Of a stretch of DNA of 64,000 bases, positions 1-64,000 are shown in pieces. Origin of the DNA: a virus (lineage: Duplodnaviria > Heunggongvirae > Uroviricota > Caudoviricetes). Below the pieces are notes generated by a model. That model had not been told where the DNA came from. It did not search any database and saw only the letters and a program-made list of their open reading frames with translations. Positions within the stretch are counted from its first letter, which is position 1. Every line of letters begins with the position of its first letter. Location of the stretch: IMG/VR virus record IMGVR_UViG_2778261505_000002, one strand, 5' to 3'. The translations under genes and the position numbers were made by a program.

Positions 1-1446
1 TCTTTCAGCGAAATGTTGCAGGCATGGACCCGCAGCGGTGCGTTGCAGGAGCAGGTGGCAAACAAAATGCAGGAGTGGTTTGAATCTGGCCTGCAACAGT
101 GGGATATCTCCCGTGACGCACCTTACTTCGGTTTTGAAATCCCGAACGCACCGGGCAAATACTTCTACGTCTGGCTGGACGCGCCGATTGGCTACATGGG
201 TTCTTTCAAGAATCTGTGCGACAAACGCGGCGACACTACCAGCTTCGACGAATACTGGAAGAAAGACTCCACCGCCGAGCTGTACCACTTCATCGGCAAA
301 GATATCGTTTACTTCCACAGCCTGTTCTGGCCTGCCATGCTGGAAGGCAGCAACTTCCGCAAGCCGACCAACCTGTTTGTTCACGGCTATGTGACGGTGA
401 ACGGCGCGAAGATGTCCAAGTCTCGCGGCACCTTTATTAAAGCCAGCACCTGGCTGAATCATTTTGACGCCGACAGCCTGCGTTACTACTACACTGCGAA
501 ACTCTCTTCGCGCATTGATGATATCGATCTCAACCTGGAAGATTTCGTTCAGCGTGTGAATGCCGATATCGTTAACAAAGTGGTTAACCTGGCCTCCCGT
601 AATGCAGGCTTTATCAACAAGCGTTTTGACGGCGTGCTGGCAAGCGAACTGGCTGACCCGCAACTGTACAAAACCTTTACTGATGCCGCTGAAGTGATTG
701 GCGAAGCATGGGAAAGCCGCGAATTTGGCAAAGCTATCCGTGAAATCATGGCACTGGCTGACCTGGCTAACCGCTATGTTGATGAACAGGCTCCGTGGGT
801 GGTGGCGAAGCAGGAAGGACGCGATGCCGATCTGCAGGCGATTTGCTCTATGGGCATTAACCTGTTCCGCGTGCTGATGACGTACCTGAAACCGGTACTG
901 CCGAAACTGACTGAACGTGCAGAAGCATTCCTGAATACAGAACTGACCTGGGATGGTATCCAGCAACCGCTGCTGGGCCATAAAGTGAATCCGTTCAAGG
1001 CACTGTATAACCGTATCGATATGAAACAGGTGGAAGCACTGGTGGAAGCATCCAAAGAAGAAGTGAAAGCCACAGCTGCACCGGTAACTGGCCCACTGGC
1101 TGACGACCCGATTCAGGAAACCATCACCTTTGACGACTTCGCCAAAGTTGACCTGCGTGTGGCGCTGATTGAAAACGCGGAGTTTGTCGAAGGTTCTGAC
1201 AAACTGCTGCGCCTGACGCTGGATCTCGGTGGTGAAAAGCGTAATGTCTTCTCAGGCATCCGTTCCGCTTATCCAGATCCACAGGCACTGATTGGTCGTC
1301 ACACCATTATGGTGGCTAACCTGGCTCCGCGTAAAATGCGCTTCGGTATCTCTGAAGGCATGGTGATGGCTGCTGGCCCCGGCGGGAAAGATATCTTCCT
1401 GTTAAGCCCGGATGCCGGTGCTAAACCTGGCCACCAGGTTAAGTAA
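1..1446 (+). CDS. metG: methionyl-tRNA synthetase, C-terminal 481 codons (5' end outside window)
   Basis: Frame open from base 1; translation matches recalled E. coli MetG almost residue for residue through the C-terminal tRNA-binding domain; stop TAA 1444-1446. Confidence 0.95.
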
Positions 1447-1465
1447 TTAAACAACCTCTCTTCGC

Positions 1466-1495
1466 AATGCCCGGCAACACACCGGGCATTTTCAT
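1466..1495 (+). terminator. rho-independent terminator of metG
   Basis: GCCCGG-loop-CCGGGC hairpin followed by ATTTTC. Confidence 0.7.
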
Positions 1496-1529
1496 ATAGA
1501 CACAATCCCTCCTGATTTACACAAACCCT

Positions 1530-1544
1530 AAAACAATTTGTTTT
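1530..1544. promoter_or_regulatory. dyad AAAACAATTTGTTTT (operator-like, early family)
   Basis: Perfect inverted repeat; one of at least 12 dispersed copies. Confidence 0.5.
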
Positions 1545-1580
1545 CTACCTTTTGTTGATTGAGATAATAAGCCACATAAG

Positions 1581-1595
1581 AAAACAACTTGTTTT
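1581..1595. promoter_or_regulatory. dyad AAAACAACTTGTTTT (operator-like, early family)
   Basis: Inverted repeat 13 bp upstream of ATG at 1608. Confidence 0.5.
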
Positions 1596-1607
1596 GGAGT
1601 AGTTGAA

Positions 1608-1907
1608 ATGTTGAACATTACCCAAGCCTACCAGGTGGCATTGATCAGTTCATCTCATACATCAGAGGAAGATGCTCGCCGATTCATGATCGCAAGCAAT
1701 GAGCTGGATTGGGTTTCACAAATTGATGGCGGTTGTATTGTTCACGCCGGGTTACAGGATGATGTCTGGAAAGACGACTTGCGTCGATATGGTATATCCG
1801 AAGGCGCGATTGCTAACATTCAGAAAGTACTTGATGTAGGCTTTGACTCTGTACATTTTGATTGTGGAGCACCAGTCGTTGAAGGGCTTGAGTGCTGGAA
1901 CTGGTAA
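1608..1907 (+). CDS. hypothetical protein (99 aa)
   Basis: ORF preceded by dyad operator and GGAG-like RBS; no recognisable motif. Confidence 0.5.
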   Translation: MLNITQAYQVALISSSHTSEEDARRFMIASNELDWVSQIDGGCIVHAGLQDDVWKDDLRRYGISEGAIANIQKVLDVGFDSVHFDCGAPVVEGLECWNW

Positions 1908-1952
1908 CAGATATTAAAGCATTGGTAGTTTGTTTTTAGGATTATCAAAGAA

Positions 1953-2687
1953 ATGAAAAAGTTGAAAAGTTTAGAAATCCCTGGGACTGGTTATAAATTC
2001 TTTATGGACAACGCGGAGTGTGCGCCTAACGCGTTGGAAAAAATACAAAGTCTTATCAACAGCCTTACTGAAGAAGCGAAAGAACTGAAGAGCGAGGCGA
2101 CAAAGGACAATACAGCTAAAATCCAATGCTTAAATCTCGTTTCTTATTGTTTATATCAAGTGTCCAAAACACTGATTAAAGGCAATATCTATTACGACGA
2201 TGAAGACACCTCGACACCTGAAGAAAAAGATAGCGATGAAGAACTCTATGAAGATATCTCTACCAGTGCGGGTCACGCTGCCTTCGATGCTATGGGTGAA
2301 TCGTCAGGCATCAGATCGTTTGTTGAACAGAACAATTCGACAATAATGATTGAGTACTGTGAACAAACAAGCTCCAAGGCCATACATGTTCTTCACGATG
2401 TTGCTGCAGGGGTTCGCTGTGAGGCTGAAGCGGTCAGAAAAGATGTATTTGGTGCAGACAGTAATACCGTGAAAGCGTTCATCAACAGTGCTCTGCTAAA
2501 TTCTTACTCAAACCTTATCGTCAATGCGGCACTATGCGCAAATTCAGGTGAAGAACACATTGTCATAACTGAAACCAAACATGAGCATCAACAGTCACCA
2601 ACCATAGAAGAGGTAACTGCATTGGCTATCAAACAGGCGAGTGAAATTAGTGATGAAATTCTCTCTCTGCTAAACAAAACTATGTAA
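1953..2687 (+). CDS. hypothetical acidic protein (244 aa)
   Basis: ORF with D/E-rich stretches; no recognisable motif. Confidence 0.5.
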   Translation: MKKLKSLEIPGTGYKFFMDNAECAPNALEKIQSLINSLTEEAKELKSEATKDNTAKIQCLNLVSYCLYQVSKTLIKGNIYYDDEDTSTPEEKDSDEELYEDISTSAGHAAFDAMGESSGIRSFVEQNNSTIMIEYCEQTSSKAIHVLHDVAAGVRCEAEAVRKDVFGADSNTVKAFINSALLNSYSNLIVNAALCANSGEEHIVITETKHEHQQSPTIEEVTALAIKQASEISDEILSLLNKTM

Positions 2688-2811
2688 AACATTGATAATG
2701 GCGGTCACAATTTGATTCTTTTCTATAAGAATCCGTTGATCGCCACTACTCCCCTTCCATACCTGCAATCATACCCTTAAATATCAATAGGTTATGGTTG
2801 TTTATACAAAT

Positions 2812-3640
2812 AAGAAAACAACTAAATAACAGATCAACGAAACGTCAACGCTTTCACCCGATTTGGTCTAAAAAATTGACGTTTTCACACATCACTTCTT
2901 ATACCCGTAACTCTACGCAGCAGACAGCGCCACAGCGTCCAATTTTCACCACAGACGACCCAACACACTACCAACAAAAACATACGCTCAAAATCGCTCC
3001 CGTTGCGTTACACAACCATATAAACAACTTATTTTCAGTCATAACAAAACAACTAAATAACACACATGCCATTCCCAAAAACAACCAACCTCTTTATGGC
3101 AGGCTACCGAAAAGACCCACCTCTTCTCCCCAGGCTACCGGACAACCAACCTAACTTTCACAGGCAATCCGAAAACATTCATACGCGCGATACCCACGAC
3201 ACGCCATTCCCCAAACAGCGAAGAAACACCAGAATCACTGAAACCCCAACGAAGCCTGTAACCGCAAGGATTCTCTCAATCCCAAAAGACACGAAACAGA
3301 ACAATCACGGGAAACGCCATTACCCAATACACGAACAACTACAAAAGCCTTTCACACACTCCAGACAAACAACTCAAACACAATAACGAAAGCAATCGCC
3401 CACCTGCCATTACTCCATACACGGAGAAGAACAATCACCAAAACGACGAGAACACCCCATAGAAGAACCACCGCAAAACGAACGAAACCACATACACCGA
3501 CAGAGAAAACAACACACCCAATTCACCAACAGAAATAGTCGCCGTATAGAACATTCTGGAAGGAGTGAGCATTAACGCCTATAGAGAGGTTGAGACAGAT
3601 AAAACACAACATGTATAGCGAAGAAGCCAGGTATGTATAA
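2812..3640 (+). ncRNA. candidate non-coding transcript: C+A-rich, G-poor tract
   Basis: About 830 bp with strong strand skew (A and C dominate, few G), no credible ORF on either strand, dyad-like half-site at 5' end and hairpin terminator at 3' end. Confidence 0.3.
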
Positions 3641-3649
3641 GTGGGGAGG

Positions 3650-3676
3650 GAAGGAGGGGTGTCGCCTCCTTTTTCG
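3650..3676 (+). terminator. rho-independent terminator
   Basis: AGGAGG-GGTGTCG-CCTCCT hairpin followed by TTTTT. Confidence 0.65.
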
Positions 3677-3737
3677 TATTTATTCAACTCCTGATTTTAT
3701 CCCCCCGTAACACCCCTACGGTCAGCCTTCGGTCCAT

Positions 3738-3875
3738 ACAGGGAAAAGGCTGCATCCCGCTACAGAAACGGCTGGGTTGCCTTCGGGGAACGGCTGGAGG
3801 TTTTCAGGGAAACGGTCGAGTTGCCTGTGTGGATTTCGGGAAAAGGCTCGATGCCGGGTCAGGAACGGTGGCGTA
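3738..3875. repeat. iteron array, six direct repeats of core GGGAAACGGCTG at about 22 bp spacing
   Basis: Copies at 3741, 3764, 3785, 3808, 3838, 3861 with minor variation. Confidence 0.6.
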
Positions 3876-4203
3876 CCGGTATAGCGAGAGGGAGAGTTGC
3901 GGCTACCCACCTGTAATGTGCGGGAAGAAGAGAGGCGCTCACGTAGGCGGACTTGCTTACCGCTGGATTCCCTCTGAATGCCCAGCTACAGCGTAATTGT
4001 GCCAGACAGCCAACGGGTCACAATCGATTTCAGTAGGTTTTTGGGGAGAGGATTACTCTGCCACCAGCCACTTTCGGCCACTAAATCAGAATAATGTAAA
4101 AAGTGTACTCGGTACTGAACCTGAAAACTCACTGCCAAAACCACATTCACCGGAATAAAATCCTTTTTCGCCTGTGCGTTATTGCGATAATAACACCATC
4201 AAG

Positions 4204-4217
4204 AAAACATGTTGTTT
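4204..4217. promoter_or_regulatory. dyad-like AAAACATGTTGTTT (early family, imperfect)
   Basis: Family member upstream of ATG 4230. Confidence 0.4.
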
Positions 4218-4229
4218 AAGGATTGCTTT

Positions 4230-4559
4230 ATGTTTACAAATATCGACATCAACCAAATCAAGAAATTAACTCAAAAAGAGTTTGATCAGTTTTATGAGTT
4301 AGAAGGTTGGTCTTCCACTCTGATCAATTCAAGATGGGTGCTGGAGCTGATGACTCGTGATGACGCACCTGCTTTGATGATTTGCGACATGGGTGAAGAT
4401 GCTGACTTTATGGATATGAGCGAATTTTGTGTGGACACATACAACCGCAGCCAGAAGTACTACTTCACATGCGATAGCGAGAATGACGTTATTTCTAAGG
4501 TCTATCTTCACCTCGTCCAGCATTGGGACGTTCAGGAGTTTCTTGAAGTATTCGAGTAA
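4230..4559 (+). CDS. hypothetical small acidic protein (109 aa)
   Basis: ATG 4230 with AAGGA RBS 8 nt upstream; the track start 4209 lies inside the operator; D/E-rich. Confidence 0.5.
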   Translation: MFTNIDINQIKKLTQKEFDQFYELEGWSSTLINSRWVLELMTRDDAPALMICDMGEDADFMDMSEFCVDTYNRSQKYYFTCDSENDVISKVYLHLVQHWDVQEFLEVFE

Positions 4560-4686
4560 CCCCAACCAAAGCCAGCATTGCTGGCTTAATTTCTCTATAG
4601 CCGCAGGGAAGAACCTGCATATCGCTCATGCACCTGATCAATATGCTTTGTAGCCGTTTTCTTACTGGTATTATTTACGCCATTGA

Positions 4687-4701
4687 GAAAACAAGTTGTT
4701 T
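4687..4701. promoter_or_regulatory. dyad GAAAACAAGTTGTTT (early family)
   Basis: Inverted repeat upstream of ATG 4713. Confidence 0.45.
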
Positions 4702-4712
4702 ACGGAGTTGTA

Positions 4713-5024
4713 ATGAAAAAATCATTGGTTCTTGGTCTGGACAAAGACCAGAAGAGAAAAGAGAAGCCTGCGCTGGTTGCTCAATTAACTTTGCTGGACA
4801 TCGTTGCCAATGGAACCTCTATTCGTCTGTTCCGTGAAACAGCGGTGTCTTTCGATAAAAACACCTTTACTCGTTATGTAATGAATGTTCGTCGCCAGCG
4901 TGGAAAAGGCTGGGTGGCATTTCAAAGAATGTGGCCGGAACATCAGCTCGAACTGGCTTTGATGGAAGTTAACCGCGTGGCCCAGCAAGAAATTCAGAGA
5001 GCATCAGTGATGGCAATAGCCTGA
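4713..5024 (+). CDS. hypothetical protein (103 aa)
   Basis: ATG 4713 preceded by GGAG; track ORF 4683 trimmed to first RBS-supported start. Confidence 0.5.
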   Translation: MKKSLVLGLDKDQKRKEKPALVAQLTLLDIVANGTSIRLFRETAVSFDKNTFTRYVMNVRRQRGKGWVAFQRMWPEHQLELALMEVNRVAQQEIQRASVMAIA

Positions 5025-5059
5025 TAATGTGCAAGTGGCAATTAGTCGACAGTACGACA

Positions 5060-5087
5060 GCCCCGCCATCCTTACGGGGCTTTTTTG
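5060..5087 (+). terminator. rho-independent terminator
   Basis: GCCCCG-loop-CGGGGC followed by TTTTTT. Confidence 0.75.
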
Positions 5088-5150
5088 TATTGTAAGTACA
5101 TACTTACGATCATAGAATATAAAAATAACCAAAACACTACGGAGAGTGAA

Positions 5151-5546
5151 ATGACCGTTAAACGCGAAAAACTGACAGTTGATGTTTACTATGCCTCTGA
5201 AACCGCCGAAGGTAAGAATGTGGCAAAAATCACCGTTGTTACGTACAACACCGAAACTGGTGCCGAAGTCCAGGCCAGTACGATCGTGCGTAAAGGTGAT
5301 GCCTCCGGCGGCGAGTACGCGACTCAATACCAGTCCATTCTCGATGCAACTGACCCGCTGCTGCTGAAAATCGAGAACTACTTCCGCCAGGTTGATGAAG
5401 AGGTGTTTGAAACCATGATGAATATGGTTAACACCGTATTCGCCTCCAGCCTGAATACCAACACTACCTGGATTGGTCAGTACGGCCTGCGCATTACCTC
5501 TGGCATTCCTGCCGACACCTTAATCCCTGAAAGCGTATTCGCTTAA
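5151..5546 (+). CDS. hypothetical protein (131 aa)
   Basis: ATG 5151 with GGAGAG RBS; track ORF 5085 trimmed. Confidence 0.55.
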   Translation: MTVKREKLTVDVYYASETAEGKNVAKITVVTYNTETGAEVQASTIVRKGDASGGEYATQYQSILDATDPLLLKIENYFRQVDEEVFETMMNMVNTVFASSLNTNTTWIGQYGLRITSGIPADTLIPESVFA

Positions 5547-5554
5547 TCCTCTTT

Positions 5555-5583
5555 AAATGGCGCGTAAACCGCGCCATTTTATT
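5555..5583 (+). terminator. rho-independent terminator
   Basis: ATGGCGCG-TAAACC-GCGCCAT hairpin followed by TTTATT. Confidence 0.7.
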
Positions 5584-5590
5584 AAGCCCG

Positions 5591-5605
5591 ATAACAATTT
5601 GTTTT
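5591..5605. promoter_or_regulatory. dyad ATAACAATTTGTTTT (early family)
   Basis: Inverted repeat upstream of the 5622/5664 gene. Confidence 0.45.
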
Positions 5606-5663
5606 CTGCCTTATCTGATTTGTGAAAATGATTTCACTGAAGCAAGTTAATAAGGAAACCATC

Positions 5664-6038
5664 ATGGGACTTGATATCTATATCGAGACACAGCCTAAAA
5701 ACGATCTGAATAACGAGGCATCCAGAAAGCAGGTTGCTTACTTCCGTAAGTTCAATGCGCTCGTTGGGTGGATGGAGCGCAACGTAGGTGAAGTCGAAAA
5801 TTGTGAGCTTTTAGAATTAACGATGAATGACATTTGTTTTCTGAAGGCTCATTTGATGCACATAAACGAAAGTAATTGCGAAGAGTACTTGCCTACCCGG
5901 GAAGGTTTTTTCTTCGGCAGTCAGGAGTACGATGAAGGTTACTGGCATGATGTGGGGCAGTTGAAAGAGCTTGTGGAAGACCTGATTAAGAACCACGACT
6001 TTCACAATAACAGACTGACCTTCTGCGCCTGGTGGTAA
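5664..6038 (+). CDS. hypothetical protein (124 aa; alternative start 5622)
   Basis: ATG 5664 has AAGGA RBS; upstream in-frame ATG 5622 cannot be excluded. Confidence 0.5.
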   Translation: MGLDIYIETQPKNDLNNEASRKQVAYFRKFNALVGWMERNVGEVENCELLELTMNDICFLKAHLMHINESNCEEYLPTREGFFFGSQEYDEGYWHDVGQLKELVEDLIKNHDFHNNRLTFCAWW

Positions 6039-6040
6039 AT

Positions 6041-6184
6041 ATGGGCGATTTCAAGAAACGCCTGAAGGAAAGAGCCGAGATGGTCAGAAAGCAAAACGCC
6101 TCTTCTGTCATCAGATACGCAAGGCAGTTTAGTCGCAACAACAAATCAGTTGAGGAAAAGATCCTTAGCGTAATCGGTCGATAA
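6041..6184 (+). CDS. small ORF (47 aa), basic
   Basis: ATG 3 nt after preceding stop, below the track length threshold; followed by a hairpin at 6189-6214. Confidence 0.3.
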   Translation: MGDFKKRLKERAEMVRKQNASSVIRYARQFSRNNKSVEEKILSVIGR

Positions 6185-6353
6185 TTATTAAGGCCATCAG
6201 CATTGGTGGCCTTAAATGACCATCCTGTTTCCCGCAGGCTAAAAACACCAACCTCTTACCTCCAGGCAACCGATAAACCCACCTGTTCCCGTCCGGCTAC
6301 CGCAACTTTCCACTTTGACGCCTTATTCGTACAACGATAATTAACACCAACAA

Positions 6354-6369
6354 GAAAACAATTTGTTAT
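6354..6369. promoter_or_regulatory. dyad GAAAACAATTTGTTAT (early family)
   Basis: Upstream of ATG 6389. Confidence 0.45.
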
Positions 6370-6388
6370 TTACGATAAGGAATTAATC

Positions 6389-6871
6389 ATGAATTTTATC
6401 GCCACTGTAAACGCACCCGCACATGGCAATATCGCTGTAACGTTCTCTGACATTGAAAAACGAGTACTTGGTGCATGGCGCGACAATGAGACGGTAGAAC
6501 TGTCAGCACAAGAAAAATGCATTATTGCACGCGACATCATTGGCAATCGTCGTTACTCGCGGGTATTTGAGAAAGCGTATGTGGTAAATTCTGGATTCGG
6601 AACGTTCGTCTTTCCGGTGCGCTCCGGGCGATTCTGCCAGTCCAAGCTGATTGAGTTCGCTACGCAGATTTCTGTCTGGATTAAAACTCAATCGTCGTTC
6701 AAATTTTCCGACGATGAAGCAGTATCGCAGGGGATGCGGATCGCCAACAATGCAATTAAATGCAAAAACATTACGTATACCGCTGGCGTTGATACATGGA
6801 AACTGTTTTGCGCTAACTTTATGCTGAATGTATACGCAAGCAACCGCATCCACATCCTTGATGGCGTGTAA
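6389..6871 (+). CDS. hypothetical protein (160 aa)
   Basis: ORF preceded by operator dyad and AAGGA RBS. Confidence 0.55.
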   Translation: MNFIATVNAPAHGNIAVTFSDIEKRVLGAWRDNETVELSAQEKCIIARDIIGNRRYSRVFEKAYVVNSGFGTFVFPVRSGRFCQSKLIEFATQISVWIKTQSSFKFSDDEAVSQGMRIANNAIKCKNITYTAGVDTWKLFCANFMLNVYASNRIHILDGV

Positions 6872-6880
6872 CTGAGAAGA

Positions 6881-6903
6881 GGGCCAGAAACGGCCCTTTC
6901 TCT
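6881..6903 (+). terminator. rho-independent terminator
   Basis: GGGCC-AGAAAC-GGCCC followed by TTTCTCT; loop itself resembles the iteron core. Confidence 0.6.
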
Positions 6904-6917
6904 ATAGCCACCAGCTG

Positions 6918-7000
6918 CCGCAGGGAAATTTTCAGAAACGGCGAGGAACGTATTCATGAGCCGACGGGGAACGGCCAGGATTTTTTCGGGAAACGGCTGC
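6918..7000. repeat. second iteron array, about four GGGAAACGGC-type repeats
   Basis: Copies at 6921, 6934, 6966, 6988 related to the 3738-3875 array. Confidence 0.5.
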
Positions 7001-7290
7001 ATTCGCCTTTGTGTAGAAAAAACATCGGGAAGCTGGTGGAATCCAACCAGCGGTTGTCGGACAGGTGAGCGGGGAAAATTATGATGACTTTCGTCACCTG
7101 AGACATCCAGATTTCTTTCGTAGCATAATCACATACGTGATTAAGTGGTGTGATTAAGTGAAAAATCACGCGCACATAATACGCGAGCGGATACAGAACA
7201 AAACAAAATGCCGATCCGCACCGACAAATAAACGCGGATCACATAGCAAGACTAAAAGCCAATGATTAACCATACTCTATAGCGCAATAT

Positions 7291-7482
7291 AACGCGTTTT
7301 AAGCGCGTTAATGTGTTAAGTAATGGGCATGTACTGGTAAGGATATAAAAGCGCGTCTATGGCGTTATTTTGGCGCTTATTTTTATGTTGTTGGAGTGAG
7401 TTAAAGACAATAAAAAACGCGCCATCAATGGCGCGTTATTGTGGAAGTATTGGAAACGAAAAAAGCGCCCATAGTGGGCGCT
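7291..7482. repeat. cluster of GC-rich palindromes in an AT-rich non-coding region
   Basis: AACGCG..CGCGTT at 7291, AACGCGCCAT-CA-ATGGCGCGTT at 7416-7437, AGCGCCCA-TAG-TGGGCGCT at 7464-7482; the last two are flanked by A and T runs (bidirectional terminator-like). Confidence 0.5.
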
Positions 7483-7487
7483 CGATT

Positions 7488-7718
7488 TTATTTGTGTAAA
7501 CTGATTTTAAATCCCATTTCTACGAACGCTTTTAACATTAAAAATATATCAGCGTCGTTCACGTCTGCTTTTTTTCGCTCCTGGTCGCTCAATAAGTCAA
7601 TTTTGCGCGTCGTTTCATCTATAAGCTCGACTGCGCGCCCAGCGTAACCAGCGATCCCAGCGATGCGATTAACATAATATTCATTATGGACGTTAACGCC
7701 AGCGATAAGAACAAACAT
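7488..7718 (-). CDS. hypothetical protein (76 aa)
   Basis: Last ORF of the leftward operon, followed by a hairpin terminator. Confidence 0.45.
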   Translation of the reverse strand: MFVLIAGVNVHNEYYVNRIAGIAGYAGRAVELIDETTRKIDLLSDQERKKADVNDADIFLMLKAFVEMGFKISLHK

Positions 7719-7739
7719 GATTAAGCTCCTTAAAAAAAA

Positions 7740-7943
7740 TTAAATAGAATTTTGAAGTTTTCCGATTAATGCGCTTAAGCGTAAGTATTCACGTTTGCGC
7801 TTGCAATCTCGCTTGCTGTTAAGCAAATCAGAAAACGTAAAATTTAATTGGTCGCGTTGCGCGATCAAATCGTCGATTAATTCCAGTTTATAAGCGCGAT
7901 AATTTGCGCGATATTCTGCGCGGATCTTGTCATAGCTGACCAT
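7740..7943 (-). CDS. hypothetical protein (68 aa)
   Basis: ATG with AAGGAG RBS; track ORF 7740-7988 trimmed. Confidence 0.45.
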   Translation of the reverse strand: MVSYDKIRAEYRANYRAYKLELIDDLIAQRDQLNFTFSDLLNSKRDCKRKREYLRLSALIGKLQNSI

Positions 7944-7960
7944 CTTTAAAGCTCCTTTAA

Positions 7961-7979
7961 AGCGCCCATTGTGGGCGCT
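7961..7979. repeat. palindrome AGCGCCCA-TTG-TGGGCGCT (third copy of the family)
   Basis: Same arms as 7464-7482; intergenic within the leftward operon. Confidence 0.5.
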
Positions 7980-7991
7980 TGATTCCATTAA

Positions 7992-8642
7992 TTACGCTTT
8001 AAAAGCATCAGCTAAATAATTGTAGAAATCATTCTTGATAAAGCGATATTGCTGTGTACCAGCTTTGGCGCTCCCAGCTCCTTTGACTTTTTCAACAAGT
8101 CCGAGACGTTCGCAAAGATTGATCAACTGGTTGGCTTGAGTATAGCCAGCGTCCAATTTAATTTCACACGCTTTTTTAGCTTCATTCATTAAATCGAAAA
8201 CAGCGCCATTGGTGAACGTGTCGATCTCGTCGTTAATCATATCGATTAAAGCGAATACACGAGATCCAGACATATCAGCGATGGAATAAATGCATTTACC
8301 AGATTTAATTGATTTAACCAGATAAACCAGTTTTTCCAGAGAATAACTATTAGTCATTGCATCACGAAAAAATACTTCTGGCGCTTGTTTGCTTGCTTTA
8401 ATCGCATAGTAGAAAACAGAGCACAATTTTTCGTCTTCTACAGCGTTTACAACGTTGTTGATGAAGTAAGCTAGTTTAGTGGTCGCAGCTTGCATATTTG
8501 CTTTGTCTGCTTTAGTGTGCGTACCATTTTTATAATGTTCGTTGTATGTTTGAGTTGCCAGATCTGCTTTTTCGCGCAGTTCATCGGATACAATGGAAGC
8601 AGCTTCAACGATGGATTTTTTAGAAATGATAATGTTAGCCAT
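7992..8642 (-). CDS. hypothetical protein (216 aa)
   Basis: ORF with AT-rich promoter region upstream (8643-8880); no motif recognised. Confidence 0.55.
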   Translation of the reverse strand: MANIIISKKSIVEAASIVSDELREKADLATQTYNEHYKNGTHTKADKANMQAATTKLAYFINNVVNAVEDEKLCSVFYYAIKASKQAPEVFFRDAMTNSYSLEKLVYLVKSIKSGKCIYSIADMSGSRVFALIDMINDEIDTFTNGAVFDLMNEAKKACEIKLDAGYTQANQLINLCERLGLVEKVKGAGSAKAGTQQYRFIKNDFYNYLADAFKA

Positions 8643-8883
8643 GATGATTTTTCCTTATGTAAATTTAAAATTTATTGTCGTTAGCGTCTTCGCTTTCGAC
8701 GAGTTCAATTATCGATATACGAAAAAAGATTGCAAGTGTTTTTTTAAAATTTTTTGCAGGGATGAAAGTCCTAGAAATAAAAGCGAGATCGTCGAAGGTG
8801 TTCCCTAAATAAATAATCGATTGCGGCTTTAGACCTTATATATATTTAGGTTATTTGATTTGTAGATATAAAGAAGTGATGTG

Positions 8884-8912
8884 AAAAATAATAACCGGAC
8901 TTAGCCGGTTAT
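8884..8912 (-). terminator. rho-independent terminator (minus strand)
   Basis: ATAACCGG-loop-CCGGTTAT hairpin with T run on the minus strand. Confidence 0.6.
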
Positions 8913-8925
8913 TAACCTTATAGAT

Positions 8926-9234
8926 TTATTGAACAGACTCTACAGCCTTACGATTGGTGTCAAATAGCGCATCAACGAACTGTGCCGATGACTCGCTAGA
9001 TTCGCAATCCAACATTGCCCGTTCTTCATTTGCCACTTTCTTACACAGTTCCACATTCTCGCCTATCGCTTTTCCTGCTTTTACGGCTGCCGAAAATTGA
9101 TACATGCAAACTGATACATTCTGAGACGTTGAGCACACGTCATTCATCAGCGACTGAATGACAGGCTTATAGTCCATTGCATTTGCTGCAACTGAGCAAA
9201 GTAAAAATAATGGTGGTAACAATATCGATTTCAT
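8926..9234 (-). CDS. small secreted protein with N-terminal signal peptide (102 aa)
   Basis: N-terminus MKSILLPPLFLLCSVAANA is a typical cleavable signal peptide. Confidence 0.5.
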   Translation of the reverse strand: MKSILLPPLFLLCSVAANAMDYKPVIQSLMNDVCSTSQNVSVCMYQFSAAVKAGKAIGENVELCKKVANEERAMLDCESSESSAQFVDALFDTNRKAVESVQ

Positions 9235-9237
9235 AAC

Positions 9238-9762
9238 TCAAAAAGGCAAAATTCGTTCAACCCAATCGAACAAAACAACTATTTTTCTACCGTTCTCGAC
9301 ACGTAGTGTAACCTGACAAGCATCTGCACCTGCTGACACCCCCTCAATTTCACGGCCATCCGCCATGTACACCCTTATAGATTTGTTTGCTTTGTAGGCT
9401 TGGTTGCAAATTGCAAAAAAATCGCGGCGTGATGGCCGATTATCGACATAATCAGGGTGAACTGTTAGTCGACCTTTGAAATCGTGAGCGATACTGTCAA
9501 CCACACCTGATTCAATTGTACTAATGCGTTCAAGTGGGAGCCTTATACGATTTTCTTTGTCAAAAGGGGCTGGGCAAAGGTCAACTTTGTTACGAGATGG
9601 CATGAGGCCATAAACGTACATGCAAAACGCCTGGCCATCTTCGAGAGTGACCCTTACAGGAATTTGTTCTCTGCGCCAGAACATCAGTAGTTTTTCAACG
9701 TTAGTGTAATCTCGCGGCCAGAGTTCAGCTTGGATACCGTAGGTAATATCTTTGGTTGTCAT
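9238..9762 (-). CDS. hypothetical protein (about 175 aa)
   Basis: Track ORF 9238-9840 trimmed to the ATG just downstream of the lipoprotein stop. Confidence 0.45.
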   Translation of the reverse strand: MTTKDITYGIQAELWPRDYTNVEKLLMFWRREQIPVRVTLEDGQAFCMYVYGLMPSRNKVDLCPAPFDKENRIRLPLERISTIESGVVDSIAHDFKGRLTVHPDYVDNRPSRRDFFAICNQAYKANKSIRVYMADGREIEGVSAGADACQVTLRVENGRKIVVLFDWVERILPF

Positions 9763-9766
9763 GTCA

Positions 9767-10189
9767 TCACAGAGTTGTTGGCAGAATGTCGATGTCACCA
9801 GAATTGCTGGTGAACACCCTGAACGCTTTTGTGTCTCCATTCTTCAGAGTCGTTTCTCGCTCTTGACGAGCGGGGTTTAGAGCACATAAACCTGCACCTT
9901 CAAGAGATGCACCCACAATTAATTCTCCGGCATTTAAATGGAAAGTCGCTTTTTCGCCTGTAGCCAGTTTTGCGACAGTTTCGCCGTTGATGAAAATGGA
10001 AGCATCACATCCAGCTCCTACAAAACCTGTGTCTCTCATTACCACCAACGTAGCTGGCGCTGCGCTTTGATACTTGAACACTTTGGCCTGCGGTGCTGGT
10101 TTGGCGTCATGGATTGATATTGGGCGTGATTGGCACGCGGTAAGCATCAACACTGGTAACGTTAGTAGAGGGAGAAGCGAGTATTTCAT
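9767..10189 (-). CDS. lipoprotein (candidate superinfection-exclusion factor)
   Basis: MKYSLLPLLTLPVLMLTAC signal with lipobox LTAC; function is inference. Confidence 0.5.
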   Translation of the reverse strand: MKYSLLPLLTLPVLMLTACQSRPISIHDAKPAPQAKVFKYQSAAPATLVVMRDTGFVGAGCDASIFINGETVAKLATGEKATFHLNAGELIVGASLEGAGLCALNPARQERETTLKNGDTKAFRVFTSNSGDIDILPTTL

Positions 10190-10257
10190 GATAGTTTTAG
10201 AACAGAAAGTGAACAGTATGGGAGACTTCATCTTTGTCTCCCTAATTGATAGCGTGA

Positions 10258-10536
10258 TTATTTTAATCTGCTTAATAGCGTTTCGAGATCTTCCTTTGTC
10301 ATATTAGAGTTCTCATAGATACGCATGATTTTCTCACGAGTCTTAGCGGAAGCCCCGACAGAAGATATAACCTTGTCAAAGTCGGCCATTGTCAATTGTT
10401 CCAGAATGGTATTTATGACTTCAGCCTTAGACATTTTGATATTTTTTTCTTTTAGTTTCACTTGAAACTTTCCAAGTTTGTCATTGGCCTTATCAGACAA
10501 TGCTACCTGACAGTAAGTTGTTTTCTTTTCACTCAT
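10258..10536 (-). CDS. small DNA-binding protein, ribbon-helix-helix-like (92 aa)
   Basis: beta-strand/helix pattern FQVKLKE...SKAEVINTILEQL compatible with an RHH fold. Confidence 0.4.
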   Translation of the reverse strand: MSEKKTTYCQVALSDKANDKLGKFQVKLKEKNIKMSKAEVINTILEQLTMADFDKVISSVGASAKTREKIMRIYENSNMTKEDLETLLSRLK

Positions 10537-10538
10537 AA

Positions 10539-12098
10539 CTAATCTCGTTTCAGAACTCCAAAATCGAATGCTCCATCAATAGGCAATACACCTTCTGCAA
10601 AGCCAGGTGTGGTGTCGATGATGTGTTTTCGCTCATAAGAGTGAGACAACAGGTATTTGTTGCTAATGTCAATGAAATCAGTGATAAAACACACGTTTGC
10701 CTGATTTTTTTTGGCTCGTAAGCCACGACCGACACGCTGTCTCATTTCAACTTCTGCTTTCCCACCACCAGCAAGAATGACCGCACCAACGCTTGGCACA
10801 TCAACACCAACATCCAGAATAGTCGAGCCTATTAAAACATCTATTTCACCAGACGCTAAACTATTCAGCTTTGCTTGCCTTGTCGTCTGGTTAGATTCCC
10901 CATAGATGAAATCAACTTTAAGACCTGACTCCTTCATCATCTCCATCAGGATTTGCCCGTGGCGTTTAAGACGAACCAGAGTCATGCAGTTGAGTGAATG
11001 TTGCTTATAAAGCAATGCCTCGCGCACTATGGCCTCGTTACGTCCCAAATTATACACGATCCCCAACTGATAAGCCTTTTGGTAGGCGGTGCTCATACCA
11101 ACTCTAAAATTGAGGTGTTTGTTGGCAAGTTCGGCCTTGATTCTGGCCTCGTCTGGCTTGTAGGCAACTTTATGATAAAGGAAGTACGGCTTTGCCAGAA
11201 TGCCTCGATCAATCAGGTACTTTTCTGTGACTTTAATTTCAATTCGCCCGGCCACCGCCATCAGGCGCATGTTGGCTTCCGTCGAATCCTTCATGAACGG
11301 CGTGGCTGTAAGCGCCAGACGATAGTCTGCGTTCACACATAATCTGGCAATGTCATAGAAATTAGAGCCTGAAGACTCATGCGCTTCTTCCAGAATAAGC
11401 AGAGACACACTTGAAAGGAAGCGTTTCACCAACTCCCGACGTTTGAGGTGGTAGCTCTTTTTATCTGGTGTTGCATCGCGTGGTGGTTCTTCAAGGAAAC
11501 TTGCCAGAGTTTGAACTGTAGCGACGTTGATATGTCGTGATACCTGGAACTCACCCGAGCCAATGACTCCAACCTTTTGGCCCTTTAACCACGGTTCGCC
11601 ATTTTCGGCGCGGTAGTCGATGGATCTCTGGAAGTTTTCGGCCATTTGAAACATCAGAACGGAGCGGGTTGTTAAAAATAATGTCATTCGACCGATACGT
11701 GCAGCTGCTTTGCAGGCAACGTTAGATTTCCCGCCACCAGTAGCGATCTGCGCAATCATCATTCCCTCTCGAACCAGTGTTTCCACAGTCTGATCCTGAT
11801 ACGCATAATCAGGATTGTATGGGAATGGGTTAACCGCAGGATTTGGTTTACCAAGCGCCGGGGCTTTGTCTTTGCGGATATGAACACATTTGATGCCCGC
11901 CTTGTTCAAGTTCGCCGCTACAGGCTTGGCAAAGCCAGCAGGGAACGAGTTTTTACTCCAGTTGAACATCGTGCTTGTGCCCTTCCAGTCGCCAGTCTCG
12001 ACTTCGTAGCTCAACATTTGCTGCACCAGTTGCTTTACCTTGTCATCTGCGCCAGAAATAAGCGCATTTACTGCGTTAGATACAATCCGAACAGTCAT
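10539..12098 (-). CDS. superfamily 2 helicase (DEAD/DEAH-like)
   Basis: Motif I ATGGGKS, motif II LEEAHE, motif III TATP, motif VI QRVGRGLR. Confidence 0.8.
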   Translation of the reverse strand: MTVRIVSNAVNALISGADDKVKQLVQQMLSYEVETGDWKGTSTMFNWSKNSFPAGFAKPVAANLNKAGIKCVHIRKDKAPALGKPNPAVNPFPYNPDYAYQDQTVETLVREGMMIAQIATGGGKSNVACKAAARIGRMTLFLTTRSVLMFQMAENFQRSIDYRAENGEPWLKGQKVGVIGSGEFQVSRHINVATVQTLASFLEEPPRDATPDKKSYHLKRRELVKRFLSSVSLLILEEAHESSGSNFYDIARLCVNADYRLALTATPFMKDSTEANMRLMAVAGRIEIKVTEKYLIDRGILAKPYFLYHKVAYKPDEARIKAELANKHLNFRVGMSTAYQKAYQLGIVYNLGRNEAIVREALLYKQHSLNCMTLVRLKRHGQILMEMMKESGLKVDFIYGESNQTTRQAKLNSLASGEIDVLIGSTILDVGVDVPSVGAVILAGGGKAEVEMRQRVGRGLRAKKNQANVCFITDFIDISNKYLLSHSYERKHIIDTTPGFAEGVLPIDGAFDFGVLKRD

Positions 12099-12162
12099 AA
12101 ACCTCTTTCCTTAGTGCCTTTTGTATGTTATTTGGCTATTATAATAAGTAAGTGATTACTTA

Positions 12163-12861
12163 GTGGATTGTAGCAATAAAATGGATGTAAAAATCACGAT
12201 TTTGCAGGTTGATGTTGCCAACCTTCGCCCGAATACCTGGAACACCAATTCGGTTGGTGCGCAGAATTTTGAAAAACTGAAAGGTTCTATCGAAAAATTG
12301 GGCTTTTTTAAGCCAATTTTGGCTCGTGAACTTGAAGATGGATTTTTTGAAATCCTCGGCGGCGAACATCGCTGGCGTGCTGCTATTGAGCAAGGAATTT
12401 CAACGGTTCCGGTGCTTTCTGTGGGCAAAATTAGCGATGTCGTAGCTAAACAGATGTCACTGGTGGACAACGAGCGATACGGTGAAGACGACCAAATCGC
12501 ATTGCAACGCTTCATTGAAGAAATTCAGTCAGAACTTGACTATCAACTGTCTGAAATCGCTCCGTATGACGACGAAATCTCGATGGTTTTAGCAAAAGAG
12601 GCGGCAATCGACCTTGAAGCACTGGAGGCGTTGTCTCGTGGTAGTGATGAGCCTGTCGATACCGACAAACGAGAGAAAACCGAACGTGTGGGTGCGGAAC
12701 ATCAGACCATGCGCTTCAAAGTAACTTTCGATGCGTCAGATCGTGTTGCAGAAACCATAAAAAACATCATCAAAGAGCAGGCTATTAACACCGGTAATGA
12801 AATGGAGAACGCTGGTGAGGCTCTGGTGTGGCTGGTCGACTACTACAAGGAGCGTATGTAA
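12163..12861 (+). CDS. ParB N-terminal-domain (ParB/Srx-fold) protein
   Basis: GGEHRWRAA resembles the ParB arginine-rich box; start could be 12181. Confidence 0.6.
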   Translation: MDCSNKMDVKITILQVDVANLRPNTWNTNSVGAQNFEKLKGSIEKLGFFKPILARELEDGFFEILGGEHRWRAAIEQGISTVPVLSVGKISDVVAKQMSLVDNERYGEDDQIALQRFIEEIQSELDYQLSEIAPYDDEISMVLAKEAAIDLEALEALSRGSDEPVDTDKREKTERVGAEHQTMRFKVTFDASDRVAETIKNIIKEQAINTGNEMENAGEALVWLVDYYKERM

Positions 12862-13529
12862 TGACCAAAAAGTTTGAAATCGTATATCGCGACCCGGCAG
12901 ATCTTATTCCCTATGAGATGAATGCCAAAAAGCATGATGAACAGCAGATCAGAGATCTGGCCGCAGCCATTAAAAAGCGCGGATTTGACCAGCCAATTAC
13001 GGTCGATAAGAACGACGTAATTATTACTGGCCACGGCCGCCGTGAGGCTGCAATTTTTGCTGGACTTGAGCGCGTACCGGTTATTGTTCGTGATGATCTG
13101 AGTGATGACGAGGTACGTGCAAAGCGCCTTGAAGATAACCGACTTGCCAGCATTGATTACGATGCAATTAAGCTACAGAAAGAGCTTGAGTCGCTTGTTC
13201 TGGACGATATCGAGGTTTTCGGCTTCGAAGAGCGTGAGTTGAATGTTCTCGTTGGCAGTATGACAGAAGAAATGGACACCGACTCGCTAGTTATCGATCT
13301 TGGCGAAGAAACTAAACGACAGAAGGATGAACACACCGAGATCAGTCGTGAAGTTGCAGCGGAAGAAGTACGTGTTGTCGACGTATTGGGCTTTAAAACG
13401 CTCCCTGCTGGCTCTGCCATTGTTGTTGGTGATTTGCTTGCCCACATGGAAGAAATGACGGGAGAAAGCGGGGTAGACGCATTTGTGGCATATGCGGAGA
13501 AGATCTCTTCCGGGGAGATGGCTGCATGA
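12861..13529 (+). CDS. second ParB N-terminal-domain protein
   Basis: GHGRREAA motif; ATG overlaps the upstream stop (TAATG). Confidence 0.6.
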   Translation: MTKKFEIVYRDPADLIPYEMNAKKHDEQQIRDLAAAIKKRGFDQPITVDKNDVIITGHGRREAAIFAGLERVPVIVRDDLSDDEVRAKRLEDNRLASIDYDAIKLQKELESLVLDDIEVFGFEERELNVLVGSMTEEMDTDSLVIDLGEETKRQKDEHTEISREVAAEEVRVVDVLGFKTLPAGSAIVVGDLLAHMEEMTGESGVDAFVAYAEKISSGEMAA

Positions 13530-14191
13530 GCAAATACATCATCAACGTATCGTTTCAGACACGCGTAAATAAAACCACGCGCACGTTGGAAATCGCTGAG
13601 TCGTTCGGGCTTGGCCTGGACGAAAAAGAGTGGACGCTTTACGACAATCTGGAGCTGGAAGTGAAGCAGGGCGATGTGGTGTACATCACCGGCCAATCCG
13701 GTTCCGGCAAATCCGTTGTGCTGCGCGAGTTGCAACGACAGATGAAGGATGAAGGGCTGTCTGTAGCCTCCATCGATGATTTTACCTTCGATAATGAGGT
13801 TAACGTCATCGATCAGTTGGGCAAAACGACCAGTGATGCGCTTGGGTTGTTATCTATGGCTGGTCTGAACGATGCATATCTGTTTGTTCGCAAGCCTTCT
13901 GAAATGTCAGACGGCCAGAAATATCGTCTCAAGATTGCCAAACTGATTGAGTCAGGCGCTAAAGTATGGGCTGCTGACGAGTTCGGCGCTGTTCTAGACC
14001 GTGTAACTGCTCAGGTTGTGGCGTCTAACCTCCAGCGTGCCGCTCGAAAGGTTGGTGCGACGGTAATGGTGGCGACGACTCACGAAGACCTGAAGAACGC
14101 GCTGCGCCCGGATATGCAGATCACCAAGCACTACAAAGAACGCGTGAAGGTGGAATATCACAATGGTAGTCATGATGAGGTCCATTCATGA
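13526..14191 (+). CDS. small ABC-type ATPase (nucleotide-binding-domain-like, 221 aa)
   Basis: Walker A GQSGSGKS, signature-like MSDGQ, Walker B VWAADEF, H-loop TTHE; ATGA overlap with upstream gene. Confidence 0.6.
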   Translation: MSKYIINVSFQTRVNKTTRTLEIAESFGLGLDEKEWTLYDNLELEVKQGDVVYITGQSGSGKSVVLRELQRQMKDEGLSVASIDDFTFDNEVNVIDQLGKTTSDALGLLSMAGLNDAYLFVRKPSEMSDGQKYRLKIAKLIESGAKVWAADEFGAVLDRVTAQVVASNLQRAARKVGATVMVATTHEDLKNALRPDMQITKHYKERVKVEYHNGSHDEVHS

Positions 14192-15078
14192 CGGACATCA
14201 TCATTAAACGCTACCGCCCTGAAGAGTTTCCGCGTCATCTGGACTTTCTGGAGCGAATGACTGTTACAAAAGGAACTGTAGAGGACTGGCACGCTCTTAA
14301 GTCGCTTCACTACAAAACAGACGGCAAACCTTTCGCGCCAACTTACTATCGCTGCGAACTTGATGACCGTCTGGTGGGCGTCGTGGTTATGGCTTACCCG
14401 AAACTACTGCTGGCACCTCGCCATCGCATGTTTCCTAAGTTGAAACCAACCACCAATACCACCGTGGCTAACCAGTACTGGGGCCGGTACGTGAATAACA
14501 ACTTTGCGGTGATCAGCCGCTCAGTCGTGGATACTCAGTACCGTGGCGTAGGCGTCTCTTATCGAATGATTAACCTGGTTAGCAGGATGCATGACCGGCC
14601 AATCATTGAGATCCAGTCATCGATGAGCAAATACAATCCCTTCGCCATGAAAGCAGGGTTTAAGTTCATCCGCCCTGAGCGACCGAAGAGCTATGAAAGT
14701 GCACTGCGTGTGTTCCAGCGCCATTTCCGCTCCGACCCGGGTGATAACGAGGCGATCGTCAAAGAGTTGTTCGCTATGAGCGAGTCTCGTCGTCGCCGTG
14801 CACTGCGTGATCTGGTGGCGGACTACCACAAGAACAGTTCCCTGGCAAAAGCTGGGCGGAATCGTGGCACGACGATTCAGGACATTGCCGACAGTCTGGT
14901 GGACGAGGCCAGCATTGTGAAGCTGCTCAAGGACATTCACAACCTGAGCTTTACGTCTCCGTTGTATGGTGTGTATCGAAACCCTGACTTTGGTCGTCGA
15001 CTGCCTGACACGCTGCCACTGCTGGCATTCGACAAACAACCTTTGGATAAACCGTTAGAAATTGCTTTACCGGCATAA
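14188..15078 (+). CDS. hypothetical protein with possible GNAT acetyltransferase-like core
   Basis: TQYRGVGVSYRMIN resembles GNAT motif A (R-x-x-G-x-G); weak. Confidence 0.4.
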   Translation: MTDIIIKRYRPEEFPRHLDFLERMTVTKGTVEDWHALKSLHYKTDGKPFAPTYYRCELDDRLVGVVVMAYPKLLLAPRHRMFPKLKPTTNTTVANQYWGRYVNNNFAVISRSVVDTQYRGVGVSYRMINLVSRMHDRPIIEIQSSMSKYNPFAMKAGFKFIRPERPKSYESALRVFQRHFRSDPGDNEAIVKELFAMSESRRRRALRDLVADYHKNSSLAKAGRNRGTTIQDIADSLVDEASIVKLLKDIHNLSFTSPLYGVYRNPDFGRRLPDTLPLLAFDKQPLDKPLEIALPA

Positions 15079-15087
15079 GGATTTGCC

Positions 15088-15354
15088 ATGACGTTAACCG
15101 ATAAACAAAAGGACATCATCAAAACGCTCAATCTCGGTTATGAGCGAGGTCATCTACTTGACCTGGACGAATTGCTTGAAGTTTTGCCGTACAAGACAAC
15201 CAAGCAAAGTATCCAGTTCTCAATTCGCGCTCTGATAAAAAAGGGGCTGGTGGAGAAAGGGCATACGCGCCAACGCAGTGACAATCGCTATCACCGCCGA
15301 ACTCTTGGGTTAACTACTTTAGGTCGAGCCAAAGCGAAGTTACTGGTGATGTAA
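15088..15354 (+). CDS. small winged-helix DNA-binding protein (88 aa)
   Basis: HTH-like segment TTKQSIQFSIRALIKKGLV; basic C-terminus. Confidence 0.4.
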   Translation: MTLTDKQKDIIKTLNLGYERGHLLDLDELLEVLPYKTTKQSIQFSIRALIKKGLVEKGHTRQRSDNRYHRRTLGLTTLGRAKAKLLVM

Positions 15355-15378
15355 TCGGTCTGGGAGCTTATTTAAAGA

Positions 15379-15433
15379 CCTGCTTCTGTATATATAAATA
15401 ATAAGTAACTTATTAAATATATACGGAAGCAGG
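15379..15433. repeat. 55 bp palindromic element, copy 1
   Basis: CCTGCTTCTGTATATATAAATAATAAGTAACTTATTAAATATATACGGAAGCAGG; near-identical copy at 47837-47891. Confidence 0.7.
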
Positions 15434-15468
15434 CTTCGTAAGACATGCCAGACCTAATTAAACACCCC

Positions 15469-15510
15469 AGAAAACAAGTTGGTTAGCAGATGCAGTAAAC
15501 AAGTTGTTTT
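15469..15510. promoter_or_regulatory. two tandem early-family dyads (AGAAAACAAGTTGGTT, GTAAACAAGTTGTTTT)
   Basis: Upstream of terminase small subunit gene. Confidence 0.45.
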
Positions 15511-15549
15511 AGAGCGCATGGACGCGCTCTGTGTGTTTTAGAGGGATCT

Positions 15550-16182
15550 ATGACGGTCGAAAAAGACGAGGTAAAAACTCGCCTGACACCAGCGGAGTGG
15601 GCCGAAGCTGAAGCCAAATGGACGTCAGGCGAATATACACTCTCAAAGCTGGAGGAAGAGTACGGCATTCGTCGTGAAACACTCTCCAGACATTTCAAAA
15701 AGCGAGGATTAGAGAAAGGCGCGGACTCTGTTGGGAAGATGGTTCGTGAGTCTCTTAAATCTGACGCAGAGCTTCGCGCTAAAGCCCGTGCGGAAAAGAT
15801 AGAAGAACGTCGTACACGTTATGACGGCTGGGCGTATGCGTTGGGGCAGATGGTGATGGTCGAAGTCACTACGGCCAAACGTGAGGGTAAGCCTTTAGGG
15901 GCGATTGAGGATTCTCTCAAGAGCTTACAGAGAGCCAGTAATACCCTTGCAAAATGCTTTGAAGTTTCGTCCAAAGCATTGGGCATGGATCATGCGGAAA
16001 ATGACGAGGAAGAAATTCCGAACCTGGTATTTGGTGAGCTTACGCCTTCCCAGGTGGCGAAATTACGTCAGGAAGACGACGAGCCTGAAATCATCGATGA
16101 CGAATTGCTTGAGACGTTGGAAGAAGAAGCTCTAAGCGAATTTGATGCGACAGATGATGGAAGTGAAGGGGAGGACGAATAA
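15550..16182 (+). CDS. terminase small subunit (putative)
   Basis: N-terminal HTH, acidic C-terminus, directly upstream of and overlapping TerL. Confidence 0.55.
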   Translation: MTVEKDEVKTRLTPAEWAEAEAKWTSGEYTLSKLEEEYGIRRETLSRHFKKRGLEKGADSVGKMVRESLKSDAELRAKARAEKIEERRTRYDGWAYALGQMVMVEVTTAKREGKPLGAIEDSLKSLQRASNTLAKCFEVSSKALGMDHAENDEEEIPNLVFGELTPSQVAKLRQEDDEPEIIDDELLETLEEEALSEFDATDDGSEGEDE

Positions 16183-17438
16183 TGGCAATCCCGTCCTCGC
16201 TCAGTCTTGTGCAACTGCATTCTGGACAGATGAAAGTCTTCCAGTCTCCGCATCGATTTAAAGTTGTTTGTGCTGGTCGACGCTGGGGAAAATCCCGGTT
16301 GTCGATCTCCACTATTATTCGTGCGGCGGCAAAGGAAAAAAAGCAAAGGGTCTGGTATGTCGCTCCTACTTACCAGATGGCTCGCCAGATTTTGTGGGAC
16401 GATCTACAGGAAGTTCTGCCTCGTAAGTGGGTTAGGAAAAAGAACGACACCACGATGACAATCGTGTTGAAGAACGGTTCGGAGATCGCCCTCAAAGGTG
16501 CTGATAAGCCTGACACTCTGCGCGGCGTAGCGTTGCATTTTGTAGTGCTTGATGAATTTCAGGATATGAAGGCTGACACCTGGTACAAGGTGTTACGACC
16601 TACTCTTTCATCGACACGCGGCGGTGCACTGATCATTGGTACGCCAAAAGGCTTCTCGGAATTTCACAAACTGTGGACTATAGGCCAGAACGTAGAGCTG
16701 CAAAGAAAGGGACAGTGGAAGAGCTGGCAGTTTGTAACTGCCGATTCTCCGTTTGTACCTACGGCGGAAATTGAAGCTGCTAAGAACGATATGGACCCCA
16801 AATCGTTCGCTCAGGAGTACCTGGCCAGCTTTGAGAACATGTCCGGGCGCGTTTACTACCCGTTCGATCGTAACGTGCATGTAAAACCGCTTCAGTTCAA
16901 CCCTCGGTTGCCTATATGGGTAGGGCAGGACTTCAACATTGACCCGATGTCTTCAGTAATTTTGCAACCTCAGCCAAATGGTGAGCTATGGGCAATTGAT
17001 GAATTGGTGCTCTTTTCCTCTAACACGGCAGAAGTTTGTGATGAGCTTGAGAGACGCTTCTGGCGCTGGAAATCACAGGTAACGGTATTTCCAGATCCGG
17101 CAGGTGCTTATCGCCAACATGCTCGTGGGGAGTCTGACGTAGACATATTCAAAGAGAAGGGATTCTTACGTGTCGATTATTCGAAAAAGCACCCGCCAAT
17201 TGCGGATCGTGTTAATGCTGTTAACCGAATGCTGATGTCCGCATCTGGAGATATCCGGCTGTATATCGATCCGAAGTGCAAGCATTTGATTGATTCACTG
17301 GAAAAAGTCATCTACAAGCCTGGAACACGAGATATGGATAAGACAGGTGGCATTGAGCATAGTGCAGACGCATTGGGCTATCCAGTACATCGTAGGTATC
17401 CAGTCAAAAACCGTGTTATTCTTGGTGGTTCTCGATAG
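16182..17438 (+). CDS. terminase large subunit
   Basis: Walker A-like CAGRRWGKS, Walker B VVLDEF, C-terminal nuclease-like region. Confidence 0.8.
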   Translation: MAIPSSLSLVQLHSGQMKVFQSPHRFKVVCAGRRWGKSRLSISTIIRAAAKEKKQRVWYVAPTYQMARQILWDDLQEVLPRKWVRKKNDTTMTIVLKNGSEIALKGADKPDTLRGVALHFVVLDEFQDMKADTWYKVLRPTLSSTRGGALIIGTPKGFSEFHKLWTIGQNVELQRKGQWKSWQFVTADSPFVPTAEIEAAKNDMDPKSFAQEYLASFENMSGRVYYPFDRNVHVKPLQFNPRLPIWVGQDFNIDPMSSVILQPQPNGELWAIDELVLFSSNTAEVCDELERRFWRWKSQVTVFPDPAGAYRQHARGESDVDIFKEKGFLRVDYSKKHPPIADRVNAVNRMLMSASGDIRLYIDPKCKHLIDSLEKVIYKPGTRDMDKTGGIEHSADALGYPVHRRYPVKNRVILGGSR

Positions 17439-17464
17439 GTAAGTAATTATCTAAGGTTATTCAA

Positions 17465-19039
17465 ATGGAATTGAACGACAAACAAATTAAGGATCTGGTG
17501 GCGCGACGCCACCCGGAATACGAAAAGAAAAAAGAACATTGGGACTTCCTCGCCAGCACTTACGCTGGCGGGCGTGGTTGGTTTACAGACAATATCTTTC
17601 GTTACTTTAAAGAGGGAGATCAGGAGTTTAAGGAGCGTGTTGAGCGTGCCTATCGCTTCAACCACACTCGTGAGGTGGTAAACCTCATCAACAAATATCT
17701 CTTTAAAGAAGACATTCATAGAAATATCGAAGAGGCACCAGAGCAGATCCGCAATTTCTGGAAACGTGCGACTCGCCAGAATGCCTCTATTGACTCATTT
17801 ATGGCCGCCATTGATTTGCAGTCGTCTATTTACGGTCGCATATGGGTTGTTGTCGATAGCACGATGAGTGGTGATGTTGAGTCAGTAGCTGACGAGAAAA
17901 AGAAAGATGCTCGCGCCTACGCCTACTGGATTTCACCTCAGCAAATGCTGGATGTGGCATGGGACGACGACGGGAATATGTTGTGGGCGTTAATTGTGGA
18001 AGTCGCTCGCGATGACGCAGATCCTTTTACTTCTACAGGTCAGGAATACCAACGTTATCGTCTGTGGACACAAAACGAGTGGTATCTGTTCCGTGAGGAA
18101 GTGAAGAAGGGCGCTGGTGGAGCAGGTCGCCGTCAGGCAAAAGTTATTTTAGAGGATAGCGGTGAGCATAATCTCGGCGTAGTTCCTGTATTTCCTGTTG
18201 ATTGTATTGGAGAAAGTGAATCACCGTATTTCAGCCCATCGTTGATCGATGATATCGCTTATCTTGATCGTGCGGTTGCAAACTATCTGTCAAACCTTGA
18301 TGCCATTATTCAGGATCAGACATTTAGCCAGTTGGCTATACCGGTACAGTCGCTTTTACCTGGTGATGAAAACCACACTAAAGTGCTTGAAATGGGCACA
18401 AAGCGAGTCTTCACCTACGATTCTGAAGGTGGAAACCAGCCGTTTTATCTGTCACCAGACCCGAAACAAGCTCAGATGATCATCACTACGATTAAGACGG
18501 TGATTAACGAAATCTACCATTCAGTTGGTGTAGCTGGTGAGCGAACGAAGCAGGACAACGCACAGGGAATCGATAATTCATCTGGTGCCGCAAAAATGTA
18601 TGACTTCCAGCGTGTAAATAGCTTGCTTGTCACAAAAGCAGAGCGTCTGGAAAGGGCTGAACGCCAAATCATGCTACTGGTTGCGAAATGGATGGGGGTA
18701 GATCTGGACGAAGACCACTCTTTAATTGCGTATCCAGAAAGTTTCGATATTCGTGGCCTTACTGATGAATTTTCTGTTGCCGAGAAACTGTCATTACTTC
18801 AGGCACCGGACTCTGTACGTCGTCACCAGATGGAAATGCTTATTGAGAAGATTTTCCCGAACATTACTGAGGCGATGAAAAAGGAATTTGATAAAGATCT
18901 CTTGAATTTTCCTCCAAAAAATGATCTAAATACCCTTGAAAATAAGTCAGTACTTACTTATGATCGTGGTGCAGCCCAAGAAAGCGGGCAAGATCAACCC
19001 CGAGGGAATGGGGACTCATCTACTCAAGAGAACGAGTGA
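17465..19039 (+). CDS. portal protein
   Basis: 524 aa ORF immediately after TerL; assignment by position and size. Confidence 0.7.
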   Translation: MELNDKQIKDLVARRHPEYEKKKEHWDFLASTYAGGRGWFTDNIFRYFKEGDQEFKERVERAYRFNHTREVVNLINKYLFKEDIHRNIEEAPEQIRNFWKRATRQNASIDSFMAAIDLQSSIYGRIWVVVDSTMSGDVESVADEKKKDARAYAYWISPQQMLDVAWDDDGNMLWALIVEVARDDADPFTSTGQEYQRYRLWTQNEWYLFREEVKKGAGGAGRRQAKVILEDSGEHNLGVVPVFPVDCIGESESPYFSPSLIDDIAYLDRAVANYLSNLDAIIQDQTFSQLAIPVQSLLPGDENHTKVLEMGTKRVFTYDSEGGNQPFYLSPDPKQAQMIITTIKTVINEIYHSVGVAGERTKQDNAQGIDNSSGAAKMYDFQRVNSLLVTKAERLERAERQIMLLVAKWMGVDLDEDHSLIAYPESFDIRGLTDEFSVAEKLSLLQAPDSVRRHQMEMLIEKIFPNITEAMKKEFDKDLLNFPPKNDLNTLENKSVLTYDRGAAQESGQDQPRGNGDSSTQENE

Positions 19040-19060
19040 TAAGTAACAAAAGGAATTTTT

Positions 19061-19948
19061 ATGAATCTGTGGCAAATGCTTTTGGCCCGTCGTGGTCTGA
19101 TGGATGTCGCTGAAGCGCATGAGCGTGGAGGCGCTGGCGGTGTAGCTGCTGATAATGAGCAGAGCACACAAGATCCTGACAAACAGGGTGAACAAAAAGA
19201 GCAGCCGAAGGGCGATGACGAATACGCTGGCATGACTCAGGAAGAGTTACTGGCCGAACTTCGTAAAACCAAGAAAGCTGGTGCTGAACTGCTGAAGGAG
19301 AACATGAAGCGCAAAGAGAAAGAGCGCACATTGGCCGATCAGCTTGCTCAGTACGGTGATATCGACCCGGCGCGTGCTCGCCAGCTTTTAGAAGCTGAAC
19401 AGGCCGCAGAAAATGCACGTCGTGAGGCGGAGCAAGCTGAACTGGAGCGTCGTGGTGAGTTCGATGCTGTTAAAAAACAGATGATCGAAGCACACCAGGC
19501 AGAGCTGGCACAGCGTGACGAACGTTATACAGCACTGGAAAGTGAAAACGCATCACTGAAATCTCAATTAGTCGAGATGACCGTGGGCGCTTCCTTCAGT
19601 AACTCTCTCTTCCTACGTGACAAAGTTCTGATGACCCCGGCAAAAGCCCGCGTGATCTACGGTTCTCATTTTGAAGTGGGTGAAGACGGTAGCGTAGTGG
19701 GTTATGACAAACCGGCAGGTCATAAAGAACGAGCTGTTCTGGTTGACGGTGAAGGTAAGCCGTTGCCGTTTGAATCCGCGATTGAACGCATTGTGCGGGC
19801 AGATCCGGAAGCTGACGCATTGATGCGTAGCGAAGCCAAGCAGGGTGTAGGCTCACATTCCAAATCGACCTACACAATATCCCAACCGAAGAACAAGTCG
19901 ACTATGGATAAGTTGGCCTCCGGTCTGGGGAAAATTGGACTTAAGTAA
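19061..19948 (+). CDS. scaffolding protein (coiled-coil)
   Basis: Charged, helix-rich, low-complexity protein between portal and capsid genes. Confidence 0.55.
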   Translation: MNLWQMLLARRGLMDVAEAHERGGAGGVAADNEQSTQDPDKQGEQKEQPKGDDEYAGMTQEELLAELRKTKKAGAELLKENMKRKEKERTLADQLAQYGDIDPARARQLLEAEQAAENARREAEQAELERRGEFDAVKKQMIEAHQAELAQRDERYTALESENASLKSQLVEMTVGASFSNSLFLRDKVLMTPAKARVIYGSHFEVGEDGSVVGYDKPAGHKERAVLVDGEGKPLPFESAIERIVRADPEADALMRSEAKQGVGSHSKSTYTISQPKNKSTMDKLASGLGKIGLK

Positions 19949-19973
19949 CATCTAAATCAAAGGGAATTGATAG

Positions 19974-20852
19974 ATGCCATTACTGCGTGAAGAAGCTGAA
20001 AAGCTGTCTAACAACGAACTTGAACAGGGTGTGATCGAAACTATCATCGATCGCGATGACCTGTTTGCCATCCTGCCTTTTATGAAAATTAATTCAAAGG
20101 CATATCTGTACAACCGTGAAAAAACGCTGAGCGAAGCTACTTTCATTGATGTGAACGACACCATCACCGAAGGTGCAGCAACCTTCGAAGAGAAAGTTGC
20201 GAAGCTGCGCATTCTGGCTGGCGACGTTGACGTCGACAAATTCCTGGCTACCACTATGGCTGATACCAACAACCAGCTGGCTATCCAGGTTCGTCAGAAA
20301 GTCAAAGGTCTGGCTCGTGCCTTCCGTCGCAATCTGATTGTTGGCGACTCCACCACTAACAACAAAGCCTTCGACGGTATTCCGAAGCTGATGCATGACG
20401 ATCAGAAGATCGACATCTCCGGCGCATCCATGACTTTCTCTATGTTCGACGAACTGGTCGACGCAGTTAAAGATCTGGGCGCAGACTGCATCATGATGCG
20501 TTCTGAGCATCTTCGCGCATATCGTGCGCTGCTGCGAACTGTAAACGTAGGCCCGTCCGAAATCATGATGGAAAACTTCGGTCGACCAATGCTGTGCCAT
20601 AACGGCGTTCCGTTTATCGTAAACGACTTCATTCCGGTTGTGGACTCCACCAAAGCGGATATCTACTGTCTGCACCTTTCTGAAGAGAACGGCGTTACTG
20701 GTCTGTATGGCGGCGACAACGCAGGTATCGTTGTTGAAAACATTGGTACTGTACAGAACAAAGACGCAGTACGTACCCGTGTGAAGTGGTACTGCTCTCT
20801 GGCGAATAAGCACGATAAGGCTATCGCTGCACTGACCAATGTAAAAATTTAA
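19974..20852 (+). CDS. major capsid protein
   Basis: 292 aa ORF after scaffold, followed by a strong terminator. Confidence 0.7.
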   Translation: MPLLREEAEKLSNNELEQGVIETIIDRDDLFAILPFMKINSKAYLYNREKTLSEATFIDVNDTITEGAATFEEKVAKLRILAGDVDVDKFLATTMADTNNQLAIQVRQKVKGLARAFRRNLIVGDSTTNNKAFDGIPKLMHDDQKIDISGASMTFSMFDELVDAVKDLGADCIMMRSEHLRAYRALLRTVNVGPSEIMMENFGRPMLCHNGVPFIVNDFIPVVDSTKADIYCLHLSEENGVTGLYGGDNAGIVVENIGTVQNKDAVRTRVKWYCSLANKHDKAIAALTNVKI

Positions 20853-20886
20853 TCAGTGTGGTAGATAAGTAATTATCTATGTTTAA

Positions 20887-20912
20887 GGGTGGGCTATACG
20901 CCCACCCTTTTT
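20887..20912 (+). terminator. rho-independent terminator
   Basis: GGGTGGGC-TATAC-GCCCACCC followed by TTTTT. Confidence 0.8.
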
Positions 20913-20925
20913 GTAGGAGCAAGAA

Positions 20926-21846
20926 ATGCCAGAACAAAAGATGAAGATTACGGAAGAGGCATTTTCGGATTTTACGGGGCATATGTGCCGCGCCGGATTT
21001 ACCAATTCTATCTCCGATGAACCTTTAACCGAGCGGCAACAAAGTCAGCTATCTGCTTGTTTGCAGGCGGTTCCCTTCTCCCAATCCGTAAACATAACTC
21101 CGGCTTCACCATCAGTTTTGGTTGGGAAAACTGTTCAACTTAGTGCAGGTATTAGTATGGGTAAGAGTGCCAGTTCATTTACCTGGAAGTCAGCCAATGA
21201 TCAAATTGCAACCGTTAACGGCACTGGATTGGTAACTGGCGTAGCCCCAGGCAAAGTAAAAATTACTGCAACTGATCAGGAAACCCAGCTTTCCGCTTCA
21301 GTGGAAGTCACCGTAAATCCGGTAGCCGTTCAATCCGTAACGGTAACGCCAGAATCAACGTCTGTTGAGAAAGGGAAATCAGTCAGTCTGAAAGCGAATG
21401 TTCAGCCGTCAAATGCGACGAATAAGGCTGTTACCTGGTCTTCCAAAAATGAAGATAAGGCAACGGTAGACCAGAGCGGGAACGTAACTGGTGTAGAAGT
21501 TGGCACTGCGACGATTGAGATCGTTTCCCAAGATGGTAGCAAAAAGGCAACTGCAACGGTGGAAGTAACTGCGCCTGTTGTGGCTGTTACAGGCGTCGAA
21601 ATCGACCCAAATAGCACAACCGTTGAGGCAAACAAAACTGTTCAGCTGACCGCAAATGTCGAGCCGGCAGGAGCCACAAATAAAACCGTTACTTGGGAAT
21701 CCAAAAATACCGAGTTTGCAACGGTGGACAGCGAAACCGGTGTTGTAACTGGTGTTGCGGCTGGCACTGCCACAATCGAGGTTACTACCCAAGATGGTAG
21801 CCACAAAGCGACAGCGACCGTAGAGGTCACTGCCGCACAGGAATAA
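20926..21846 (+). CDS. Ig-like (BIG2-type) repeat protein, capsid decoration candidate
   Basis: Three tandem Ig-like repeats with VTGV..GTATI pattern. Confidence 0.65.
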   Translation: MPEQKMKITEEAFSDFTGHMCRAGFTNSISDEPLTERQQSQLSACLQAVPFSQSVNITPASPSVLVGKTVQLSAGISMGKSASSFTWKSANDQIATVNGTGLVTGVAPGKVKITATDQETQLSASVEVTVNPVAVQSVTVTPESTSVEKGKSVSLKANVQPSNATNKAVTWSSKNEDKATVDQSGNVTGVEVGTATIEIVSQDGSKKATATVEVTAPVVAVTGVEIDPNSTTVEANKTVQLTANVEPAGATNKTVTWESKNTEFATVDSETGVVTGVAAGTATIEVTTQDGSHKATATVEVTAAQE

Positions 21847-21890
21847 CCGACATTGGGCGGCGAAAGCCGCCCAAGAGGAGAGAAAGCGTT

Positions 21891-22325
21891 ATGAAACCAG
21901 CAAAAATTGTTTTATTAGAACCGCAATTTTCCGGTTATTCGGGAATGCTGTGCGGCGTTCAGTTCGAGAACGGGGTGTCCGTAGCGGAGTTGCCTTTTAT
22001 CGATCAGCAAAGGATTTGTGCCTCAATGCGAGCATCAACAGTCGAGGGCAAAAATGTTTCTCCGTCTGCCGCATACAGTGATCGTGGCGAGTTGACCGCA
22101 GACCTGATTACCGAGCCAGCAGCACCTGACATTGTGCCAATGAAACGTGGGACACCAGATGAACCGGCCAAACAGATCCAGACTTTCACACGAGAAGAGT
22201 TGGAGTCAATTGCAGACAATGAAGGCATTGCCGGTCTACGTGTGATTGGTAATCAGGTTGGTGTCAAAGCAAAAGGAATTGTCGAGATGATTGAAGGCAT
22301 CCTGAAAGCACAAGGCGGTGAGTAA
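21891..22325 (+). CDS. hypothetical virion protein (144 aa)
   Basis: Position in head module. Confidence 0.45.
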   Translation: MKPAKIVLLEPQFSGYSGMLCGVQFENGVSVAELPFIDQQRICASMRASTVEGKNVSPSAAYSDRGELTADLITEPAAPDIVPMKRGTPDEPAKQIQTFTREELESIADNEGIAGLRVIGNQVGVKAKGIVEMIEGILKAQGGE

Positions 22326-23158
22326 TGGCGCAGATCGACTCGTATCGTAGCGGTGAAGCTGTTTCCCTTTCATTTGCCTTCAACGTGCTGGATATCGAAT
22401 CTGCTACCTACACAGTAAAGGACAGCACCGGGGCTATTCTCGTTGATGGCGAGCCGCTAGAAATTACCAGCGGTCAAATGTCGATTCCGGTTGTCGTGTC
22501 GGCTGAATATAACCAGCTCTCTGAGAAAGAACGCGATCTGCGGTACGTCATTGTGAAGGCTGTTGCATCGGGTCTGACGCATGAAGAGCGGCAAATGTAT
22601 GTTCTGCTGAATAGTTTTGAACTGTCGATACCAGAACAGTCGTTTGCAACTGTCGCTGATGCTCAAATGCAGGCGATCGATATGCTGAATGGGGACACTT
22701 TGCTGTCGGATGGTGAAGGCTTAATGCGCAAGCGTCTCATTGAGGCTACCAGACGAATTAAAACTTTACCGTTCTCAATCCGCAAAATTCTACGTATCGA
22801 CTTTGACCGATACGATCGCCCTCAAAATATGCTGAATGTGTATGACATTCCGTGGGGAGCAGATGGAGCGTACCGGCATGATTTAGTCGATTGGGAAAAG
22901 ATGACGCAGGAGAAGTTTGAAGAGTTCCCTGACTACTTCAAAGAAGCGTTGATGCTTGCCGTTGTCAACGAAGCGTGTGAGATCGCAAATGGCAATGATG
23001 TAGCCGCAGCACGAGAGGATGGCATTTTGTCAGAGTCCATCGGTGAAACAACCAACATGTACCGTACCGGTAAAGCTGCAAACGTGCATGTGGCTCGCAG
23101 TACCTGGCGCTTGCTGGTCAGTTACATCAACAACCGTATGATTGTTCGCCGTGCGTAA
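22325..23158 (+). CDS. hypothetical virion protein (277 aa)
   Basis: Position in head module; ATGA-type coupling to upstream gene. Confidence 0.45.
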   Translation: MAQIDSYRSGEAVSLSFAFNVLDIESATYTVKDSTGAILVDGEPLEITSGQMSIPVVVSAEYNQLSEKERDLRYVIVKAVASGLTHEERQMYVLLNSFELSIPEQSFATVADAQMQAIDMLNGDTLLSDGEGLMRKRLIEATRRIKTLPFSIRKILRIDFDRYDRPQNMLNVYDIPWGADGAYRHDLVDWEKMTQEKFEEFPDYFKEALMLAVVNEACEIANGNDVAAAREDGILSESIGETTNMYRTGKAANVHVARSTWRLLVSYINNRMIVRRA

Positions 23159-23237
23159 CGCCAGTCGCATTATTTACTTTTGGTCGAAAGGTTTTTTGGC
23201 CAGTAATGAGAGCGACCGACAACAACAGAGAGAGAGC

Positions 23238-23582
23238 ATGAATATTTCGTGGCAAACAGAAATTGCGATCTACCGCTTTGGCGCAAAGAACGTTTACGGC
23301 GAGGCGCAATTACAATTCGTCAGGAAGACGAATGTCGGCGTGGTTAAGTTCGAACAGAGTAATGAGAAATCGTCAGTTCGTGCTGATAGCTCTGGTAGTC
23401 GTGGTAAGGCGAGTCTGGAGCTGTTTGATGCTGTGTTAGTTGTCCCTTTAGAAGCGGCTGTACAACTTGATGATGTGCTGATCCTTGAAGGTCAAAAATT
23501 AAAGGTGTCCAGTGTTCATCGCCGCTGGGGGCTACGAGGAAGACCTGGGCATCTTGAAGTGGGGGCGAATATATGGGTCTGA
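23238..23582 (+). CDS. head-tail joining protein (putative)
   Basis: Track ORF 23142 trimmed to ATG 23238; position. Confidence 0.4.
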   Translation: MNISWQTEIAIYRFGAKNVYGEAQLQFVRKTNVGVVKFEQSNEKSSVRADSSGSRGKASLELFDAVLVVPLEAAVQLDDVLILEGQKLKVSSVHRRWGLRGRPGHLEVGANIWV

Positions 23583-24046
23583 AATACGATGCGCATCAGT
23601 TCAAACGTGCGGGGAATAGACTCAATAACAGCCAGAAAGCATTTAAGCGATATCTTATTCGGGACATGGAAAAGCTGGCGCGTTTGGTTGAGCGTCTCAG
23701 CCGTGCAATGGCCCCGCTGGAAACCGGATCTCTGGAGACAGCCATCTTTGCCAGGGTGATTAAAGAAGGTTATTCAGGGCTGCGCATTGAGCTTTCTGTG
23801 TCTGGAGCAAAACCACGTCAGGGGCATCCGGGCGTAGAAGTCGGTGACTATGCTAAGTACATGGAGCTGGGTAAATACCGACTCGGTTATCTTTCTCGAA
23901 TGAAGAACGTGACAAACCCACCAATTGCCGGTGTTAAACCCCGTGTTGGGCCACACTTTCTGGAAAGAGCGGTGGAAATTAGCGAGAAGCAGTTCTCAGA
24001 AGCGATTCTTGAGGCTGCCAGAAAAGCCGGTTTTACGAGAGGTTAA
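23573..24046 (+). CDS. head-tail joining / tail completion protein (putative)
   Basis: Position. Confidence 0.45.
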   Translation: MGLKYDAHQFKRAGNRLNNSQKAFKRYLIRDMEKLARLVERLSRAMAPLETGSLETAIFARVIKEGYSGLRIELSVSGAKPRQGHPGVEVGDYAKYMELGKYRLGYLSRMKNVTNPPIAGVKPRVGPHFLERAVEISEKQFSEAILEAARKAGFTRG

Positions 24047-24047
24047 T

Positions 24048-24431
24048 GTGTTTATTGAAGCGTTTGCAAGTTTGATGCAGAAGGCAAAGATTGGCACGGT
24101 CGGGGCTGACATTTTCTGTCACTACTTGCCTGCCAATGTGAAATCTGGCGTCCTGCTTATTAACCCAAATACCGGTATCAGCATCGATCATGAGCTACAG
24201 GGCTTTTACCACGAATCATTCACAATAATTGTGCGTGGTTCGTCAATTACTACGACGGTTGAGAAAGCCAATAAAATCATTGAGATGTTTCCAGTAGAGG
24301 AAACGGAATCTGGTGGTGTTTATTTTCGACTGGTACGACCGATGGCGATGCCAATCATTTATCCCAAAAATGATGGAGCATTAATAGAAGCAGGCATTCC
24401 TGTTGAATTTGCTGGCTATTTATTGAATTAG
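24048..24431 (+). CDS. tail terminator-like protein (putative, GTG start)
   Basis: GTG 24048 with GAGAGG RBS; no in-frame ATG until 24075. Confidence 0.4.
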   Translation: MFIEAFASLMQKAKIGTVGADIFCHYLPANVKSGVLLINPNTGISIDHELQGFYHESFTIIVRGSSITTTVEKANKIIEMFPVEETESGGVYFRLVRPMAMPIIYPKNDGALIEAGIPVEFAGYLLN

Positions 24432-24505
24432 GTTAATCGGTAAGTATATACTTACTGTTAGCGCAATGAATGCGTAGAATTAACGGAAAAAGGAGTTTTC
24501 CATCA

Positions 24506-25252
24506 ATGTCTAATACCCATGTAAAAAACATCAAACTTGGTGCCTGTAAGGTGTCGTTTGGTGGTGTGGATTTGGGTTACACCAAAGGTGGTGTTCAGGT
24601 TGAAGTAGCCACTGAAACGCTGAAAGTCACTGTCGACCAGCACGGCCAGACAATTATGTCAGAGCTGGTGCAGGGTCGTAACATTACCATTACTGCGCCG
24701 CTGGCCGAGTCTGTGTTGAAAAATATGGTCGATCTGATGCCGGGGTCTACTCTGAACGAAGACGACAACGCTGTGACCATCACTTCCGCACAGGGTGTCA
24801 ACCTGATCGACGTAGCCAAAGAGCTGGTTCTGACTCCGCAGGACACTACCGACTACGTTCTGACCATCCCGAAAGCTGCGACCGCAGGTAACTTCACCAT
24901 GACTTACCAGTCTGATGATGTTCGTGTGTTCTCTGTTCAGTTCAGCGCATACCCTGATGACGAAGGCGTTCTGGGAAGAATGAGCGGCCCTAAACCGGTA
25001 AAAACCGTGTCGATCAAACCGGAATCTCCAACTGTAAAAGCAGGGGAGACTGTGCAACTGACAGCCGAAATCACTCCAGCTGATGCCGCAGACAAAACCG
25101 GTGTTTGGGAATCCGAAGACCAGGAAAAGGCCACGGTAGATCAAACGGGTCTGGTACGTGGTGTGGCGCAGGGTTCTACAAATATCTCCTTCACCAGCAA
25201 TAGCGGTGGTAAGAAGGCTACTAAGTCAGTAACGATTAACTCCGCAGGTTAA
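24506..25252 (+). CDS. major tail protein with C-terminal Ig-like domain
   Basis: ATG 24506 with AAGGAG RBS; C-terminal Ig-like segment; precedes chaperone and tape measure genes. Confidence 0.7.
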   Translation: MSNTHVKNIKLGACKVSFGGVDLGYTKGGVQVEVATETLKVTVDQHGQTIMSELVQGRNITITAPLAESVLKNMVDLMPGSTLNEDDNAVTITSAQGVNLIDVAKELVLTPQDTTDYVLTIPKAATAGNFTMTYQSDDVRVFSVQFSAYPDDEGVLGRMSGPKPVKTVSIKPESPTVKAGETVQLTAEITPADAADKTGVWESEDQEKATVDQTGLVRGVAQGSTNISFTSNSGGKKATKSVTINSAG

Positions 25253-25265
25253 TCAGTAATTAAGC

Positions 25266-25292
25266 AGAGGCTCAGGATGAGCCTCTCTTTTA
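25266..25292 (+). terminator. rho-independent terminator/attenuator
   Basis: AGAGGCTC-loop-GAGCCTCT followed by CTTTT. Confidence 0.6.
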
Positions 25293-25307
25293 AAAGGATT
25301 TTAACCA

Positions 25308-25625
25308 ATGACCAAATTACTCGATCTCGATTCCATTCTGCCTCCGAAGAAAAGCATCAAATTTGGTGGCAAAGAATATCCCATCGTTGAAATGACCGTC
25401 GGCCTCTTTGTTTCCATCAAGCAGATGGAAGGCAAAGATCTCATGAACATGTCTCCTGTTGAGCAAGTGACAGCTTATGCAGATCTGGTTCGTAAGGTTA
25501 TCCCTTCAGTACCTGACGAAGTTCTTGAAAAACTGACTGTTCCGCAACTCCAGCAGATCTTCACCTTCGCTATGGAAGTGATTGATGAAGAAAACGAAAA
25601 AGCGGCTGGCGAAGGGGCAAAGTAA
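25308..25625 (+). CDS. tail assembly chaperone (G-like)
   Basis: Small acidic protein directly upstream of tape measure; A-run slippery site near its 3' end. Confidence 0.65.
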   Translation: MTKLLDLDSILPPKKSIKFGGKEYPIVEMTVGLFVSIKQMEGKDLMNMSPVEQVTAYADLVRKVIPSVPDEVLEKLTVPQLQQIFTFAMEVIDEENEKAAGEGAK

Positions 25626-25975
25626 TTTCCCGCGATGAATCCGGGACAAGGACCGTCTCAATAGATCTCGGATTCTATTTCAGTCGTGTAGTTGCTCACT
25701 ACGCCGTGTCGCCATTAGAGCTACTGAACGTTCCTCTCACGATGTTCTGGATGCTCAGTCGCAATATAGACCGTCTGCGTGCGGAAGAGGATGTCCGCAA
25801 CTTACAAGTCGCTCGTGCGTCCCAGGCGGATGGCGAGGCTGTGAAGGCGTTCATGGAGGGTTTGCAACTCAGGATTGGAAGACCAGTCGTAACAGATAAA
25901 GTCTACGATCCAAGCCAGGATAAGGCAGACCCTGACGCCAAAGAGCAACTGATGCAAATATTTGGCAGAGGATGA
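25598..25975 (+). CDS. tail assembly chaperone frameshift extension (T-like; expressed as G-T fusion by -1 frameshift)
   Basis: -1 frame is open from just after TGATGA at about 25585 to 25975; GAAAAAG slip site at about 25603-25609. Confidence 0.5.
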   Translation, partial: KSGWRRGKVISRDESGTRTVSIDLGFYFSRVVAHYAVSPLELLNVPLTMFWMLSRNIDRLRAEEDVRNLQVARASQADGEAVKAFMEGLQLRIGRPVVTDKVYDPSQDKADPDAKEQLMQIFGRG

Positions 25976-25982
25976 CAAGGGA

Positions 25983-28900
25983 ATGTCACAAAACGTAGAG
26001 TTTATCCTGTCGCTGGAAGACAAACAGTTTACAGCGTCAATCGATCGTGCGGGGAAACTGCTTACTCGATTTGGTGAGCAGGTAACAAAGCCTGCTCAAA
26101 AAATCCAAACCTTTGAACGCTCTTTGGGTTCGGTCGCCCGTATCATTGGCGTTCTGGAAAGCAAGCTCGATTCTACGGCAGATAAACTACAGGATGTAGC
26201 TGCCGGTTTTGAGCTTGCTTCAGATGCTACGCGTAAAATGCGTGGCAACATCACCAGCCTCAATTCTGGTCTTAAAGCCCTGATTGAGCGCGTCGATACG
26301 ACAACTTCTTCAGTAGATAAACTCACCGCGTCATTACGTAAAGTGCAATCAGAGCTAAATGATTTCTCTGATTGGGCGACCTATGCAAGCAAAAGCGCAA
26401 GCCGCTTTGGTACGGAGGTCAAAGAAGCCTCTGCGTCCGTGAGTGGCATGAATACGCGCCTTAATACCACGACGAAGCGACTCAGTAATTGGGGTGTCAC
26501 AACGAGTCAGGCTGCCGAGGGACTGAAAAAGGTTCGTGAGCAGATGGACGAAGTTATCGGACGTCAGCAACTGATTAGCAAGCCGGTACGCGTTCGTACA
26601 TCTGGAAGTGGCGATGGTGGCAGCGGGCGGCGTAGCGGCTCTGGCCATAGCGGTAAAAGTAACGAAGGAGGTATGTTCTCTGGCCTTCGTGGCAACATTT
26701 TCCTGCTTGGCGAGATCGGAGATGCAGCCAGAACGGTTACTGACATCATGTTTGGATGGCAGAAGCCTATTGTTGAAGCTGCGGCCGAAATGGAACGTAT
26801 GCGGGTGATGCTTCGAGGGTTGAATAAGGAGAAGTCCAACCCGGGCCAGGCTGCTGCTGATGATATGAAGTACATCGTAGACATGGCTCAAAATGCGCCG
26901 TTCGCGATGCAGGCGTTAACAGATTCCTTCGTGAAGTTTCGTTCTGCTGGCTTAGATCCAACCGATGGCTCTCTGAAGGCGCTGGTGGACTCCGTTGCTC
27001 GTTTTGGTGGTGATAGTGAGCTGTTGAAACGTGCGGCTGTGGCCGTTCAGCAGATGTCCGGTAAGGGCGTCGTGTCAATGGAAGAGCTACGTCAGCAATT
27101 AGGTGAAGCCGTTCCTAACGCGATGCAGGCAATGGCAGACGCCGCAGGCATCACTATGGGGGAACTGACTAAAGCCGTTGCCAGCGGTACGGTTGAGGCA
27201 AAGCAGGCGTTGTCTCTGATGTTTGTTGGTCTGCGTGCGGAGAACGAGAACGCAGCGAAAGACATGATGCAAACCTACACAGGTGCGCTGGCGCAACTTC
27301 AGACGTCATTCACGTTATTTGCTGATCGGGTTGGTCAGGCCGGATATCTGGATTCTCTATCGAAGGGGATGAAAGAACTGGCTTCAATCATGAATAGCGC
27401 CGAAGGGATTTCGTTTGCCAATTCTTTAGGTTCGGGGTTAACAACGGCAATCGATGGGTTGCGTCAGCTTGCTCAATGGTTAGCAAAGAACCAAGAGCTG
27501 GTAATTAATCTCGGTAAGGTCGTGGCCGCGATGGTTGCGTTCAAACTGATGCGAGCAGGGATCATGGGGGTAGTTGGCGCTGGGAGCCAGATGGTTAGCA
27601 CCTTTGCCACGATGGCGACCGCCATACAGACTCCATTTAACCTCGGCGCTACAGCAGTAACTCGATTCAATCGTGCGGCACGTATGGGGCTGGCTCCGAT
27701 CCCCTCTCTTATTTTCGCCATCCGTGGGGCGATTACGGGGCTTAAAGGCGCTTTTGCTGGATTAACGGCGTTCATTGCAGCAAACCCTATAGGGGCAGCA
27801 TTTACAGTTGCCACTGTAGCTGTTGCTGGCCTAATCACGTACATGACCATGCTCCGCAGCGAAACTTCAAAGGTCGTTGACGAGATTAGGAAAATACCAG
27901 AAGCGATGACAGCGGCCAAACGTGCACAAATGGCCGACCGCGCAGAAAAGCTCGAAAAGCAGATTCTTGCTGATCAACGAGCATTAAAAACTGGTGAGGG
28001 TGTTAATTACGTATCTAACTCTGCCGGTGTTATTACTCACAAAGAGTCGAAGGCTGACATCGAAGCACGCCTGAAAAAAAATCAGGAAGAGTATCAAAAG
28101 ATAACCGGCACGATAGCTCTTGGTGACGGCGCTGTAGCAAAGCGTTTGGCTAAAGAGGCTGCCGAATCTCAGATTGAGAAAATTCGAGCGGAAAACCAGA
28201 TTTTCGCGGCAACATTCGTGAAAGCCCGGCAGGAGGCTCTGGATAAGATCCAGAAAATCAATGATGACGGTTCACTTTCAGATGACGAAAAGAACAAGCT
28301 ATTGGCACCGTTACGTGAAACGGTAAACAAAAGCTATCTGGAGCCTGCGCAAAAACTGGTTGATTCACTTTCTTCTCGTAAGAATGCGACCGAGAAGCAA
28401 ATCGCGACTCTTAATGATCAGCTTGAAAAAGCCAAAAAGGATGGCAATACCGAGCAAATCCAGAAACTGCAAGGCAGTATTCGTGGTTATCAGGAGCATT
28501 TGGAAGCCGTTGCTCAGGAACTTACTCAGGCAGAGTTCGAGAGAGATAACGCGGCCAAAACTGGTAAGGGCGTAATGTCAAACCAGGGGACTGTTCTTGG
28601 GTTAGGTACAACTGATAAAGCTGCTCAGAAGGCGTTGGCGCAATATATGCGAAACCAGATGGATTCTGCGACTTATCAGCGTACTTTGCCTGACGGCACT
28701 CCGATGATGGACTTCGAAGGTAAGCCGATTATTGGGCCTAAACAACTCAAGACGCAGCTTAATTTGCAGAAAGCATCCAGTGCCAGCTCTCTGGAGAAAA
28801 TGAGCGATGAAGAGCGTGCCGCAGCCATTGCTGCACTGACTAAAGCTCGTGAACAGGATGCAGCAGCTGCCGAGAAAGCAGCCCAACGATCAGCTAACGC

Positions 28901-30551
28901 CTCGCAGCGTGCGGCCAAGAAGGAACAGGCAGCGCAACAGAAACTGGCAGCCGGATACCAGAAGGCTCTGGACAAAGCTGATCAGCTTATGGGGCAAATG
29001 GGTGAAAGCTCTAAGGCTACGGTATCGTTTGATCAGTCTCTTCGCGATACAACGAAATCGCTGACAGATTTGGCTAATGCGGTACCTAACGAGTTCATCA
29101 CTCAAGAGATGATCGACAAGGCGAAAAAACGTCTTGAAGACCTCAAAAATGCGACACCTGAATATCGCGAGATGTTTAATCGCCGCAATGTTGAGCAGAT
29201 GATCTCTACTTGGGCACCGGAGGCGGATTCCATTATTAGTGCTGGCTATACGCCGTCTCGTGAAGAGAAAGTTGCTGATTTCGAAGACACCTACAACCGC
29301 AATCTCAAAGCGTTGATAGAACTTCGTGATAAGGCGTCTGATCCTAAAGTTGTGGCGCTTTATACAAAGAAAATCAATCAACTGATTGCTGCTGGCAATA
29401 CCGCGCTTATTAAAGAGACGGGGACTGCGACGCAGAAGTTGGCACTGGAATACGAAAACCTGGCAGAGCAGATCGAAAGCACCTGGACTGATTTGTTTAG
29501 TGGCTTAACTGATGTCCTGACTGATTTCGTTATTAACGGGAAGATGAGCTTCTCCAGCCTATCTCAGTCCATTTTGAAAGATATCACCAATATGGTCGTG
29601 AAGTCGCAGATCACGCTGCCTCTAATGAACATGTTGGGGATGGGAACCACCGCTGCTGGTAGTTCACAGAGTGGTAATTTGCTGACCGGGGTTGCTTCCG
29701 CCGTTGCCAATCAAGGGGTACGAATGGGCAACACTGTTAACGGCGACAAGTCTGTAGGAGAAGCCACGAAGGAGACGTCCAGTTCGGTAACTGGATTGGG
29801 GCAAACAACACAGCAGACCACCAGCGCAATTGGCACAGCAACAAATGCGATTGGTAGCTGGGTATCGGGGCTATTTGATAGCACCGAAGCCAAAGATGCT
29901 GAGACAAAAGCCGTGAAGGACTCCATCTTCTCGATGCAGAACCTCAGCTCTGTTACCGGCGCGCTGTCTGCCGCGTTTGCAATGCTTGGAGCTAATGCTT
30001 CCGGCTCTGGTAATAAGTGGTTGAGTTTTGGAGCAACGGTTGCATCTGGTCTTGTTTCAGCTTGGGCTGGCGGTGGATTCGATGGATTGATGTCCGGTTC
30101 TTCTGGCTCAACTTCCGGGTTCAACAATCTGACCAGTTCTGCTGCCGATGGCACGAATGGCATTCCTGCAATCCCGAAGTTTGCAAATGGTGGCATATTC
30201 GGAAAAGACGGCGTGATCCCGCTCCGGGCATACCAGAAAGGCGGTATCGCCAACTCACCTCAATTGGCGTTGTTTGGGGAAGGCGATATGAATGAGGCGT
30301 ATGTTCCATTGCCTGATGGTCGAACAATCCCTGTAACGCTAAGTACCGATGGTATGAGTGGAGGAGGAAATGTTCTTTCTCCTGTATCAATTGAGATCAA
30401 CGTCCATAGTGACGGTAGCACGACAGAATCCGGCGATACAGAAAGCATATGGAACAATGCCGCTCAACGGATGAAAGCAATCGCGCTTGAGACTATCGCT
30501 CAAGAGAAACGCCCTGGCGGATCACTCAACCCAAACACTCAACGTAACTAA
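25983..30551 (+). CDS. tail tape measure protein
   Basis: 1523 aa, coiled-coil N-terminal half, Gly/Ala-rich hydrophobic segments, position after G/GT. Confidence 0.85.
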   Translation: MSQNVEFILSLEDKQFTASIDRAGKLLTRFGEQVTKPAQKIQTFERSLGSVARIIGVLESKLDSTADKLQDVAAGFELASDATRKMRGNITSLNSGLKALIERVDTTTSSVDKLTASLRKVQSELNDFSDWATYASKSASRFGTEVKEASASVSGMNTRLNTTTKRLSNWGVTTSQAAEGLKKVREQMDEVIGRQQLISKPVRVRTSGSGDGGSGRRSGSGHSGKSNEGGMFSGLRGNIFLLGEIGDAARTVTDIMFGWQKPIVEAAAEMERMRVMLRGLNKEKSNPGQAAADDMKYIVDMAQNAPFAMQALTDSFVKFRSAGLDPTDGSLKALVDSVARFGGDSELLKRAAVAVQQMSGKGVVSMEELRQQLGEAVPNAMQAMADAAGITMGELTKAVASGTVEAKQALSLMFVGLRAENENAAKDMMQTYTGALAQLQTSFTLFADRVGQAGYLDSLSKGMKELASIMNSAEGISFANSLGSGLTTAIDGLRQLAQWLAKNQELVINLGKVVAAMVAFKLMRAGIMGVVGAGSQMVSTFATMATAIQTPFNLGATAVTRFNRAARMGLAPIPSLIFAIRGAITGLKGAFAGLTAFIAANPIGAAFTVATVAVAGLITYMTMLRSETSKVVDEIRKIPEAMTAAKRAQMADRAEKLEKQILADQRALKTGEGVNYVSNSAGVITHKESKADIEARLKKNQEEYQKITGTIALGDGAVAKRLAKEAAESQIEKIRAENQIFAATFVKARQEALDKIQKINDDGSLSDDEKNKLLAPLRETVNKSYLEPAQKLVDSLSSRKNATEKQIATLNDQLEKAKKDGNTEQIQKLQGSIRGYQEHLEAVAQELTQAEFERDNAAKTGKGVMSNQGTVLGLGTTDKAAQKALAQYMRNQMDSATYQRTLPDGTPMMDFEGKPIIGPKQLKTQLNLQKASSASSLEKMSDEERAAAIAALTKAREQDAAAAEKAAQRSANASQRAAKKEQAAQQKLAAGYQKALDKADQLMGQMGESSKATVSFDQSLRDTTKSLTDLANAVPNEFITQEMIDKAKKRLEDLKNATPEYREMFNRRNVEQMISTWAPEADSIISAGYTPSREEKVADFEDTYNRNLKALIELRDKASDPKVVALYTKKINQLIAAGNTALIKETGTATQKLALEYENLAEQIESTWTDLFSGLTDVLTDFVINGKMSFSSLSQSILKDITNMVVKSQITLPLMNMLGMGTTAAGSSQSGNLLTGVASAVANQGVRMGNTVNGDKSVGEATKETSSSVTGLGQTTQQTTSAIGTATNAIGSWVSGLFDSTEAKDAETKAVKDSIFSMQNLSSVTGALSAAFAMLGANASGSGNKWLSFGATVASGLVSAWAGGGFDGLMSGSSGSTSGFNNLTSSAADGTNGIPAIPKFANGGIFGKDGVIPLRAYQKGGIANSPQLALFGEGDMNEAYVPLPDGRTIPVTLSTDGMSGGGNVLSPVSIEINVHSDGSTTESGDTESIWNNAAQRMKAIALETIAQEKRPGGSLNPNTQRN

Positions 30552-30593
30552 CTATCGACTGCCCCGACCGGGGCAGTCTCACAAGGATGTGAG

Positions 30594-30929
30594 ATGGAAA
30601 GACAAACGTTTAATTGGTATCCAGATTACGAATCTGAAAAGAGCGTAAAACCGAATGTAACGGTACTTAATTTTGGTGATGACTACGAGCAGCGACAGGC
30701 TCAAGGTCTTAATCGTATTAAAGAAGAATGGTCGTTAACCTTTACCAGATCATACAACGAAATTAATGCAATCGATGATTTCCTGACTGAGCGATCAGGT
30801 GTTGAATCGTTCTATTGGGTTAATCCAAGAGGCAAGCAGATTGTAGTTGTATGTGACAGTCATACGGTCAAGCGATATCAGGGGTACTGTGTCTTAACTG
30901 CTACATTCAGACAAGTATTTGAGGCTTAA
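30594..30929 (+). CDS. minor tail protein (lambda M-like)
   Basis: Size and position after tape measure. Confidence 0.55.
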   Translation: MERQTFNWYPDYESEKSVKPNVTVLNFGDDYEQRQAQGLNRIKEEWSLTFTRSYNEINAIDDFLTERSGVESFYWVNPRGKQIVVVCDSHTVKRYQGYCVLTATFRQVFEA

Positions 30930-31011
30930 GCATCTGGATAAGTAAGTACTAATTTACTATCATTGTGGCGCTGACAGGATGTTAGCGCCTACTTATTTCA
31001 AGGATGAAACA

Positions 31012-31710
31012 ATGGGAATTAAAGCTGATATTCAGAGCTTATCTCCCTCTGCACTCATTGAGTTGTTCGTACTGGATATGTCGAACACAACTTCAGGGGG
31101 GAAGCTATTCTTCCACGCCGGAACAAACGAACTGATGCAACCGGTCGTCTGGCAAGGAGTGACATACGAGCCGTGGCCAATCAAAGCATCAGGCTTTGAC
31201 AAAACTGGCCAGGGAACGTTGCCACGTCCAAAAATTCAGGTATCGAACTTTGCCGGAACCGTCTCTGCGGAAGTTCAGGCGAACGACGATCTTGTTGGCT
31301 GCCGCATTATTCGCAAGATGACGCTGGCTCGCTTCCTCGATGCCGTTAATTTTAAAGACGGTAATCCAACAGCAGATCCAAACCAACATTTCCCGGATGA
31401 AATGTGGTTTATCGAACAGAAAACGCTCGAAACTCATCAGGTTGTCGAGTTTGAGTTGTCCAGTGTGTTCGATTTGATGGGGGTGCAACTGCCGTATCGT
31501 CAGATCATTAAAAACACCTGCCCGTGGAAATACCGAGGGCCAGAATGCGGCTATACCGGTCCATATTTCGACAAAAATAACCAGCAGACGTCTATGTCTG
31601 GTGCTGATTACTGCACAAAACGTTATGACGCCTGTAATGCGCGTCGGAATTATTTTGCCAACGGAGTGATCCATTTTGGCGGGTTTATTGGAGCTACGCG
31701 ATATGTGTAA
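31012..31710 (+). CDS. minor tail protein (lambda L-like)
   Basis: ATG 31012 with AAGGA RBS; position. Confidence 0.55.
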   Translation: MGIKADIQSLSPSALIELFVLDMSNTTSGGKLFFHAGTNELMQPVVWQGVTYEPWPIKASGFDKTGQGTLPRPKIQVSNFAGTVSAEVQANDDLVGCRIIRKMTLARFLDAVNFKDGNPTADPNQHFPDEMWFIEQKTLETHQVVEFELSSVFDLMGVQLPYRQIIKNTCPWKYRGPECGYTGPYFDKNNQQTSMSGADYCTKRYDACNARRNYFANGVIHFGGFIGATRYV

Positions 31711-32500
31711 TAAAGCAATCCCTGAGCTTGGCTCTGATGTTATGCAGCAAATCTATCTCTGCGCCATAAATCGCTACCCTAATGAAGCGTGTGGCTTTCT
31801 GGTGAGAACTAATGGCGACAAATATCGCTTTATGGAAGCGCGAAATGTTTCGGAGAACCCGCAGAACACTTTTGTAATGCACGTTGACGACATTATAGCG
31901 GCAGAGGATGCGGGTGATGTTATCGCAATCTGGCATTCACATACTGATGAATCAGCAGAAGCATCTGATGCCGATCGTGCAGGCTGTGAAGCGACGGAAG
32001 TTCCGTGGATGATTCTGGCTATTCGCAAGAATGTTGAGGGAGATGCCCCTTTCCATTTTAGCGAGATGAATGTGATCACACCTGATGGTTTCGAAATGCC
32101 ATACCTGGGTAGACCGTATGTATTTGGCGTATTCGATTGCTGGATGTTGTGTCGGGACTATTTGAAGCGTGAGTTTAACGTCGAACTAAACCCGAACGCA
32201 CACCTGCATATTCCATCGTGGTACACCGGCGATAACGACATTCTCGATCAGAACTACCGTAACGAGGGATTGGTACGGCTTGCACCCGGAACAGAGCCTC
32301 AACGTGGGGACGTATTCTTTATCCAATACGGGAAAATGCCTGACCACTGCGCGGTTTATATCGGCGATGGAATGATTCTTCATCACCAGATCGACCGCCT
32401 AAGTTGTCGTGCTTATTACGGCGGAATGTATCAGAAACATACGACGCATCACTTGCGTCACAGAGACTTGCTCAAGGGAGATGAGACGTGTCTGAGTTAG
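31703..32500 (+). CDS. tail assembly protein with JAMM/MPN and NlpC/P60 domains (lambda K-like)
   Basis: JAMM motif H-S-H-x7-S-x2-D (HSHTDESAEASDAD); C-terminal Cys...His segment. Confidence 0.7.
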   Translation: MCNKAIPELGSDVMQQIYLCAINRYPNEACGFLVRTNGDKYRFMEARNVSENPQNTFVMHVDDIIAAEDAGDVIAIWHSHTDESAEASDADRAGCEATEVPWMILAIRKNVEGDAPFHFSEMNVITPDGFEMPYLGRPYVFGVFDCWMLCRDYLKREFNVELNPNAHLHIPSWYTGDNDILDQNYRNEGLVRLAPGTEPQRGDVFFIQYGKMPDHCAVYIGDGMILHHQIDRLSCRAYYGGMYQKHTTHHLRHRDLLKGDETCLS

Positions 32501-33078
32501 TTCATGTGCAGCTTGGCGGCCCTATGGCCAAACATTTTGGCCGCCACTGGCATCTAAAGGTGCGTAATACAAAACAAGCTCTGGATTTAATTGAGGCCAA
32601 CAAGCCTGGGTTTAAAGCATGGATGAAGCGCAATATCAAAACCTATGACAGATACCACATCCAGATCACCAATAAACAGGGCCACAAGTGGTCTGTGGAC
32701 GAGAGTGAATATCAGATGATGGGGCAGTCTGACAATATTGCAAAAATCCGCATTACACCTGTTCCGCGAGGAAGCGGTGGATCTGCTTTTGGATGGTTTC
32801 AGACGGTTGTTGGAGCAGTATTAATGGTTGCCTCGATATGGGTGCCCGCTCTTGCGCCTCTCGGTTTGTCACTGATGATGGGCGGTATAGCGCAAATCAT
32901 ATCTCCGCAAGCCACTAACGAAAGTGTGAGGCAGGCGGATAACTCGAACTCTTATTACTTTGATGGACCTCAAAACACAACAAACCAGGGGAACCCTGTA
33001 CAGCTTATCTATGGCGAGGAAATTTTAGTTGGCTCACAGGTCGTGAGTTCTTCTATCACCATCGACCAGCTTATGTAA
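32488..33078 (+). CDS. tail assembly protein (lambda I-like)
   Basis: Position; C-terminal hydrophobic segment. Confidence 0.55.
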   Translation: MSELVHVQLGGPMAKHFGRHWHLKVRNTKQALDLIEANKPGFKAWMKRNIKTYDRYHIQITNKQGHKWSVDESEYQMMGQSDNIAKIRITPVPRGSGGSAFGWFQTVVGAVLMVASIWVPALAPLGLSLMMGGIAQIISPQATNESVRQADNSNSYYFDGPQNTTNQGNPVQLIYGEEILVGSQVVSSSITIDQLM

Positions 33079-33095
33079 TCAAGGATTTTTTGGAC

Positions 33096-36000
33096 ATGGA
33101 ACAGTTCAAGAAGAAAAAATTACCGCTTCTTATTGCCGGTGCTGGTGGCAAGAAAAGTAAAAGCTCCAGCCGTACCCCGGTTGAAGCTGATGATACTGTC
33201 AATTCTCGTGCTATGGCAGCCATCCTCGACCTTCTTGGCGAGGGGGTTATCGGTGGCCTGGTAAATGGCGCAAAGTCGATCTTCATCGACGATTTACCGA
33301 TCTTGAATGAAGATGGCTCTTCCAACTTCAGCGGTATTACATGGGATTTTCGTGACGGCTCACAAGACCAGACGCCAATGGCTGGTTTTGATTTTGTTGA
33401 AACGCCTAAGTCCGTAAATATTCAGCTTAAAAAAACACACGACGTTACGGTTTCAATCGATAACGATGAAGCTGATCGCGTTCGTGTCATCATGAAATTC
33501 CCCTCTTTACGTAGCGTTGATAAAAGCTCTGGCGATACAAATGGCACTACGGTGAAGTACAAATTCCAGATCGCCAACGCAGACGCAACATTTTCTGATG
33601 TAGTGGCAGAAGGTGAGAAAAGCGTTGATATCACGCTAACGGCAAAGAAAACCGGCGTGTATTACCGTAGCTATGAGCTGAAACTGCCTAAGCCTGGTCG
33701 TGCATACAAGGTTAGGGTGATTCGTCTTACAGATGATAATAGTAGCCAGTACCTCTACAACGACACATGGGTTGATTCCATCGGTGAGATTGTCGACACG
33801 CCAATGAACTACCCTAACTCTGCTCTTGTTGGCTTGAAGGTCAATTCAGAGCAGTTTGGTAGCACAATGCCTTCCCGTTCGTATTTGGTGCGCGGTATCA
33901 AAATCCGAGTACCGTCAAACTACAACGAATACACCAATACTTATGTCGGCGTATGGGACGGTACTTTTAAGCTGTTGTCTTCTTCAAACCCTGCGTGGAT
34001 TCTCTACGATTTGCTTACCAATACTCGGTATGGTCTTGGGCAATTTGTGTCGGAATCCATGATTGACCTCGGCCAGCTCTACCAGATTGGTCGATATTGT
34101 GACGAAGAGGTCGATGATGGCTTTGGGGGTAAAGAGAAACGCTTTGCAATCAATACGCAGATCACCAGTCGACAAGACGCATACCGATTAATTCAGGATA
34201 TTGCCGGTGCATTCCGCGGCATGGTGTTTTGGGCTGGTGGCATGGTTAACATCATGCAGGATAGCCCATCAGATCCGGTAATGATGTTTACCAACTCCAA
34301 CGTCAAAGATGGACTGTTTACCTATAAAGGTTCTGCGCGTAAAGATCGCCCATCCGTTGCGCTCGTAACCTACAACAACAAGGAGGACGGTTATAAGCAA
34401 AATATCGAGTACGTTGAAGATCAGGACGCAATGCGCCGTTATGGTGAGCGTAAAACAGAAGTCGTAGCATTTGGATGTACAAGCCGAGGCCAGGCTCACC
34501 GAGTTGGTTTGTGGCTGTTGTATACCGCCAGAATGGAGTCGGATGTAATTACATTTACTGCCGGCTTAGACGCCTCATTTCTGATGCCTGGTGAAACCGT
34601 TCTGATTCAGAACAAATATCGTGCAGGTAAACGTAACTCCGGTCGAATTGTGGAGTTTACCAAAAACAGCATCACTCTCGATGCGCCTGTGTCGTTAGCT
34701 AAAAGCGGCAGCTTTATTCGGATATTGAATCAGGAAGGCAAAATCGTTGAACGCGATGTTCTTGAAACTGGCGAAAACATAACAAAGGTTACGTTTTCAA
34801 AAGCCCTGTCGTCAGCGGAAACGCCTGTTTTGAACGGTGTCTGGACAATTACAGAACCAGATCTCGAACCTATGCGCGTTCGCATCGTTAACATCGCACA
34901 GGGGGAAACGTCGGGTAGCTTTGACATCACCGCTGTTGAGAACAATCCGTCTAAATATGAGGCAATCGACAATGGTGCAACGCTGATCCCGCAGAATACG
35001 ACGGTATTGGACCCAACTTACTCCAAGCCATCTAATCTGCAAATCACTGAAGGGACTTATCTCTCAAGCCCGGGCAACCTGTCAGTAAAACTGACTGCAA
35101 CATGGGAAGGGAAATCTCCAGAGTATTGGATCAGTTGGCGACGTTCTGATGAAAACAATGTATCGAACTGGCAATCGGCGCGTGTAACCGAAGAGCAATA
35201 CGAAATCGTTAATGTCGCGGAGAATGGACGCTACGACTTCCAGCTGTATGCGGTTTCATTCAACGGTAAAAAAACAGAGATTATCAGTACCGTTTATCAG
35301 GTGTTGGGCACAATGACACCGCCTGATGCCCCAACGTCATTAACGGCCGTTGGAGACTATCGTAATGTGATACTGAATTGGGTTAATCCAGATTCGGTAG
35401 ACCTTGATCACATTAATGTTTACGCATCCCAGACCAACAATCTGGATACGGCGAAACTGATCGCAGAGTCTGCAAGCACCACCTTTACACATGCTGGTCT
35501 TGGGGATAGCGAAACGTGGTATTACTGGGTTCGAGCATCGAACAAGCGAGGTATGTTAAGTCCTCCGAACTCAAACTTGGGTACAGAGGCGACAACTCGC
35601 GATGTACTGTCGTTCCTGACTGGCAAAATTACATCTTCCGAGCTTGGTCAGGCTCTGCTTGAGGACATCAACAGCAAAGTCTCTCAAGAAGCAGTTGACG
35701 AGTTAAATGAGCATATCAACCAGAGCGTCGAATCTTTAGAGGGGGCGGTAAACGACGTTAAGGAAGATATAGCTGAATTAGATAAGCAGTTCAGCGATAA
35801 CCTCGCGGGTTTTGAAATAAAATTCAACGAGCGTAGCGATGCTTTGGAGAACGCACAAACCGAGCTTAAAGGTGAGGTTTCGGCAACGATTAACAAGGTC
35901 AATGAAGCGTTTGAAAAAATTGATGCTACTGATGCTGCAATTGTTGAAATCGAAAACACCGTATCTGAACACGATAAAGCTCTCGCTAATACAGTCGAGG

Positions 36001-37820
36001 CAATAAAGGCTGCAAGAGATGAAGCGGCGGCTCTTATTGCTAAGGAAAGCGAGGCTCGTGTTGAAGGTGATGCTGCAAACGCTAAACAACTGGAAGTGTT
36101 GCAGTCAACGGTAGAGGAAAGCTCCGCTGCCGTTGAAGAAATGAAAAAGACGGTTGCAGAGGTCGATCGTGCCAGTGCAGAACTGACTACGAACATTGAG
36201 GCTTTGGCCAAAACAAATATTGACCTGGCTCTTCGTCAAGATGAAGACCAGCACAAGCAGATGGTCAATAACGCGAAGATCGCAACAACACAGAAAACCT
36301 TTGCTGATGATATGTCTGCAATGGCCACGAAGGTTGAGGAAATTCGCGTAGAAATTGGCGAAGATATTAAGGCCAGTATTCTGGAAGAGTCCACCGCTCG
36401 TGCCGATGGCGATGAAGCGTTGGCAAAGCGTGTCACTCAGCTGCAATCTAAGTTTGAAGGAGATATCAGCGCGGCGATTAGTACAGAGCAGGAGGCTCGT
36501 ACATCTGCCGATGAAGCTCTGACGACACAAATCACTCAGCTTGAGTCGAAAGTAAGCAACGATATCGTCGCAGCTATTAAGGAAGAGCAAGAAGCCCGAG
36601 CAACGGAAGATTCGGCTCTGGCAAGCCAGATCACCCAACTTCAGGCAAAGGTTGATGATGATATTTCTGCTGCAATACGCAGTGAGCAGGAGGCCCGAGC
36701 AAGCGGGGACTCTGCGTTAGCCAAACAAATAAACCAGCTTCAGTCAAAGGTTGACGGTGATATATCCGCTGCCATCACTCAGGAGCAGGAGGCCAGAGCA
36801 AGTGCTGACCAGGCGCTCTCACGAGAAATTAACAGCCTGCGAGCACAAACCGGAACTGATATTGCCGCAGCGGTTGCTGTAGAGACAAAAGCAAGGACTG
36901 ATGCCGATAGTGCATTGTCTACCCAGATTACGTCTCTTACAGCAAAAGCTAATGATCTCAAGGCGTCTCTTGCCAGAGAAACAACGGCTCGTGCAGATGG
37001 TGATACCGCTTTAACAAAAGAGGTTTCAAGTTTAAAAGCACAGACAGCGAAAGATATTAGTGCGGCCGTTGCAGTTGAAACGCAGGCTCGAACTGATGCT
37101 GACTCGGCGTTGTCGTCTCAGATCACCAAGCTGACCTCTCAATACAAAGAGGATATTAAAGCGGCTGTAGCAACCGAAACGAAAACGCGTACAGAGCAAG
37201 ATGCTGCATTGGCGACTCAAATCACAAACTTAGAGTCTCAAACGGCAGCCAACATTTCCGCGGCGGTCACAACTGAAACGAAAGCGAGAACGCAGGCAGA
37301 TAATGCTCTGAGTGGGCGAATCGATACTCTGAAAGCAGAGGTGAATGGAAATACCGCGACAATTCAACAGCAGGCAACAGCTATTGCTGATACCAACAAA
37401 AAAGTGTCAACCGCGTGGACGTTGAAAATGGAGACTTCAACGAGCGGAGGGCAGAAGTATGTTGCCGGTATTGCGCTTGGTATTGACACCACTGGGCTAT
37501 CTCAGTTTTTGGTTCAGGCGGACAGGTTTGGTTTGGTCAACTCTGTTAACGGGAAGATCACAACGCCATTTGTTATCGAAAACAGTATCGCCTATATGAA
37601 TGGAGCGTATATCAAGGATGGCACAATCACCAATGCAAAAGTAGGCGATCTGCAATCTACCAATTTTGTTAGCGGTAGATCTGGATGGCGGTTCGGCAAA
37701 AATGGAACGCTTGAGATCAACGGTAATAGCGGCGGCAATGGGCGATTGGTTATAAATGGTCAGCGGATTGACGTTTATGACGATAACAACGTCTTACGAG
37801 TAAGAATTGGCCGTCTGTGA
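33096..37820 (+). CDS. central tail fibre / host specificity protein (lambda J-like)
   Basis: About 1574 aa after K and I; internal 33-aa coiled-coil repeat array. Confidence 0.8.
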   Translation: MEQFKKKKLPLLIAGAGGKKSKSSSRTPVEADDTVNSRAMAAILDLLGEGVIGGLVNGAKSIFIDDLPILNEDGSSNFSGITWDFRDGSQDQTPMAGFDFVETPKSVNIQLKKTHDVTVSIDNDEADRVRVIMKFPSLRSVDKSSGDTNGTTVKYKFQIANADATFSDVVAEGEKSVDITLTAKKTGVYYRSYELKLPKPGRAYKVRVIRLTDDNSSQYLYNDTWVDSIGEIVDTPMNYPNSALVGLKVNSEQFGSTMPSRSYLVRGIKIRVPSNYNEYTNTYVGVWDGTFKLLSSSNPAWILYDLLTNTRYGLGQFVSESMIDLGQLYQIGRYCDEEVDDGFGGKEKRFAINTQITSRQDAYRLIQDIAGAFRGMVFWAGGMVNIMQDSPSDPVMMFTNSNVKDGLFTYKGSARKDRPSVALVTYNNKEDGYKQNIEYVEDQDAMRRYGERKTEVVAFGCTSRGQAHRVGLWLLYTARMESDVITFTAGLDASFLMPGETVLIQNKYRAGKRNSGRIVEFTKNSITLDAPVSLAKSGSFIRILNQEGKIVERDVLETGENITKVTFSKALSSAETPVLNGVWTITEPDLEPMRVRIVNIAQGETSGSFDITAVENNPSKYEAIDNGATLIPQNTTVLDPTYSKPSNLQITEGTYLSSPGNLSVKLTATWEGKSPEYWISWRRSDENNVSNWQSARVTEEQYEIVNVAENGRYDFQLYAVSFNGKKTEIISTVYQVLGTMTPPDAPTSLTAVGDYRNVILNWVNPDSVDLDHINVYASQTNNLDTAKLIAESASTTFTHAGLGDSETWYYWVRASNKRGMLSPPNSNLGTEATTRDVLSFLTGKITSSELGQALLEDINSKVSQEAVDELNEHINQSVESLEGAVNDVKEDIAELDKQFSDNLAGFEIKFNERSDALENAQTELKGEVSATINKVNEAFEKIDATDAAIVEIENTVSEHDKALANTVEAIKAARDEAAALIAKESEARVEGDAANAKQLEVLQSTVEESSAAVEEMKKTVAEVDRASAELTTNIEALAKTNIDLALRQDEDQHKQMVNNAKIATTQKTFADDMSAMATKVEEIRVEIGEDIKASILEESTARADGDEALAKRVTQLQSKFEGDISAAISTEQEARTSADEALTTQITQLESKVSNDIVAAIKEEQEARATEDSALASQITQLQAKVDDDISAAIRSEQEARASGDSALAKQINQLQSKVDGDISAAITQEQEARASADQALSREINSLRAQTGTDIAAAVAVETKARTDADSALSTQITSLTAKANDLKASLARETTARADGDTALTKEVSSLKAQTAKDISAAVAVETQARTDADSALSSQITKLTSQYKEDIKAAVATETKTRTEQDAALATQITNLESQTAANISAAVTTETKARTQADNALSGRIDTLKAEVNGNTATIQQQATAIADTNKKVSTAWTLKMETSTSGGQKYVAGIALGIDTTGLSQFLVQADRFGLVNSVNGKITTPFVIENSIAYMNGAYIKDGTITNAKVGDLQSTNFVSGRSGWRFGKNGTLEINGNSGGNGRLVINGQRIDVYDDNNVLRVRIGRL
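36370..37340 (+). repeat. about ten tandem 99 bp coding repeats inside the J-like gene
   Basis: Repeated EQEARxSADxAL..QITQLQSKV units visible in the translation. Confidence 0.7.
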
Positions 37821-37913
37821 TGGTGGAAAAAAAATTTTATATCGGTAAAAATAGGTAAGTATCTACTTAATGGCGGGCAAGGATAGCCCGCCAAATCAAG
37901 GAGCATATTCAAC

Positions 37914-40900
37914 ATGTGGTACAGGGAAGGTACTATCACATTTACACAGGGCAGCAATACTCTGGTTGGGGCAGGGACAGCCTGGAACGTAACAGCTAAT
38001 GGTGTGTTGCCGGGGATGATCGTCATTGGCCCCGACAATAAGCTGTATGAGATCAAGCGCGTAACCAGTGATACGAACATTGTTCTCTCAGAACCTTATA
38101 CCGGCGAAACTCAGTCTGAAGTTCCGTGCCGAATCATTACGACCTATGAAGGCGACTTAACACAGTTTAGCGCGCGCTTTACTGCGCTAATGTCGCGTAT
38201 ATCGGCTGATTCCAAGTCCATACGCAGTTGGTTGACTGCGCTGGATGAGGTGACAATCGAGCGTGAAGACGGTACAGAAGTGACCGTTAAGCCGCTAATG
38301 CAGATCGTCAACGAGCACAACGAAAACGTTGAGTGGTATAAAAATAACACTGACGCGATTGATGCTGCTGGCGACAAAGCTCGTGAGGCGGCGGCCAGTG
38401 CTGCCGCAGCAGCAAAAAGCGCCAATGCCGCTGGAGAAAAAGCCTCTCAAGCGTCTCAAAGTGCATCCGCTGCGGCATCCTCACAAAGTGCCGCAAGTGC
38501 GAGTGCAACTGCTGCGAAAAAATCTGAAACGAATGCTGCAGCGTCACAAAAATCTGCAGCCACTTCTGCATCCACCGCGACCACGAAGGCGTCAGAAGCT
38601 GCCACCTCAGCCCGGGATGCGGCGGCCTCAAAAGAGGCAGCGAAATCATCAGAAACGAGCGCAGCCTCGAGCGCCAGTAATGCCGCTTCCTCGGCAACGG
38701 CGGCAGGAAATTCCGCGAAGGCGGCAAAAACGTCCGAGACGAACGCCAGGTCTTCTGAAACGGCAGCGGGACAGAGCGCCTCGGCTGCGGCAGGCTCAAA
38801 AACAGCGGCTGCGTCGTCTGCCAGTGCCGCGTCAACAAGTGCCGGGCAGGCCTCAGCCAGTGCCACCGCCGCCGGAAAATCGGCAGAAAGTGCCGCATCG
38901 TCTGCTTCAACTGCCACAACGAAGGCTGGCCAAGCCACTGAACAGGCCAGCGCAGCAGCGAGGTCTGCTTCCGCAGCGAAGACATCCGAAACGAACGCGA
39001 AAGCGTCGGAAACCCGTGCAGAATCCTCAAAAACGGCAGCCGCATCGTCCGCCAGTTCGGCGGCGTCATCGGCATCATCGGCGTCTGCTTCAAAAGATGA
39101 GGCGACCAGACAGGCGTCAGCAGCGAAGGGCAGCGCCACGACGGCATCCACGAAAGCAACAGAGGCGGCAGGCAGTGCGACGGCAGCATCTCAGAGCAAA
39201 ACTGCTGCTGAATCCGCTGCGACCCGTGCGGAAGCTGCTGCTGATCGTGCTGAAGAGATTGCCGGTGCAGTTGCGATGGAAGACGCAAGCCTTACAACTA
39301 AAGGTGTTGTGAAACTTAGCAGTGCTGTCGACAGCACCAGTGAATCGCTGGCCGCAACGCCAAAAGCAGTTAAAGCAGCCAATGACAATGCGAATAGCAG
39401 GGTGCCATCTAACCGAAAAGTTAACGGTAAAGCACTGACTGCGGATATCAAATTAACGCCGAAAGATATTGGTACTTTAAATTCAGTAACGATGTCTTTC
39501 TCTGGCGGGGCAGGGTGGTTCAAACTGGCTACGGTTACCATGCCACAAGCGAGTTCCATCGTTTACATCGCATTGATTGGTGGCGCTGGTTACAACGTCG
39601 GCTCCCCACATCAGGCAGGCATTTCAGAACTGGTTCTACGAGCAGGCAATGGAAACCCCAAAGGGATTACAGGTGCTTTGTGGAAGCGTACAGCTGTCGG
39701 ATTAACGAATTTCGCCTGGATCAACACATCCGGCGATACATATGATATTTACGTTGAGATTGGCAATTATGCGACTCGTGTAAATATCCATTGGGATTGT
39801 ACTGCAAATGCGACAGTTTCTATTTATACCTCGCCAACATATTCAGCGAGTAAGCCTTCCAGCGTTACCGATGGTGTTGTTTATACGATGTATAGCACAC
39901 ATCAGAAACCGACGCCGTTAGATATTGGAGCACTGCCAACAACCGGAGGAACAGTTTCAGGTCCGTTGTCTGTTACAGGTGGATTAACTGGTTCATTGAA
40001 TGGTAATGCAAGTACAGCCACGAAATTGCAGACGGCAAGATCTATCGGTGGAGTTGTTTTCGACGGTTCTGCAAATATTAACCTTCCAGGTGTAAACACT
40101 ACGGGTAATCAGAACACCACTGGTAATGCTGCAACTGCTACAAAACTTCAGACGGCAAGAACTATCGGCGGCGTGAGCTTTGATGGTACTGCGAATATTA
40201 ATTTGCCAGGTGTTAATACGACTGGTAATCAGAACACAACGGGCAACGCGGCTACTGCTACGAAGTTGCAGACTGCGCGTACTATCAATGGGGTGTCGTT
40301 TGACGGCTCGGCAAATATTGCCTTGTCGCCAGCAAATATAGGTTGCCCGGCATCTCCTACTGGTTGGTTAACTACAGGAAGTAATGGAGGAGCAATAACG
40401 ACAGCCCAGTTAGTTACTTTGTTGCAAAATAACGGGGCATTCAGTACGAAAGCATGGATCGCTCGTTGTGCATGGGCGTATGCGAATAGTGCATCCATAC
40501 CAGACAGTGAAACTGGTTGTGGCATTATTCCACTGGCGGGTGCTGTGATAGAAGTATTCAGCAATAATACCAACAATTACACCATTCGAATAACAACGGC
40601 CACTACGACAAATGTCTCTGGTGCACTCACTAATGCGGAGTTTATCTATGTGTCTAATGGCTCAAGTTATTCACCTGGATGGCGCAGAGCGTATAACACT
40701 AGAAACAAACCAACAGCTTCTGATGTAGGAGCATTACCGCTTTCAGGTGGCACATTATCTGGAGGGTTAACGTCTTCTGGTGAGATCGTTTCAAAATATG
40801 CAAATGGTTTCCGCATTGCTTACGGTAACTTTGGGTTCTTTATCCGTAATGATGGGGCGAACACATATTTCCTGCTAACAGCATCAGGAGACACATTAGG

Positions 40901-42065
40901 TTCATGGAACGGTTTGCGACCTATTACAATTAATAATACCAGCGGTGCTGTATCAATTGGTAATGGACTAAATGTGACTGGTGGCGTAAATGGTAGTTTG
41001 AACGGTAATGCTTCAACAGCTACGAAGTTGCAAACAGCGAGAAACATCAATGGTGTTAAGTTTGATGGTTCAGGCGATATCAATATTAATACATTGGTAT
41101 CTCGTGGCCGAGTTACGGCGTTAAGCGGCTCTACTCAAGGCACTGCTGGCATTCAAATGTATGAGGTGTACAACAATAGCTACCCGACCACGTATGGCAA
41201 CGTATTGCACATGAAAGGTGCGAGTGCTGCTGGTGAGGGCGAGTTGCTTATTGGCTGGAGTGGTACGAGCGGTGCACATGCGCCGGTTTTCATTCGCTCC
41301 CGAAGAGATTACACAGGTGCGGCATGGTCAGCGTGGGCGCAGGTATATACATCAAGGGACTCCATTCCTGGTGTGAATGCCACTGGTAATCAGAACACTA
41401 CTGGTAATGCCGCAACCGCCACAAAATTGCAGACAGCAAGGAAAATTGCTGGTGTGGCGTTTGATGGCTCTGCCGATATAACTTTGACTGCGGCTAACCT
41501 TAATGCTTACACGAAAACAGAGGTAGCAAACCTTCTAAGTTCCTATGCAAGCAGATCATCACTGACAGGCTATAGTGGCAACCTGGATATTGTTGCTGAA
41601 ACACTGGTTGTCAAATCAGGCGGTAGTGGAGGGTTTGCTATATGGGATATTGGCACAACTACTAGCGGTGCCAATATGTACATTGATCCAAACCCAGGTA
41701 TCAATACAGTTTGGCGTTCAACGTCTTCAAGGCGCTATAAAAAGGATATTGAAACATTACAAGATCGATATGCTGATGAACTTTTGTCATTAAGACCTGT
41801 TTGGTATCGTTCAATTTGTCGAGGTGACCGAAAGGATTGGGGGTATTACGGCCTTATTGCTGAAGAGGTTGGTGAGATTGCCCCGCAATATGTCCATTGG
41901 CGTGAACCAACAAATAATGATTCTCCAGAAGATATTTCCTCAAATGGTATGGTCGCTGAAGGAGTGATGTATGAGCGTTTGGTTGTACCACTCATTCATC
42001 ATATTCAGCAATTGACCAAAAGGGTTGAGGAGCTTGAAACGAAGTTAAATTCACCTAAAGAATAA
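37914..42065 (+). CDS. side tail fibre with C-terminal intramolecular chaperone (S74-like) domain
   Basis: Ala/Ser-rich low-complexity region, repeated GNAATATKLQTAR fibre units, C-terminal chaperone-like segment. Confidence 0.75.
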   Translation: MWYREGTITFTQGSNTLVGAGTAWNVTANGVLPGMIVIGPDNKLYEIKRVTSDTNIVLSEPYTGETQSEVPCRIITTYEGDLTQFSARFTALMSRISADSKSIRSWLTALDEVTIEREDGTEVTVKPLMQIVNEHNENVEWYKNNTDAIDAAGDKAREAAASAAAAAKSANAAGEKASQASQSASAAASSQSAASASATAAKKSETNAAASQKSAATSASTATTKASEAATSARDAAASKEAAKSSETSAASSASNAASSATAAGNSAKAAKTSETNARSSETAAGQSASAAAGSKTAAASSASAASTSAGQASASATAAGKSAESAASSASTATTKAGQATEQASAAARSASAAKTSETNAKASETRAESSKTAAASSASSAASSASSASASKDEATRQASAAKGSATTASTKATEAAGSATAASQSKTAAESAATRAEAAADRAEEIAGAVAMEDASLTTKGVVKLSSAVDSTSESLAATPKAVKAANDNANSRVPSNRKVNGKALTADIKLTPKDIGTLNSVTMSFSGGAGWFKLATVTMPQASSIVYIALIGGAGYNVGSPHQAGISELVLRAGNGNPKGITGALWKRTAVGLTNFAWINTSGDTYDIYVEIGNYATRVNIHWDCTANATVSIYTSPTYSASKPSSVTDGVVYTMYSTHQKPTPLDIGALPTTGGTVSGPLSVTGGLTGSLNGNASTATKLQTARSIGGVVFDGSANINLPGVNTTGNQNTTGNAATATKLQTARTIGGVSFDGTANINLPGVNTTGNQNTTGNAATATKLQTARTINGVSFDGSANIALSPANIGCPASPTGWLTTGSNGGAITTAQLVTLLQNNGAFSTKAWIARCAWAYANSASIPDSETGCGIIPLAGAVIEVFSNNTNNYTIRITTATTTNVSGALTNAEFIYVSNGSSYSPGWRRAYNTRNKPTASDVGALPLSGGTLSGGLTSSGEIVSKYANGFRIAYGNFGFFIRNDGANTYFLLTASGDTLGSWNGLRPITINNTSGAVSIGNGLNVTGGVNGSLNGNASTATKLQTARNINGVKFDGSGDININTLVSRGRVTALSGSTQGTAGIQMYEVYNNSYPTTYGNVLHMKGASAAGEGELLIGWSGTSGAHAPVFIRSRRDYTGAAWSAWAQVYTSRDSIPGVNATGNQNTTGNAATATKLQTARKIAGVAFDGSADITLTAANLNAYTKTEVANLLSSYASRSSLTGYSGNLDIVAETLVVKSGGSGGFAIWDIGTTTSGANMYIDPNPGINTVWRSTSSRRYKKDIETLQDRYADELLSLRPVWYRSICRGDRKDWGYYGLIAEEVGEIAPQYVHWREPTNNDSPEDISSNGMVAEGVMYERLVVPLIHHIQQLTKRVEELETKLNSPKE
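40007..40335 (+). repeat. about 120 bp direct coding repeats (tail-fibre repeat units)
   Basis: Three consecutive NxxTATKLQTAR-I-GV-FDGSANI units; further copies near 40990 and 41390. Confidence 0.65.
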
Positions 42066-42125
42066 ACAACTTCAATCGGGGCTGGAGCTAAACCAGCCCC
42101 TGCTTAAAAGTATAAGGATATATTT

Positions 42126-42380
42126 ATGAGCTATGGTGCACAGGTTTGGTCGCCATCAAGACAGGAGATGGTCAATGCGTTGGCCCCTGTTTATTACCTC
42201 GATTATTTTACTCCCTCTGGTTCAGGAAGTAGAACATATGAGGTTGAGGCGGGATTGGGAATCGACTATTACATAATGGACGTAACCAATGGAAAGTACA
42301 CAAGTCTTACGGTTTCTGGAAATACCATTTCGTGGTCTGGAGCTAGTGGTAATTTAAACATATTGGTTTTTCAAAAATAA
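42126..42380 (+). CDS. hypothetical protein (84 aa)
   Basis: ORF downstream of fibre gene. Confidence 0.4.
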   Translation: MSYGAQVWSPSRQEMVNALAPVYYLDYFTPSGSGSRTYEVEAGLGIDYYIMDVTNGKYTSLTVSGNTISWSGASGNLNILVFQK

Positions 42381-42988
42381 TGTACGGAAGCAAGATATAT
42401 CGATCTGACGGGAAGGTCTGGATGTCTCCTTCTTTGTCTCCTATCGTTTTTCAGAGAAAGCAGGTTGTTTCTTTGTCCGGCGGAACAGAGTTTAACACCA
42501 AAATATCTCCAGATCGTTCACCGATTATTTTTGTTGCCTATTCGAAAGCTGTTTCATTAATAGCCAACAGAATAGTGCGTAACAACCAGGTGATTTACAG
42601 TTTCGGAGGTCAGGGTAGCGACTCTAGTGCCACGATATACGTATTTTCGAAAGGTATAGCCAAAAAAGAAACTTGGGGCATGAGTTTTTTCAATGCACAA
42701 GGGGAGGAAATCTATAATACGGCAAATATCCCACTTTCATTTACCTTTCTTAATAATACAGAGTGGAACAGCTCTGGAGGGCATGTTTTTGATTACCCTC
42801 CAGCGATAATCCCAACATATGCGAATGTGTTCGCTGTTCCAGTACCGGGCGGAGCCATGACAATGGTTTATGGATATGCGGCATATGGAAATACTGTTAG
42901 CTCGATATTCGTAAACCAACTTAATGGCGGCCATAGTTTTAGCGTAAATGGCAGAGTACCGGTAATAAATAGAAATCTGTATAACTGA
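42380..42988 (+). CDS. hypothetical protein (202 aa)
   Basis: ORF; ATGA-type coupling. Confidence 0.45.
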   Translation: MYGSKIYRSDGKVWMSPSLSPIVFQRKQVVSLSGGTEFNTKISPDRSPIIFVAYSKAVSLIANRIVRNNQVIYSFGGQGSDSSATIYVFSKGIAKKETWGMSFFNAQGEEIYNTANIPLSFTFLNNTEWNSSGGHVFDYPPAIIPTYANVFAVPVPGGAMTMVYGYAAYGNTVSSIFVNQLNGGHSFSVNGRVPVINRNLYN

Positions 42989-42995
42989 TGAGTAA

Positions 42996-43229
42996 ATGAT
43001 GAAAAGATTATTTCTAACAATAGCTGTTGTTCTCTCTCTTACTGGCTGCCAGAAATTGCCGACACCTATATGTTATGGTGAAGCTATCATTGGTGGACAG
43101 GAGACAGTCATACCCATATATGCTGTTAAAAAAGTGAACGACTATACCTTATACAAAGCGGGTAGCATCTATAACTGGCGATGGGTTGGAGTAGGTGCTT
43201 TCTCATCAATCGGTTGCAATGCTGAATGA
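42996..43229 (+). CDS. small lipoprotein (Cor-like superinfection-exclusion candidate)
   Basis: MMKRLFLTIAVVLSLTGC lipobox; 77 aa; located just after tail fibre genes. Confidence 0.5.
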   Translation: MMKRLFLTIAVVLSLTGCQKLPTPICYGEAIIGGQETVIPIYAVKKVNDYTLYKAGSIYNWRWVGVGAFSSIGCNAE

Positions 43230-43298
43230 TAGGTAAGTACACACCTACAACAAAAGGGTGAAATGTGATATAAATCCGCCATCCCGATTTGACTTTTC

Positions 43299-43634
43299 AT
43301 GGAGGAAAACATGTCGAACGAGATGGCGGGCGTTACAACAGAGCAAGTTGAGCGTATTGCCGCGATCGTTGCTCGGGAGGTTGTTGGCAAATTAGGTAAA
43401 GAGCTACGTGAAGAAATTGGCCAGGAGGTCAATGATCAGCTGAAAACCTACTTTGGTGATATGACCCCGGCGCAACATAGTATTCAACACTCCAATCTGG
43501 ACAAACTCCTTAACCGGTTAGATTCCATCTCAAGTGGGTTCTTTGGCGGCATTGTTTCTAAAATAACGTCGTTCATTATTACCGCACTGCTTTTGGGGTT
43601 AGCCGCGTATGGCGTAAAAAGTGGACTGCAATAA
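43299..43634 (+). CDS. putative holin / lysis-associated membrane protein
   Basis: C-terminal transmembrane segment; first gene of lysis cassette; weak. Confidence 0.35.
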   Translation: MEENMSNEMAGVTTEQVERIAAIVAREVVGKLGKELREEIGQEVNDQLKTYFGDMTPAQHSIQHSNLDKLLNRLDSISSGFFGGIVSKITSFIITALLLGLAAYGVKSGLQ

Positions 43635-43647
43635 CAGGAGATCAAGG

Positions 43648-44340
43648 ATGAAGACTCCGAGAGGCATTCGTAATAATAACCCCGGTAATCTTGATAAAGG
43701 ATCACCGTGGCAAGGTCTGGTTGCGAATCCAGACGAACCGCGCTTTTGCACGTTTAAAGACCCTGTTTGGGGGATTCGTGCGCTGGCGGTGACTCTAATT
43801 ACCTACCACGACAAACGTCGCGCAAAAGACGGCTCAAGTATCGATACCATTCGTGAAGTTATTGAACGTTGGGCACCGCCGAATGAAAACAATACTGACG
43901 CCTACATTAATGAGGTGTCTAAAGCCGTTGGTGTAACCGCAGACATGATCATCGATCTGCATGATTACGACATCCTTCGACCTTTGGTTGAGGCAATCAT
44001 TCGCCACGAGAATGGCCGAGGCCCGCTAAAAACGCTGAACACCTGGTATGCGGCAGAAGTTATTGAGGAAGGTCTGCGTCGAGCTGGCGTTGTTAAGCCG
44101 GTGAAAACCGTGAAGGCTGTTCCTGTAACTAAAGAAACCGCAGGCGCAACTGTTACAGCAGGTATTGGTCTGGCGCAGCTGGCCGATGTTATGCCGCAGG
44201 TTTCCGCTGCTATGGATAAAGCACAAGGTCATATCTCTAGCGGGGATACAGTACGCATCATCTTCGGTATTGCCACTATTGTTGTGGCAGGATTCATTGC
44301 CTGGTCGCAGGTAAGAAAACACCAGAAAGGGATGGTCTAA
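43648..44340 (+). CDS. putative endolysin-like protein with C-terminal hydrophobic segment
   Basis: Assignment by position between holin-like gene and spanins; ATG 43648 with AGGAG RBS. Confidence 0.35.
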   Translation: MKTPRGIRNNNPGNLDKGSPWQGLVANPDEPRFCTFKDPVWGIRALAVTLITYHDKRRAKDGSSIDTIREVIERWAPPNENNTDAYINEVSKAVGVTADMIIDLHDYDILRPLVEAIIRHENGRGPLKTLNTWYAAEVIEEGLRRAGVVKPVKTVKAVPVTKETAGATVTAGIGLAQLADVMPQVSAAMDKAQGHISSGDTVRIIFGIATIVVAGFIAWSQVRKHQKGMV

Positions 44341-44341
44341 T

Positions 44342-44593
44342 ATGCTAGGCAGCCTGATGACAAAGCTAAAAGTTGCTTTGATTACGCTGGCTGCCGTTCT
44401 TTTCGTTCTTGTCGGCGCTTACACGATGGGCGGGAATGCGGCGCGACGAGCAATGGAAGAGAAGGCAAAACAGGAAGACAGAAAACGACTTCAAAGCACA
44501 GTGGAAGTGGTGAATGAGACGAGCAATAAAATACGTCAGAAAGATGCTTCTGCCGTTCATCGTGAGTTGTATGATAAGTGGGTGCGTCATTAA
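44342..44593 (+). CDS. inner-membrane spanin (Rz-like)
   Basis: N-terminal TM helix plus charged coiled-coil. Confidence 0.6.
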   Translation: MLGSLMTKLKVALITLAAVLFVLVGAYTMGGNAARRAMEEKAKQEDRKRLQSTVEVVNETSNKIRQKDASAVHRELYDKWVRH

Positions 44594-44729
44594 ACCACAA
44601 ACCGCCAGCGTATTGTTCTGCGATGGAGCTGGGCCTATCTATATCAGCAATAATGATGTGATGACCGAAGAAACCGAACGCCAAATCCTTTTTCACAATA
44701 CGATGGGAGAGAGAGTTTGCGGTTGGTGA
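44544..44729 (+). CDS. outer-membrane lipoprotein spanin (Rz1-like), overlapping Rz in the +1 frame
   Basis: Lipobox ISGC in MLLPFIVSCMISGC; starts inside the Rz gene and extends past its stop. Confidence 0.55.
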   Translation: MLLPFIVSCMISGCVIKPQTASVLFCDGAGPIYISNNDVMTEETERQILFHNTMGERVCGW

Positions 44730-44760
44730 TGCGAAGTTCCCCTCACTTGAGGGGAGTACA

Positions 44761-45282
44761 TTATTCTTCGAACAATTTTTCGATAGATTTTGTAGGATAG
44801 AACAAAGAACGCTCGTTGTTACCAACCAGCTGGATAAAGTCTAAACTTTTATAAAACGCCTTGGCTTTGTCATTTAACGCCTCAACGAAAAGTCCATGAA
44901 TGCCTACAGCAAGAGATGCATTGTACACAACGCGCATTGCATGTGTTACAAGCATTGAGCCAAATCCTTGACCTTGAAGGGACTTGTCCAAAGCCAGCCT
45001 ACCCAAAGTAACACTTGGAACATTCCGATAAGGTACCTTCTTTTGCTGGCTTCTTGAAGGTAAGGACTCCTTTTCAAAGCAGCTACCTGACAAAGTGTAA
45101 TACCCTAACACTTTTGGTCTGCCTTCTTTCGTGCAAAGCACATAAGCGCGAAGAATTTTTCCCTCATGCTGCCTTTTTAAGTGGTTGGTTAAAAAGGCAT
45201 TTAGTGATTCTTCACCGCAATCAAAACCATTCAAATCATAATCTTTCTCTCCAGAGAAAATTTCTATCTTTATATTATCCAC
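44761..45282 (-). CDS. GNAT-family acetyltransferase toxin (TacT/AtaT/KacT-type)
   Basis: GNAT motif A QGQGFGSMLV; 173 aa; immediately downstream of DUF1778-like gene. Confidence 0.75.
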   Translation of the reverse strand: MDNIKIEIFSGEKDYDLNGFDCGEESLNAFLTNHLKRQHEGKILRAYVLCTKEGRPKVLGYYTLSGSCFEKESLPSRSQQKKVPYRNVPSVTLGRLALDKSLQGQGFGSMLVTHAMRVVYNASLAVGIHGLFVEALNDKAKAFYKSLDFIQLVGNNERSLFYPTKSIEKLFEE

Positions 45283-45289
45283 GAGTAAA

Positions 45290-45559
45290 CTACTCCATGC
45301 TTTTCAGACGATCAGCAGCTCGTTTCAGCTTGTCGTTCGGTGCCGGAGGATTGCTTATAGCGTCCATAACCAGATTCCAGGATTCTTCATTCAGAACTAG
45401 TCTACGGTGTTGCTCTATAACTTTCACGGCACGTTCAGATGCACTGCTAACCATAAACTGAGTAATGCTCTGGTTAGACATTGCGGCAGCTTCCTCGATG
45501 ATGCTTTTATCGTCATCGGTTAATCTCAAATCGATGCGCTGCTTTTTTAGTGCTGACAT
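45290..45559 (-). CDS. RHH antitoxin (DUF1778/TacA-type)
   Basis: About 90 aa; ATG 45559 with GGAGG RBS; 8 bp from toxin start. Confidence 0.7.
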   Translation of the reverse strand: MSALKKQRIDLRLTDDDKSIIEEAAAMSNQSITQFMVSSASERAVKVIEQHRRLVLNEESWNLVMDAISNPPAPNDKLKRAADRLKSME

Positions 45560-45826
45560 GTATTCCTCCTGATGGCCGTGATGTAGGAAGGCCATCAATC
45601 TCCTCTGTTCAAACTGAGTTTTCGACTCAAAAATTACTTTAAAAGGCTATAGCCCATTACGTGTGCATTATCAAATTGTGTACGGCATATCACCGTACTT
45701 GTAATATAGAGGTCATTGTTACTTTTTTCAACAGACAAATACAAGCTATGTTTGCCAATTGTTAATCACAACCTACCATTTAACCTTTACACCGCAGCCG
45801 TAGGCATTTAGGCTATATCACATATA

Positions 45827-45842
45827 AGAAAACAAGTTGTTT
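45827..45842. promoter_or_regulatory. dyad GAAAACAAGTTGTTTC (early family)
   Basis: Upstream of parA-like gene. Confidence 0.45.
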
Positions 45843-45877
45843 CAGACGATAATTATATACGCAAAGGGAACTCTCCA

Positions 45878-46546
45878 ATGACCAAGATCTTTGTGGTTGG
45901 CGGCACAAAGGGCGGGCCTGGCAAATCCACCGTTGCCCAGCAAATTGCCGTTTGCCTGAAAGTCAAAAAGAAGAAGAAGGTTTATATTACCGATATAGAT
46001 ATTCAGCGCACGACAACGAGCTGGTGTGAAGACCGTCGACAGAACGAAGACCTTGAGCTGATTCCTTTTGCATACGTTCAGGATGACATCATTAAGCACC
46101 TAAAATCGCTTCAGGGTAGAGCTGAGTTTGTAGTGGTAGATGCTGGTGGCTTCGACTCCGAAATTCAGCGACAAGCGATGCTGATGGCTGACGTTATCAT
46201 TATCCCGCTGCGTCCTAAGCGTCGTGATTTGAAATCTTTACGTGACATCGATCCTATTATCGACAATGTTCGCAATGTAAACGATAAAGTGAAGGTCCGC
46301 GCGGTCATGAACCAGTGCCCGGCTTTGCCATCACAAGTGTCTCGCATTCTGGCGGCTAAAGAGATTGTTGAGACGTTTGGAATCGAGTCTGCGCCAGTCA
46401 ATCTATATAACCGCAACGTCTATGATGATGCGGAAGAGTCTGGTCGTTCTATCTTTGAAATGACCGGTAGCGAGCGCGACAAAAAGGCGGAAGCCGAGTT
46501 TGAAGAATTTGTAGATTATCTGTTGAGTCTGGAGGAAGAAGAATAA
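45878..46546 (+). CDS. ParA-family partition ATPase
   Basis: Deviant Walker A GGTKGGPGKST; 222 aa. Confidence 0.8.
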   Translation: MTKIFVVGGTKGGPGKSTVAQQIAVCLKVKKKKKVYITDIDIQRTTTSWCEDRRQNEDLELIPFAYVQDDIIKHLKSLQGRAEFVVVDAGGFDSEIQRQAMLMADVIIIPLRPKRRDLKSLRDIDPIIDNVRNVNDKVKVRAVMNQCPALPSQVSRILAAKEIVETFGIESAPVNLYNRNVYDDAEESGRSIFEMTGSERDKKAEAEFEEFVDYLLSLEEEE

Positions 46547-46905
46547 TGTCCATGAAAATGGGTGACCTAGCAAAGCGCAAAGAGCCTGATGCACCGGCTA
46601 AGAACACAACTCCTTTGCGCCAACCAGTCAGACCACAGGGACGCCCGACTCGTGGCAAAGAGAAAATTAAAAGCCGCACAATGTCACTGGAGGACGAATA
46701 CTTCGAACTGCTGGAGATGATGAAGTTCATCCCTCGCTTCGAGAAGTTCACTCGTTCTGACGTGATTCGAGCAGCCATTTTCCATCTGGCAGAGAAGTCA
46801 CCGCAGGAAATCGAGGACATCGTGAAATTGAATGAGGCGATCACCGCTGCCGATGTCACGATGCGTACCGATGAAATCAAACGAGAGTTGATGAAGAAAG
46901 GTTAA
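46546..46905 (+). CDS. small partition-associated DNA-binding protein (ParG/RHH-like, putative)
   Basis: 119 aa, basic N-terminus, translationally coupled to ParA. Confidence 0.5.
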   Translation: MSMKMGDLAKRKEPDAPAKNTTPLRQPVRPQGRPTRGKEKIKSRTMSLEDEYFELLEMMKFIPRFEKFTRSDVIRAAIFHLAEKSPQEIEDIVKLNEAITAADVTMRTDEIKRELMKKG

Positions 46906-46910
46906 AAATC

Positions 46911-46941
46911 ATGCATTGGCGCGTACATTGCGCCAATGCAT
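46911..46941. terminator. bidirectional hairpin between convergent genes
   Basis: ATGCATTGGCGC-GTACATT-GCGCCAATGCAT perfect 12 bp stem. Confidence 0.6.
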
Positions 46942-46957
46942 AACTACAGTGTCAGCT

Positions 46958-47725
46958 TTATGCCGCGCTAACACTATGTTCAGTCCTAACCACCCCAACC
47001 TTCACAAAAGGGCTACCGTAGCTTGGTGGCTTCTTGATTAATTTGCCTACATACAGTTTTCTAATATGCTCATCGGCTATTCTGCCAACAAATTCATAAC
47101 GTTTTGTGTCGGGGCCAAGAGCTATATCCCTTGTAAAGTACTGCTGAGAACCGGCTTTGACCCAGCATTCAATCTGATAAACTTCCATTATCAGCCCACC
47201 ATATGTAGCGTAGGCATATTTGAGATTCTCGTCTCTTGGAACCTTTGCCCATACGCCACGCGTAGCTTCATATAATGCCAGAGCGGACATTCCTGACTTG
47301 TAGGTGCTGTTTAGCAGGAAGGCAAGACCGGCGTGCTCAGGAGCAATTTCAGTTTCCTCTTGCAGCACTAAGTGATGGTAGGCGTCTAGTGATATTCTGC
47401 CCATCATGGAACCACTTCCTCGTACCTTATTCGTAAGCTCTCCGACCCCCATAAGGTCGATGCATGTCGCCTCAACAAGTTTGGCTGTGGTTTCATCCAT
47501 ACCATGACGAAGTATATCTATGCCTAATTTTTTATTAGCCAAAAGTTCTTTGATCCGCATGGATTTGGGAGAGTCATCGGGATACTTGATGTGATCGAGA
47601 CAACGAGTCGATTTGCCTTTTCCTATGTAAAACGGTCTTTTCATCTTGTCTTCTGTATCATAGAGACAGTAAACATAGTATTTAGCCTTATCCAATGATC
47701 TCGCGTATACCGATAAATCGTCCAT
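46958..47725 (-). CDS. GIY-YIG nuclease-domain protein (255 aa)
   Basis: N-terminal YVYCLYD...PFYIGKGK...R...H matches the GIY-YIG pattern; C-terminal region unassigned. Confidence 0.6.
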   Translation of the reverse strand: MDDLSVYARSLDKAKYYVYCLYDTEDKMKRPFYIGKGKSTRCLDHIKYPDDSPKSMRIKELLANKKLGIDILRHGMDETTAKLVEATCIDLMGVGELTNKVRGSGSMMGRISLDAYHHLVLQEETEIAPEHAGLAFLLNSTYKSGMSALALYEATRGVWAKVPRDENLKYAYATYGGLIMEVYQIECWVKAGSQQYFTRDIALGPDTKRYEFVGRIADEHIRKLYVGKLIKKPPSYGSPFVKVGVVRTEHSVSAA

Positions 47726-47836
47726 TATTGCATCTCTTTGCTACTGACTAATGCGTTCTATTTTACACATAAGTTTTTAATCAATTTAACAGGCTCAAAG
47801 TGTAGAGCTTCTGGGCGTCTAAGACGACAAGTTATG

Positions 47837-47891
47837 CCTGCTTCCGTATATATAAATAATAAGTAACTTATTAAATATATACGGAAGCAGG
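47837..47891. repeat. 55 bp palindromic element, copy 2
   Basis: Near-identical to 15379-15433. Confidence 0.7.
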
Positions 47892-47998
47892 TCTTTTAAA
47901 AGACACCACCAGAACAACTCCCTTCCGTTTCCACTTCCAAAAACTGCCACCAGTCGCTATCATCCGCTCATTGTGATAAGTAAGTAACTACCTACCAG

Positions 47999-48748
47999 GT
48001 GAGCCACATGAGCCAAATCTTTTTCGATACCATCGACAACGACCAGTACGACTTCATGACAGAGTGGAATACCGCTGTTATGGACAAGTGGGTCGCTGAA
48101 AACATTGGTTTGTCGCGCTGTAAAGACGAGGCTGAACTCTTCGAGACGAAGTGGTTTGATTACCGCGACATGCATCCTCTCATGGCCACCTGTCTTTTTA
48201 CGGAGGCATACAAACGTCAGTACTCAAATATCATGCTGACGCACGGTCGCGAACACTTTGAAACAGCTCCGTTCACCACCGGGTTAAAACGTCTGCCTTA
48301 TCAGGAGTTGTCGACTGCCAATAAAACGTCGCTATGGAAAGCACGCCAGTTTGCGGATCGCTATTGCTGCTCATACGACTACTTTATCTCCACCGTTCTT
48401 TCCGCAGCTGCACGACGGCTGTGGGACAAGCTGCCGCGCCCACAGCATTTATGGCAGCCAGAACTGATTGAGATATTTGAAGAGAAATTAGCCAGACGCG
48501 CAACAACCCGTCTGGATGACTCTCTGGTTAGCTTTAAGCATATGGGAGACATGCAGTTCAACCCGATTCAGGAAAGCTATTTTGAGTGGATTCTGGAGCG
48601 TTTGCGCACCATCCCTCGCAGCAAGCGCATACGCGCAATTTTCTCCGCTATCTGGCTAATGGAAATCGTTCCAGAGCGCCTTATTTCCGCCCACTTTCCA
48701 GAAGAACTGGAAGAAGCACGGCGGTTTATTGATCCCCTATCTAATTAA
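47999..48748 (+). CDS. hypothetical protein (249 aa), first gene of replication module
   Basis: ORF preceded by late-type GTAAGTA motif. Confidence 0.5.
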   Translation: MSHMSQIFFDTIDNDQYDFMTEWNTAVMDKWVAENIGLSRCKDEAELFETKWFDYRDMHPLMATCLFTEAYKRQYSNIMLTHGREHFETAPFTTGLKRLPYQELSTANKTSLWKARQFADRYCCSYDYFISTVLSAAARRLWDKLPRPQHLWQPELIEIFEEKLARRATTRLDDSLVSFKHMGDMQFNPIQESYFEWILERLRTIPRSKRIRAIFSAIWLMEIVPERLISAHFPEELEEARRFIDPLSN

Positions 48749-48756
48749 CTAATACT

Positions 48757-48772
48757 AGAAAACAATTTGTTT
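48757..48772. promoter_or_regulatory. dyad AGAAAACAATTTGTTT (early family)
   Basis: Upstream of helicase gene. Confidence 0.45.
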
Positions 48773-48791
48773 AAAAAACAAAGGAAAGCAC

Positions 48792-50132
48792 ATGACCGAA
48801 CTTTGCCATACAGGACGCGGGCTGTCCGAAGAATTTGATGAAGATTTCCAGAACAGACTGACGGCATATTTTTGTCGTGATCACGAGTTTCTTACTCGTG
48901 CGGGAGATCTGGTTGTGCCTAGCCAGTTTGCCAATGCGGCCAATGCCATATTGGTTAATATGGTTTCGGGCTATTACCGTATGTACAAGAGCGCGCCCTC
49001 TTCATCTGCAATTCTGGATATGCTTAAGCGTGCGAAACGCGATAAGACTATCCGTGAGGAACTATTCGCCGATGTTGTTGCTGCGTTTAAGCGCATCCTT
49101 GCAGAAAAATTGTCCGATACCTCGTACATGGTTGACCAGGTATCAACCTTCGCAAAAAGTGTAGCGTTTGATGATGCTCTGATTAAGGCTGCTGAACTGA
49201 AAGAGAAAGGCGACTTTCAGGGGGCGATGGCAATCATGGCCAAGGTTCAGCAGATTGGATCGAACGAAGCGACCGGAATCTATGACTACTACACCTCCGC
49301 AAGTGAGCGATTGAAAGCGCGTGAATATGAGGCTTCAGAGGAGTATGTACCAAACAGTATTACAACTGGACTCCCTCTTCTCGATAGGTTGCTGTACCAA
49401 AAAGGCTGGGCAAAGCGCGAAATGGTGCTCTTCATGGGGTTCGCTAAATCCGGTAAATCGACCGCAATGGGGGAGTTTTCCATAAACGCAACACTTGCTG
49501 GCTACAATGTTCTGTATCTCTCGCTGGAGGTTCACACCACCATTTTATCCGACCGTTTTGATGCAAGATTGTCGGAGACGGAAATGTCCAAGTTGGTGGA
49601 ACGGCGCGATGAAGTTCATCGTAAGTTGGCAGAGTTGGGAGCCTCTAAGGGGATTGGTAGTTTGTGGGTTGTTGAGCGTCCGTCAGGAAGTATGTCACCG
49701 GCAGATCTGGACCGTATGCTTAACAGTATGAAAGCCAATGGCATGGTGCCTGACATGGTTGTTGTCGACTACGCAGATTTGATGCGTGCCAGTTATGACC
49801 TTCGTGATGATCGCGCCAACATTCGTAGTATCTACACCGATTTACGTGCTCTTTATGACAAGCATAACGTTGCTGGGATCACGGCATCGCAGACAAACCG
49901 TGAAGGTGGCGCGTCAGAAGTTGCCACAATGATGCACGCTGCCGACAACATCGAAAAAGTACGTATTGCTGACCTGGTAATAACGATCAACAAAACCGAA
50001 GAAGAAGAAGCGAAAGGAGAGGCTCGTCTCTACTTTGCTGGTTCACGTAACCAGCAGGGAGGGATCAGCATTCGCGTTAAACAAAACCTCGAACAAATGC
50101 GCTTCATTGAGCGAATCTTAGACGTTACCTAA
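48792..50132 (+). CDS. DnaB-like replicative helicase
   Basis: Walker A GFAKSGKST, SLEV (DnaB-type) motif, RecA-like C-terminal domain. Confidence 0.75.
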   Translation: MTELCHTGRGLSEEFDEDFQNRLTAYFCRDHEFLTRAGDLVVPSQFANAANAILVNMVSGYYRMYKSAPSSSAILDMLKRAKRDKTIREELFADVVAAFKRILAEKLSDTSYMVDQVSTFAKSVAFDDALIKAAELKEKGDFQGAMAIMAKVQQIGSNEATGIYDYYTSASERLKAREYEASEEYVPNSITTGLPLLDRLLYQKGWAKREMVLFMGFAKSGKSTAMGEFSINATLAGYNVLYLSLEVHTTILSDRFDARLSETEMSKLVERRDEVHRKLAELGASKGIGSLWVVERPSGSMSPADLDRMLNSMKANGMVPDMVVVDYADLMRASYDLRDDRANIRSIYTDLRALYDKHNVAGITASQTNREGGASEVATMMHAADNIEKVRIADLVITINKTEEEEAKGEARLYFAGSRNQQGGISIRVKQNLEQMRFIERILDVT

Positions 50133-50213
50133 AAAATAAGCGTGGAGAACACCTCCACGCTTGATTCATTGGTGAAACAACTTTTCTTTTGCCAAACCAC
50201 AAAAGAAAAACAC

Positions 50214-51395
50214 ATGAGCCTTTATGTTATATCAACATTTAGGTTGGTCACAATATTGCCTGTTAAAAGTGGAATTATCGTGAGCGAGCTGAAAGAGCTA
50301 ATTACCGAATTAGATTTTGAACAATGGTTGGATACTGAAGGTATCGTTTATCGACGTGGAGGCGTGAGTGCTCGCGGTCGTGAAGTGAATATCAAGGAGT
50401 GTCCGGTATGCGGCAGCTCCAACTGGAAGGTATATTTCAATCTGACCAGTGGCGTCGGTAAATGCTTCGCTGGTGATCATCCCGAAGAGATTCAGTTCAA
50501 TAAGCTGGTCTTCCTCAAGCACTACAGCGGCAAATCACGACGACAGTTCGAGGAATATGTGCAGAACGCCCTTCTTTCCCAGGGGTGGGCACCAAAGAAA
50601 GAAGAGCTAGTGCTTGCAAGCACAGTCGAGTTAGAGGGGCCAGTTGCACTCCCTCGTCATTACGAGCTTCCTATAGATGGTCGTCTTCCAGACTATCTGG
50701 TTGAACGAAACATATCGCCTGAAATGGCAAAGTATTTTGACCTACGATACTGCGTCGAAGGCAAGCACGCCTATGTAGATCCGTATACAGATCAGGTTAA
50801 AGGACAGATATTCGATATGCGAATACTGATACCGGTTTACGATCTGGATGGGGTAATGAAGACATTTCAGGGACGAGACATTACCGGTACAGCAGAACGC
50901 CGCTACCTCTTTCCTATGCAGCTTCCAGCTTCAGGTAAATTTCTCTACAACGGCCATAATGCAGTCGGCAAACAGACTGTAGTTGTCTGTGAGGGTGCGT
51001 TCGATGTTATGGGGGTCAAACGAGCTATTTTCGACGAAGAAACATTACGTGATTACGTGGAGCCAATAGGAACGTTCGGGATGCATCTATCTGGCAACAC
51101 CACTCAGGATGCAGAAGATCAGTTGGGCGCGTTCCTGACGCTCAAGGCGCGTGGATTACGTAATGTGATCATGATGTGGGATAGTGAAAAGCAAGCTATA
51201 CGCAACACGATGGCCGCAGCCAGGCGACTGACCAGTATTGGTCTTAATGTCAAAGTGGCGTGTTTGGGCGAGGAAGGACTCGACCCGGGCGATGCAACGC
51301 CAGAGCAAATCATCAAAGCCTATTATCGGGCAAAACCGTATACCAAGCAGTTGGAGTTGCAAAGCAAGGTTTTGGGCATTAAGGCTCTATCATAA
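50214..51395 (+). CDS. DNA primase (zinc-binding plus TOPRIM-like)
   Basis: CPVCGSS...C..GDH zinc motif, VVVCEGAFD acidic TOPRIM-like motif; start taken at first ATG after a hairpin at 50140-50160. Confidence 0.65.
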   Translation: MSLYVISTFRLVTILPVKSGIIVSELKELITELDFEQWLDTEGIVYRRGGVSARGREVNIKECPVCGSSNWKVYFNLTSGVGKCFAGDHPEEIQFNKLVFLKHYSGKSRRQFEEYVQNALLSQGWAPKKEELVLASTVELEGPVALPRHYELPIDGRLPDYLVERNISPEMAKYFDLRYCVEGKHAYVDPYTDQVKGQIFDMRILIPVYDLDGVMKTFQGRDITGTAERRYLFPMQLPASGKFLYNGHNAVGKQTVVVCEGAFDVMGVKRAIFDEETLRDYVEPIGTFGMHLSGNTTQDAEDQLGAFLTLKARGLRNVIMMWDSEKQAIRNTMAAARRLTSIGLNVKVACLGEEGLDPGDATPEQIIKAYYRAKPYTKQLELQSKVLGIKALS

Positions 51396-51470
51396 CAATC
51401 ACCTTCAAAATAAGTAGATGATTACTTATCTTTCTGTGAGAATACTTTCATCTGTTAGCTAGGAGTTGGT

Positions 51471-52253
51471 ATGAAAGACGAAATTCAGAAATTAGCCTGC
51501 GACATCATTGATAAAACTGGTTTAGAAATCAGCGAGAGCAATCGGCTAGACATCATTGAAAAAGCCGTAAAAACAGCAATGGATCATATCGCCACTCGTT
51601 TGGTCGAGATCCCGCTACCGGGGCTACCTTATCTGAAGGTTAAGTTACACGTATGGGGTGAACCTTCTTGTGCACGGCGTTCTGCATTAGTTGTTTTTAT
51701 TAGCAAAGAAAACCCGATCAGTCTTAAAGTGCAGGTTGGGGCATGGATGGATGGCAAAGTGATCTACACAAATACCGTTTTTTGTGCGTCAAATGACAGT
51801 ATTATTGAAGAGGCTATTCAAGAATCACTTCTAACTATGCATAGCTTATTTTTGCTGGAAGACAAGCAAAACTACGAAGAGTACTTACGGTCGATAAAAG
51901 GTGAGAGAACATTGTCACTTAAAGCCGATTTCGTTACCCCGACAAACCTGTTGGAAGTCTTGCTTAATAAAGGGGCTAATGATGCCGTAAATGTAATCAG
52001 AGAGAGTGAGTATGCGTCTCTTTGCGACATGTGCAAAAGCCAGTTGGATCTGGTGCATATCGTTATTGATGCTGGGAAGGCATGTGATGGCGTAATGGCG
52101 GAGTTTGCTGGGAAGATGGTCAGGATTGCTAACGAATTACCGATGATAGAGCAAGAGGCTAAATCATACGCCACCAATCATGTCACAGAGCTTCTTGTCC
52201 CCTATCGCTTAGAAAGCGATCAGCGCAAGATGATTAGCTGGGGAAGTTGGTAA
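51471..52253 (+). CDS. hypothetical protein (260 aa)
   Basis: ORF. Confidence 0.45.
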   Translation: MKDEIQKLACDIIDKTGLEISESNRLDIIEKAVKTAMDHIATRLVEIPLPGLPYLKVKLHVWGEPSCARRSALVVFISKENPISLKVQVGAWMDGKVIYTNTVFCASNDSIIEEAIQESLLTMHSLFLLEDKQNYEEYLRSIKGERTLSLKADFVTPTNLLEVLLNKGANDAVNVIRESEYASLCDMCKSQLDLVHIVIDAGKACDGVMAEFAGKMVRIANELPMIEQEAKSYATNHVTELLVPYRLESDQRKMISWGSW

Positions 52254-52308
52254 GCTCTCAGTGTGTCGTTTTTTACGCAAATAATGATAGGTAAGCACAA
52301 GATTATTT

Positions 52309-52791
52309 TTGGCGGTAATTGTGAAAGCTGATTTGTCAAAAATCCCCTCTATTTCAGGAAATAATGGTTATTCACTTCGTTGTGAGGAAGTAAAGATAAA
52401 CGGTGAGTCGGCATATTGCAGCTACTCCGTTTGCCAGCACACCATTCTTGCCTTCAAAGAAAACCGTCTTCCTCGAACTTCATTCCAGTCGTGCGCAACC
52501 GCTATCAAAGCAGGCAAATGCAAGGCGTTAAAAATGATGGTTGAAGAGATTCGTAAAGGAGAATCTCTGTATTTCGAAGATATGACCGCGCTCATTAAGG
52601 AGGTTGAAGAACGGAATAAACAAGCCAGAACTTTAAAACGAAAACGTGACAGTGTAACGATTAATAGCATGGTTAAGAAGAGCGCCACATCACAAACAGC
52701 GATCACTGACGTGTATGCGGCGTTGCTTGAAGAAACAACAAAAGAAACACATGAGCAAATCGATCAACATATGGAGGTAAAACAACAATGA
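52309..52791 (+). CDS. hypothetical protein (about 160 aa; start uncertain, non-ATG)
   Basis: ORF; no clear RBS. Confidence 0.35.
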   Translation: MAVIVKADLSKIPSISGNNGYSLRCEEVKINGESAYCSYSVCQHTILAFKENRLPRTSFQSCATAIKAGKCKALKMMVEEIRKGESLYFEDMTALIKEVEERNKQARTLKRKRDSVTINSMVKKSATSQTAITDVYAALLEETTKETHEQIDQHMEVKQQ

Positions 52792-54110
52792 AAAAGTTGA
52801 TCGCACTTAAGCATAAGCTGGACGAAATGAAAGTTATGGGCACCAATGCAAAAAAAGAGGCATTGGCCAACATGGATGACTTTGAACAAAGCATGGTTTC
52901 ATTGATGCTCAACCCTTTCATCCGTTTTGGGGTAAAGAAATACAAAGTGGCAGAGCCGCTTAGTGAGTCCATCCCAAGTGACGAAAAAGCCATTGATGTA
53001 CTGAATAAGCTGGCCTCTCGCGAGCTAACGGGGAACGCAGCAATAGCAGCTGTTGAGTCTATCGTGGCGTCAATGTGCGCCGATGGGCAGGACGTGTTCC
53101 GTCGTTTCCTCTTAAAAGACCCGAAAGCTGGCGTTGGGATTAGCCTATGCAACAAGGTTTTTGAAAATCCCATTCCGAAATTCGAGGTGCAGCTGGCGTC
53201 ACCGTATAAAGAAAAAGGCGACAAATACCCCTTCAAGCCAAATCCTAAAGCAAAATGGCCGATGATTGGCAGTCTTAAGCTCGATGGTTTGCGAGTAATT
53301 TGCGAGGTTATTGTTGACGAGGAAGAGGTTAACTTCCTTTCTCGTACTGGTAATCCAATCACGTCTCTCGATCACCTAAAGCCAGCCATGCTCGAATTAG
53401 GCAAACTTTCAGGCCACAAACACATCTTCTTCGATGGTGAAGGAACTGCCGGTTCATTTAACCAGTCCGTATCTGCATTGCGCAAAAAGAACGTGCAGGC
53501 AATTGGCGCTATTTATCATGTTTTCGACTTCTTCCTACCGGAATGGCGAGCACAGGCTAAATCCAAAGAGTATGCAAAGACAGGTATGAAGCTGAAAGAG
53601 CGCCTGGCTATGCTGGTGGCGTTGTTCAAAAACGATCGCAGTGAAGGCTACACACAAGACATTCACCTGCATCCGTTCTATATCATCCATAGCCACGAAG
53701 ACTTCATCGAACGCTTCATGAAACGCCTGGACGATAACGAAGAAGGGGAGATGGGCAAAGATCCGAACTCTGTTTACGAGTTTAAACGTACCCGCAGCTG
53801 GTGGAAGTTAAAAGACGAAGATTCAGAAGATGGTGAAATTATCGACTTTGAGCCGGGCGACCCGGACTCTGGTTTTGCCAACACACTTGGAAAAATTGTT
53901 ATTCGTCTTGAAAACGGCGTCATCGTTCGTGCGAGCGGCATTAAGCATAAATATCTGGATGAGATCTGGAACAACAAAGAGAAGTACCGTGGTCGTATTG
54001 TCGAGGTTCATTGTCACGAGAAAACACCGGACGGCAGCTTACGCCACCCACGACTGAAATGGCCGCGTTGCTTACGCGATACAGAAGATCGAATCGGAGA
54101 TAAAGAATGA
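52788..54110 (+). CDS. ATP-dependent DNA ligase (nucleotidyltransferase motif I KLDGLR)
   Basis: SLKLDGLRV contains the K-x-D-G-x-R adenylation motif; 440 aa. Confidence 0.65.
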   Translation: MKKLIALKHKLDEMKVMGTNAKKEALANMDDFEQSMVSLMLNPFIRFGVKKYKVAEPLSESIPSDEKAIDVLNKLASRELTGNAAIAAVESIVASMCADGQDVFRRFLLKDPKAGVGISLCNKVFENPIPKFEVQLASPYKEKGDKYPFKPNPKAKWPMIGSLKLDGLRVICEVIVDEEEVNFLSRTGNPITSLDHLKPAMLELGKLSGHKHIFFDGEGTAGSFNQSVSALRKKNVQAIGAIYHVFDFFLPEWRAQAKSKEYAKTGMKLKERLAMLVALFKNDRSEGYTQDIHLHPFYIIHSHEDFIERFMKRLDDNEEGEMGKDPNSVYEFKRTRSWWKLKDEDSEDGEIIDFEPGDPDSGFANTLGKIVIRLENGVIVRASGIKHKYLDEIWNNKEKYRGRIVEVHCHEKTPDGSLRHPRLKWPRCLRDTEDRIGDKE

Positions 54111-54286
54111 TGCTCGGCTGGATGATTGCATTTTTAGCAGTTGGTTTTTTCATAGGTATTGTGGTGATGTCCAGTTGCATCAATGACTACATTAAAAGCG
54201 GTGTTATAGAAAGACGCGGTCGTATTTATCGCATTGTAGAAATAACCAACACCCTGAAGGAGATTAAGGATGATCGTATTAAGTAA
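54107..54286 (+). CDS. small membrane protein (59 aa)
   Basis: ATGA overlap with ligase stop; hydrophobic N-terminus; below the track threshold. Confidence 0.35.
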   Translation: MMLGWMIAFLAVGFFIGIVVMSSCINDYIKSGVIERRGRIYRIVEITNTLKEIKDDRIK

Positions 54287-54485
54287 ACGGGAGAAGGAAA
54301 CGCTTCATGAAATCAGTAAGTGGCCGGAGTTCCCTGAGTACTGGAAGCCTAAAACGCGAGCTAAGTTAGAGCGTTTAGGGTTGGTTGCAAACGTTTCTGA
54401 AACGTGGTGTTCGGCCAACTACCAGTTAACTGATAAAGGGAAAGTATTGCTACAGCAATTAGTAGAATCAGGAGCGTTAAAATGA
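54270..54485 (+). CDS. hypothetical protein (71 aa)
   Basis: ORF overlapping neighbours. Confidence 0.4.
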   Translation: MIVLSKREKETLHEISKWPEFPEYWKPKTRAKLERLGLVANVSETWCSANYQLTDKGKVLLQQLVESGALK

Positions 54486-54634
54486 TTCCATACATCTCAT
54501 TAGCTTTTATGGGTGGCTTCCTTATCGGCTTCGGCATCTGTCGTGATTTAATTAAGCAGGAACTTAAAACCAAAACACTGTGCATCGGAAAGCGTGTGTA
54601 TCGGGTAGTTCATGAAACAAAGGTGAAAATATGA
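54482..54634 (+). CDS. small membrane protein (50 aa)
   Basis: ATGA overlap; hydrophobic N-terminus similar to the 54107 product. Confidence 0.35.
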   Translation: MIPYISLAFMGGFLIGFGICRDLIKQELKTKTLCIGKRVYRVVHETKVKI

Positions 54635-54921
54635 GCAATTTAACTTCTTGGGAATGGTGGTTGGCCACCTATTTCTTAGCGGCCGGAGTCGCATTCGCCT
54701 TTTACGTAGGTCAGTTAGTCGTAAAACTGTTGCTGATTAAATTTGCTAGTCATAAACGTATCGATGATGGTCTGTGGCGTCTTGGCACCCTGGTGGAAAC
54801 TCGCTACGGGCAACTTAAGGAGAACGAAACCATTACTATCCAAGCGAAACGATTCACTGCCACCATTACAAGAACACCTAGTCGTAGAGTGGCCTTGATC
54901 AAAAAAGTCACAACCGAATAA
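54631..54921 (+). CDS. membrane-anchored small protein (96 aa)
   Basis: ATGA overlap; N-terminal TM helix. Confidence 0.45.
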   Translation: MSNLTSWEWWLATYFLAAGVAFAFYVGQLVVKLLLIKFASHKRIDDGLWRLGTLVETRYGQLKENETITIQAKRFTATITRTPSRRVALIKKVTTE

Positions 54922-55310
54922 AAACATATTGATAAGTATTTACTTACTTATCTTTTATGTATAAGATGACTTTGTTTTCGTTGAGACGCGACTGTTTGAA
55001 CTTAAATACAAGTGCAAACGAAGAAGTCTATCTGGCAGTAGCCTAATAAGCCAAACACCAGCGAGGTCAGTTTCCAGCCTCGTTACCGAAATGGGACACA
55101 CTGAGCGAGTGTGATTGCAGAACGCAGGAGGGAACATTCATGTTCCCTCCGATGAAGTAACAGAATGGGCGGTTGGTATATTTTCAACTCCATATGACTC
55201 CCGGATTCTTAGCCACTGACCGCCCATCCTGTTACGTCATTTTGTTCAATTATGTCGTTTATACTGGGTTAAAAAGCGGCGACGTAGCCCGGCTGGTATG
55301 GTTAGCCAGC

Positions 55311-55425
55311 ACACAACGTTGAGGCCATTACATTTTTATCAATTCTAAGGTTCTATTCACAGAGATACCGGCGAGCGTTGATATGTAACATGTTGGGCAA
55401 ACATTCAATCGGAGTAGTGGCCTCA
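55311..55425. repeat. long-range inverted repeat (16 bp arms CACAACGTTGAGGCCA / TGGCCTCAACGTTGTG)
   Basis: Arms about 80 nt apart in a 700 bp ORF-free region. Confidence 0.6.
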
Positions 55426-55699
55426 ACGTTGTGAAGACAGGATTGTTGTGTAGGTTTAACCACTGTTGCCATTGGTGCCTGTTTTCACAACAAATGATTC
55501 CATACATCACATTGTATAAATTACAAAGTAGGTGCTGTCCTCAGAAACATCATCTACTTAAAGATTTTGCCTTCTACTATTGAGCGAAGTCGAAAGCGTC
55601 TGGCACTAACGAAAAGTGCAAGTAGCGGTGCGTTTCCTGGCAGAAACTAAACCGTCGCGATTGGCACTGTTGAGTAATAAATACTGGCAGTGCTGAATT

Positions 55700-55774
55700 G
55701 ATGGTGTAGCTCAGCGGTAGAGCAGTTGGCTGTTAACCAACTGGTCGGTGGTTCGAATCCACCCACCATCGCCA
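55700..55774 (+). tRNA. tRNA-Asn (anticodon GTT)
   Basis: Cloverleaf folded by hand: 7 bp acceptor, D arm, anticodon loop CTGTTAA, T loop TTCGAAT, 3' CCA encoded. Confidence 0.85.
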
Positions 55775-55779
55775 ATTTA

Positions 55780-55866
55780 GGGGAGTTAGTCCGTAGAGGT
55801 AGCGGTGTAGACTGTAAATCTACTGTCATTGCGACTCGGGTGGTTCGACTCCATCACTCCCCACCA
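55780..55866 (+). tRNA. tRNA-Tyr (anticodon GTA), long variable arm
   Basis: Acceptor GGGGAGT/ACTCCCC, anticodon loop CTGTAAA, T loop TTCGACT, CCA encoded. Confidence 0.85.
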
Positions 55867-55870
55867 AATT

Positions 55871-55946
55871 GCCGGTTTAGCTCAGTTGGTAGAGCGCCTG
55901 CCTTGTAAGCAGGATGTCAGCGGTTCGAGTCCGTTAACCGGCACCA
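55871..55946 (+). tRNA. tRNA-Thr (anticodon TGT)
   Basis: Acceptor GCCGGTT/AACCGGC, anticodon loop CTTGTAA, T loop TTCGAGT, CCA encoded. Confidence 0.8.
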
Positions 55947-56163
55947 ACACAACAGGAAAGAGCATTGAAAACCGCCGAGACTGCCCTGTTTTAAGCGTAA
56001 GTCCGTGCAAACGTCATACAGTGCTCTTTTCGTTGTGGTTGATGCGCAGACTGATGCGCGGAAAGAAATGCCCCAGCGACACACGAGGCGAGTTCACACA
56101 CTGCAATGCAGTCAGTAGCCGGGGTCGCTAAGCCGGAGATCAGTACCGGTAACCACAACAATT

Positions 56164-56250
56164 GGAGAGTAGGGAGCATGGTGCTCAAGCGGTCTTGAAA
56201 ACCGTCCCATTGTGCAAGCGATGATGGTTCGATTCCATTACTCTCCGCCA
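56164..56250 (+). tRNA. tRNA-Ser-like (anticodon TGA), atypical D arm
   Basis: Acceptor GGAGAGT/ACTCTCC, anticodon loop CTTGAAA, long variable arm, T loop TTCGATT, CCA; D arm non-canonical. Confidence 0.55.
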
Positions 56251-56252
56251 GA

Positions 56253-56330
56253 CACAGCGTTGAGCGGTTTGGCCTTTTAATCACCCAGATTAAGACTCCG
56301 CTAACATAAACCAGACCGCTCAACGCTGTG
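56253..56330. repeat. long imperfect hairpin (20 bp arms) immediately 3' of the tRNA-Ser-like gene
   Basis: CACAGCGTTGAGCGGTTTGG ... CCAGACCGCTCAACGCTGTG, 19 of 20 complementary. Confidence 0.6.
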
Positions 56331-56405
56331 ATAGACAATTACGGCAGACGTTCTTAACCATAGCTTGCTAACATCCTAGCAACACTTTTTTTCAGCGCAA
56401 AATTC

Positions 56406-56428
56406 AAAGGGGCTTCGGCCCCTTTTTT
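56406..56428 (+). terminator. rho-independent terminator
   Basis: GGGGC-TTCG-GCCCC followed by TTTTTT. Confidence 0.85.
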
Positions 56429-56471
56429 GCAACTGAAAGAGTCAAGTCTACGAACTTTGTAGGAAGAAATA

Positions 56472-56822
56472 ATGACCAGCAAAGAGAACACACCACTAAA
56501 AGTCACCCCTGAACACATTGAACAACTCATTCAAAGTGAACATTATTTCACTGCATATGATGCCAGCCACGGGGATAACTTCATCTCTGTTTACAATTCA
56601 AAAACAGATATCGACAAAGGTCATGAGTCGTTAAAACTCTTAACGTTCTGCGTTATGGTTCTCAAAAATGGATATACCGTAACGGGAAAATCTGCGTGCG
56701 TAAGACCAGAAATCTTCAACTTTGATGTTGGTCGCGAGTACGCTCGAAAAGATGCTATCGATCAAATCTGGCCCCTGGAAGGCTATCTCCTGAAGCAAAA
56801 GTGGCATGAGGCAAAGCAATGA
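56472..56822 (+). CDS. hypothetical protein (116 aa)
   Basis: ORF translationally coupled to the glutaredoxin gene. Confidence 0.5.
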   Translation: MTSKENTPLKVTPEHIEQLIQSEHYFTAYDASHGDNFISVYNSKTDIDKGHESLKLLTFCVMVLKNGYTVTGKSACVRPEIFNFDVGREYARKDAIDQIWPLEGYLLKQKWHEAKQ

Positions 56823-57064
56823 CGATCACTATCTACGGACGAGATAACTGCTCATACTGCAAACGTGCGGTCGAGCTGGCGAAGCAACTAAAGGGACATG
56901 GCTACGGTGATTATGAGTACATCGACATCACCACTGCCGGTATCGACAAGGAAAAACTAAGTGAAATTGTTGGTAAACCGGTAGAGACTATCCCCCAAGT
57001 GCTGATCGATGGCCAACCGATTGGCGGATACACTGAACTGGCTGCATACGTCAGCACCCTCTGA
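56819..57064 (+). CDS. glutaredoxin-like protein (NrdH/Grx family)
   Basis: CSYC active site and C-terminal IPQVLIDGQPIGGY signature. Confidence 0.8.
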   Translation: MTITIYGRDNCSYCKRAVELAKQLKGHGYGDYEYIDITTAGIDKEKLSEIVGKPVETIPQVLIDGQPIGGYTELAAYVSTL

Positions 57065-57274
57065 TTTTAACGGCTCACAGGAGCCGTTTTTATTCCCACC
57101 AAACTCACTCCCGTTTCCCTTAAAATTCAAAAAACAACGTCAAAATGATTCCATACCTACTATGTATGGAATCATTACTGAAAATGAGTTACTTTTACTC
57201 TTGATCCTATAAGAATCTATGCCTAATATACTGTTTACTTATACAGTGAATCGGCGTAACTCGGTGATTGTCAT

Positions 57275-58378
57275 ATGAAAAATAGCTTTGACAGAGCACG
57301 CGCTGCGGAGAACACCTCAAAAGAGGCGATTGAGTATCTCGAAAGAGCATCTCAAATGCAGGCCGTTATGATCTCGCAGGTTAGCAATGATATGAGATTC
57401 TCGGACGCATTCATGTTATTTACTCGCTTATCTCTGCTGATAACCAGACGTCGGCCAGAGATCGCTGTTCATTGTATTTTGATACATGTTTTGCCGCACA
57501 TTGCCGATGTAAAAGTAAGTGACATTAATAGGTTCATGGTGAACCAACTGGTCAACCCACTAATACTGGATGGCAAAATTGTTATGGGCCGCCGCGTTTT
57601 CTCTCTGATGAAGCAGTTCCTTAGCTGGTGCGCCTTCCAGGGGATGATAGACGTGTCACCGTTAAACGATATGTCACTTAACAAAGTTGCCGGTGGCGCA
57701 AAGCCCACACCTCGCGAGCGGAAGCTGACCGACGCAGAGGTATGGGTGTTCTGGAATATATGGGACTACTTCAATGTGTGCGCTGGTACAAAATGGGCGG
57801 CCAGGCTGTGTCTTGTATCCGCAAGACGACCTGACGAAGTACTGCGGGCTAAAAAAAGTGAGTTCAATCTTAAGCGTGGGGTTTGGAATCAAGGCAAGAG
57901 GAACAAATCTGCCCGTGAGCATTCGCTGCCTTTAAGCACATTAATGCGCACATGTATTGAAGAGTTGTTCGAATACGGTAAAGGCAGCCAGTGGCTCGTG
58001 CCTTCGAATAAAAAAATCGGGAAAGACCTTCCTATGTCTAAAGTGGCAATAGCCCAGGCATTACGTCGTATTCTGGAACGACCAGAACTGATGGAGCTTG
58101 AGCCATTTACACCCCGAGACTTGCGCCGTACTGCGCGTAGTTACTTCCCAGCATTAGGCATAAGCCAGGAGGTATCACGTAAAATCATGAACCACAGTCT
58201 TGAGGGGATAGATCGAGTCTACGACCGGCACGATTATATGGACGAGATGCGAGACGCCTTAGAAAGTTTCTCGACGTACATCGCATCAATCGTAGAGCAA
58301 CCGGATTTAGACGAAATTGACCACAAATTCAAGGGAGATCGTCTATCAACAGAGCTTATTCGTGTAAATTTTTCATAG
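57275..58378 (+). CDS. tyrosine recombinase / phage integrase
   Basis: C-terminal catalytic pattern R...NHSLEG...RVYDRHDY (Arg, His-x-x-Arg, Tyr). Confidence 0.8.
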   Translation: MKNSFDRARAAENTSKEAIEYLERASQMQAVMISQVSNDMRFSDAFMLFTRLSLLITRRRPEIAVHCILIHVLPHIADVKVSDINRFMVNQLVNPLILDGKIVMGRRVFSLMKQFLSWCAFQGMIDVSPLNDMSLNKVAGGAKPTPRERKLTDAEVWVFWNIWDYFNVCAGTKWAARLCLVSARRPDEVLRAKKSEFNLKRGVWNQGKRNKSAREHSLPLSTLMRTCIEELFEYGKGSQWLVPSNKKIGKDLPMSKVAIAQALRRILERPELMELEPFTPRDLRRTARSYFPALGISQEVSRKIMNHSLEGIDRVYDRHDYMDEMRDALESFSTYIASIVEQPDLDEIDHKFKGDRLSTELIRVNFS

Positions 58379-58759
58379 AGACTTTATGGCCTCAACAACC
58401 TTTTGTGATGCGCCTTTCTCTTTACCGAATCGCTCGTTATATGCAGCAAGAACCTGTTTTTCGTCCTCGTTAAGAGGAGCGGTGCCTTCTTTGTATAAAA
58501 ATGCTGCGAGTTCAGGTTGGCGTTCTTCCAGCACCATCATCATAAGACGACTTGGCTCAATACCCAGCGCCAGCGCCAACGGACGAACCTTATCGATAGG
58601 CAAAGGAATTTTGCCACTTTTAATTAAAGAAAGGTTGTTGGCATTTTTATAACCAATAAGTCTGGCTATTTGGGCCTGACTCATAGGTGAGGATTCAATC
58701 AGCCCTGCGATAAAAGCAGCATAGCGACTTTCTATAAATTCAATCTTGTTGTCAGACAT
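58373..58759 (-). CDS. HTH (XRE-like) DNA-binding protein, candidate repressor
   Basis: HTH segment SQAQIARLIGYKNANNLSLIKSGK; convergent with and overlapping the integrase 3' end. Confidence 0.55.
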   Translation of the reverse strand: MSDNKIEFIESRYAAFIAGLIESSPMSQAQIARLIGYKNANNLSLIKSGKIPLPIDKVRPLALALGIEPSRLMMMVLEERQPELAAFLYKEGTAPLNEDEKQVLAAYNERFGKEKGASQKVVEAIKSL

Positions 58760-59010
58760 TGTTACAACCTTTGCGCGTTCAATTCTCACTGGTAAGTGCT
58801 TACCGATATTACATCAAAGGTTAGGGTTGTAAAGCTATTATCATTTTTTTCGATAGGCACTTAAAAGACCGGTTAAAGGCCATTGCACGGAGAAAAATTA
58901 GCCCAAAACAGGTAAGAAAATTAACTTGTATATGATATGAATGTATTCAGTATTGATATAAATTTTAGTAGTATTCCTTACCATAGTATAAGTTAGAATG
59001 GATTGATTGA

Positions 59011-59223
59011 ATGAACACCACTATTTCCAGCCTAATCGCTCTTGAGATCGGACACGTACAGAAATTAGCTGATGAGTGTGTAGCTGACATCCTCACCGAT
59101 CTACCGAATGAGCAGATTCAGGTTGGTGTGAATGACACAACTGGCTTTATATTCGAATTTAACAACAAACGCTTCACGCTTCTCAATACCGGCTCCGGGT
59201 CTTTAGCCGTCAGAATCTGTTAA
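59011..59223 (+). CDS. hypothetical protein (70 aa)
   Basis: ORF. Confidence 0.35.
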   Translation: MNTTISSLIALEIGHVQKLADECVADILTDLPNEQIQVGVNDTTGFIFEFNNKRFTLLNTGSGSLAVRIC

Positions 59224-59321
59224 CCCCTCTTCTCCCTGCGCGAATGGCTTAGTTCCCTGTTCGCGCAGTGCTACATTAAACACACTAGTAAATAATTTGT
59301 TTTCATAACAAAGGATTAGCC

Positions 59322-61430
59322 ATGTCTAAAAAACGTTCCATCAAAGAGGTTCAGGACTTCCGTGACAGTGTAAAACGAGTAGTCGCTCTCCTTTCAGGTA
59401 AAAACATCCCTGTTGCAGAACGAGGGGACGACGCTTATGTTCGCTATAACGATGATGGAGAGCCAATTCTCGTAAACATCCCATCAATCCCGGATAACGC
59501 AACACCGGCATTGATGAATGCTGTGCGCGGATTTCTCGATCATGAGGTTGCTCACATTTTGTTTACCGATATTCGTGTGTCCAACAAAATGAGAGAAAAA
59601 GGACGCGTTCCTTCCTGGTCGCTATGGAATGCCTTAGAAGACGTGTTCATCGAGCGAAAAATGGGTCAGGTCTTTAACGGAACAAGACGTAATCTGATGG
59701 CAACTCAGCGCCTTATAATCGAAAAAGTCTTTAAACCAAAGGCTTCAGAGGCTATTGCTTATTGTGGCAAAGATCAGCGCGCGCTTTTTCTAAACTTCTT
59801 TCTCTGTCCGGTTGTAAGAGCCTGGGATGGCCAAGCACCGTTCGTAGATTTCATGGATGAATATTGGCCTGTCATTGAGAAACCAATTTCATTATTAAAA
59901 GAACATGGTATCGATGTGGCCGTGCGTAACATGTCTTGCACCGAGGATTGTGTAAAGGTGGCTGCGACCATAGCTAAGATCCTCAAAGACACTGAAAGTG
60001 AAAGCAAAGGTAAGGAGTCAGCTCCGGGAAAAACTTCCGATCCTTCAGACGCTGACCAGACGGATGCCTCTGGAGAAAACAGTGAAGACAACGAAGATCA
60101 TGAGACACCCTCAGTGTTAGATAATCACAAATCTATCAAATCAGAATCACACAGTAAGCACAAACATGATAATAACGACAGTGATGATTCAGATAATTCT
60201 GAATCATCAGAAACAATATTCGATGATACAGAAAATGATAAAGAGGTATCAGATTCTGATGCTTCTGATAACGCGGCGTCAGAATCATTAACCGCTGACC
60301 ACGAAAAAAGAAAAACGACAGAAGACGGCTCTTCAGATATCCCAACTCCGTCAAAAATGAGTCTGGAAGAGGCTTTAGAGGAGTTGGATAGCATGGAAGA
60401 TGAAGTCGGAGGCATGACAGAAGATGCGCTATCCGAAACGATTAAAAGCGAGTTAACAGAAAGCTCGAAAAGCGAATACAGGCCATACAATCGCTCATAC
60501 GACTTCATCGGCTCGATTGATCAGGCAGAAGCCCATATCAAACGGCTTATTAAAACATTCTCCGATATTGATTTGGGAGGATATCCAATCAGCCGCTATC
60601 GCATCGTTCCTGAAGGCAACCAGCTCTTCGACAAATATATTGAAAAGCATCTTTCGTCAGGTGTTTCGTCGACGCTGGCAAAAGACCTGGAGCGAGCAAT
60701 AGCAAGCAGAAACAGAGTTCAGTTTATACCGGGCCAGCGTCGGGGGCGCATTCATGGTTCTAGTATCTACAGATTAGCAATGAATGATGCTCGCGTGTTT
60801 CGTAAAAAAGAAGAATCTAAAGCCGTTAACGCCTGTGTTCAACAAGTGATTGATTTATCAGGTTCAATGAGTGGTATAACGATACAATTGGCTCTTGCAA
60901 GTGCATATACCATCGCCGATGCCCTTGATCGAATAAATGTTCCCAACATTATCACCGGCTTCACTACATTTGGTAGTCATATGGCGGCAGGAGAACTTAA
61001 GGCTGTCAAGTATGAGTTCTCTCGCTTTGAATCTTTAATGCTACCTATCATCAAAAATTGGAATGAAAAGGTAAATTCTCGCGAAGTTCGCTCACGTATG
61101 GGGTGCGTAGGCTACACATTCCCACTTCTTAATAACGTGGATGGTGAAAGCATAGCCAGCCTTGCATCGTTATTTTCCGGTCGCTTGGAGGACAGGAAGA
61201 TCATGCTTGTTCTGAGTGATGGCGCGCCGTGGGCTGTTGGGAGAGGTTTTGACGCTCATTTGCGTTCAGTTGCGAAGCAAATTGAAACGCAGACTGATAT
61301 TGATTTGATGGCAATTGGCATCATGACTGACGCACCGGAGAGATTTTACTCAAATCATGCCCTGGTAACGAGCGTTGATAGTCTTGGTTCATCTGTAGTT
61401 ACTGAACTATCTCGTATCATTTTAAAGTGA
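59322..61430 (+). CDS. von Willebrand factor A-domain protein (CobT-like) with acidic Ser/Asp/Glu-rich central region
   Basis: MIDAS motif DLSGSMSG in C-terminal half; long acidic low-complexity linker. Confidence 0.65.
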   Translation: MSKKRSIKEVQDFRDSVKRVVALLSGKNIPVAERGDDAYVRYNDDGEPILVNIPSIPDNATPALMNAVRGFLDHEVAHILFTDIRVSNKMREKGRVPSWSLWNALEDVFIERKMGQVFNGTRRNLMATQRLIIEKVFKPKASEAIAYCGKDQRALFLNFFLCPVVRAWDGQAPFVDFMDEYWPVIEKPISLLKEHGIDVAVRNMSCTEDCVKVAATIAKILKDTESESKGKESAPGKTSDPSDADQTDASGENSEDNEDHETPSVLDNHKSIKSESHSKHKHDNNDSDDSDNSESSETIFDDTENDKEVSDSDASDNAASESLTADHEKRKTTEDGSSDIPTPSKMSLEEALEELDSMEDEVGGMTEDALSETIKSELTESSKSEYRPYNRSYDFIGSIDQAEAHIKRLIKTFSDIDLGGYPISRYRIVPEGNQLFDKYIEKHLSSGVSSTLAKDLERAIASRNRVQFIPGQRRGRIHGSSIYRLAMNDARVFRKKEESKAVNACVQQVIDLSGSMSGITIQLALASAYTIADALDRINVPNIITGFTTFGSHMAAGELKAVKYEFSRFESLMLPIIKNWNEKVNSREVRSRMGCVGYTFPLLNNVDGESIASLASLFSGRLEDRKIMLVLSDGAPWAVGRGFDAHLRSVAKQIETQTDIDLMAIGIMTDAPERFYSNHALVTSVDSLGSSVVTELSRIILK

Positions 61431-61525
61431 ACAAAACAGCCTTAATGATAAGTAACCACTTACGATAGATGATGATATATTTATATAAGAAGTTGAACGC
61501 TCATTAGAGAACAAAGGAAAAACGC

Positions 61526-62761
61526 ATGACGACTACTGCACTGCAAAATGAAAAAAATCCTTCTGATTACCTTGTTTGCAAGTGGTGCGGCAAATCATTT
61601 CACTATTTTAAGTCCCATGTAGCCAATGGTAATTGCGAGGGCATTCCTGAGTCAGTAAAAGATGCCGATCCTGACACCGTACTGAAAATGTACACAACGC
61701 AGTTTCCAGATGAACCAACGCTATCGAAAAAGGCACTTGATGCAATTCAAGCTAAACGTGCCGAGCAAAAAAGCGAAATGGCCAAATCTTCTGGCTTGAC
61801 CAGTAGCCCTGGCTACACAGGCACAGTTGAGTACAAGACAGATCTGGTCGCAGCTCACGAACTGCTAAACGTAACGGTGGAAGAACTCGGAACAAAACGT
61901 GGGACGCCGCTCATGGTTAGCGTCAACGTCAATACGCCGTATCCAGAGTTCGTTCCCGAAGTGAAGAAAGGCTACGTATATGGCGACTTCGAACTGATCA
62001 AAGATATTTTCATGATGCTTGAACTTGGCATACCTGGCTATTTGTGGGGTCATGCAGGAACAGGCAAATCGTCATTGCCTACACAGCTATGTGCTTTGCT
62101 CAATCGTCCGTTGATCCGTGCCCAACATACAGCATCAATGGAAGAGGCACATGTTACGGGGCAAATTCTGGCGCGTGATGGCTCTACGTATTTCGAACCT
62201 GGCTTGCTTGCGCTCGCAATGAAGCATGGCTGGGTTTACCTCGCGGATGAATACGACTTTGCGTTTCCACAAATTCTTGGCGTGTATCAGCCAGTGCTGG
62301 AAGGTGAAGCGTTGGTCATCAAAGAGGCAACTCCAGAATGGCGTCGCATTACTCCGCATGAACGGTTTGCTTTCATTGGCACTGGCAACACGAACGGATC
62401 TGGTGATGAAACCGGCTTGTACCAGGGTACAAACATCCAGAACGCCGCGAACTTTTCGCGTTTTGGCATCGTTTCGAATGTGAAATACATGAGCAAAGAC
62501 GCAGAGATCAACATGCTGACAAATGCAGGCATCGTGGATGAATACGCTGAAAAGATGGTTAAGTTTGCCGGTATCGTTCGCGATGGATACGAAGAACACC
62601 TCATTAGTCAGCCAATTGGCCCTCGTGAACTTTTGTTGTCGGCCAAGATTGGAATGATGCGAGGCGACTTTGTGACAGGTATTGAGCGTTCTTTCATTAA
62701 CAAACTCCCTTCAGCTTCTGCACAAGCGGCTCGTGAAGTTGTTCAAAAAATATTTGGTTAA
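61526..62761 (+). CDS. AAA+ ATPase (CbbQ/NorQ/CobS-like)
   Basis: Walker A GHAGTGKSS, Walker B VYLADEYD. Confidence 0.7.
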   Translation: MTTTALQNEKNPSDYLVCKWCGKSFHYFKSHVANGNCEGIPESVKDADPDTVLKMYTTQFPDEPTLSKKALDAIQAKRAEQKSEMAKSSGLTSSPGYTGTVEYKTDLVAAHELLNVTVEELGTKRGTPLMVSVNVNTPYPEFVPEVKKGYVYGDFELIKDIFMMLELGIPGYLWGHAGTGKSSLPTQLCALLNRPLIRAQHTASMEEAHVTGQILARDGSTYFEPGLLALAMKHGWVYLADEYDFAFPQILGVYQPVLEGEALVIKEATPEWRRITPHERFAFIGTGNTNGSGDETGLYQGTNIQNAANFSRFGIVSNVKYMSKDAEINMLTNAGIVDEYAEKMVKFAGIVRDGYEEHLISQPIGPRELLLSAKIGMMRGDFVTGIERSFINKLPSASAQAAREVVQKIFG

Positions 62762-62941
62762 TCGTGCGTAAAGGATGTTTCGGCTCTCTTATCGCTGCTT
62801 CTGAAACTGGTAAGGCTTGTCTGGTGTGTCCAGACAAGCCCGATTGTCACCAATCAGCAAAAGAAGTTGCGATTTCGATGCATGGGAAGTTCGTAGGCTT
62901 CCCCAATGACAAAATCAAAAAAACCAGAAAGGTAAAAACAC

Positions 62942-64000
62942 ATGAAGGCACTGATGGTTCGAACTGACTTCTCACTTGGGGAGTCGGCTCTAAAAGCAGA
63001 AAACGCGGTGAAGATTGCCAGAGAAGCTGGCTACACCGCTGTAATTTCAGCAGATAGCATGAATATTGCGAGCGTTATTCCACTACAACGTGCCGCTGGT
63101 GACGACATGGCGGTTATTTGTGGTGTGAAACTAAACATTGTTGATGATCCCACATACGAGCACCGGGCTAAACTTGCTAAAGAATCTATGAGATGTATGG
63201 AATCATTAGAGCGAGGACGTAACTACTCGTTTACCGCTCTAATTAAAAATGAGAAAGGATATCGCGACATCTGCGAACTAATGACGGCGGCCAACACACG
63301 AGAACAGTTCTACTTTGTACCGCGTCTCTCGCTCGAACAGTTGGTTTCTACATATGCCAAAGGCAACATCATCCTGCTTACTTCCGACATCGGTAGCGTG
63401 TTCCAACGCAACGATTTTGCAAAAATCATAAGCACACTGATTACAGCGGGTGGAAAAGACAACTTCTATAGTGTGGTTTATCCGCACCCTACCCCATTCT
63501 ACGACCAGATTAACGTCCGGGCGATGAAAGTCGCCAGCGCATTGAAAATAGAGCCAGTGGCGTTCTATCCCGCTTATTACGAATCGATCGACGATGCAGA
63601 CATTAAAGACATTGCGCACATGGTTACGAACAACATCAAAATCGACCAGCCGCATCGTCTGCGTATCCCCCACCAGCGAGATAACGCCGTCAATGGTCGC
63701 CGCCATCTCCTTGAGGCGCTTAAAGCCTTCTCCGTTCGCATGGATGTGCCGGTAACAGCTGCAATGGCCTCAACAACGCAGGATACCATTATCGATGCCT
63801 GCACATGGCGCTGGCATGAATTGCCGCCAGCACTGCCAAAGATGGCAGACGACGAGCCTGCAACGCTGATGAAACTGGCTGTTGCAGGGCTGCGTAAACG
63901 TCTTACCACAAAAGAGTTTGGATACACACCACCTGCTTCTGAGAACAGGGTTTATGTTGAGCGGCTAAAGTACGAAATGGACACGCTGACTCGCCTGGGA
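62942..64000 (+). CDS. DnaE-like DNA polymerase III alpha subunit, N-terminal region (3' end outside window)
   Basis: ATG 62942, frame open to the window end; N-terminal pattern compatible with a PHP domain; not in the ORF track because no stop is reached. Confidence 0.55.
   Translation, partial: MKALMVRTDFSLGESALKAENAVKIAREAGYTAVISADSMNIASVIPLQRAAGDDMAVICGVKLNIVDDPTYEHRAKLAKESMRCMESLERGRNYSFTALIKNEKGYRDICELMTAANTREQFYFVPRLSLEQLVSTYAKGNIILLTSDIGSVFQRNDFAKIISTLITAGGKDNFYSVVYPHPTPFYDQINVRAMKVASALKIEPVAFYPAYYESIDDADIKDIAHMVTNNIKIDQPHRLRIPHQRDNAVNGRRHLLEALKAFSVRMDVPVTAAMASTTQDTIIDACTWRWHELPPALPKMADDEPATLMKLAVAGLRKRLTTKEFGYTPPASENRVYVERLKYEMDTLTRLG

What the first reader, a model, noticed from the sequence alone, without database searches (positions are those of the whole stretch)
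1530..59304. Dispersed dyad AAAACAA-N-TTGTTTT in front of at least twelve genes (putative regulon operator)
Copies read directly at 1530, 1581, 2812 (half), 4204, 4687, 5591, 6354, 15469, 15495, 45827, 48757 and 59291, almost always 15-50 bp upstream of a start codon (early small genes, terminase small subunit, parA, DnaB-like helicase, VWA gene). This implies one DNA-binding protein co-regulating early, partition, replication and packaging entry points. Candidate regulators encoded here are the XRE-like HTH protein (58373-58759), the wHTH protein (15088-15354) and the RHH proteins. The motif does not match host operator consensuses I can recall (LexA, Fur, PurR, Cra).
Basis: partly seen in the sequence, partly recalled or inferred. 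Interest (0 to 1): 0.55.

Follow-up and report, generated by a model that had tools for sequence, protein, structure and literature searches.

The report
Shared operator on phage-plasmid lytic promoters
A 13-17 bp palindrome (AAACAA-N-TTGTTT) sits on the promoters of about twenty early, replication, partition and packaging operons of an SSU5-type E. coli phage-plasmid. It is most likely the binding site of one element-encoded repressor that keeps these genes silent while the phage lives as a plasmid.

Summary
The core AAACAA-N-TTGTTT occurs 6 times exactly (0.03 expected) and 12 times with at most 1 mismatch (0.5 expected) in the window, always intergenic and upstream of + strand genes. The window is a pSLy3/SSU5-type phage-plasmid. 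The complete element has 18 copies, and SSU5, two Klebsiella relatives and pMT1 keep them at orthologous promoters while the flanks diverge. It is the commonest palindrome in four of six genomes counted.

The dyad sits at fixed positions on sigma70-like, often TGn-extended promoters. It lies either at about +5 to +21, or over the -35 just after a terminator. Mismatches are never compensated and the central base is free, so it is a duplex-DNA protein site, not a hairpin.

Published RNA-seq of a lysogen shows the dyad-headed genes at background, except parAB at about 5-fold.

The best reading is an operator of a dispersed repressor regulon, as with P1 C1, RK2 KorA/KorB or pSM19035 omega. The binder is unproven. 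The small ParA partner (46546-46905) fits best. The XRE protein carries a different palindrome in front of its own gene, and the winged-helix protein is silent in lysogens. I found no description of the motif in the literature.

The parts
1529..1545 (+). Dyad TAAAACAATTTGTTTTC, class T. It follows a terminator-like hairpin, and its right arm lies over the -35 position of the promoter whose TGn-GATAAT -10 box is at 1563-1568.
   Evidence: The 51-bp spacing to the next dyad is conserved in SSU5 and K. oxytoca.
1580..1596 (+). Dyad GAAAACAACTTGTTTTG, class P. It lies 11 nt after the -10 box GATAAT (1563-1568) and 12 nt before the ATG at 1608.
2812..2827 (+). Left half-site only (AAGAAAACAACTAAAT). 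A second copy of AAAACAACTAAATAAC lies at about 3046-3061.
3020..3036 (+). Dyad ATAAACAACTTATTTTC, class T orientation, 1 mismatch. It lies in a gene-poor stretch.
   Evidence: Orthologous copies are in SSU5 (90740) and pJN2-26 (25869).
4203..4219 (+). Dyad GAAAACATGTTGTTTAA, class P. It lies 11 nt after TGn-GATAAT (4186-4191) and before the ATG at 4230.
4687..4703 (+). Dyad GAAAACAAGTTGTTTAC, class P. It lies 12 nt after TGn-TATTAT (4669-4674) and before the ATG at 4713.
5590..5606 (+). Dyad GATAACAATTTGTTTTC, class T. It follows a terminator hairpin, and a TGn-GAAAAT -10 box starts 17 nt downstream (5624).
6354..6370 (+). Dyad GAAAACAATTTGTTATT, class P. It follows TTGACG-N-GATAAT (6336-6341) and precedes the ATG at 6389.
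15470..15486 (+). First dyad of the terminase-operon leader (GAAAACAAGTTGGTTAG).
   Evidence: The pair with 25-bp spacing is conserved in SSU5 and pMT1. The K. oxytoca relative also has a 25-bp pair, at a different promoter.
15495..15511 (+). Second dyad of the terminase-operon leader (GTAAACAAGTTGTTTTA).
15510..15531 (+). Terminator-like G+C-rich hairpin with a T run. It lies between the dyads and the small-terminase start codon (15550).
   Evidence: It is conserved in SSU5 and pJN2-26.
45828..45844 (+). Dyad GAAAACAAGTTGTTTCA, 34 nt before the parA start (45878). The 60 bp upstream are identical in E. coli, SSU5 and Klebsiella.
45878..46905 (+). The parA gene (45878-46546, small Walker-type ATPase) and its 119-aa partner (46546-46905). 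The partner is the leading candidate for the dyad-binding protein.
   Evidence: ParA/MipZ/CbiA hits. (an invariant basic arm, the strand IKSRTMS-EDE and the helix FTRSDVIRAAI). (expressed in the lysogen).
48758..48774 (+). Dyad GAAAACAATTTGTTTAA, 18 nt before the DnaB-like helicase start (48792).
59288..59304 (+). Dyad GTAAATAATTTGTTTTC, before the VWA/CobT-like gene (59322). It follows a terminator hairpin (59236-59268).
15088..15354 (+). 88-aa winged-helix protein, with a weak match to the LexA DNA-binding domain. It is the second candidate binder.
   Evidence: E = 0.07. (89/84/78% conserved). (at background in the lysogen).
58373..58759 (-). XRE-like HTH protein, called the putative repressor of phage Cyrano. 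It is the third candidate binder.

Best explanation
The dyad is the operator of a dispersed repressor regulon in an SSU5/pSLy3-type phage-plasmid. Its full form is GAAAACAA-N-TTGTTTAA, and its core is the 13-bp palindrome AAACAA-N-TTGTTT.

About 18-20 short transcription units start from sigma70-type promoters that are often TGn-extended at the -10. These units cover small early genes, nrdB, an HD-domain gene, a TerB-like gene, a methylase, the DnaB helicase-primase-ligase operon, VWA/AAA genes, parAB and the terminase operon.

The operator is placed in one of two ways.
- Class P: 11 nt downstream of the -10, covering about +5 to +21.
- Class T: directly over the -35, 17 nt upstream of the -10 and right after the preceding terminator.
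Some promoters carry both, 51 bp apart.

A symmetric oligomer of one element-encoded DNA-binding protein occupies these sites and excludes or traps RNA polymerase. This keeps lytic functions off in the plasmid state. The par operon, which heads with the same site, settles at an autoregulated intermediate level.

What is shown: the site statistics, the positions, the conservation, the lack of hairpin covariation, and the silence of the downstream genes in a lysogen.

What is inferred: that the promoters are real, that the effect is repression, and who binds. My leading candidate, at about 35%, is the 119-aa ParA partner. It looks like a ribbon-helix-helix centromere-binding protein, is expressed in lysogens and sits behind a dyad.
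For: Statistics: there are 6 exact and 12 near-exact copies against 0.03 and 0.5 expected. The complete plasmid has 18 copies against fewer than 1 expected.

Conservation: SSU5 has 20 copies, pJN2-26 has 17, a K. oxytoca relative has 14 perfect copies and pMT1 has 6. They lie at orthologous promoters while the flanks diverge.

Specificity: multi-copy loci in IMG/VR are all SSU5-like.

Position:
- A -10-like hexamer ends 6-16 nt before the 17-mer in 27 of 47 class P sites, against 14% of random positions.
- In 16 of those 27 it ends exactly 11 nt before, and 17 of the 27 are TGn-extended.
- In 11 of 16 class T sites the -10 starts exactly 17 nt after the 17-mer.

Duplex-DNA site rather than hairpin:
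- The central base is uniform (C22, G19, A18, T16).
- Of 31 single-mismatch sites, none is compensated and 26 break pairing.
- Double sites keep 51-bp and 25-bp spacings in three lineages.

Expression: in lysogen RNA-seq of the 98%-identical phage Cyrano (PMC9928086, supplementary table), the first genes behind dyads read 5.7-25 against a background of 9.8. Examples are terS 7.1, VWA 7.8, nrdB 12.9 and dnaB 21. Only parA and its partner read higher, at 50 and 89.

For the ParA partner as binder:
- It is 93% and 91% identical in SSU5 and Klebsiella, more conserved than ParA.
- At 52% identity (K. oxytoca), the basic arm, the predicted strand IKSRTMS-EDE and the start of helix 2 (FTRSDVIRAAI) stay invariant.
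- No repeat array that could serve as a separate centromere was found around parAB.
- The 7-bp offset of the two hexamers matches how pairs of ribbon-helix-helix dimers sit on omega diheptads (my own knowledge of omega and CopG).
Against: No binding or transcription-start data exist.

Several important sites (terS, parA, dnaB) have only weak -10 matches such as TAATTA or TATATC. The simple sigma70 scan did not flag these promoters.

Silence in lysogens would also follow if an activator were missing.

The fold of the ParA partner is not established.
- It has no Pfam or PDB hit.
- The AlphaFold monomer has pLDDT 63, with helices but no strand.
- Foldseek and hhalign comparisons found nothing.

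A Moellerella relative keeps ParA, its partner, the winged-helix protein and the XRE protein with largely conserved DNA-reading segments. Yet it has no intact dyads. If the dyads were the only centromere, this would be unexpected.

pMT1 keeps dyads without the ParA partner, although it diverged recently.

If the partner repressed all sites, it is unclear how lytic growth escapes.
Confidence: 0.6

Rival explanations
1. The binder is the 88-aa winged-helix protein (15088-15354). It is made only during lytic growth from the operon just upstream of the terminase promoter. The dyad would then serve temporal control in the lytic cycle, such as shut-off of early promoters or a late switch, rather than lysogenic silencing.
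For: It is the most conserved small predicted DNA-binding protein across lineages, at 89/84/78/61% identity, with an unchanged recognition helix TTKQSIQFSIRALIKKGLV. It has a weak match to the LexA DNA-binding domain. Its gene abuts the double dyad of the terminase leader.
Against: It is at background in the lysogen (7.8 against 9.8), so it cannot explain the silence there. Its own operon promoter region (12099-12183) has no dyad. Conserved bases run right up to the centre of the palindrome, which is unusual for a helix-turn-helix dimer (inference). The recognition helix is unchanged in Moellerella, where the dyads are gone.
Confidence: 0.15
2. The XRE-like protein (58373-58759) is the lysogeny master repressor and binds the AAACAA dyads directly.
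For: It is expressed in lysogens (96), and the Cyrano authors call it the putative repressor. It is present in about 800 SSU5-like plasmids, including pMT1. SSU5 lacks it, is described as virulent (AnCo3 abstract) and keeps the dyads. That is what a repressor-less derivative would look like. Its recognition helix is largely conserved.
Against: Its own upstream region has no AAACAA dyad in any of four lineages. Instead it carries the conserved palindrome GGTAAGTnCTTAC, which belongs to a second dispersed family. The protein is only 57% and 47% identical in lineages where the dyad is unchanged. The int-XRE module sits next to a tRNA cluster and looks like a separable insert.
Confidence: 0.12
3. 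There is no dedicated binder. The dyad is part of a duplicated promoter cassette, an initial-transcribed or -35 element read by RNA polymerase itself or by a phage factor that modifies polymerase. Examples would be a loading site for an antiterminator or a promoter-proximal pause.
For: The whole promoter, not just the dyad, is similar between sites (GCCTTTT..., TGnGATAAT, TAACACCAACAA). The right arm coincides with the -35 position in class T sites. The transcription units are separated by many hairpins or terminators, and the terminase leader has a terminator right after the dyads. Antitermination is therefore probably needed somewhere.
Against: The dyad is far more conserved than the rest of the cassette (information profile). 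It is a true palindrome with a free central base, used in both orientations and at two different promoter positions. This fits a symmetric DNA-binding protein better than polymerase contacts.
Confidence: 0.08
4. A host transcription factor common to Enterobacterales binds the dyad, and the phage-plasmid exploits it.
For: The dyad is unchanged in elements of Escherichia, Salmonella, Klebsiella and Yersinia although most candidate proteins diverge. It is lost in Moellerella (Morganellaceae), a more distant host.
Against: I recall no E. coli operator consensus that matches; KdgR, DeoR, PurR, Cra, LacI, Zur and MntR all differ in sequence or spacing (memory only). Multi-copy occurrence in viral contigs is confined to SSU5-like elements. 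The host chromosome was not scanned.
Confidence: 0.04
5. The dyad works as RNA, as a 5'-UTR hairpin bound by an RNA-binding protein. Candidates would be the FljA homologue at 9241-9765 or a nut/boxB-like antitermination signal.
For: Class P copies would be transcribed at about +5 to +21. The element encodes a FljA-family protein with a weak Hfq-like match.
Against: A one-base centre cannot form a loop. None of 31 single mismatches is compensated, and 26 break pairing. The outer bases of the usual form GAAAAC...GTTTAA do not pair. Class T copies lie upstream of their promoters. There is no Rfam match. The FljA homologue reads low in the lysogen (18).
Confidence: 0.02

Closest known systems
Phage-plasmid P1 C1 repressor and its dispersed operators
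   Same: This is a plasmid prophage in which one repressor controls many transcription units scattered round the genome through a roughly 17-bp operator overlapping each promoter. The controlled units include a DnaB-like helicase operon (ban in P1). This comparison rests on my own knowledge of P1.
   Different: P1 operators are asymmetric, whereas this one is a palindrome. No C1 homologue was noticed among the proteins scanned. The packaging and partition operons also carry the site here.
pSM19035 (inc18) omega protein with its heptad operators that double as parS
   Same: A small ribbon-helix-helix partner of a Walker-type ParA (delta) represses several dispersed promoters, and the same sites serve as centromeres. 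Binding units are offset by 7 bp and can be inverted, as the two hexamers are here. This comparison rests on my own knowledge.
   Different: Omega sites are arrays of 7-10 heptads at three promoters. Here there are single dyads (two units) at about 20 promoters. The fold and binding of the 119-aa protein are unproven.
RK2/IncP KorB (and KorA) global regulon
   Same: A 13-bp palindromic operator (OB) is repeated about a dozen times on the replicon. It is bound by the partition protein, which thereby co-regulates replication, partition and transfer. This rests on my own knowledge; a 2026 preprint on KorB and TrbA appeared.
   Different: KorB is a large ParB-family CTPase clamp that can act at a distance. 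Here the sites are always on the promoter. The two ParB-N-domain proteins of the element (12184-13529) are silent in lysogens.
Linear phage-plasmid N15: four separate SopB centromere sites IR1-IR4
   Same: This is a phage-plasmid whose centromere is split into single inverted repeats at separate places in the genome rather than one array (PMC7205306).
   Different: N15 has 4 sites and a type Ia SopB. Here there are about 20 sites, a type Ib-like system, and all sites are promoter-associated.
Mycobacteriophage L5 gp71 'stoperators'
   Same: Tens of copies of one short repressor site are spread through the lytic operons of a temperate phage (my own knowledge).
   Different: Stoperators are asymmetric, orientation-dependent and act on elongation within operons. 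The AAACAA dyad is symmetric and lies on promoters. The second palindrome family noticed here (TAGGTAAGTACTTACCTA) resembles stoperators more in its distribution.

Membership tests
Repressor operator on a sigma70 promoter | The site overlaps the core promoter or initial transcribed region at a fixed distance from a -10 element. | tested here: met
   The -10-like hexamer ends exactly 11 nt before the 17-mer in 16 of 47 class P sites. Any such hexamer lies 6-16 nt before it in 27 of 47, against 14% of random positions. In class T the -10 starts 17 nt after the site in 11 of 16.
Repressor operator on a sigma70 promoter | Downstream genes are silent when the repressor is present. | tested here: inconclusive
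   Lysogen RNA-seq of Cyrano shows dyad-headed genes at background, except parAB. An absent activator would give the same picture.
Repressor operator on a sigma70 promoter | A specific protein binds the site. | not testable with these tools
   This needs a gel shift, a footprint or ChIP.
Dispersed single-regulator regulon of a plasmid prophage (P1 C1 type) | Many copies of one operator are spread round the replicon in front of separate operons. | tested here: met
   There are 18 copies in the 110-kb plasmid and 20 in SSU5.
Dispersed single-regulator regulon of a plasmid prophage (P1 C1 type) | An asymmetric C1-type operator and a C1-family repressor. | tested here: not met
   The site is a palindrome used in both orientations. 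No C1-like hit appeared among the proteins scanned with Pfam or PHROGs, but not all proteins were scanned.
Type Ib partition system with operators that double as centromere (omega/ParG type) | A small Walker ParA followed by a small centromere-binding protein with a disordered basic N-terminus. | tested here: met
   ParA is 222 aa with MipZ/CbiA/ParA hits. The partner is 119 aa, and residues 1-47 are modelled without secondary structure; pLDDT is below 50 only for residues 1-25.
Type Ib partition system with operators that double as centromere (omega/ParG type) | A ribbon-helix-helix fold in the partner. | tested here: inconclusive
   The pattern of a conserved strand-like IKSRTMS followed by two helices (48-60 and 70-84) fits.
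Type Ib partition system with operators that double as centromere (omega/ParG type) | The site lies in the promoter of the par operon (autoregulation). | tested here: met
   A dyad lies at 45828-45844, 34 nt before parA. It is conserved in four lineages.
Type Ib partition system with operators that double as centromere (omega/ParG type) | An array of several repeat units forming the centromere. | tested here: not met
   There is only one dyad at parA and no other repeat array in 45500-47100. The K. oxytoca relative has extra flanking half-sites.
RNA hairpin, 5'-UTR element or intrinsic terminator | Pairing is maintained by compensatory changes, and the loop is feasible. | tested here: not met
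   None of 31 mismatches is compensated, the centre is a single base, and there is no Rfam hit.

The most novel reading that the evidence does not exclude
The small ParA partner is both the centromere-binding protein and the global silencer of the lytic programme. The roughly 20 promoter-borne dyads would together form a dispersed centromere. Segregation, copy number and the lysis-lysogeny state of this clinically common phage-plasmid family would then be read through one protein, for example by titration of the repressor as the genome amplifies. The XRE protein would control a separate regulon through the second palindrome family.
Probability: 0.3. Interest if true: 0.75.

Novelty: new member of a known kind. 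Interest (0 to 1): 0.5.

Why it matters
SSU5/pSLy3/pKpn/pHCM2/pMT1-type phage-plasmids are widespread in clinical Enterobacteriaceae and carry resistance genes. A 2024 review lists no regulator for this group, and I found no paper that describes this motif.

The dyad gives a ready-made map of about 20 co-regulated transcription units. It also gives a defined 17-bp probe for finding the regulator and a simple handle for reporters or for forcing or blocking induction.

If the binder is the partition protein, the finding would add a phage example to the omega/KorB principle that partition proteins act as global regulators.

Tried and rejected
1. Literal pattern search. Only 2 exact hits were found, so I redefined the core as 6-N-6.

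2. The consensus sigma70 scan did not flag the dyad promoters, because their -35 boxes are weak. I replaced it with a distance-anchored -10 analysis.

3. A scan of IMG/VR for the 17-mer, looking for unrelated phages that share the operator and one protein. All multi-copy loci were SSU5-like and the single hits look like chance.

4. Homologue searches for the ParA partner and the winged-helix protein, looking for outgroups. Both families are confined to SSU5-like elements at this sensitivity.

5. Fold of the ParA partner.

6. Natural loss of the ParA partner. pMT1 lacks parA and its partner yet keeps 6 dyads, but its divergence is too recent to be decisive.

7. Co-variation test in a Moellerella relative. 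The dyads are gone, but all candidate proteins persist with similar DNA-reading segments, so the result is inconclusive. Half-site pairs there are not significantly enriched.

8. FljA homologue as an RNA-level binder. Rejected, because there is no covariation and its expression is low.

9. The 92-aa ribbon-helix-helix-like protein (10258-10536) as binder. It is expressed in lysogens, but its DNA-facing strand residues all change in K. oxytoca while the dyad does not.

10. Rfam returned only three tRNAs.

11. A 2026 preprint on phage-plasmid heteroresistance could not be opened. Term counts show it does not mention repressor, partition or palindrome.

Full report
**What the window is.** Megablast places the window in the SSU5 supergroup of phage-plasmids. 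It is 99.8% identical to E. coli plasmid p4_0.2 (NZ_CP023851.1, 110 kb), 98% to phage Cyrano of E. coli LF82, and 82% to Salmonella phage SSU5. Window position w corresponds to record position 79198 - w on the minus strand. The window holds these regions:
- the 3' part of a plasmid-borne metG gene;
- a block of small early genes (1.5-7 kb);
- a minus-strand cluster (7.5-12.1 kb);
- two ParB-N-domain genes and accessory genes;
- the terminase, head, tail and lysis genes (15.5-45 kb);
- a toxin-antitoxin pair, then parA and a 119-aa partner;
- a DnaB-primase-ligase block and three tRNAs;
- an integrase-XRE module and VWA/AAA genes.

**Checking the observation.** Reading the twelve coordinates shows eleven dyads and one half-site, as described.
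- The literal 7-N-7 pattern is exact only twice.
- The conserved core is AAACAA-N-TTGTTT: 6 exact copies against 0.03 expected, and 12 with at most one mismatch against 0.49 expected. At two mismatches the signal fades into noise, with 16 against 6.2 expected.
- Counting every 6-mer palindrome with gaps of 0-4, without prior knowledge, returns this dyad as the most frequent palindrome of the whole E. coli plasmid (8 perfect copies), SSU5 (11) and Klebsiella phage pJN2-26 (11). A K. oxytoca relative has 14.
- The complete plasmid has 18 copies with at most one mismatch, against fewer than one expected. The copies outside the window precede nrdB, a TerB/TciA-like gene, a DUF4942 methylase, an HD-domain operon and the SPFH operon.

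**Anatomy.** I aligned 55 sites from three genomes. The 17-mer is oriented, and it occurs in two settings.
- Class P is GAAAACAA-N-TTGTTTAA. It lies just downstream of a -10-like box and 8-25 nt upstream of a Shine-Dalgarno sequence and start codon.
- Class T is the reverse complement, TTAAACAA-N-TTGTTTTC. It directly follows a terminator-like hairpin and is followed by tACCTTTTcTTATtTG and a -10 box.

The distances are sharp.
- In class P, 27 of 47 sites have a -10-like hexamer ending 6-16 nt before the 17-mer, against 14% of random positions. In 16 of these it ends exactly 11 nt before, and 17 are TGn-extended.
- In class T, the -10 starts exactly 17 nt after the 17-mer in 11 of 16 sites, so the right arm occupies the -35 position.

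With a start about 7 nt after the -10 (established promoter geometry), class P dyads cover about +5 to +21 and class T dyads centre near -37. Both lie inside the RNA polymerase footprint. Where two dyads flank one promoter they are 51 bp apart, and the pair in the terminase leader is 25 bp apart. Both spacings recur in SSU5 and the K. oxytoca element. The terminase leader also has a G+C-rich hairpin with a T run between the dyads and the start codon.

**DNA site or hairpin?**
- Across 75 sites in four genomes the central base is uniform (C22, G19, A18, T16).
- Of 31 sites with one mismatch, none is compensated on the other arm and 26 break pairing.
- A one-base centre cannot loop, and the outer bases of the common form do not pair.
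- Rfam finds only tRNAs.

This pattern, with independently degenerate half-sites and a free centre, is what a symmetric protein bound to duplex DNA produces.

**Conservation.** In alignments of the regions upstream of dnaB, the VWA gene, terS and parA from four or five lineages, the dyad is the main conserved island besides the ribosome-binding site.
- The dyad is unchanged in the K. oxytoca element, where the proteins compared range from 31% to 91% identity, many of them at 30-70%.
- Y. pestis pMT1, a decayed relative, retains six copies at the surviving orthologous promoters.
- A Moellerella relative has none intact, only decayed halves in the same promoter architecture.
- A scan of IMG/VR for the 17-mer finds multi-copy loci only in SSU5-like contigs.

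**Expression.** The LF82 study (PMC9928086) provides normalised RNA-seq counts for every Cyrano gene in the lysogen, with a background median of 9.8. Cyrano carries the same dyads.

| First gene behind a dyad | Count |
|---|---|
| terS | 7.1 |
| VWA gene | 7.8 |
| CYRAN_58 | 5.7 |
| nrdB | 12.9 |
| TciA-like gene | 7.0 |
| CYRAN_87 | 7.1 |
| CYRAN_93 | 6.3 |
| CYRAN_101 | 7.5 |
| CYRAN_105 | 12.8 |
| CYRAN_106 | 12.2 |
| CYRAN_108 | 5.7 |
| CYRAN_111 | 25.5 |
| dnaB | 21.1 |
| parA | 50 |
| ParA partner | 89 |

So the dyad promoters are off in the plasmid state, and the par operon sits at an intermediate level, as an autoregulated operon would. Cyrano is induced by ciprofloxacin.

**Who binds?** Predicted DNA-binding proteins expressed in the lysogen are the XRE-like protein (96), a 92-aa ribbon-helix-helix-like protein co-transcribed with a UvsW-like helicase (114), and the ParA partner (89). 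The winged-helix protein (7.8), a 71-aa putative regulator (6.4), the two ParB-N proteins (5-9.5) and the FljA homologue (18) are not expressed.

- **XRE protein.** It is missing from SSU5, which keeps all dyads. This alone is not decisive, because SSU5 is described as virulent. However, the region in front of the XRE gene has no AAACAA dyad in four lineages. It carries the conserved GGTAAGTnCTTAC instead.
- **92-aa protein.** Its putative DNA-facing strand residues all change in K. oxytoca while the dyad does not.
- **ParA partner.** It is more conserved than ParA (93% and 91% against 91% and 83%). At 52% identity it keeps the arm PQGRPTRGK, the strand-like IKSRTMS-EDE and FTRSDVIRAAI invariant. 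Its operon is headed by a dyad, and no other repeat array that could be a centromere is found around parAB. The two hexamers are offset by 7 bp, with conservation running up to the centre. From my knowledge of omega and CopG, this suits two ribbon-helix-helix dimers better than a classical helix-turn-helix dimer.

Against the ParA partner:
- Its fold is not confirmed.
- The Moellerella element keeps it without dyads.
- pMT1 keeps dyads without it.

I therefore give the ParA partner about 35%, the winged-helix protein about 15% and the XRE protein about 12%. The remainder goes to an unrecognised or host protein, or to no dedicated binder.

**Comparison with known systems.** Functionally the arrangement is closest to the dispersed operator regulons of plasmid-borne elements.
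- P1 C1 controls many operators, including one at the helicase operon.
- RK2 KorA and KorB use 12-13-bp palindromes at about a dozen promoters, and KorB is the partition protein.
- pSM19035 omega is a ribbon-helix-helix ParA partner whose heptad operators are also the centromeres.
- N15 has four separate SopB sites (PMC7205306).

It is not a member of the C1 family, because the site is palindromic. Membership of the omega/ParG class is open: the operon position is met, the fold is inconclusive, and the repeat array is not met.

**Novelty and verdict.** A 2024 review of phage-plasmids names no regulator for the SSU5, pSLy3, pKpn or pMT1 groups, and full-text searches found no description of this motif. 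The finding is a real, strongly supported and apparently undescribed operator regulon of a familiar kind. Its regulator is still to be identified.

Noticed in passing
window 5093, 12149, 17436, 18943, 20866, 24441, 30939, 37856, 43234, 47977, 51411, 54933, 58791, 61449: There is a second dispersed palindrome family, about TAGGTAAGTACTTACCTA, with variants TAAGTA-NN-TACTTA. It gives 10 matches against 0.06 expected in the window and dozens in SSU5 and Klebsiella relatives. It lies in intergenic gaps, including inside the late structural operon, in the -35/spacer of some predicted promoters, and just upstream of the XRE gene in every lineage. It may be the XRE operator or a stoperator-like element. 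Arm spacing varies (0, 4 or 8) between copies and lineages.
   Followed up: partly
window 9241-9765 (-): The element encodes a full-length homologue of FljA, the repressor of phase-1 flagellin (Pfam PF03614, E = 1.6e-84; weak Hfq-like match). It is conserved in SSU5, Klebsiella and pMT1 relatives. It is probably a moron acting on host flagellin.
   Followed up: partly
window 13-1446 (+): This is the 3' part of a plasmid-borne methionyl-tRNA synthetase gene (metG). In the full plasmid it is next to apbC and a stand-alone S24 (UmuD-like) peptidase gene that is highly expressed in the lysogen.
   Followed up: no
window 15380-15440 and 47840-47900: Two copies of a roughly 60-bp palindromic element (GCCTGCTTC(T/C)GTATATATAAATAATAAGTAACTTATTAAATATATACGGAAGCAGG) look like strong bidirectional terminators. 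Copies also occur in SSU5 and pJN2-26.
   Followed up: no
window 15510-15531: A terminator-like hairpin lies between the double dyad and the small-terminase start codon and is conserved in relatives. This suggests that late-operon expression needs antitermination in addition to derepression.
   Followed up: partly
window 57275-59223: The module of integrase, XRE and a 70-aa divergent gene lies next to the tRNA cluster (55700-55943). It is absent from SSU5 but present in about 800 related plasmids, including Y. pestis pMT1. It looks like a separable immunity or integration cassette.
   Followed up: partly
window 2690-4200: This is a gene-poor 1.5-kb stretch with two copies of AAAACAACTAAATAAC (about 2815 and 3046), one dyad (3022) and a conserved upstream block (…CGCTCCCGTTGCGTTA…). 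It could hold a small RNA or an origin-like element.
   Followed up: no
L136-L138 (Moellerella wisconsensis plasmid pW18-2-b): This distant SSU5-like element keeps the promoter architecture and all candidate regulators. It has no intact AAACAA dyad, although the second palindrome family persists. Upstream of its parA there are two direct repeats, AAATAACAAGGC(A/G)AA.
   Followed up: partly
window 46958-47725 (-): A GIY-YIG (LEM-3-like) nuclease gene on the opposite strand replaces the gene that follows the par operon in phage Cyrano. This is a local cassette swap just downstream of parAB.
   Followed up: no
window 10258-12098 (-): A UvsW/DEAD-box helicase and a 92-aa ribbon-helix-helix-like protein form a minus-strand operon. 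It is expressed in the lysogen (46 and 114 against a background of 9.8), and its role in the plasmid state is unknown.
   Followed up: partly

Follow-up and report, generated by a model that had tools for sequence, protein, structure and literature searches.

In the phage-plasmid P1, the C1 repressor acts through many scattered operators (multi-operator immunity), and the C1 operator is an asymmetric 17-bp sequence. In T4-type phages, the hyperplastic regions contain promoter-early stem-loop (PeSL) cassettes (PMC2839356, PMC4122927). The leading region of the IncN plasmid pKM101 contains CUP elements and an ArdK/KorA-controlled regulon, in which some CUP-controlled genes are the anti-restriction genes ardA and ardB (Delver and Belogurov, 1997, as cited in PMC6289460), and conjugative plasmids carry anti-defence ('establishment') islands in their leading regions (PMC11541004). 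Here, we analysed the interval 1608-6871 of a 64,000-nucleotide stretch of DNA (called the window), an E. coli SSU5-like phage-plasmid with 98.7% identity to phage CMS-2020a and 97.5% to phage Cyrano. The evidence tilts slightly towards this interval being the variable (hyperplastic accessory) small-gene region of an SSU5-type phage-plasmid. We grade it as an ordinary yet neatly modular accessory region for which anti-defence activity is hypothesised and DNA mimicry is unlikely. A first-pass annotation had described it as an early-like island of individually terminated genes and anti-defence candidates; the observation was partly confirmed and the interpretation partly supported.

Gene content and the conserved non-coding element

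The boundaries proposed earlier were exact, with the ATG of the first ORF at 1608 and the stop of the last at 6871. Eight coding ORFs instead of the seven small ORFs claimed were found, arranged in about seven transcription units:

1608-1907, plus strand: o1, 99 aa, pI 4.32, DUF5983 family
1953-2687, plus strand: o2, 244 aa, pI 4.64, net charge -19, orphan whose residues 79-106 form an acidic run
2688-4229, no strand: conserved non-coding element, 1542 nt
4230-4559, plus strand: o3, 109 aa, pI 4.21, net charge -14, most acidic ORF in the window
4713-5024, plus strand: o4, 103 aa, pI 10.5, core gene of the SSU5 supergroup
5151-5546, plus strand: o5, 131 aa, pI 4.48, core yet fast-evolving, alleles 36-100% identical
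5664-6038, plus strand: o6, 124 aa, pI 4.75, variable-slot occupant
6041-6184, plus strand: o7, 47 aa, pI 11, start 2 nt past the o6 stop
6389-6871, plus strand: o8, 160 aa, pI 9.2, core gene, SSU5-like elements only

All eight showed a third-position excess and a coding pattern of substitutions among relatives (synonymous fraction 0.32-0.75), and the same comparison gave 0.18-0.25 for ORFs within the non-coding stretch 2688-4229. The genes are loosely spaced, unlike those of the late operons, as had been noted: the gaps measure 45, 1542, 153, 126, 117, 2 and 204 nt, whereas most gaps of the structural operon fall between -35 and +73 nt. Only o1 matched an annotated family in Pfam, PHROGs, NCBIfam and PADLOC (PF19419, DUF5983; 42.8 bits at a cut-off of 27). 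Enzymatic domains were absent from the island products, and none of the eight proteins has a demonstrated or homology-inferred function. Both o2 and o3 are orphans confined to the lineage, with no homologue of known function found; o2 occurs in only 40 plasmids and o3 only in Escherichia/Shigella SSU5-like elements plus three remote clusters. The AlphaFold model of o5 (pLDDT 74) matched no known fold.

The non-coding element, 1.54 kb in length and 29% of the interval, was absent from the first-pass annotation. Its parts, and the repeats flanking o8, are as follows:

2796-3645, within the element: A/C-rich block
3078-3174, within the element: 30-nt repeats
3648-3675, within the element: terminator-like hairpin
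3741-3871, within the element: 22-bp-spaced direct repeats GGRAAMGGCTG
6213-6306, plus strand: three 30-nt repeats (..CCTCTT..CAGGCTACCG..) just upstream of the o8 promoter, repeat family D1
6874-7008, plus strand: terminator 3' of o8 (6874-6902), then a second GGRAAMGG array (6887, 6935, 6968, 6990)

The 22-bp-spaced and the 30-bp-spaced repeats thus occur twice, in the element and flanking o8, and in different genera both are found at the same place and in the same direction. The element matches the adjoining genes in conservation, does not code for protein, is untranscribed in lysogens and has no predicted RNA structure. Together with the basic o4 and o8, conserved throughout the group, these properties would fit a conserved core (non-coding element, two repeat arrays, o4 and o8) that acts in cis as a DNA locus and includes the proteins binding it, with the acidic genes as passengers. 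Possible roles for such a locus are those of a lytic origin, of a site for copy control or pairing, or of a site related to packaging. We regard this as improbable: the plasmid initiator RepB with its own, different iterons lies about 35 kb away, the window has its helicase/primase module at a distance of about 44 kb, searches of o4 and o8 detected no DNA-binding domain, and no origin-like AT-rich unwinding element was identified.

Promoter/operator modules, expression and mosaicism

A 17-bp dyad, GAAAACAAnTTGTTTTC, was found at 14 sites in the window at up to three mismatches (0.66 expected), a count reached in 0 of 100 shuffles. Seven of these sites lie in the island, two upstream of o1, one each upstream of o3, o4, o6 and o8, and a degenerate copy at 3020. 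The claim that most genes have their own operator dyad therefore holds in that the dyad is real and far above chance, but it is a genome-wide signal and the window scan placed none upstream of o2, o5 or o7. Further copies closely precede the terminase (late) operon (15470, 15495) and parA (45828) and lie ahead of the DnaB-like helicase (48758) and cobT (59288) operons; as the terminase operon has the same operator, its presence alone does not mark a gene as early. Relative positions of the dyads are kept in relatives from Salmonella, Klebsiella, Kluyvera, Yersinia and Buttiauxella. Mismatched copies have broken symmetry and no compensating changes, a pattern that suits a DNA operator better than an RNA hairpin. 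In most units a sigma-70 promoter is followed by the operator at about +1 to +17, and five units combine such a promoter, usually with an extended -10, with the palindromic operator:

1529-1545, no strand: operator copy TAAAACAATTTGTTTTC, 1 mismatch, overlapping the -35 of the o1 promoter
1560-1568, plus strand: extended -10 TGAGATAAT of the promoter for o1-o2, identified by reading the sequence
1580-1596, no strand: operator at about +1 to +17, 11 nt upstream of the o1 start codon
4183-4219, plus strand: o3 module, extended -10 TGCGATAAT (4183-4191) and operator (4203-4219), repeat family D3
4666-4703, plus strand: o4 module, extended -10 TGGTATTAT (4666-4674) and operator (4687-4703)
5090-5118, plus strand: o5 promoter-like site TTGTAA-17-TAGAAT, no dyad
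5590-5629, plus strand: o6-o7 module, dyad (5590-5606) over the -35 and extended -10 TGTGAAAAT (5621-5629), repeat family D8
6334-6370, plus strand: o8 module, -10 GATAAT and operator (6354-6370)

Five units end in a terminator-like hairpin with a U-rich tail. The hairpins 3' of o3, o4, o5, o7 and o8 (-15 to -20 kcal/mol, z -1.8 to -4.2) bear out the claim that several genes have their own terminator; the hairpin 3' of o2 has no U tract. Besides the o8 terminator given above, they are:

4569-4587, plus strand: intrinsic terminator 3' of o3
5059-5087, plus strand: intrinsic terminator 3' of o4, GCCCCG hairpin and U tract
5555-5579, plus strand: intrinsic terminator 3' of o5
6188-6215, no strand: hairpin 3' of o7

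These modules bound the insertions and deletions between relatives. In Cyrano, the hairpin 3' of o7 is duplicated (34 bp) on either side of an inserted extra gene cassette, which has its own copy of the promoter/operator module. The 83 related loci show 27 gene orders around a frame of core genes (o4, o5 and o8). Because the modules bound the changes, the three slots around this frame are refilled with unrelated small acidic proteins, about a dozen in all; turnover is fast and the occupants almost exclusively acidic (pI 4.05-4.8, except o7 and c41).

Expression was taken from published RNA-seq of Cyrano lysogens in LB and under stress, as distinct from a timed infection (PMC9928086). The homologues of o1, o3, o4, o5, o6 and o8 show near-background levels in LB-grown lysogens and rise in macrophage-stressed cells while terminase and capsid genes stay low; the o3 homologue, among the most strongly induced of the island, goes from log2 2.3-4.4 to 7.5-7.8 (PMC9928086 S1 Table). 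With a promoter, operator and terminator for most units and a rise under stress ahead of the structural genes, the description as early-like, individually controlled small genes was upheld. In LB lysogens, CYRAN_102 (o2) and CYRAN_109 (o7) exceed the prophage background 6-fold, and both are listed as morons (PMC9928086 Table 1), indicating that not every unit is repressed.

We propose that a single element-encoded repressor may silence most units while the element is a plasmid-prophage. The strongest candidate would be the HTH protein at 58373-58789 (minus strand), a homologue of Cyrano CYRAN_45, which is expressed in lysogens (PMC9928086); an alternative candidate is the FljA-like protein at 9238-9840 (minus strand). 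Upon induction or entry, most island units would be among the first genes released, and their products would most likely act during establishment, taking over the host or countering defences by binding to proteins of the host or of competitors, while o2 and o7 would behave as lysogeny-expressed 'morons'. Taken as a whole, we give this hyperplastic-region explanation somewhat better than even chances.

The lysogen expression of o2 and o7 could also be extended to the entire island, which would then be mainly lysogenic-conversion cargo serving the host or excluding competitors in the plasmid state and not at entry. A promoter and terminator per gene is how morons are classically arranged, relatives carry membrane or secreted cargo in the o2 slot, and the adjoining cargo region contains metG, apbC and defence systems. 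We nevertheless judge this reading unlikely, since expression in lysogens is near background for six of the eight genes, five units carry an operator that also controls lytic operons, and the products, judged by eye, are soluble and acidic and have neither signal peptides nor membrane segments.

Acidity and the anti-defence hypothesis

Strong acidity had been attributed to both o2 and o3. Among the 79 ORFs of the window, o3 is indeed the most acidic and o1 the second; o2 ranks only sixth and does not exceed the ParB-like and TerS-like proteins in acidity, with -11 of its net -19 in the 28-residue run, i.e. an acidic linker, and an otherwise ordinary remainder. The charge per residue is -0.13 for o3 and -0.08 for o2, which we take to be about half and a third of the Ocr/ArdA values. 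The analogy to these DNA mimics is therefore weak, also in view of the expression of o2 in lysogens, its presence in few plasmids and the cargo in its slot.

On the DNA-mimic reading, o2 and/or o3 would be anti-restriction proteins like Ocr and ArdA, produced at entry to counter type I R-M or BREX. For o3, its acidity and that of its few remote homologues (judged by eye), its operator-controlled promoter, terminator and strong induction under stress would agree with this, and in close relatives a type I R-M system is encoded a few kb from this site, making restriction a relevant pressure. No island ORF matched Ocr, ArdA, ArdB/KlcA or another anti-defence family in Pfam, PHROGs, NCBIfam or PADLOC (anti-restriction searches of Pfam and PHROGs at E<=0.1 or E<=0.01), and no PDB relative of o2 or o3 was found by sequence or profile. 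Structure modelling was uninformative, the o3 model having a pLDDT of 42, too low to use. We consider it very improbable that either protein is a DNA mimic.

The wider proposal, that the island holds anti-defence candidates, is a plausible hypothesis. Its only positive lead is one of association: slots filled almost entirely by small acidic proteins, and an o1 family (homologues in 2301 plasmids, 1663 of them conjugative) that sits in conjugative-plasmid leading regions. In the leading region of an IncL/M plasmid, the o1 homologue adjoins ssb, an antirestriction gene, DUF1380 and DUF4942. In SSU5, the annotation places DUF1380 next to the o1 homologue; DUF4942 gave a Pfam match among proteins sampled from upstream regions of SSU5-group relatives. 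The adjoining cargo of relatives comprises defence genes (HsdM, GmrSD, Mrr, DndB) and not known anti-defence genes, and SSU5-group elements carry few known anti-defence systems (DefenseFinder survey, 10.1101/2025.09.12.675607). That at least one island product inhibits a defence system is possible, if less likely than not.

Comparison with described systems

Ocr (T7 gp0.3) and ArdA resemble o3 as small, acidic products of an early, separately controlled unit; o3 differs in having no sequence or profile similarity to them, a lower charge density and a low-confidence model. As in P1, copies of one operator lie at many promoters across the genome of a phage-plasmid and link scattered operons to one, here candidate, repressor, but the SSU5-type operator is a perfect-type palindrome whereas that of C1 is asymmetric. 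The CUP elements of pKM101 share with the island consecutive small genes, each with one conserved upstream promoter/operator, under one repressor (a candidate here). The island has no ardA, ardB or ardK homologue, its operator differs in sequence and also controls lytic phage operons, and the SSU5-type element, without oriT or relaxase, is typed as non-mobilizable. Establishment islands likewise contain co-oriented runs of small, often uncharacterised genes, and share families with this group (o1, DUF5983-like; DUF1380 and DUF4942 in relatives), which the IncL/M plasmid, of pOXA-48 size, holds beside ssb and the antirestriction gene. Here, however, DNA enters by phage dsDNA injection instead of ssDNA transfer, and the interval has prophage-type operator control and no Frpo-type single-strand promoter, ssb, psiB or known anti-defence gene.

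The PeSL cassettes differ in their host, a virulent T4-like myovirus versus a temperate siphovirus-type phage-plasmid, and have no sequence relationship to the island module, which adds a palindromic operator for repression. In both systems, small composite terminator/promoter motifs are repeated between small genes without assigned function and mark the limits of the indels and replacements that distinguish close relatives, and the variable genes are grouped between core genes.

Eight island genes on an SSU5-type phage-plasmid

The island spans 1608-6871, its bounds being exactly the ATG of the first and the stop codon of the last in a series of small plus-strand ORFs; the first-pass annotation had placed these bounds correctly but had counted seven ORFs, where eight (o1 to o8) are present.

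Island ORFs (coordinates, strand, product length and pI)
o1: 1608-1907, plus strand, 99 aa, pI 4.32
o2: 1953-2687, plus strand, 244 aa, pI 4.64
o3: 4230-4559, plus strand, 109 aa, pI 4.21
o4: 4713-5024, plus strand, 103 aa, pI 10.5
o5: 5151-5546, plus strand, 131 aa, pI 4.48
o6: 5664-6038, plus strand, 124 aa, pI 4.75
o7: 6041-6184, plus strand, 47 aa, pI 11.0
o8: 6389-6871, plus strand, 160 aa, pI 9.2

Comparison among relatives revealed a coding substitution pattern in all eight ORFs (third-position excess, synonymous fraction 0.32-0.75); ORFs called on either strand within 2688-4229 gave a flat profile and synonymous fractions of 0.18-0.25. Every gene is preceded by a Shine-Dalgarno sequence 6-13 nt upstream, and the genes are separated by gaps of 2-204 nt plus a single gap of 1542 nt, unlike those of the late operon, which overlap or follow each other at short distance. 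The stop codon of o6 (acidic, 124 aa) and the start codon of o7 (basic, 47 aa) lie 2 nt apart, a spacing that suggests translational coupling; o6 and o7 always travel together in relatives and possibly form a two-protein pair.

Positions 1400-7400 of the window found matches in 245 complete E. coli plasmids and in no chromosome. This segment shares 98.7% identity with Escherichia phage CMS-2020a and 97.5% with phage Cyrano (pLF82), its more remote kin being Salmonella phage SSU5 and Klebsiella SSU5-like phages. These matches to plasmids and to SSU5-like phages identify the window as an SSU5-type phage-plasmid, a kind of element that clinical E. coli, Shigella, Salmonella and Klebsiella commonly carry and that moves resistance genes; standard tools detect almost no anti-defence genes in it.

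On one side the island is flanked by metG (13-1446), a host-like methionyl-tRNA synthetase gene carried here on a phage-plasmid, and on the other by a minus-strand gene block, with an FljA-like regulator and a UvsW-like helicase among its products, after which comes the terminase/structural operon. Relatives also carry apbC, upstream of the window; in published RNA-seq apbC (MinD-like in the Cyrano annotation) was expressed in lysogens and metG stayed under the 5-fold cut-off. The segment upstream of the non-coding element 2688-4229, here metG, o1 and o2, holds varied cargo in relatives, among it the defence genes HsdM, GmrSD, Mrr, DndB, DUF4145 and NYN together with membrane or secreted proteins. 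Defence cargo including type I restriction-modification lies 3-8 kb upstream of the o8 homologue in loci L054, L078, L084 and others, and defence cargo also stands beside the island at 81093-87017 of NZ_CP082122.1. Given the defence systems in this adjoining cargo, the neighbourhood of the island is a hotspot for defence and cargo genes.

Operator, terminators and expression in a lysogen

The 17-bp palindromic operator GAAAACAAnTTGTTTTC, referred to as the dyad, was found at 14 sites in the window at up to three mismatches, against 0.66 expected. Seven of these sites fall in the island and two weak copies in the minus-strand block; others stand ahead of genes elsewhere in the window.

Dyads ahead of genes outside the island
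15470-15511: two adjacent copies, just upstream of the terminase operon
45828-45844: just upstream of parA (MipZ-like)
48758-48774: just upstream of the DnaB-like helicase gene
59288-59304: just upstream of the cobT-like gene

Since dyads also precede the terminase, parA, helicase and cobT genes, they define an element-wide regulon and are not a mark of the island. Gene-proximal dyads sit just downstream of a -10 element, often an extended one (TGnGATAAT), with their centre 18-66 nt ahead of the start codon. In imperfect copies the symmetry is broken without compensation, which favours a DNA operator over an RNA hairpin. Terminator-like hairpins follow o3, o4, o5, o7 and o8, and a hairpin without a U tract follows o2. 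The layout of individually controlled small genes described at first pass is thus real with respect to dyads, terminators and loose spacing, but the dyad is not special to it.

Two proteins are candidates for the putative repressor. One is an HTH protein (58373-58789, minus strand) encoded beside the integrase and homologous to CYRAN_45 of Cyrano, an HTH 'putative repressor' expressed 10-fold above background in lysogens (PMC9928086). The other candidate is the FljA-like protein (9238-9840, minus strand), in which the FljA domain ('repressor of phase-1 flagellin') is present at full length (E 2.5e-84). The target of FljA is a 5' UTR, and it is in 5' UTRs that the dyads are located.

Expression data were available for E. 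coli LF82 carrying Cyrano, i.e. for a 97.5%-identical element and not for the window sequence itself (PMC9928086). The homologues of o2 (CYRAN_102) and o7 (CYRAN_109) were expressed 6-fold over the prophage background in LB and are listed as morons (PMC9928086, Table 1); in this 97.5%-identical element autonomous expression in the lysogen, the hallmark of a moron, was displayed by these two genes only and by none of the other six. Of the o6-o7 pair, only o7 shows good expression in lysogens, which points to an internal promoter or to a stable 3' fragment.

Expression of Cyrano homologues in LB and in macrophages, as log2(fpkm+5) (PMC9928086, S1 Table)
o3: LB 2.3-4.4; macrophages 1 h 7.5-7.8, 6 h 6.9-7.2
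o8: LB 4.0-5.1; macrophages 1 h about 7.5, 6 h about 6.4
o5: LB about 4; macrophages 1 h 6.2, 6 h 7.1-7.3
o1: LB about 2.9; macrophages 4.6-5.5 over both time points
TerS: LB 2.7-3.0; macrophages 1 h 3.9-4.0, 6 h 4.9-5.6
Major capsid protein: LB about 2.9; macrophages 1 h about 4.0, 6 h 7.4-7.8
Helicase: 4.1-5.1 in all conditions
CYRAN_103, a spurious ORF in the A/C-rich block: LB 2.3; macrophages 2.9-4.3 over both time points

These values, which come from stressed lysogens and not from a timed infection, fit repression in lysogeny with an early or leaky release of the island. Together, the dyads and terminators support the initial description of the genes as early-like and individually controlled, and the Cyrano RNA-seq is consistent with it. 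On the whole the first-pass description is mostly correct, though not complete.

Variable gene slots and a conserved non-coding element

The comparison covered the surroundings of o8 homologues in 84 related loci, which belong to E. coli, Salmonella, Klebsiella, Kluyvera, Buttiauxella and Yersinia pestis. The core genes o4, o5 and o8 were 54-100%, 36-100% and 66-100% identical across loci, respectively; o1 was widespread but shifted in position, and o2, o3, o6 and o7 were variable. Within the 2.65 kb upstream of o8, 27 gene orders were counted among 83 loci, and the plan of the island can be written as [slot A]-o4-o5-[slot B]-[slot C]-o8. The slots are occupied by o3, f72a, f72b, c73, c19, c105, c109, o6(-o7), c114, c148, c2/cy110 or c83, proteins with a pI of 4.05-4.8 that are mutually unrelated except for two seemingly related pairs (f72b/c73 and c2/cy110). 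One breakpoint was inspected base by base, that of an additional 438-bp cassette in Cyrano encoding CYRAN_110 (116 aa, pI 4.3; locus L001, 10836-11274, against window 6187-6220). The insertion site of this cassette coincides exactly with the terminator hairpin of o7. The 34-bp hairpin is duplicated on both sides, with an inverted loop in one of the two, and the cassette brings its own copy of the module formed by the extended -10 and the dyad.

The non-coding element (1.54 kb, 2688-4229) is conserved across genera as strongly as the flanking genes; compared with SSU5 it is 68% identical over 1290 nt, like the adjacent genes. On the plus strand, 2796-3645 consists of 40% A and 30% C, and the succession of an A/C-rich and a G/C-rich part is also found in SSU5 and in Klebsiella pJN2-26.

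Features within the non-coding element
2807-2823 and 3008-3062: degenerate promoter/operator copies
3078-3174: three 30-nt repeats
3648-3675: terminator-like hairpin
3741-3871: six GGRAAMGGCTG direct repeats, mostly at 22-bp spacing

Copies of both repeat families also flank o8 (6213-6306, ahead of the promoter, and 6887-7008, beyond the terminator), with a position and an orientation conserved in every genus examined, from E. coli to the Yersinia pMT1-like relatives. We rejected an identity of these repeats with the RepB iterons of the plasmid origin: the iterons are of another sequence and about 35 kb distant. A role as an RNA was rejected as well: the element has no Rfam match and its part 3690-4200 folds no better than shuffled sequences on either strand. 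It is silent in the RNA-seq of the Cyrano lysogen (PMC9928086). A hidden gene was likewise rejected. A small hydrophobic ORF on the G/T-rich minus strand (3435-3572) remains free of stops in 39 related loci, where its indels preserve the frame, but it lacks a codon-position signature (synonymous fraction 0.25); scarcity of A on this strand is probably all that keeps it open. A decayed copy of o8 was dismissed for want of residual similarity beyond the flanking repeats, and the motif TTTCAC, which resembles the P1 ParB box A and is enriched in the A/C-rich block, was dropped because it is not conserved in relatives. For the function of the element we considered that it may hold binding arrays for o4 and o8, serve as a lytic origin, or act as an insulator whose C-rich sequence loads Rho. 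The repeat families may be binding arrays for these two conserved basic proteins, and the A/C-rich element with its duplicated arrays could constitute a cis-acting site of a type hitherto undescribed in SSU5-type elements. Whatever effect the genes have on defence, the island points to a strongly conserved non-coding element.

Acidic proteins, anti-defence and known systems

In scans of the eight ORFs against Pfam, PHROGs, NCBIfam and PADLOC, the only named family was DUF5983 (PF19419), to which o1 belongs above the gathering threshold (score 42.8 bits, cut-off 27, E 6.9e-11; protein residues 12-99 aligned to profile positions 3-90 of 90); a protein identical to o1 carries the PGAP label DUF5983 family protein. 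Every ORF except o7, which matches no PHROG, matched a PHROG with unknown function at E<=1e-49. None of the eight matched anti-defence families or PADLOC defence models, and none was a member of the Ocr, ArdA or other anti-restriction families (Pfam E<=0.1; PHROGs E<=0.01). Homologues of o2 formed a single cluster at 99% identity among 5.8 billion clusters, and o2 is present in 40 plasmids, always at 95% identity or more. The o3 family is limited to Escherichia/Shigella elements and one Enterobacter plasmid (33% identity); a search of 1.84 billion representatives added three remote clusters at 25-36% identity, all of them devoid of Pfam domains. Searches of the PDB with the sequences of o2, o3, o5 and o8 and with profiles of o3, o4 and o8 gave no credible match; a 'multicystatin' match of o3 was discarded, as no stretch of it passes alone.

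The first-pass annotation had called o2 and o3 strongly acidic and had likened them to DNA-mimic anti-restriction proteins. Among 79 non-overlapping ORFs of the window ranked by net charge per residue, o3 is indeed the most acidic (-0.12 for the 116-aa ORF that entered the ranking, -0.13 if counted from the annotated start) and o1 the second, at -0.10; o2 is only sixth (-0.078), with a TerS-like and two ParB-like proteins ahead of it. Ocr and ArdA carry roughly -0.2 per residue over the whole molecule. The negative charge of o3 peaks at residues 40-70, and -11 of the net charge of -19 of o2 is found within residues 79-106 (IYYDDEDTSTPEEKDSDEELYEDISTSA), the other 216 residues carrying -0.037 per residue. 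Structure prediction, proposed along with the analogy, was run for o3 and gave an AlphaFold2 model of mean pLDDT 42, which is unusable. The DNA-mimic analogy is weak for both proteins, o2 being an orphan with a local acidic run and o3 a moderately acidic orphan.

A different link to anti-defence leads through o1. Its full-length homologues at 31-37% identity occur in 2301 plasmids, 1663 of them typed conjugative. A 63.6-kb IncL/M plasmid, as large as pOXA-48, has the homologue immediately behind ssb, in a co-oriented run that adjoins mobA-traI and also encodes an antirestriction protein, DUF1380, DUF4942 and Hha. Two of these families are present in SSU5-group relatives too: annotation places DUF1380 next to the o1 homologue, whereas DUF4942 came up as a Pfam match among proteins sampled from their upstream regions. 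Plasmid leading regions are enriched in anti-defence genes (PMC11541004). Within 1608-6871 there is no ssb, SOS-inhibition or known anti-defence gene, the o1 family alone being common to leading regions, and the link amounts to guilt by association for o1, silent on o2 and o3.

An anti-defence role of the island is a reasonable hypothesis, drawn from this association and from small size, acidity and fast turnover. We consider it rather unlikely that the island is the phage-plasmid counterpart of leading-region anti-defence islands, with repressor-gated slots that recombination between the repeated terminator/promoter modules refills, each slot for a small acidic protein inhibiting another host defence system. 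If it were, the o3 family and some ten unrelated acidic families from the slots of relatives would be new anti-defence proteins, and more of them could be sought by means of the dyad-controlled cassette. The conserved cassette of operator and terminator marks small, fast-turnover acidic proteins, i.e. a short test list of about a dozen families, and its sequence can serve to search other elements for equivalent slots. The analysis is most useful for the architecture of the cassettes, for its list of slot occupants and for the non-coding element.

Leading-region islands adjoin the oriT of conjugative elements. Here, by contrast, 220 of the 229 plasmids carrying o3 and all 40 carrying o2 are typed non-mobilizable, and no relaxase is annotated in a 98.7%-identical plasmid within the inspected record positions 1-34000 and 58400-108374 (about 78%). 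As in a C1-type regulon of P1, a single operator sequence stands at many promoters of the element. An arrangement like that of the island has been described for the PeSL motifs in hyperplastic regions of T4-type phages (PMC2839356, PMC4122927). The likeness is twofold: a composite terminator and promoter motif is repeated between small genes (repeat families D2, D3, D4 and D8 of the promoter/operator module, with the hairpins), and insertions, deletions or replacements between relatives are bounded by the motif (one breakpoint seen base by base; 27 gene orders in 83 loci). Even if no gene affects defence, the island documents PeSL-like modular shuffling in a temperate phage-plasmid.

Follow-up and report, generated by a model that had tools for sequence, protein, structure and literature searches.

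The 64,000-nt stretch of DNA analysed here (the window) is an SSU5/pHCM2-type phage-plasmid, a kind of element that is common in clinical Enterobacteriaceae and carries cargo that includes resistance genes. To our knowledge, the regulation of these phage-plasmids is essentially unstudied, and a literature search returned no paper on the tract described here, nor any that deals with the non-coding RNAs or the lytic origin of SSU5-like elements. The tract and its surroundings contain the following features.

2692-2746, plus strand: left boundary block TTGAtAatGGCGGTCACAAtTTGA..TTTCTATAAGA..CCGTTGATCGCCAC, near-invariant in 13 taxa; its arms GGCGGTCA and TGATCGCC can pair, with one G.U in the plus-strand RNA.
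2796-2831, plus strand: degenerate early-promoter-like module, invariant in the alignment, with a half operator ATAAGAAAACAACTAAATAACA at 2810-2831.
2838-2906, plus strand: inverted repeat CGAAACGTCAACG (2838-2850) and TTGACGTTTTC (2876-2886), then TCTTATACCC (2897-2906); the columns are invariant in the 13 taxa.
2900-3550, plus strand: core A/C-rich, G- and T-poor non-coding tract, recognized by its composition, by the skew of its homologues and by the lack of a coding signal.
3002-3062, plus strand: internal promoter/operator-like module GTTGCGTTACAC..TAAACAACTTATTTT, which aligns with the early promoter at 4182-4215.
3068-3434, plus strand: dispersed repeats of about 27 nt, GCCATTMCYCMATACACGGAGAAGAAC, starting at 3068, 3203, 3316 and 3406.
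3079-3170, plus strand: three tandem 31-nt units ACCCACCTCTT-N6-CAGGCTACCGAAAAG, conserved in all clades.
3551-3647, plus strand: purine-rich 3′ segment with skew reversal, abutted by a CCGTATAGA box at 3541-3549.
3637-3683, plus strand: hairpin with a terminator-like inner stem at 3648-3675, extended by pairing of UAUAAGUG with CGUAUUUAU.
3741-3875, plus strand: adjacent array of six GGGAAA(A/C)GGCTGG-like boxes spaced 22-30 nt apart.
6214-6302, plus strand: second array of the 31-nt unit, directly upstream of the promoter of a conserved 483-nt gene (6389-6871).

The left edge of the tract is related to the early control regions of the element. The module at 2796-2831 shares homology with early promoter/operator modules located at 1578, 4182-4215, 6352 and 45826, whose pattern is (TGn)GATAAT-N9-10-AAGAAAACAAnTTGTTTT, and the early-family half operator that an earlier note on this DNA had placed here is present at 2810-2831 as one of a dispersed family. 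The promoter scan found no canonical -35/-10 at 2796-2831. The neighboring region 2838-2906 is weakly sigma-70-like (TTGACG, 18 nt, TATACC) and failed the same scan because its -10 lacks the final T. No canonical sigma-70 promoter for the tract unit was found in E. coli, pHCM2 or Klebsiella. A second half operator at 3041-3062, within the internal module that in other clades forms the full palindrome TAAACAAGTTGTTTT, is a direct repeat of the first with 95% identity, so that the recurrence of AAACAACTAAATAACA reported previously, an exact 16-nt match at 2816 and 3047, belongs to a full repeat of 22 nt.

Two further repeat families occupy the core. The three 31-nt units share 65-74% mutual identity; with this identity and with no gene within the following 500 nt, a ToxI-like type III toxin-antitoxin array was rejected. 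The motif CCAGGCTACCG is present as the earlier note had proposed, although its position, 3130-3140, lies 2 nt from the 3128 given there, and the additional copy suspected near 6240-6300 was located as well, where the 31-nt unit holding CCAGGCTACCG recurs two to three times at 6214-6302. This second array occupies a syntenic place in every taxon, which in SSU5 is a divergent intergenic region. For the 27-nt pattern, four of the six matches in the 64 kb fall within 3068-3434, a total of six was never reached by shuffles, and the SSU5 clade carries five to six copies. The GCCATTAC boxes in the tract are irregularly spaced (41-142 nt). Complementarity of the 3551-3647 segment to the CCACCTCTT units is not above that expected from composition (z -1.0 to +1.1). 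Two inverted repeats, I3 and I8, had suggested that the CCACCUCUU units pair over a distance with the purine-rich 3′ part; such pairing proved no better than shuffles in all 13 taxa.

At the right edge, the terminator that had been predicted from the sequence was recovered by a terminator scan as a terminator-like hairpin with a T-run at 3648-3675. Its G.U pairs and three compensatory changes work solely on the plus strand. The hairpin has a dG of -18.9 (z -3.2) in E. coli, -17.4 in Cronobacter and -20.7 in Buttiauxella, is weak in SSU5 (dG -11.1, z +0.6), and lacks a U-tract in the SSU5/pHCM2 clade. The earlier proposal of a discrete transcription unit stands in part: the region is non-coding and discrete, with an operator-like left edge and a plus-strand hairpin on the right, but no canonical sigma-70 promoter was found, the U-tract is missing in that clade, and the expression data from a lysogen give 0 fpkm for the first half of the tract. 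Downstream of the hairpin lie a DnaA-box-like TTATCCCCC and the array at 3741-3875, whose boxes are unlike the RepB iterons and which may be part of the same element as the tract or separate from it; no RNA structure was found in this array (3690-3910).

The composition of the tract has no equal in the window. Positions 2812-3551 contain 298 A, 239 C, 90 G and 113 T (72.6% A+C, 12.2% G, and about 15% T). Windows of 740 nt over the 64 kb average 50.4% A+C with a standard deviation of 3.2%, which puts the tract about 7 SD off, and the runner-up reaches just 58.8%. The dominance of A and C and the poverty of G that had been noticed by eye at 2812-3550 are thus borne out. Computing skew in 100-nt bins, as had been suggested, gave a strongly negative GC skew (-0.38 to -0.60) and a positive AT skew (+0.18 to +0.69) throughout 2801-3500, and the sign reverses at about 3550. 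In 78-nt windows across 2900-3560 the C/G ratio is 2.6 at the median and 1.6 at its lowest, and the tract accounts for half of the windows in the 64 kb where this ratio is at least 2.5. YC dinucleotides occur at 14.4 per 100 nt compared with 9.7 for the whole window. A search for 8-13 nt periodicity of C, YC or A in the tract, aimed at Rho subunit spacing or helical phasing, found none.

The RNA read from this strand has little structure. The plus-strand fold has a minimum free energy of -114.9 kcal/mol over 769 nt (-0.15 kcal/mol per nt, z -0.65), the global fold of the minus strand gives no signal (z +1.6), and RNAalifold on the 13 taxa returned a sparse result with no supported consensus fold and a positive covariation term (+2.18). 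The expectation that the plus-strand RNA would be largely unstructured is supported by the z of -0.65 and the lack of an alignment-supported fold. A scan of Rfam at gathering thresholds returned three tRNAs only, and an E-value scan of 2600-4300 returned one chance-level match. The large structured phage RNAs GOLLD and ROOL were rejected as candidates, with no Rfam match and no elaborate conserved structure.

Matches to the tract were found in 839 PLSDB plasmids and in 243 of 5,426 complete E. coli genomes (4.5% of that collection), as well as in SSU5, Cyrano and Klebsiella phages. The nucleotide search that the earlier note had called for was accordingly productive, and the A/C skew is present in every homologue, across at least six genera. 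Sixty-seven IMG/VR loci were retrieved with the left boundary block (2692-2746) as anchor; the tract alignment comprises 13 taxa, and column conservation was computed from 36 non-redundant sequences. Wider sampling through the neighboring 483-nt gene yielded close relatives only, plus one Yersinia element that lacks the tract.

These homologues bear on two deflationary explanations. The annotation of some records implies that the tract consists of one or more low-complexity protein-coding genes, with CYRAN_103 called on the plus strand and SSU5_108 and the Klebsiella ORFs on the minus strand. Long stop-free frames do occur, such as those of 227 codons in pHCM2, E. fergusonii and C. freundii, and the minus-strand frames would yield hydrophobic peptides. 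Stop-free frames are, however, frequent on the plus strand because stop codons require T and G or A, the strand and position of the called ORFs vary among records, and RefSeq has none of them. Across the 13 taxa, no frame on either strand is conserved in position or frame; indels of 1, 2, 10, 11, 23, 52 and 62 nt break the open frames in close relatives; 3-nt periodicity of substitutions is absent in nine of nine ungapped segments (chi-square at most 4.5); and no conserved RBS or start codon was found in the tract ORFs. The tract is non-coding on both strands, in agreement with the earlier judgment that neither holds a credible ORF, and we give the coding explanation almost no credence. A functionless spacer, its skew a by-product of mutation or duplication, might be suspected from parts of the tract that resemble old duplications of a 70-135 nt unit, from the absence of the tract in the Yersinia relative, and from an IS3 insertion tolerated within the tract in one resident plasmid, pECAZ155_2. 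The insertion indicates that the tract is dispensable for plasmid replication. The conservation data already contradict the spacer, which we regard as very improbable: identity between clades is 57-70% in the tract, whereas four-fold sites in the neighboring genes have fallen to a saturated 29-44%, composition has been held constant in every lineage, and in the tract core 27-48% of the columns, according to which base is in the majority, reach a conservation of at least 95%. The sequence of the tract, beyond its composition, is under purifying selection. Conservation is highest for A columns and lowest for G columns, as expected if G is selected against.

The position of the tract is equally distinctive. 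Among 48 loci, the upstream 1 kb falls into nine unrelated groups, with divergence beginning directly left of the 2692-2746 block; the tract itself makes up a single group, as do 41 of the 48 downstream sequences. The tract is the right border of a hypervariable cargo slot. The upstream gene points into the tract in 12 of 13 annotated loci; in pJN2-26 it is directed away, and the tract is still kept. Per-gene RNA-seq counts for the LF82/Cyrano lysogen in LB (GEO GSE154648) show an expression drop across this border, from 45-59 fpkm for the upstream gene CYRAN_102 to 0 fpkm in both replicates for CYRAN_103, which corresponds to 2798-3154 of the window and thus to the first half of the tract. 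A terminator scan detected no intrinsic terminator between the two genes. The zero signal could also reflect fast decay or a lack of read-through for another reason.

Our best explanation, which we favor only tentatively and with clearly less than even confidence, is that the tract is a giant Rut-like untranslated spacer that loads Rho, insulates the early genes and is closed by a hairpin. The tract would work as single-stranded plus-strand RNA: since it consists almost solely of A and C, transcripts that cross it are untranslated and unfoldable. Rut sites are best at a length of 60-90 nt, and the consensus of the primary binding site favors A and C at most of its positions (PMC12360218). The C>G bias that marks a Rut site over at least 60-90 nt extends here across 2900-3560, in RNA that has limited structure and is untranslated. 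Such a bias over about 650 nt would be a Rut signature with room for several Rho hexamers. We infer that Rho would load on this RNA and terminate transcription, insulating the repressed downstream early genes from cargo read-through and shielding them from leaky firing of the operator-bearing promoter-like modules of the tract itself. The hairpin at 3637-3683 may serve as a final stop or as a protector of the 3′ end, and the 31-nt and GCCATTAC units are putative sites for a phage or host factor that tunes the barrier, for example during induction. The evidence that we count for a Rho barrier includes the extreme, window-unique skew kept in all homologues; the non-coding, near-structureless plus-strand RNA; the C/G ratio and YC density along with the low conservation of G columns; the variable upstream cargo with 12 of 13 co-oriented genes next to a constant tract; the fall in expression from CYRAN_102 to CYRAN_103 with no intrinsic terminator; and the plus-strand-specific 3′ hairpin and the tolerated IS3 insertion. 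Against it, a Rut site of about 100 nt would suffice where the tract has 650; composition alone leaves the 57-70% identity and the long repeated boxes unexplained; C and YC show no 8-13 nt periodicity; pJN2-26 keeps the tract despite an upstream gene that faces away; and a copy of the 31-nt unit in a divergent intergenic region of SSU5 speaks for reading of that box as DNA. Rho-dependent silencing of prophage genes has been reviewed (PMC12360218).

There are two other main readings. The tract could be a DNA-level platform of protein-binding sites, acting as a lytic origin or helicase-loading zone, as an enhancer or silencer, or as a recombination anchor for the cargo slot, with its strand asymmetry keeping both unwound strands free of hairpins. 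We consider this possible but rather doubtful. The 31-nt units repeat every three helical turns, and the recurrence of this unit before another promoter, in a region that is divergent and intergenic in SSU5, suggests that this box, at least, is recognized as DNA. The six conserved GGGAAA(A/C)GGC boxes with a spacing of about two turns, the DnaA-box-like TTATCCCCC that follows the hairpin and the change in the sign of GC skew at about 3550 would suit such an element, as would the DnaE, DnaB-like helicase, RecA, UvsW-like helicase and RNase HI encoded by the element, and the tract sits at a recombination-prone border. Proteins that bind double-stranded DNA, however, need no strand asymmetry that persists for 650 bp between boxes. 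An iteron-type origin, which would have tandem initiator sites of 17-22 bp at helical spacing beside the initiator gene, was rejected for the tract on the 41-142 nt spacing of its boxes, the 3741-3875 array alone having iteron-like spacing, and there is no AT-rich unwinding element. A plasmid origin is excluded at the tract because the RepB-family gene and its distinct TATGCTGTCAGCGGT iterons lie elsewhere, 33 kb away. An R-loop origin lacks thermodynamic support, since a nearest-neighbor calculation of the difference between RNA:DNA hybrid and duplex does not favor the hybrid (-0.043 kcal/nt for the plus strand, a value that ranks at 38% of windows where the window as a whole averages -0.032, and an unfavorable +0.040 for minus-strand RNA).

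Alternatively, the tract may act in trans as a decoy or sponge. After derepression, its operator-bearing modules would yield an abundant unfolded RNA of 0.65-0.87 kb whose repeated boxes or C-rich surface would titrate Rho, a cold-shock protein, S1, Hfq or a phage protein and so reprogram the host during lytic growth. This seems unlikely to us, although the early-family promoter/operator-like modules at 2796-2831 and 3002-3062, the plus-strand specificity of the 3′ hairpin, the five to six copies of the 27-nt box and three of the 31-nt box, and purifying selection on sequence rather than on composition alone all fit it, and silence in the lysogen is compatible with a repressed early gene. On the other side, no canonical promoter was detected and Rfam gave no match. 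The richness in ARN and AAN triplets that the earlier note anticipated did not materialize: a fourfold ARN run occurs once against 1.0 expected, and AAnAAnAA occurs three times against 2.3 in dinucleotide shuffles, so that an Hfq-type argument fails. GGA motifs are depleted: the 640 nt contain four of them, or 0.6 per 100 nt, whereas the window averages 1.33. GcvB targets C/A-rich sites with a GU-rich seed; a sponge for this seed was tried in a crude duplex test and rejected, the tiles of the tract showing no special complementarity and no outliers. No antisense partner of the tract was found elsewhere on the plasmid, where the operator half-site alone recurs. An unprotected unfolded RNA would presumably also be unstable and be terminated by Rho before completion. 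In a bolder form that we hold to be quite improbable, induction would produce an abundant, unfoldable RNA made only of A and C that decoys Rho or another host factor binding single-stranded RNA in trans, with the 27- and 31-nt boxes recruiting a phage protein that protects or loads it. This would be a genome-wide antitermination based on RNA, for which Psu of P4 is the protein-based counterpart. The composition of the tract fits the preferences of Rho better than those of any partner of the sponge RNAs.

The tract, a non-coding stretch of about 0.85 kb that selection has kept at the edge of the cargo slot, is a candidate for the device that lets phage-plasmids take up arbitrary expressed cargo without disturbing lysogeny. 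Should it prove to act as DNA or in trans rather than through Rho, it would represent a new kind of phage regulatory element.

Comparison with known systems places the tract near several of them. The protein-sponge RNAs (CsrB/CsrC and RsmY/Z for CsrA, CrcZ for Hfq/Crc) are likewise non-coding and carry multiple single-stranded repeated motifs, but the tract has no enrichment of GGA in loops or of AAnAAnAA/ARN, its boxes are 27-31 nt in place of 3-8 nt, it has no Rfam match, and no accumulation was seen in the lysogen. In temperate phages, untranslated early leaders can govern termination, as phage lambda nutL/nutR, HK022 put and the P4 immunity leader do. Like the tract, these leaders are non-coding and lie just 3′ of early promoters under repressor control, at the point that settles what becomes of the transcription complex. 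In contrast to these leaders, neither boxA/boxB nor a put-like structured element with covariation was found in the tract, its internal complementary repeats do not exceed what composition gives, and it is much bigger. Iteron-type or R-loop-type phage and plasmid origins, such as P1 oriR, lambda ori and T4 oriF/oriG, resemble the locus in their adjoining direct repeats and skew switch, and the element has its own replisome, UvsW-like helicase and RNase HI. The tract departs from them in having no adjacent initiator gene, no AT-rich unwinding element, irregular spacing of its main boxes and a hybrid that is not favored, with the true plasmid iterons elsewhere. Rut sites and Rho-dependent terminators such as lambda tR1 share with the tract an untranslated, C>G-biased RNA of little structure and A/C preference; they too follow expressed genes and, within an element of prophage type, guard lysogeny against read-through, as is proposed for the tract. 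The tract differs from them in its length of about 650 nt against the usual 60-90 nt and in its sequence conservation across genera, long repeated boxes, operator-like sites and conserved end hairpin. If it does act by way of Rho, it would far exceed every Rut-type element described so far in both length and conservation, and it would be a handy natural substrate for learning what Rho recognizes.

Between 2812 and 3551, the plus strand of the window holds 298 A, 239 C, 90 G, and 113 T. The A/C-dominated, G-poor composition that had been read by eye at 2812-3550 is thereby confirmed, with A+C at 72.6% versus a mean of 50.4% (sd 3.2%) for 740-nt windows across the 64 kb, the second-highest of which reaches only 58.8%. 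In 100-nt bins of the tract, GC skew runs from -0.38 to -0.60 and AT skew rises to +0.69, and both skews stop near 3550, where the sequence turns purine-rich. The earlier note also reported recurring short motifs, which are present, with one coordinate off by 2 nt, and it found no credible ORF, a judgment that the comparative data uphold. RefSeq annotates nothing in the tract, and the ORFs of other annotators differ in strand and position. Stop-free frames are frequent solely because T and G are scarce; across 13 taxa, none stays at one place in one frame. Closely related copies are separated by indels of 1, 2, 10, 11, 23, 52, and 62 nt, and 3-nt substitution periodicity was found in none of nine ungapped segments from 36 non-redundant sequences (chi-square at most 4.5). 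With frames not conserved, such indels, and no periodicity, a coding gene is effectively excluded.

The 1 kb around the tract has matches in 243 of 5,426 complete E. coli genomes, all on plasmids of ~110 kb and none chromosomal. It is 95-97% identical to phages Cyrano, CMS-2020a, and PhiR41_1, ~72% to Klebsiella phage-plasmids, and 69% to SSU5, and as a PLSDB query it matches 839 plasmids from Klebsiella, Escherichia, Enterobacter, Salmonella (pHCM2), Citrobacter, Cronobacter, and others. On the strength of these matches the window is assigned to the SSU5/pHCM2-type phage-plasmids. Its plus strand carries nearly all genes, and the distance between the tract and its RepB-type plasmid replicon is 33 kb. 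In the related plasmid pEC16-526_1, (G/T)TATGCTGTCAGCGGT iteron arrays stand on either side of the RepB-family initiator gene (retrieved sequences L086 28620-28730 and L087 1094-1645), about five upstream at 21-bp spacing and at least 10 downstream, an arrangement that is P1/RepFIB-like. Three tRNA genes cluster at window 55700-55943, and pEC16-526_1 has four annotated (Ser, Thr, Tyr, Asn). Large Klebsiella IncFIB/IncHI1B plasmids (150-270 kb) carry a tract copy truncated to its first ~780 nt (L015 4001-4780, L016 3880-4660) and adjoining a type I R-M / DUF262 locus; the truncated copy appears to be a phage-plasmid fusion remnant. A Yersinia pestis NCTC5923 contig (L091, L093) shares a 483-nt gene and the region downstream of it with SSU5 at 94% identity; its upstream region is different and the A/C-rich tract is absent. 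In pECAZ155_2 (L094, NZ_CP019002.1), a 1.26 kb IS3-family element sits within the skewed tract at window 3451-3453, with a 3 bp overlap at the junction. A clinical isolate continues to harbor this plasmid, so an intact tract is dispensable for plasmid maintenance.

The skew is shared by all homologues examined, including 67 further IMG/VR loci, with base fractions of 0.33-0.41 for A, 0.29-0.34 for C, 0.12-0.19 for G, and 0.13-0.18 for T. In the three conserved neighbor genes, four-fold degenerate sites are essentially saturated when the E. coli, SSU5, and Klebsiella clades are compared (identity 0.29-0.44, with one value of 0.57). The tract has an identity of 0.57-0.70 between the same clades and is as conserved as the whole CDS of those genes (0.49-0.78). 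These alignments indicate that the tract is constrained in sequence as well as in composition, and a neutral spacer can effectively be set aside. Conservation inside the tract is highest at A columns and lowest at G columns, the pattern that selection against G would give. The features in and around it are as follows.

Features of the tract and related sites (window coordinates)
2692-2746: near-invariant boundary block with arms able to pair
2796-2831: decayed copy of the early promoter/operator module, with a half operator at its end
2838-2906: invariant inverted repeat with a weak promoter-like TTGACG-18-TATACC
3002-3062: second promoter/operator-like module; palindrome full in other clades, degenerate in E. 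coli
3068, 3203, 3316, 3406: four copies of the ~27-nt box GCCATTMCYCMATACACGGAGAAGAAC
3079-3170: three 31-nt units in tandem
3551-3647: purine-rich tail
3637-3683, plus-strand RNA: hairpin
1578, 4182-4215, 6352, 45826, and elsewhere on the plasmid: intact early promoter/operator family, (TGn)GATAAT, 9-10 nt, palindrome AAGAAAACAAnTTGTTTT

The dispersed (TGn)GATAAT-AAGAAAACAAnTTGTTTT sites are presumably the regulon of the phage-plasmid's main repressor. In the 3002-3062 module, the palindrome is followed by a second half operator, which accounts for the 22-nt repeat. The GCCATTMCYCMATACACGGAGAAGAAC box occurs five or six times in the SSU5 clade. Scans of E. coli, pHCM2, and Klebsiella yielded no canonical sigma-70 promoter for the tract. 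The terminator proposed at the right end was recovered by a terminator scan (hairpin 3648-3675). Because the full hairpin retains G.U pairs and three compensatory changes, its formation is limited to plus-strand RNA. Stability is high in E. coli, Cronobacter, and Buttiauxella (dG -17 to -21, z -2.1 to -3.2); in the SSU5 clade the hairpin is weak and without a U-tract. Directly 3' of it, at 3681-3712, lies a nearly invariant block, TTCAAcTCCTGATTTTATCCCCCCGTAAC, that includes a DnaA-box-like TTATCCCCC matching TTATCCACA at seven of nine positions. Further on, at 3741-3875, come six GGGAAA(A/C)GGCTGG-like boxes, spaced 22-30 nt apart and kept in all clades; they give no RNA-structure signal, are unlike the RepB iterons, and may be sites for some DNA-binding protein or a piece of a lytic origin. 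The 31-nt unit, ACCCACCTCTT-N6-CAGGCTACCG, forms another array (window 6214-6302; retrieved sequences L002 7996-8026 and L004 7637-7692) that immediately precedes the promoter of the conserved 483-nt gene (phrog_1641) and is found in every taxon examined.

An RNA of A and C only cannot base-pair with itself. The plus-strand RNA of 2912-3680 (769 nt) folds at only -114.9 kcal/mol, not more stably than shuffled sequences (z -0.65), which bears out the earlier expectation of a largely unstructured transcript, and the minus-strand RNA folds worse than shuffles (z +1.6). RNAalifold over 13 taxa gives sparse structure with a positive covariation term, and the apparent complementarity of the CCACCUCUU units to the purine-rich tail is accounted for by composition alone. 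If the tract is active as RNA, it acts unfolded.

Flanking sequence sufficed for a comparison at 48 loci. There, the 1 kb on the left sorts into nine homology groups unrelated to one another, the tract itself makes up just one, and for the downstream 1 kb 41 of the 48 loci belong together. This makes the tract the right border of a cargo slot, which holds apbC, metG, and two unknown genes in this window and YdfZ, LprI, Ivy, GIY-YIG, and others in other taxa. The last cargo gene is oriented into the tract in 12 of 13 annotated loci. The metG/apbC cargo, with a full-length methionyl-tRNA synthetase gene (window 13-1446; upstream in pEC16-526_1 and Cyrano), occurs only in the E. coli clade. Expression values, given as log2(fpkm+5), are available for LF82, a strain lysogenic for Cyrano (96% identity; PMC9928086 S1 Table). 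The cargo gene CYRAN_102, classed as a moron, is at 45-59 fpkm in LB, and CYRAN_103 (window 2798-3154) is exactly 0 in both LB replicates and near floor in DMEM and macrophages (PMC9928086). The terminator scan finds no intrinsic terminator between the two genes.

Taken together, the Rut-like composition, the unfoldable and untranslated RNA, the tract's place at the edge of the cargo slot, and the fall in expression make a Rho-loading insulator the most economical reading, one that we hold tentatively. The consensus of the Rho primary binding site favors A and C at most positions (PMC12360218). Along ~650 nt of the tract the median C/G ratio is 2.6 and the minimum 1.6, the tract contains half of the windows in the 64 kb whose ratio is at least 2.5, and YC dinucleotides number 14.4 per 100 nt versus 9.7 in the whole window. 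We infer Rho loading and termination from this composition. Rho would load on the untranslated A/C RNA and stop cargo read-through ahead of the repressed early genes; leaky firing from the tract's own operator-bearing modules would likewise be halted, the hairpin would be the last stop, and the repeated boxes would fall to a modulating factor. The model does not account for why the tract is so long or why its long repeated boxes are conserved at the sequence level.

Those boxes and the early-type modules would be accounted for by a trans-acting decoy or sponge RNA produced on induction, but we think this unlikely, as the signatures of known sponges are absent, no promoter was confirmed by the scan, and no accumulation is seen in the lysogen expression data. 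A platform acting at the DNA level is somewhat unlikely. The 31-nt units are spaced at three helical turns, their second array is conserved ahead of the 483-nt gene promoter (a divergent intergenic region in SSU5), the GGGAAA(A/C)GGC boxes and DnaA-box-like sequence are adjacent, and the phage-plasmid encodes its own replication and recombination genes. However, a protein that binds double-stranded DNA has no need of a strand asymmetry continuing through the gaps between boxes over 650 bp, R-loop formation is not favored, an AT-rich unwinding element is missing, and the plasmid iterons are elsewhere and different.

The tract is a real, conserved, unannotated non-coding element of unusual design, and its proposed mechanism is plausible but unproven. 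Its position is biologically meaningful, and the mobile-element family is clinically widespread. No annotation, Rfam family, or paper describing it was found. Tried as a sponge RNA, an iteron origin, an R-loop origin, a ToxI-like array, and a GOLLD/ROOL-type RNA, the tract failed each test; it could prove categorically new if the decoy or the DNA reading is true. Compared with Rut sites, it has all three sequence-level features (C>G bias, limited structure, and lack of translation) and fits the criteria of PMC12360218 over ~650 nt, and it is possibly an untranslated barrier of the Rut type, unprecedented in its length and conservation.
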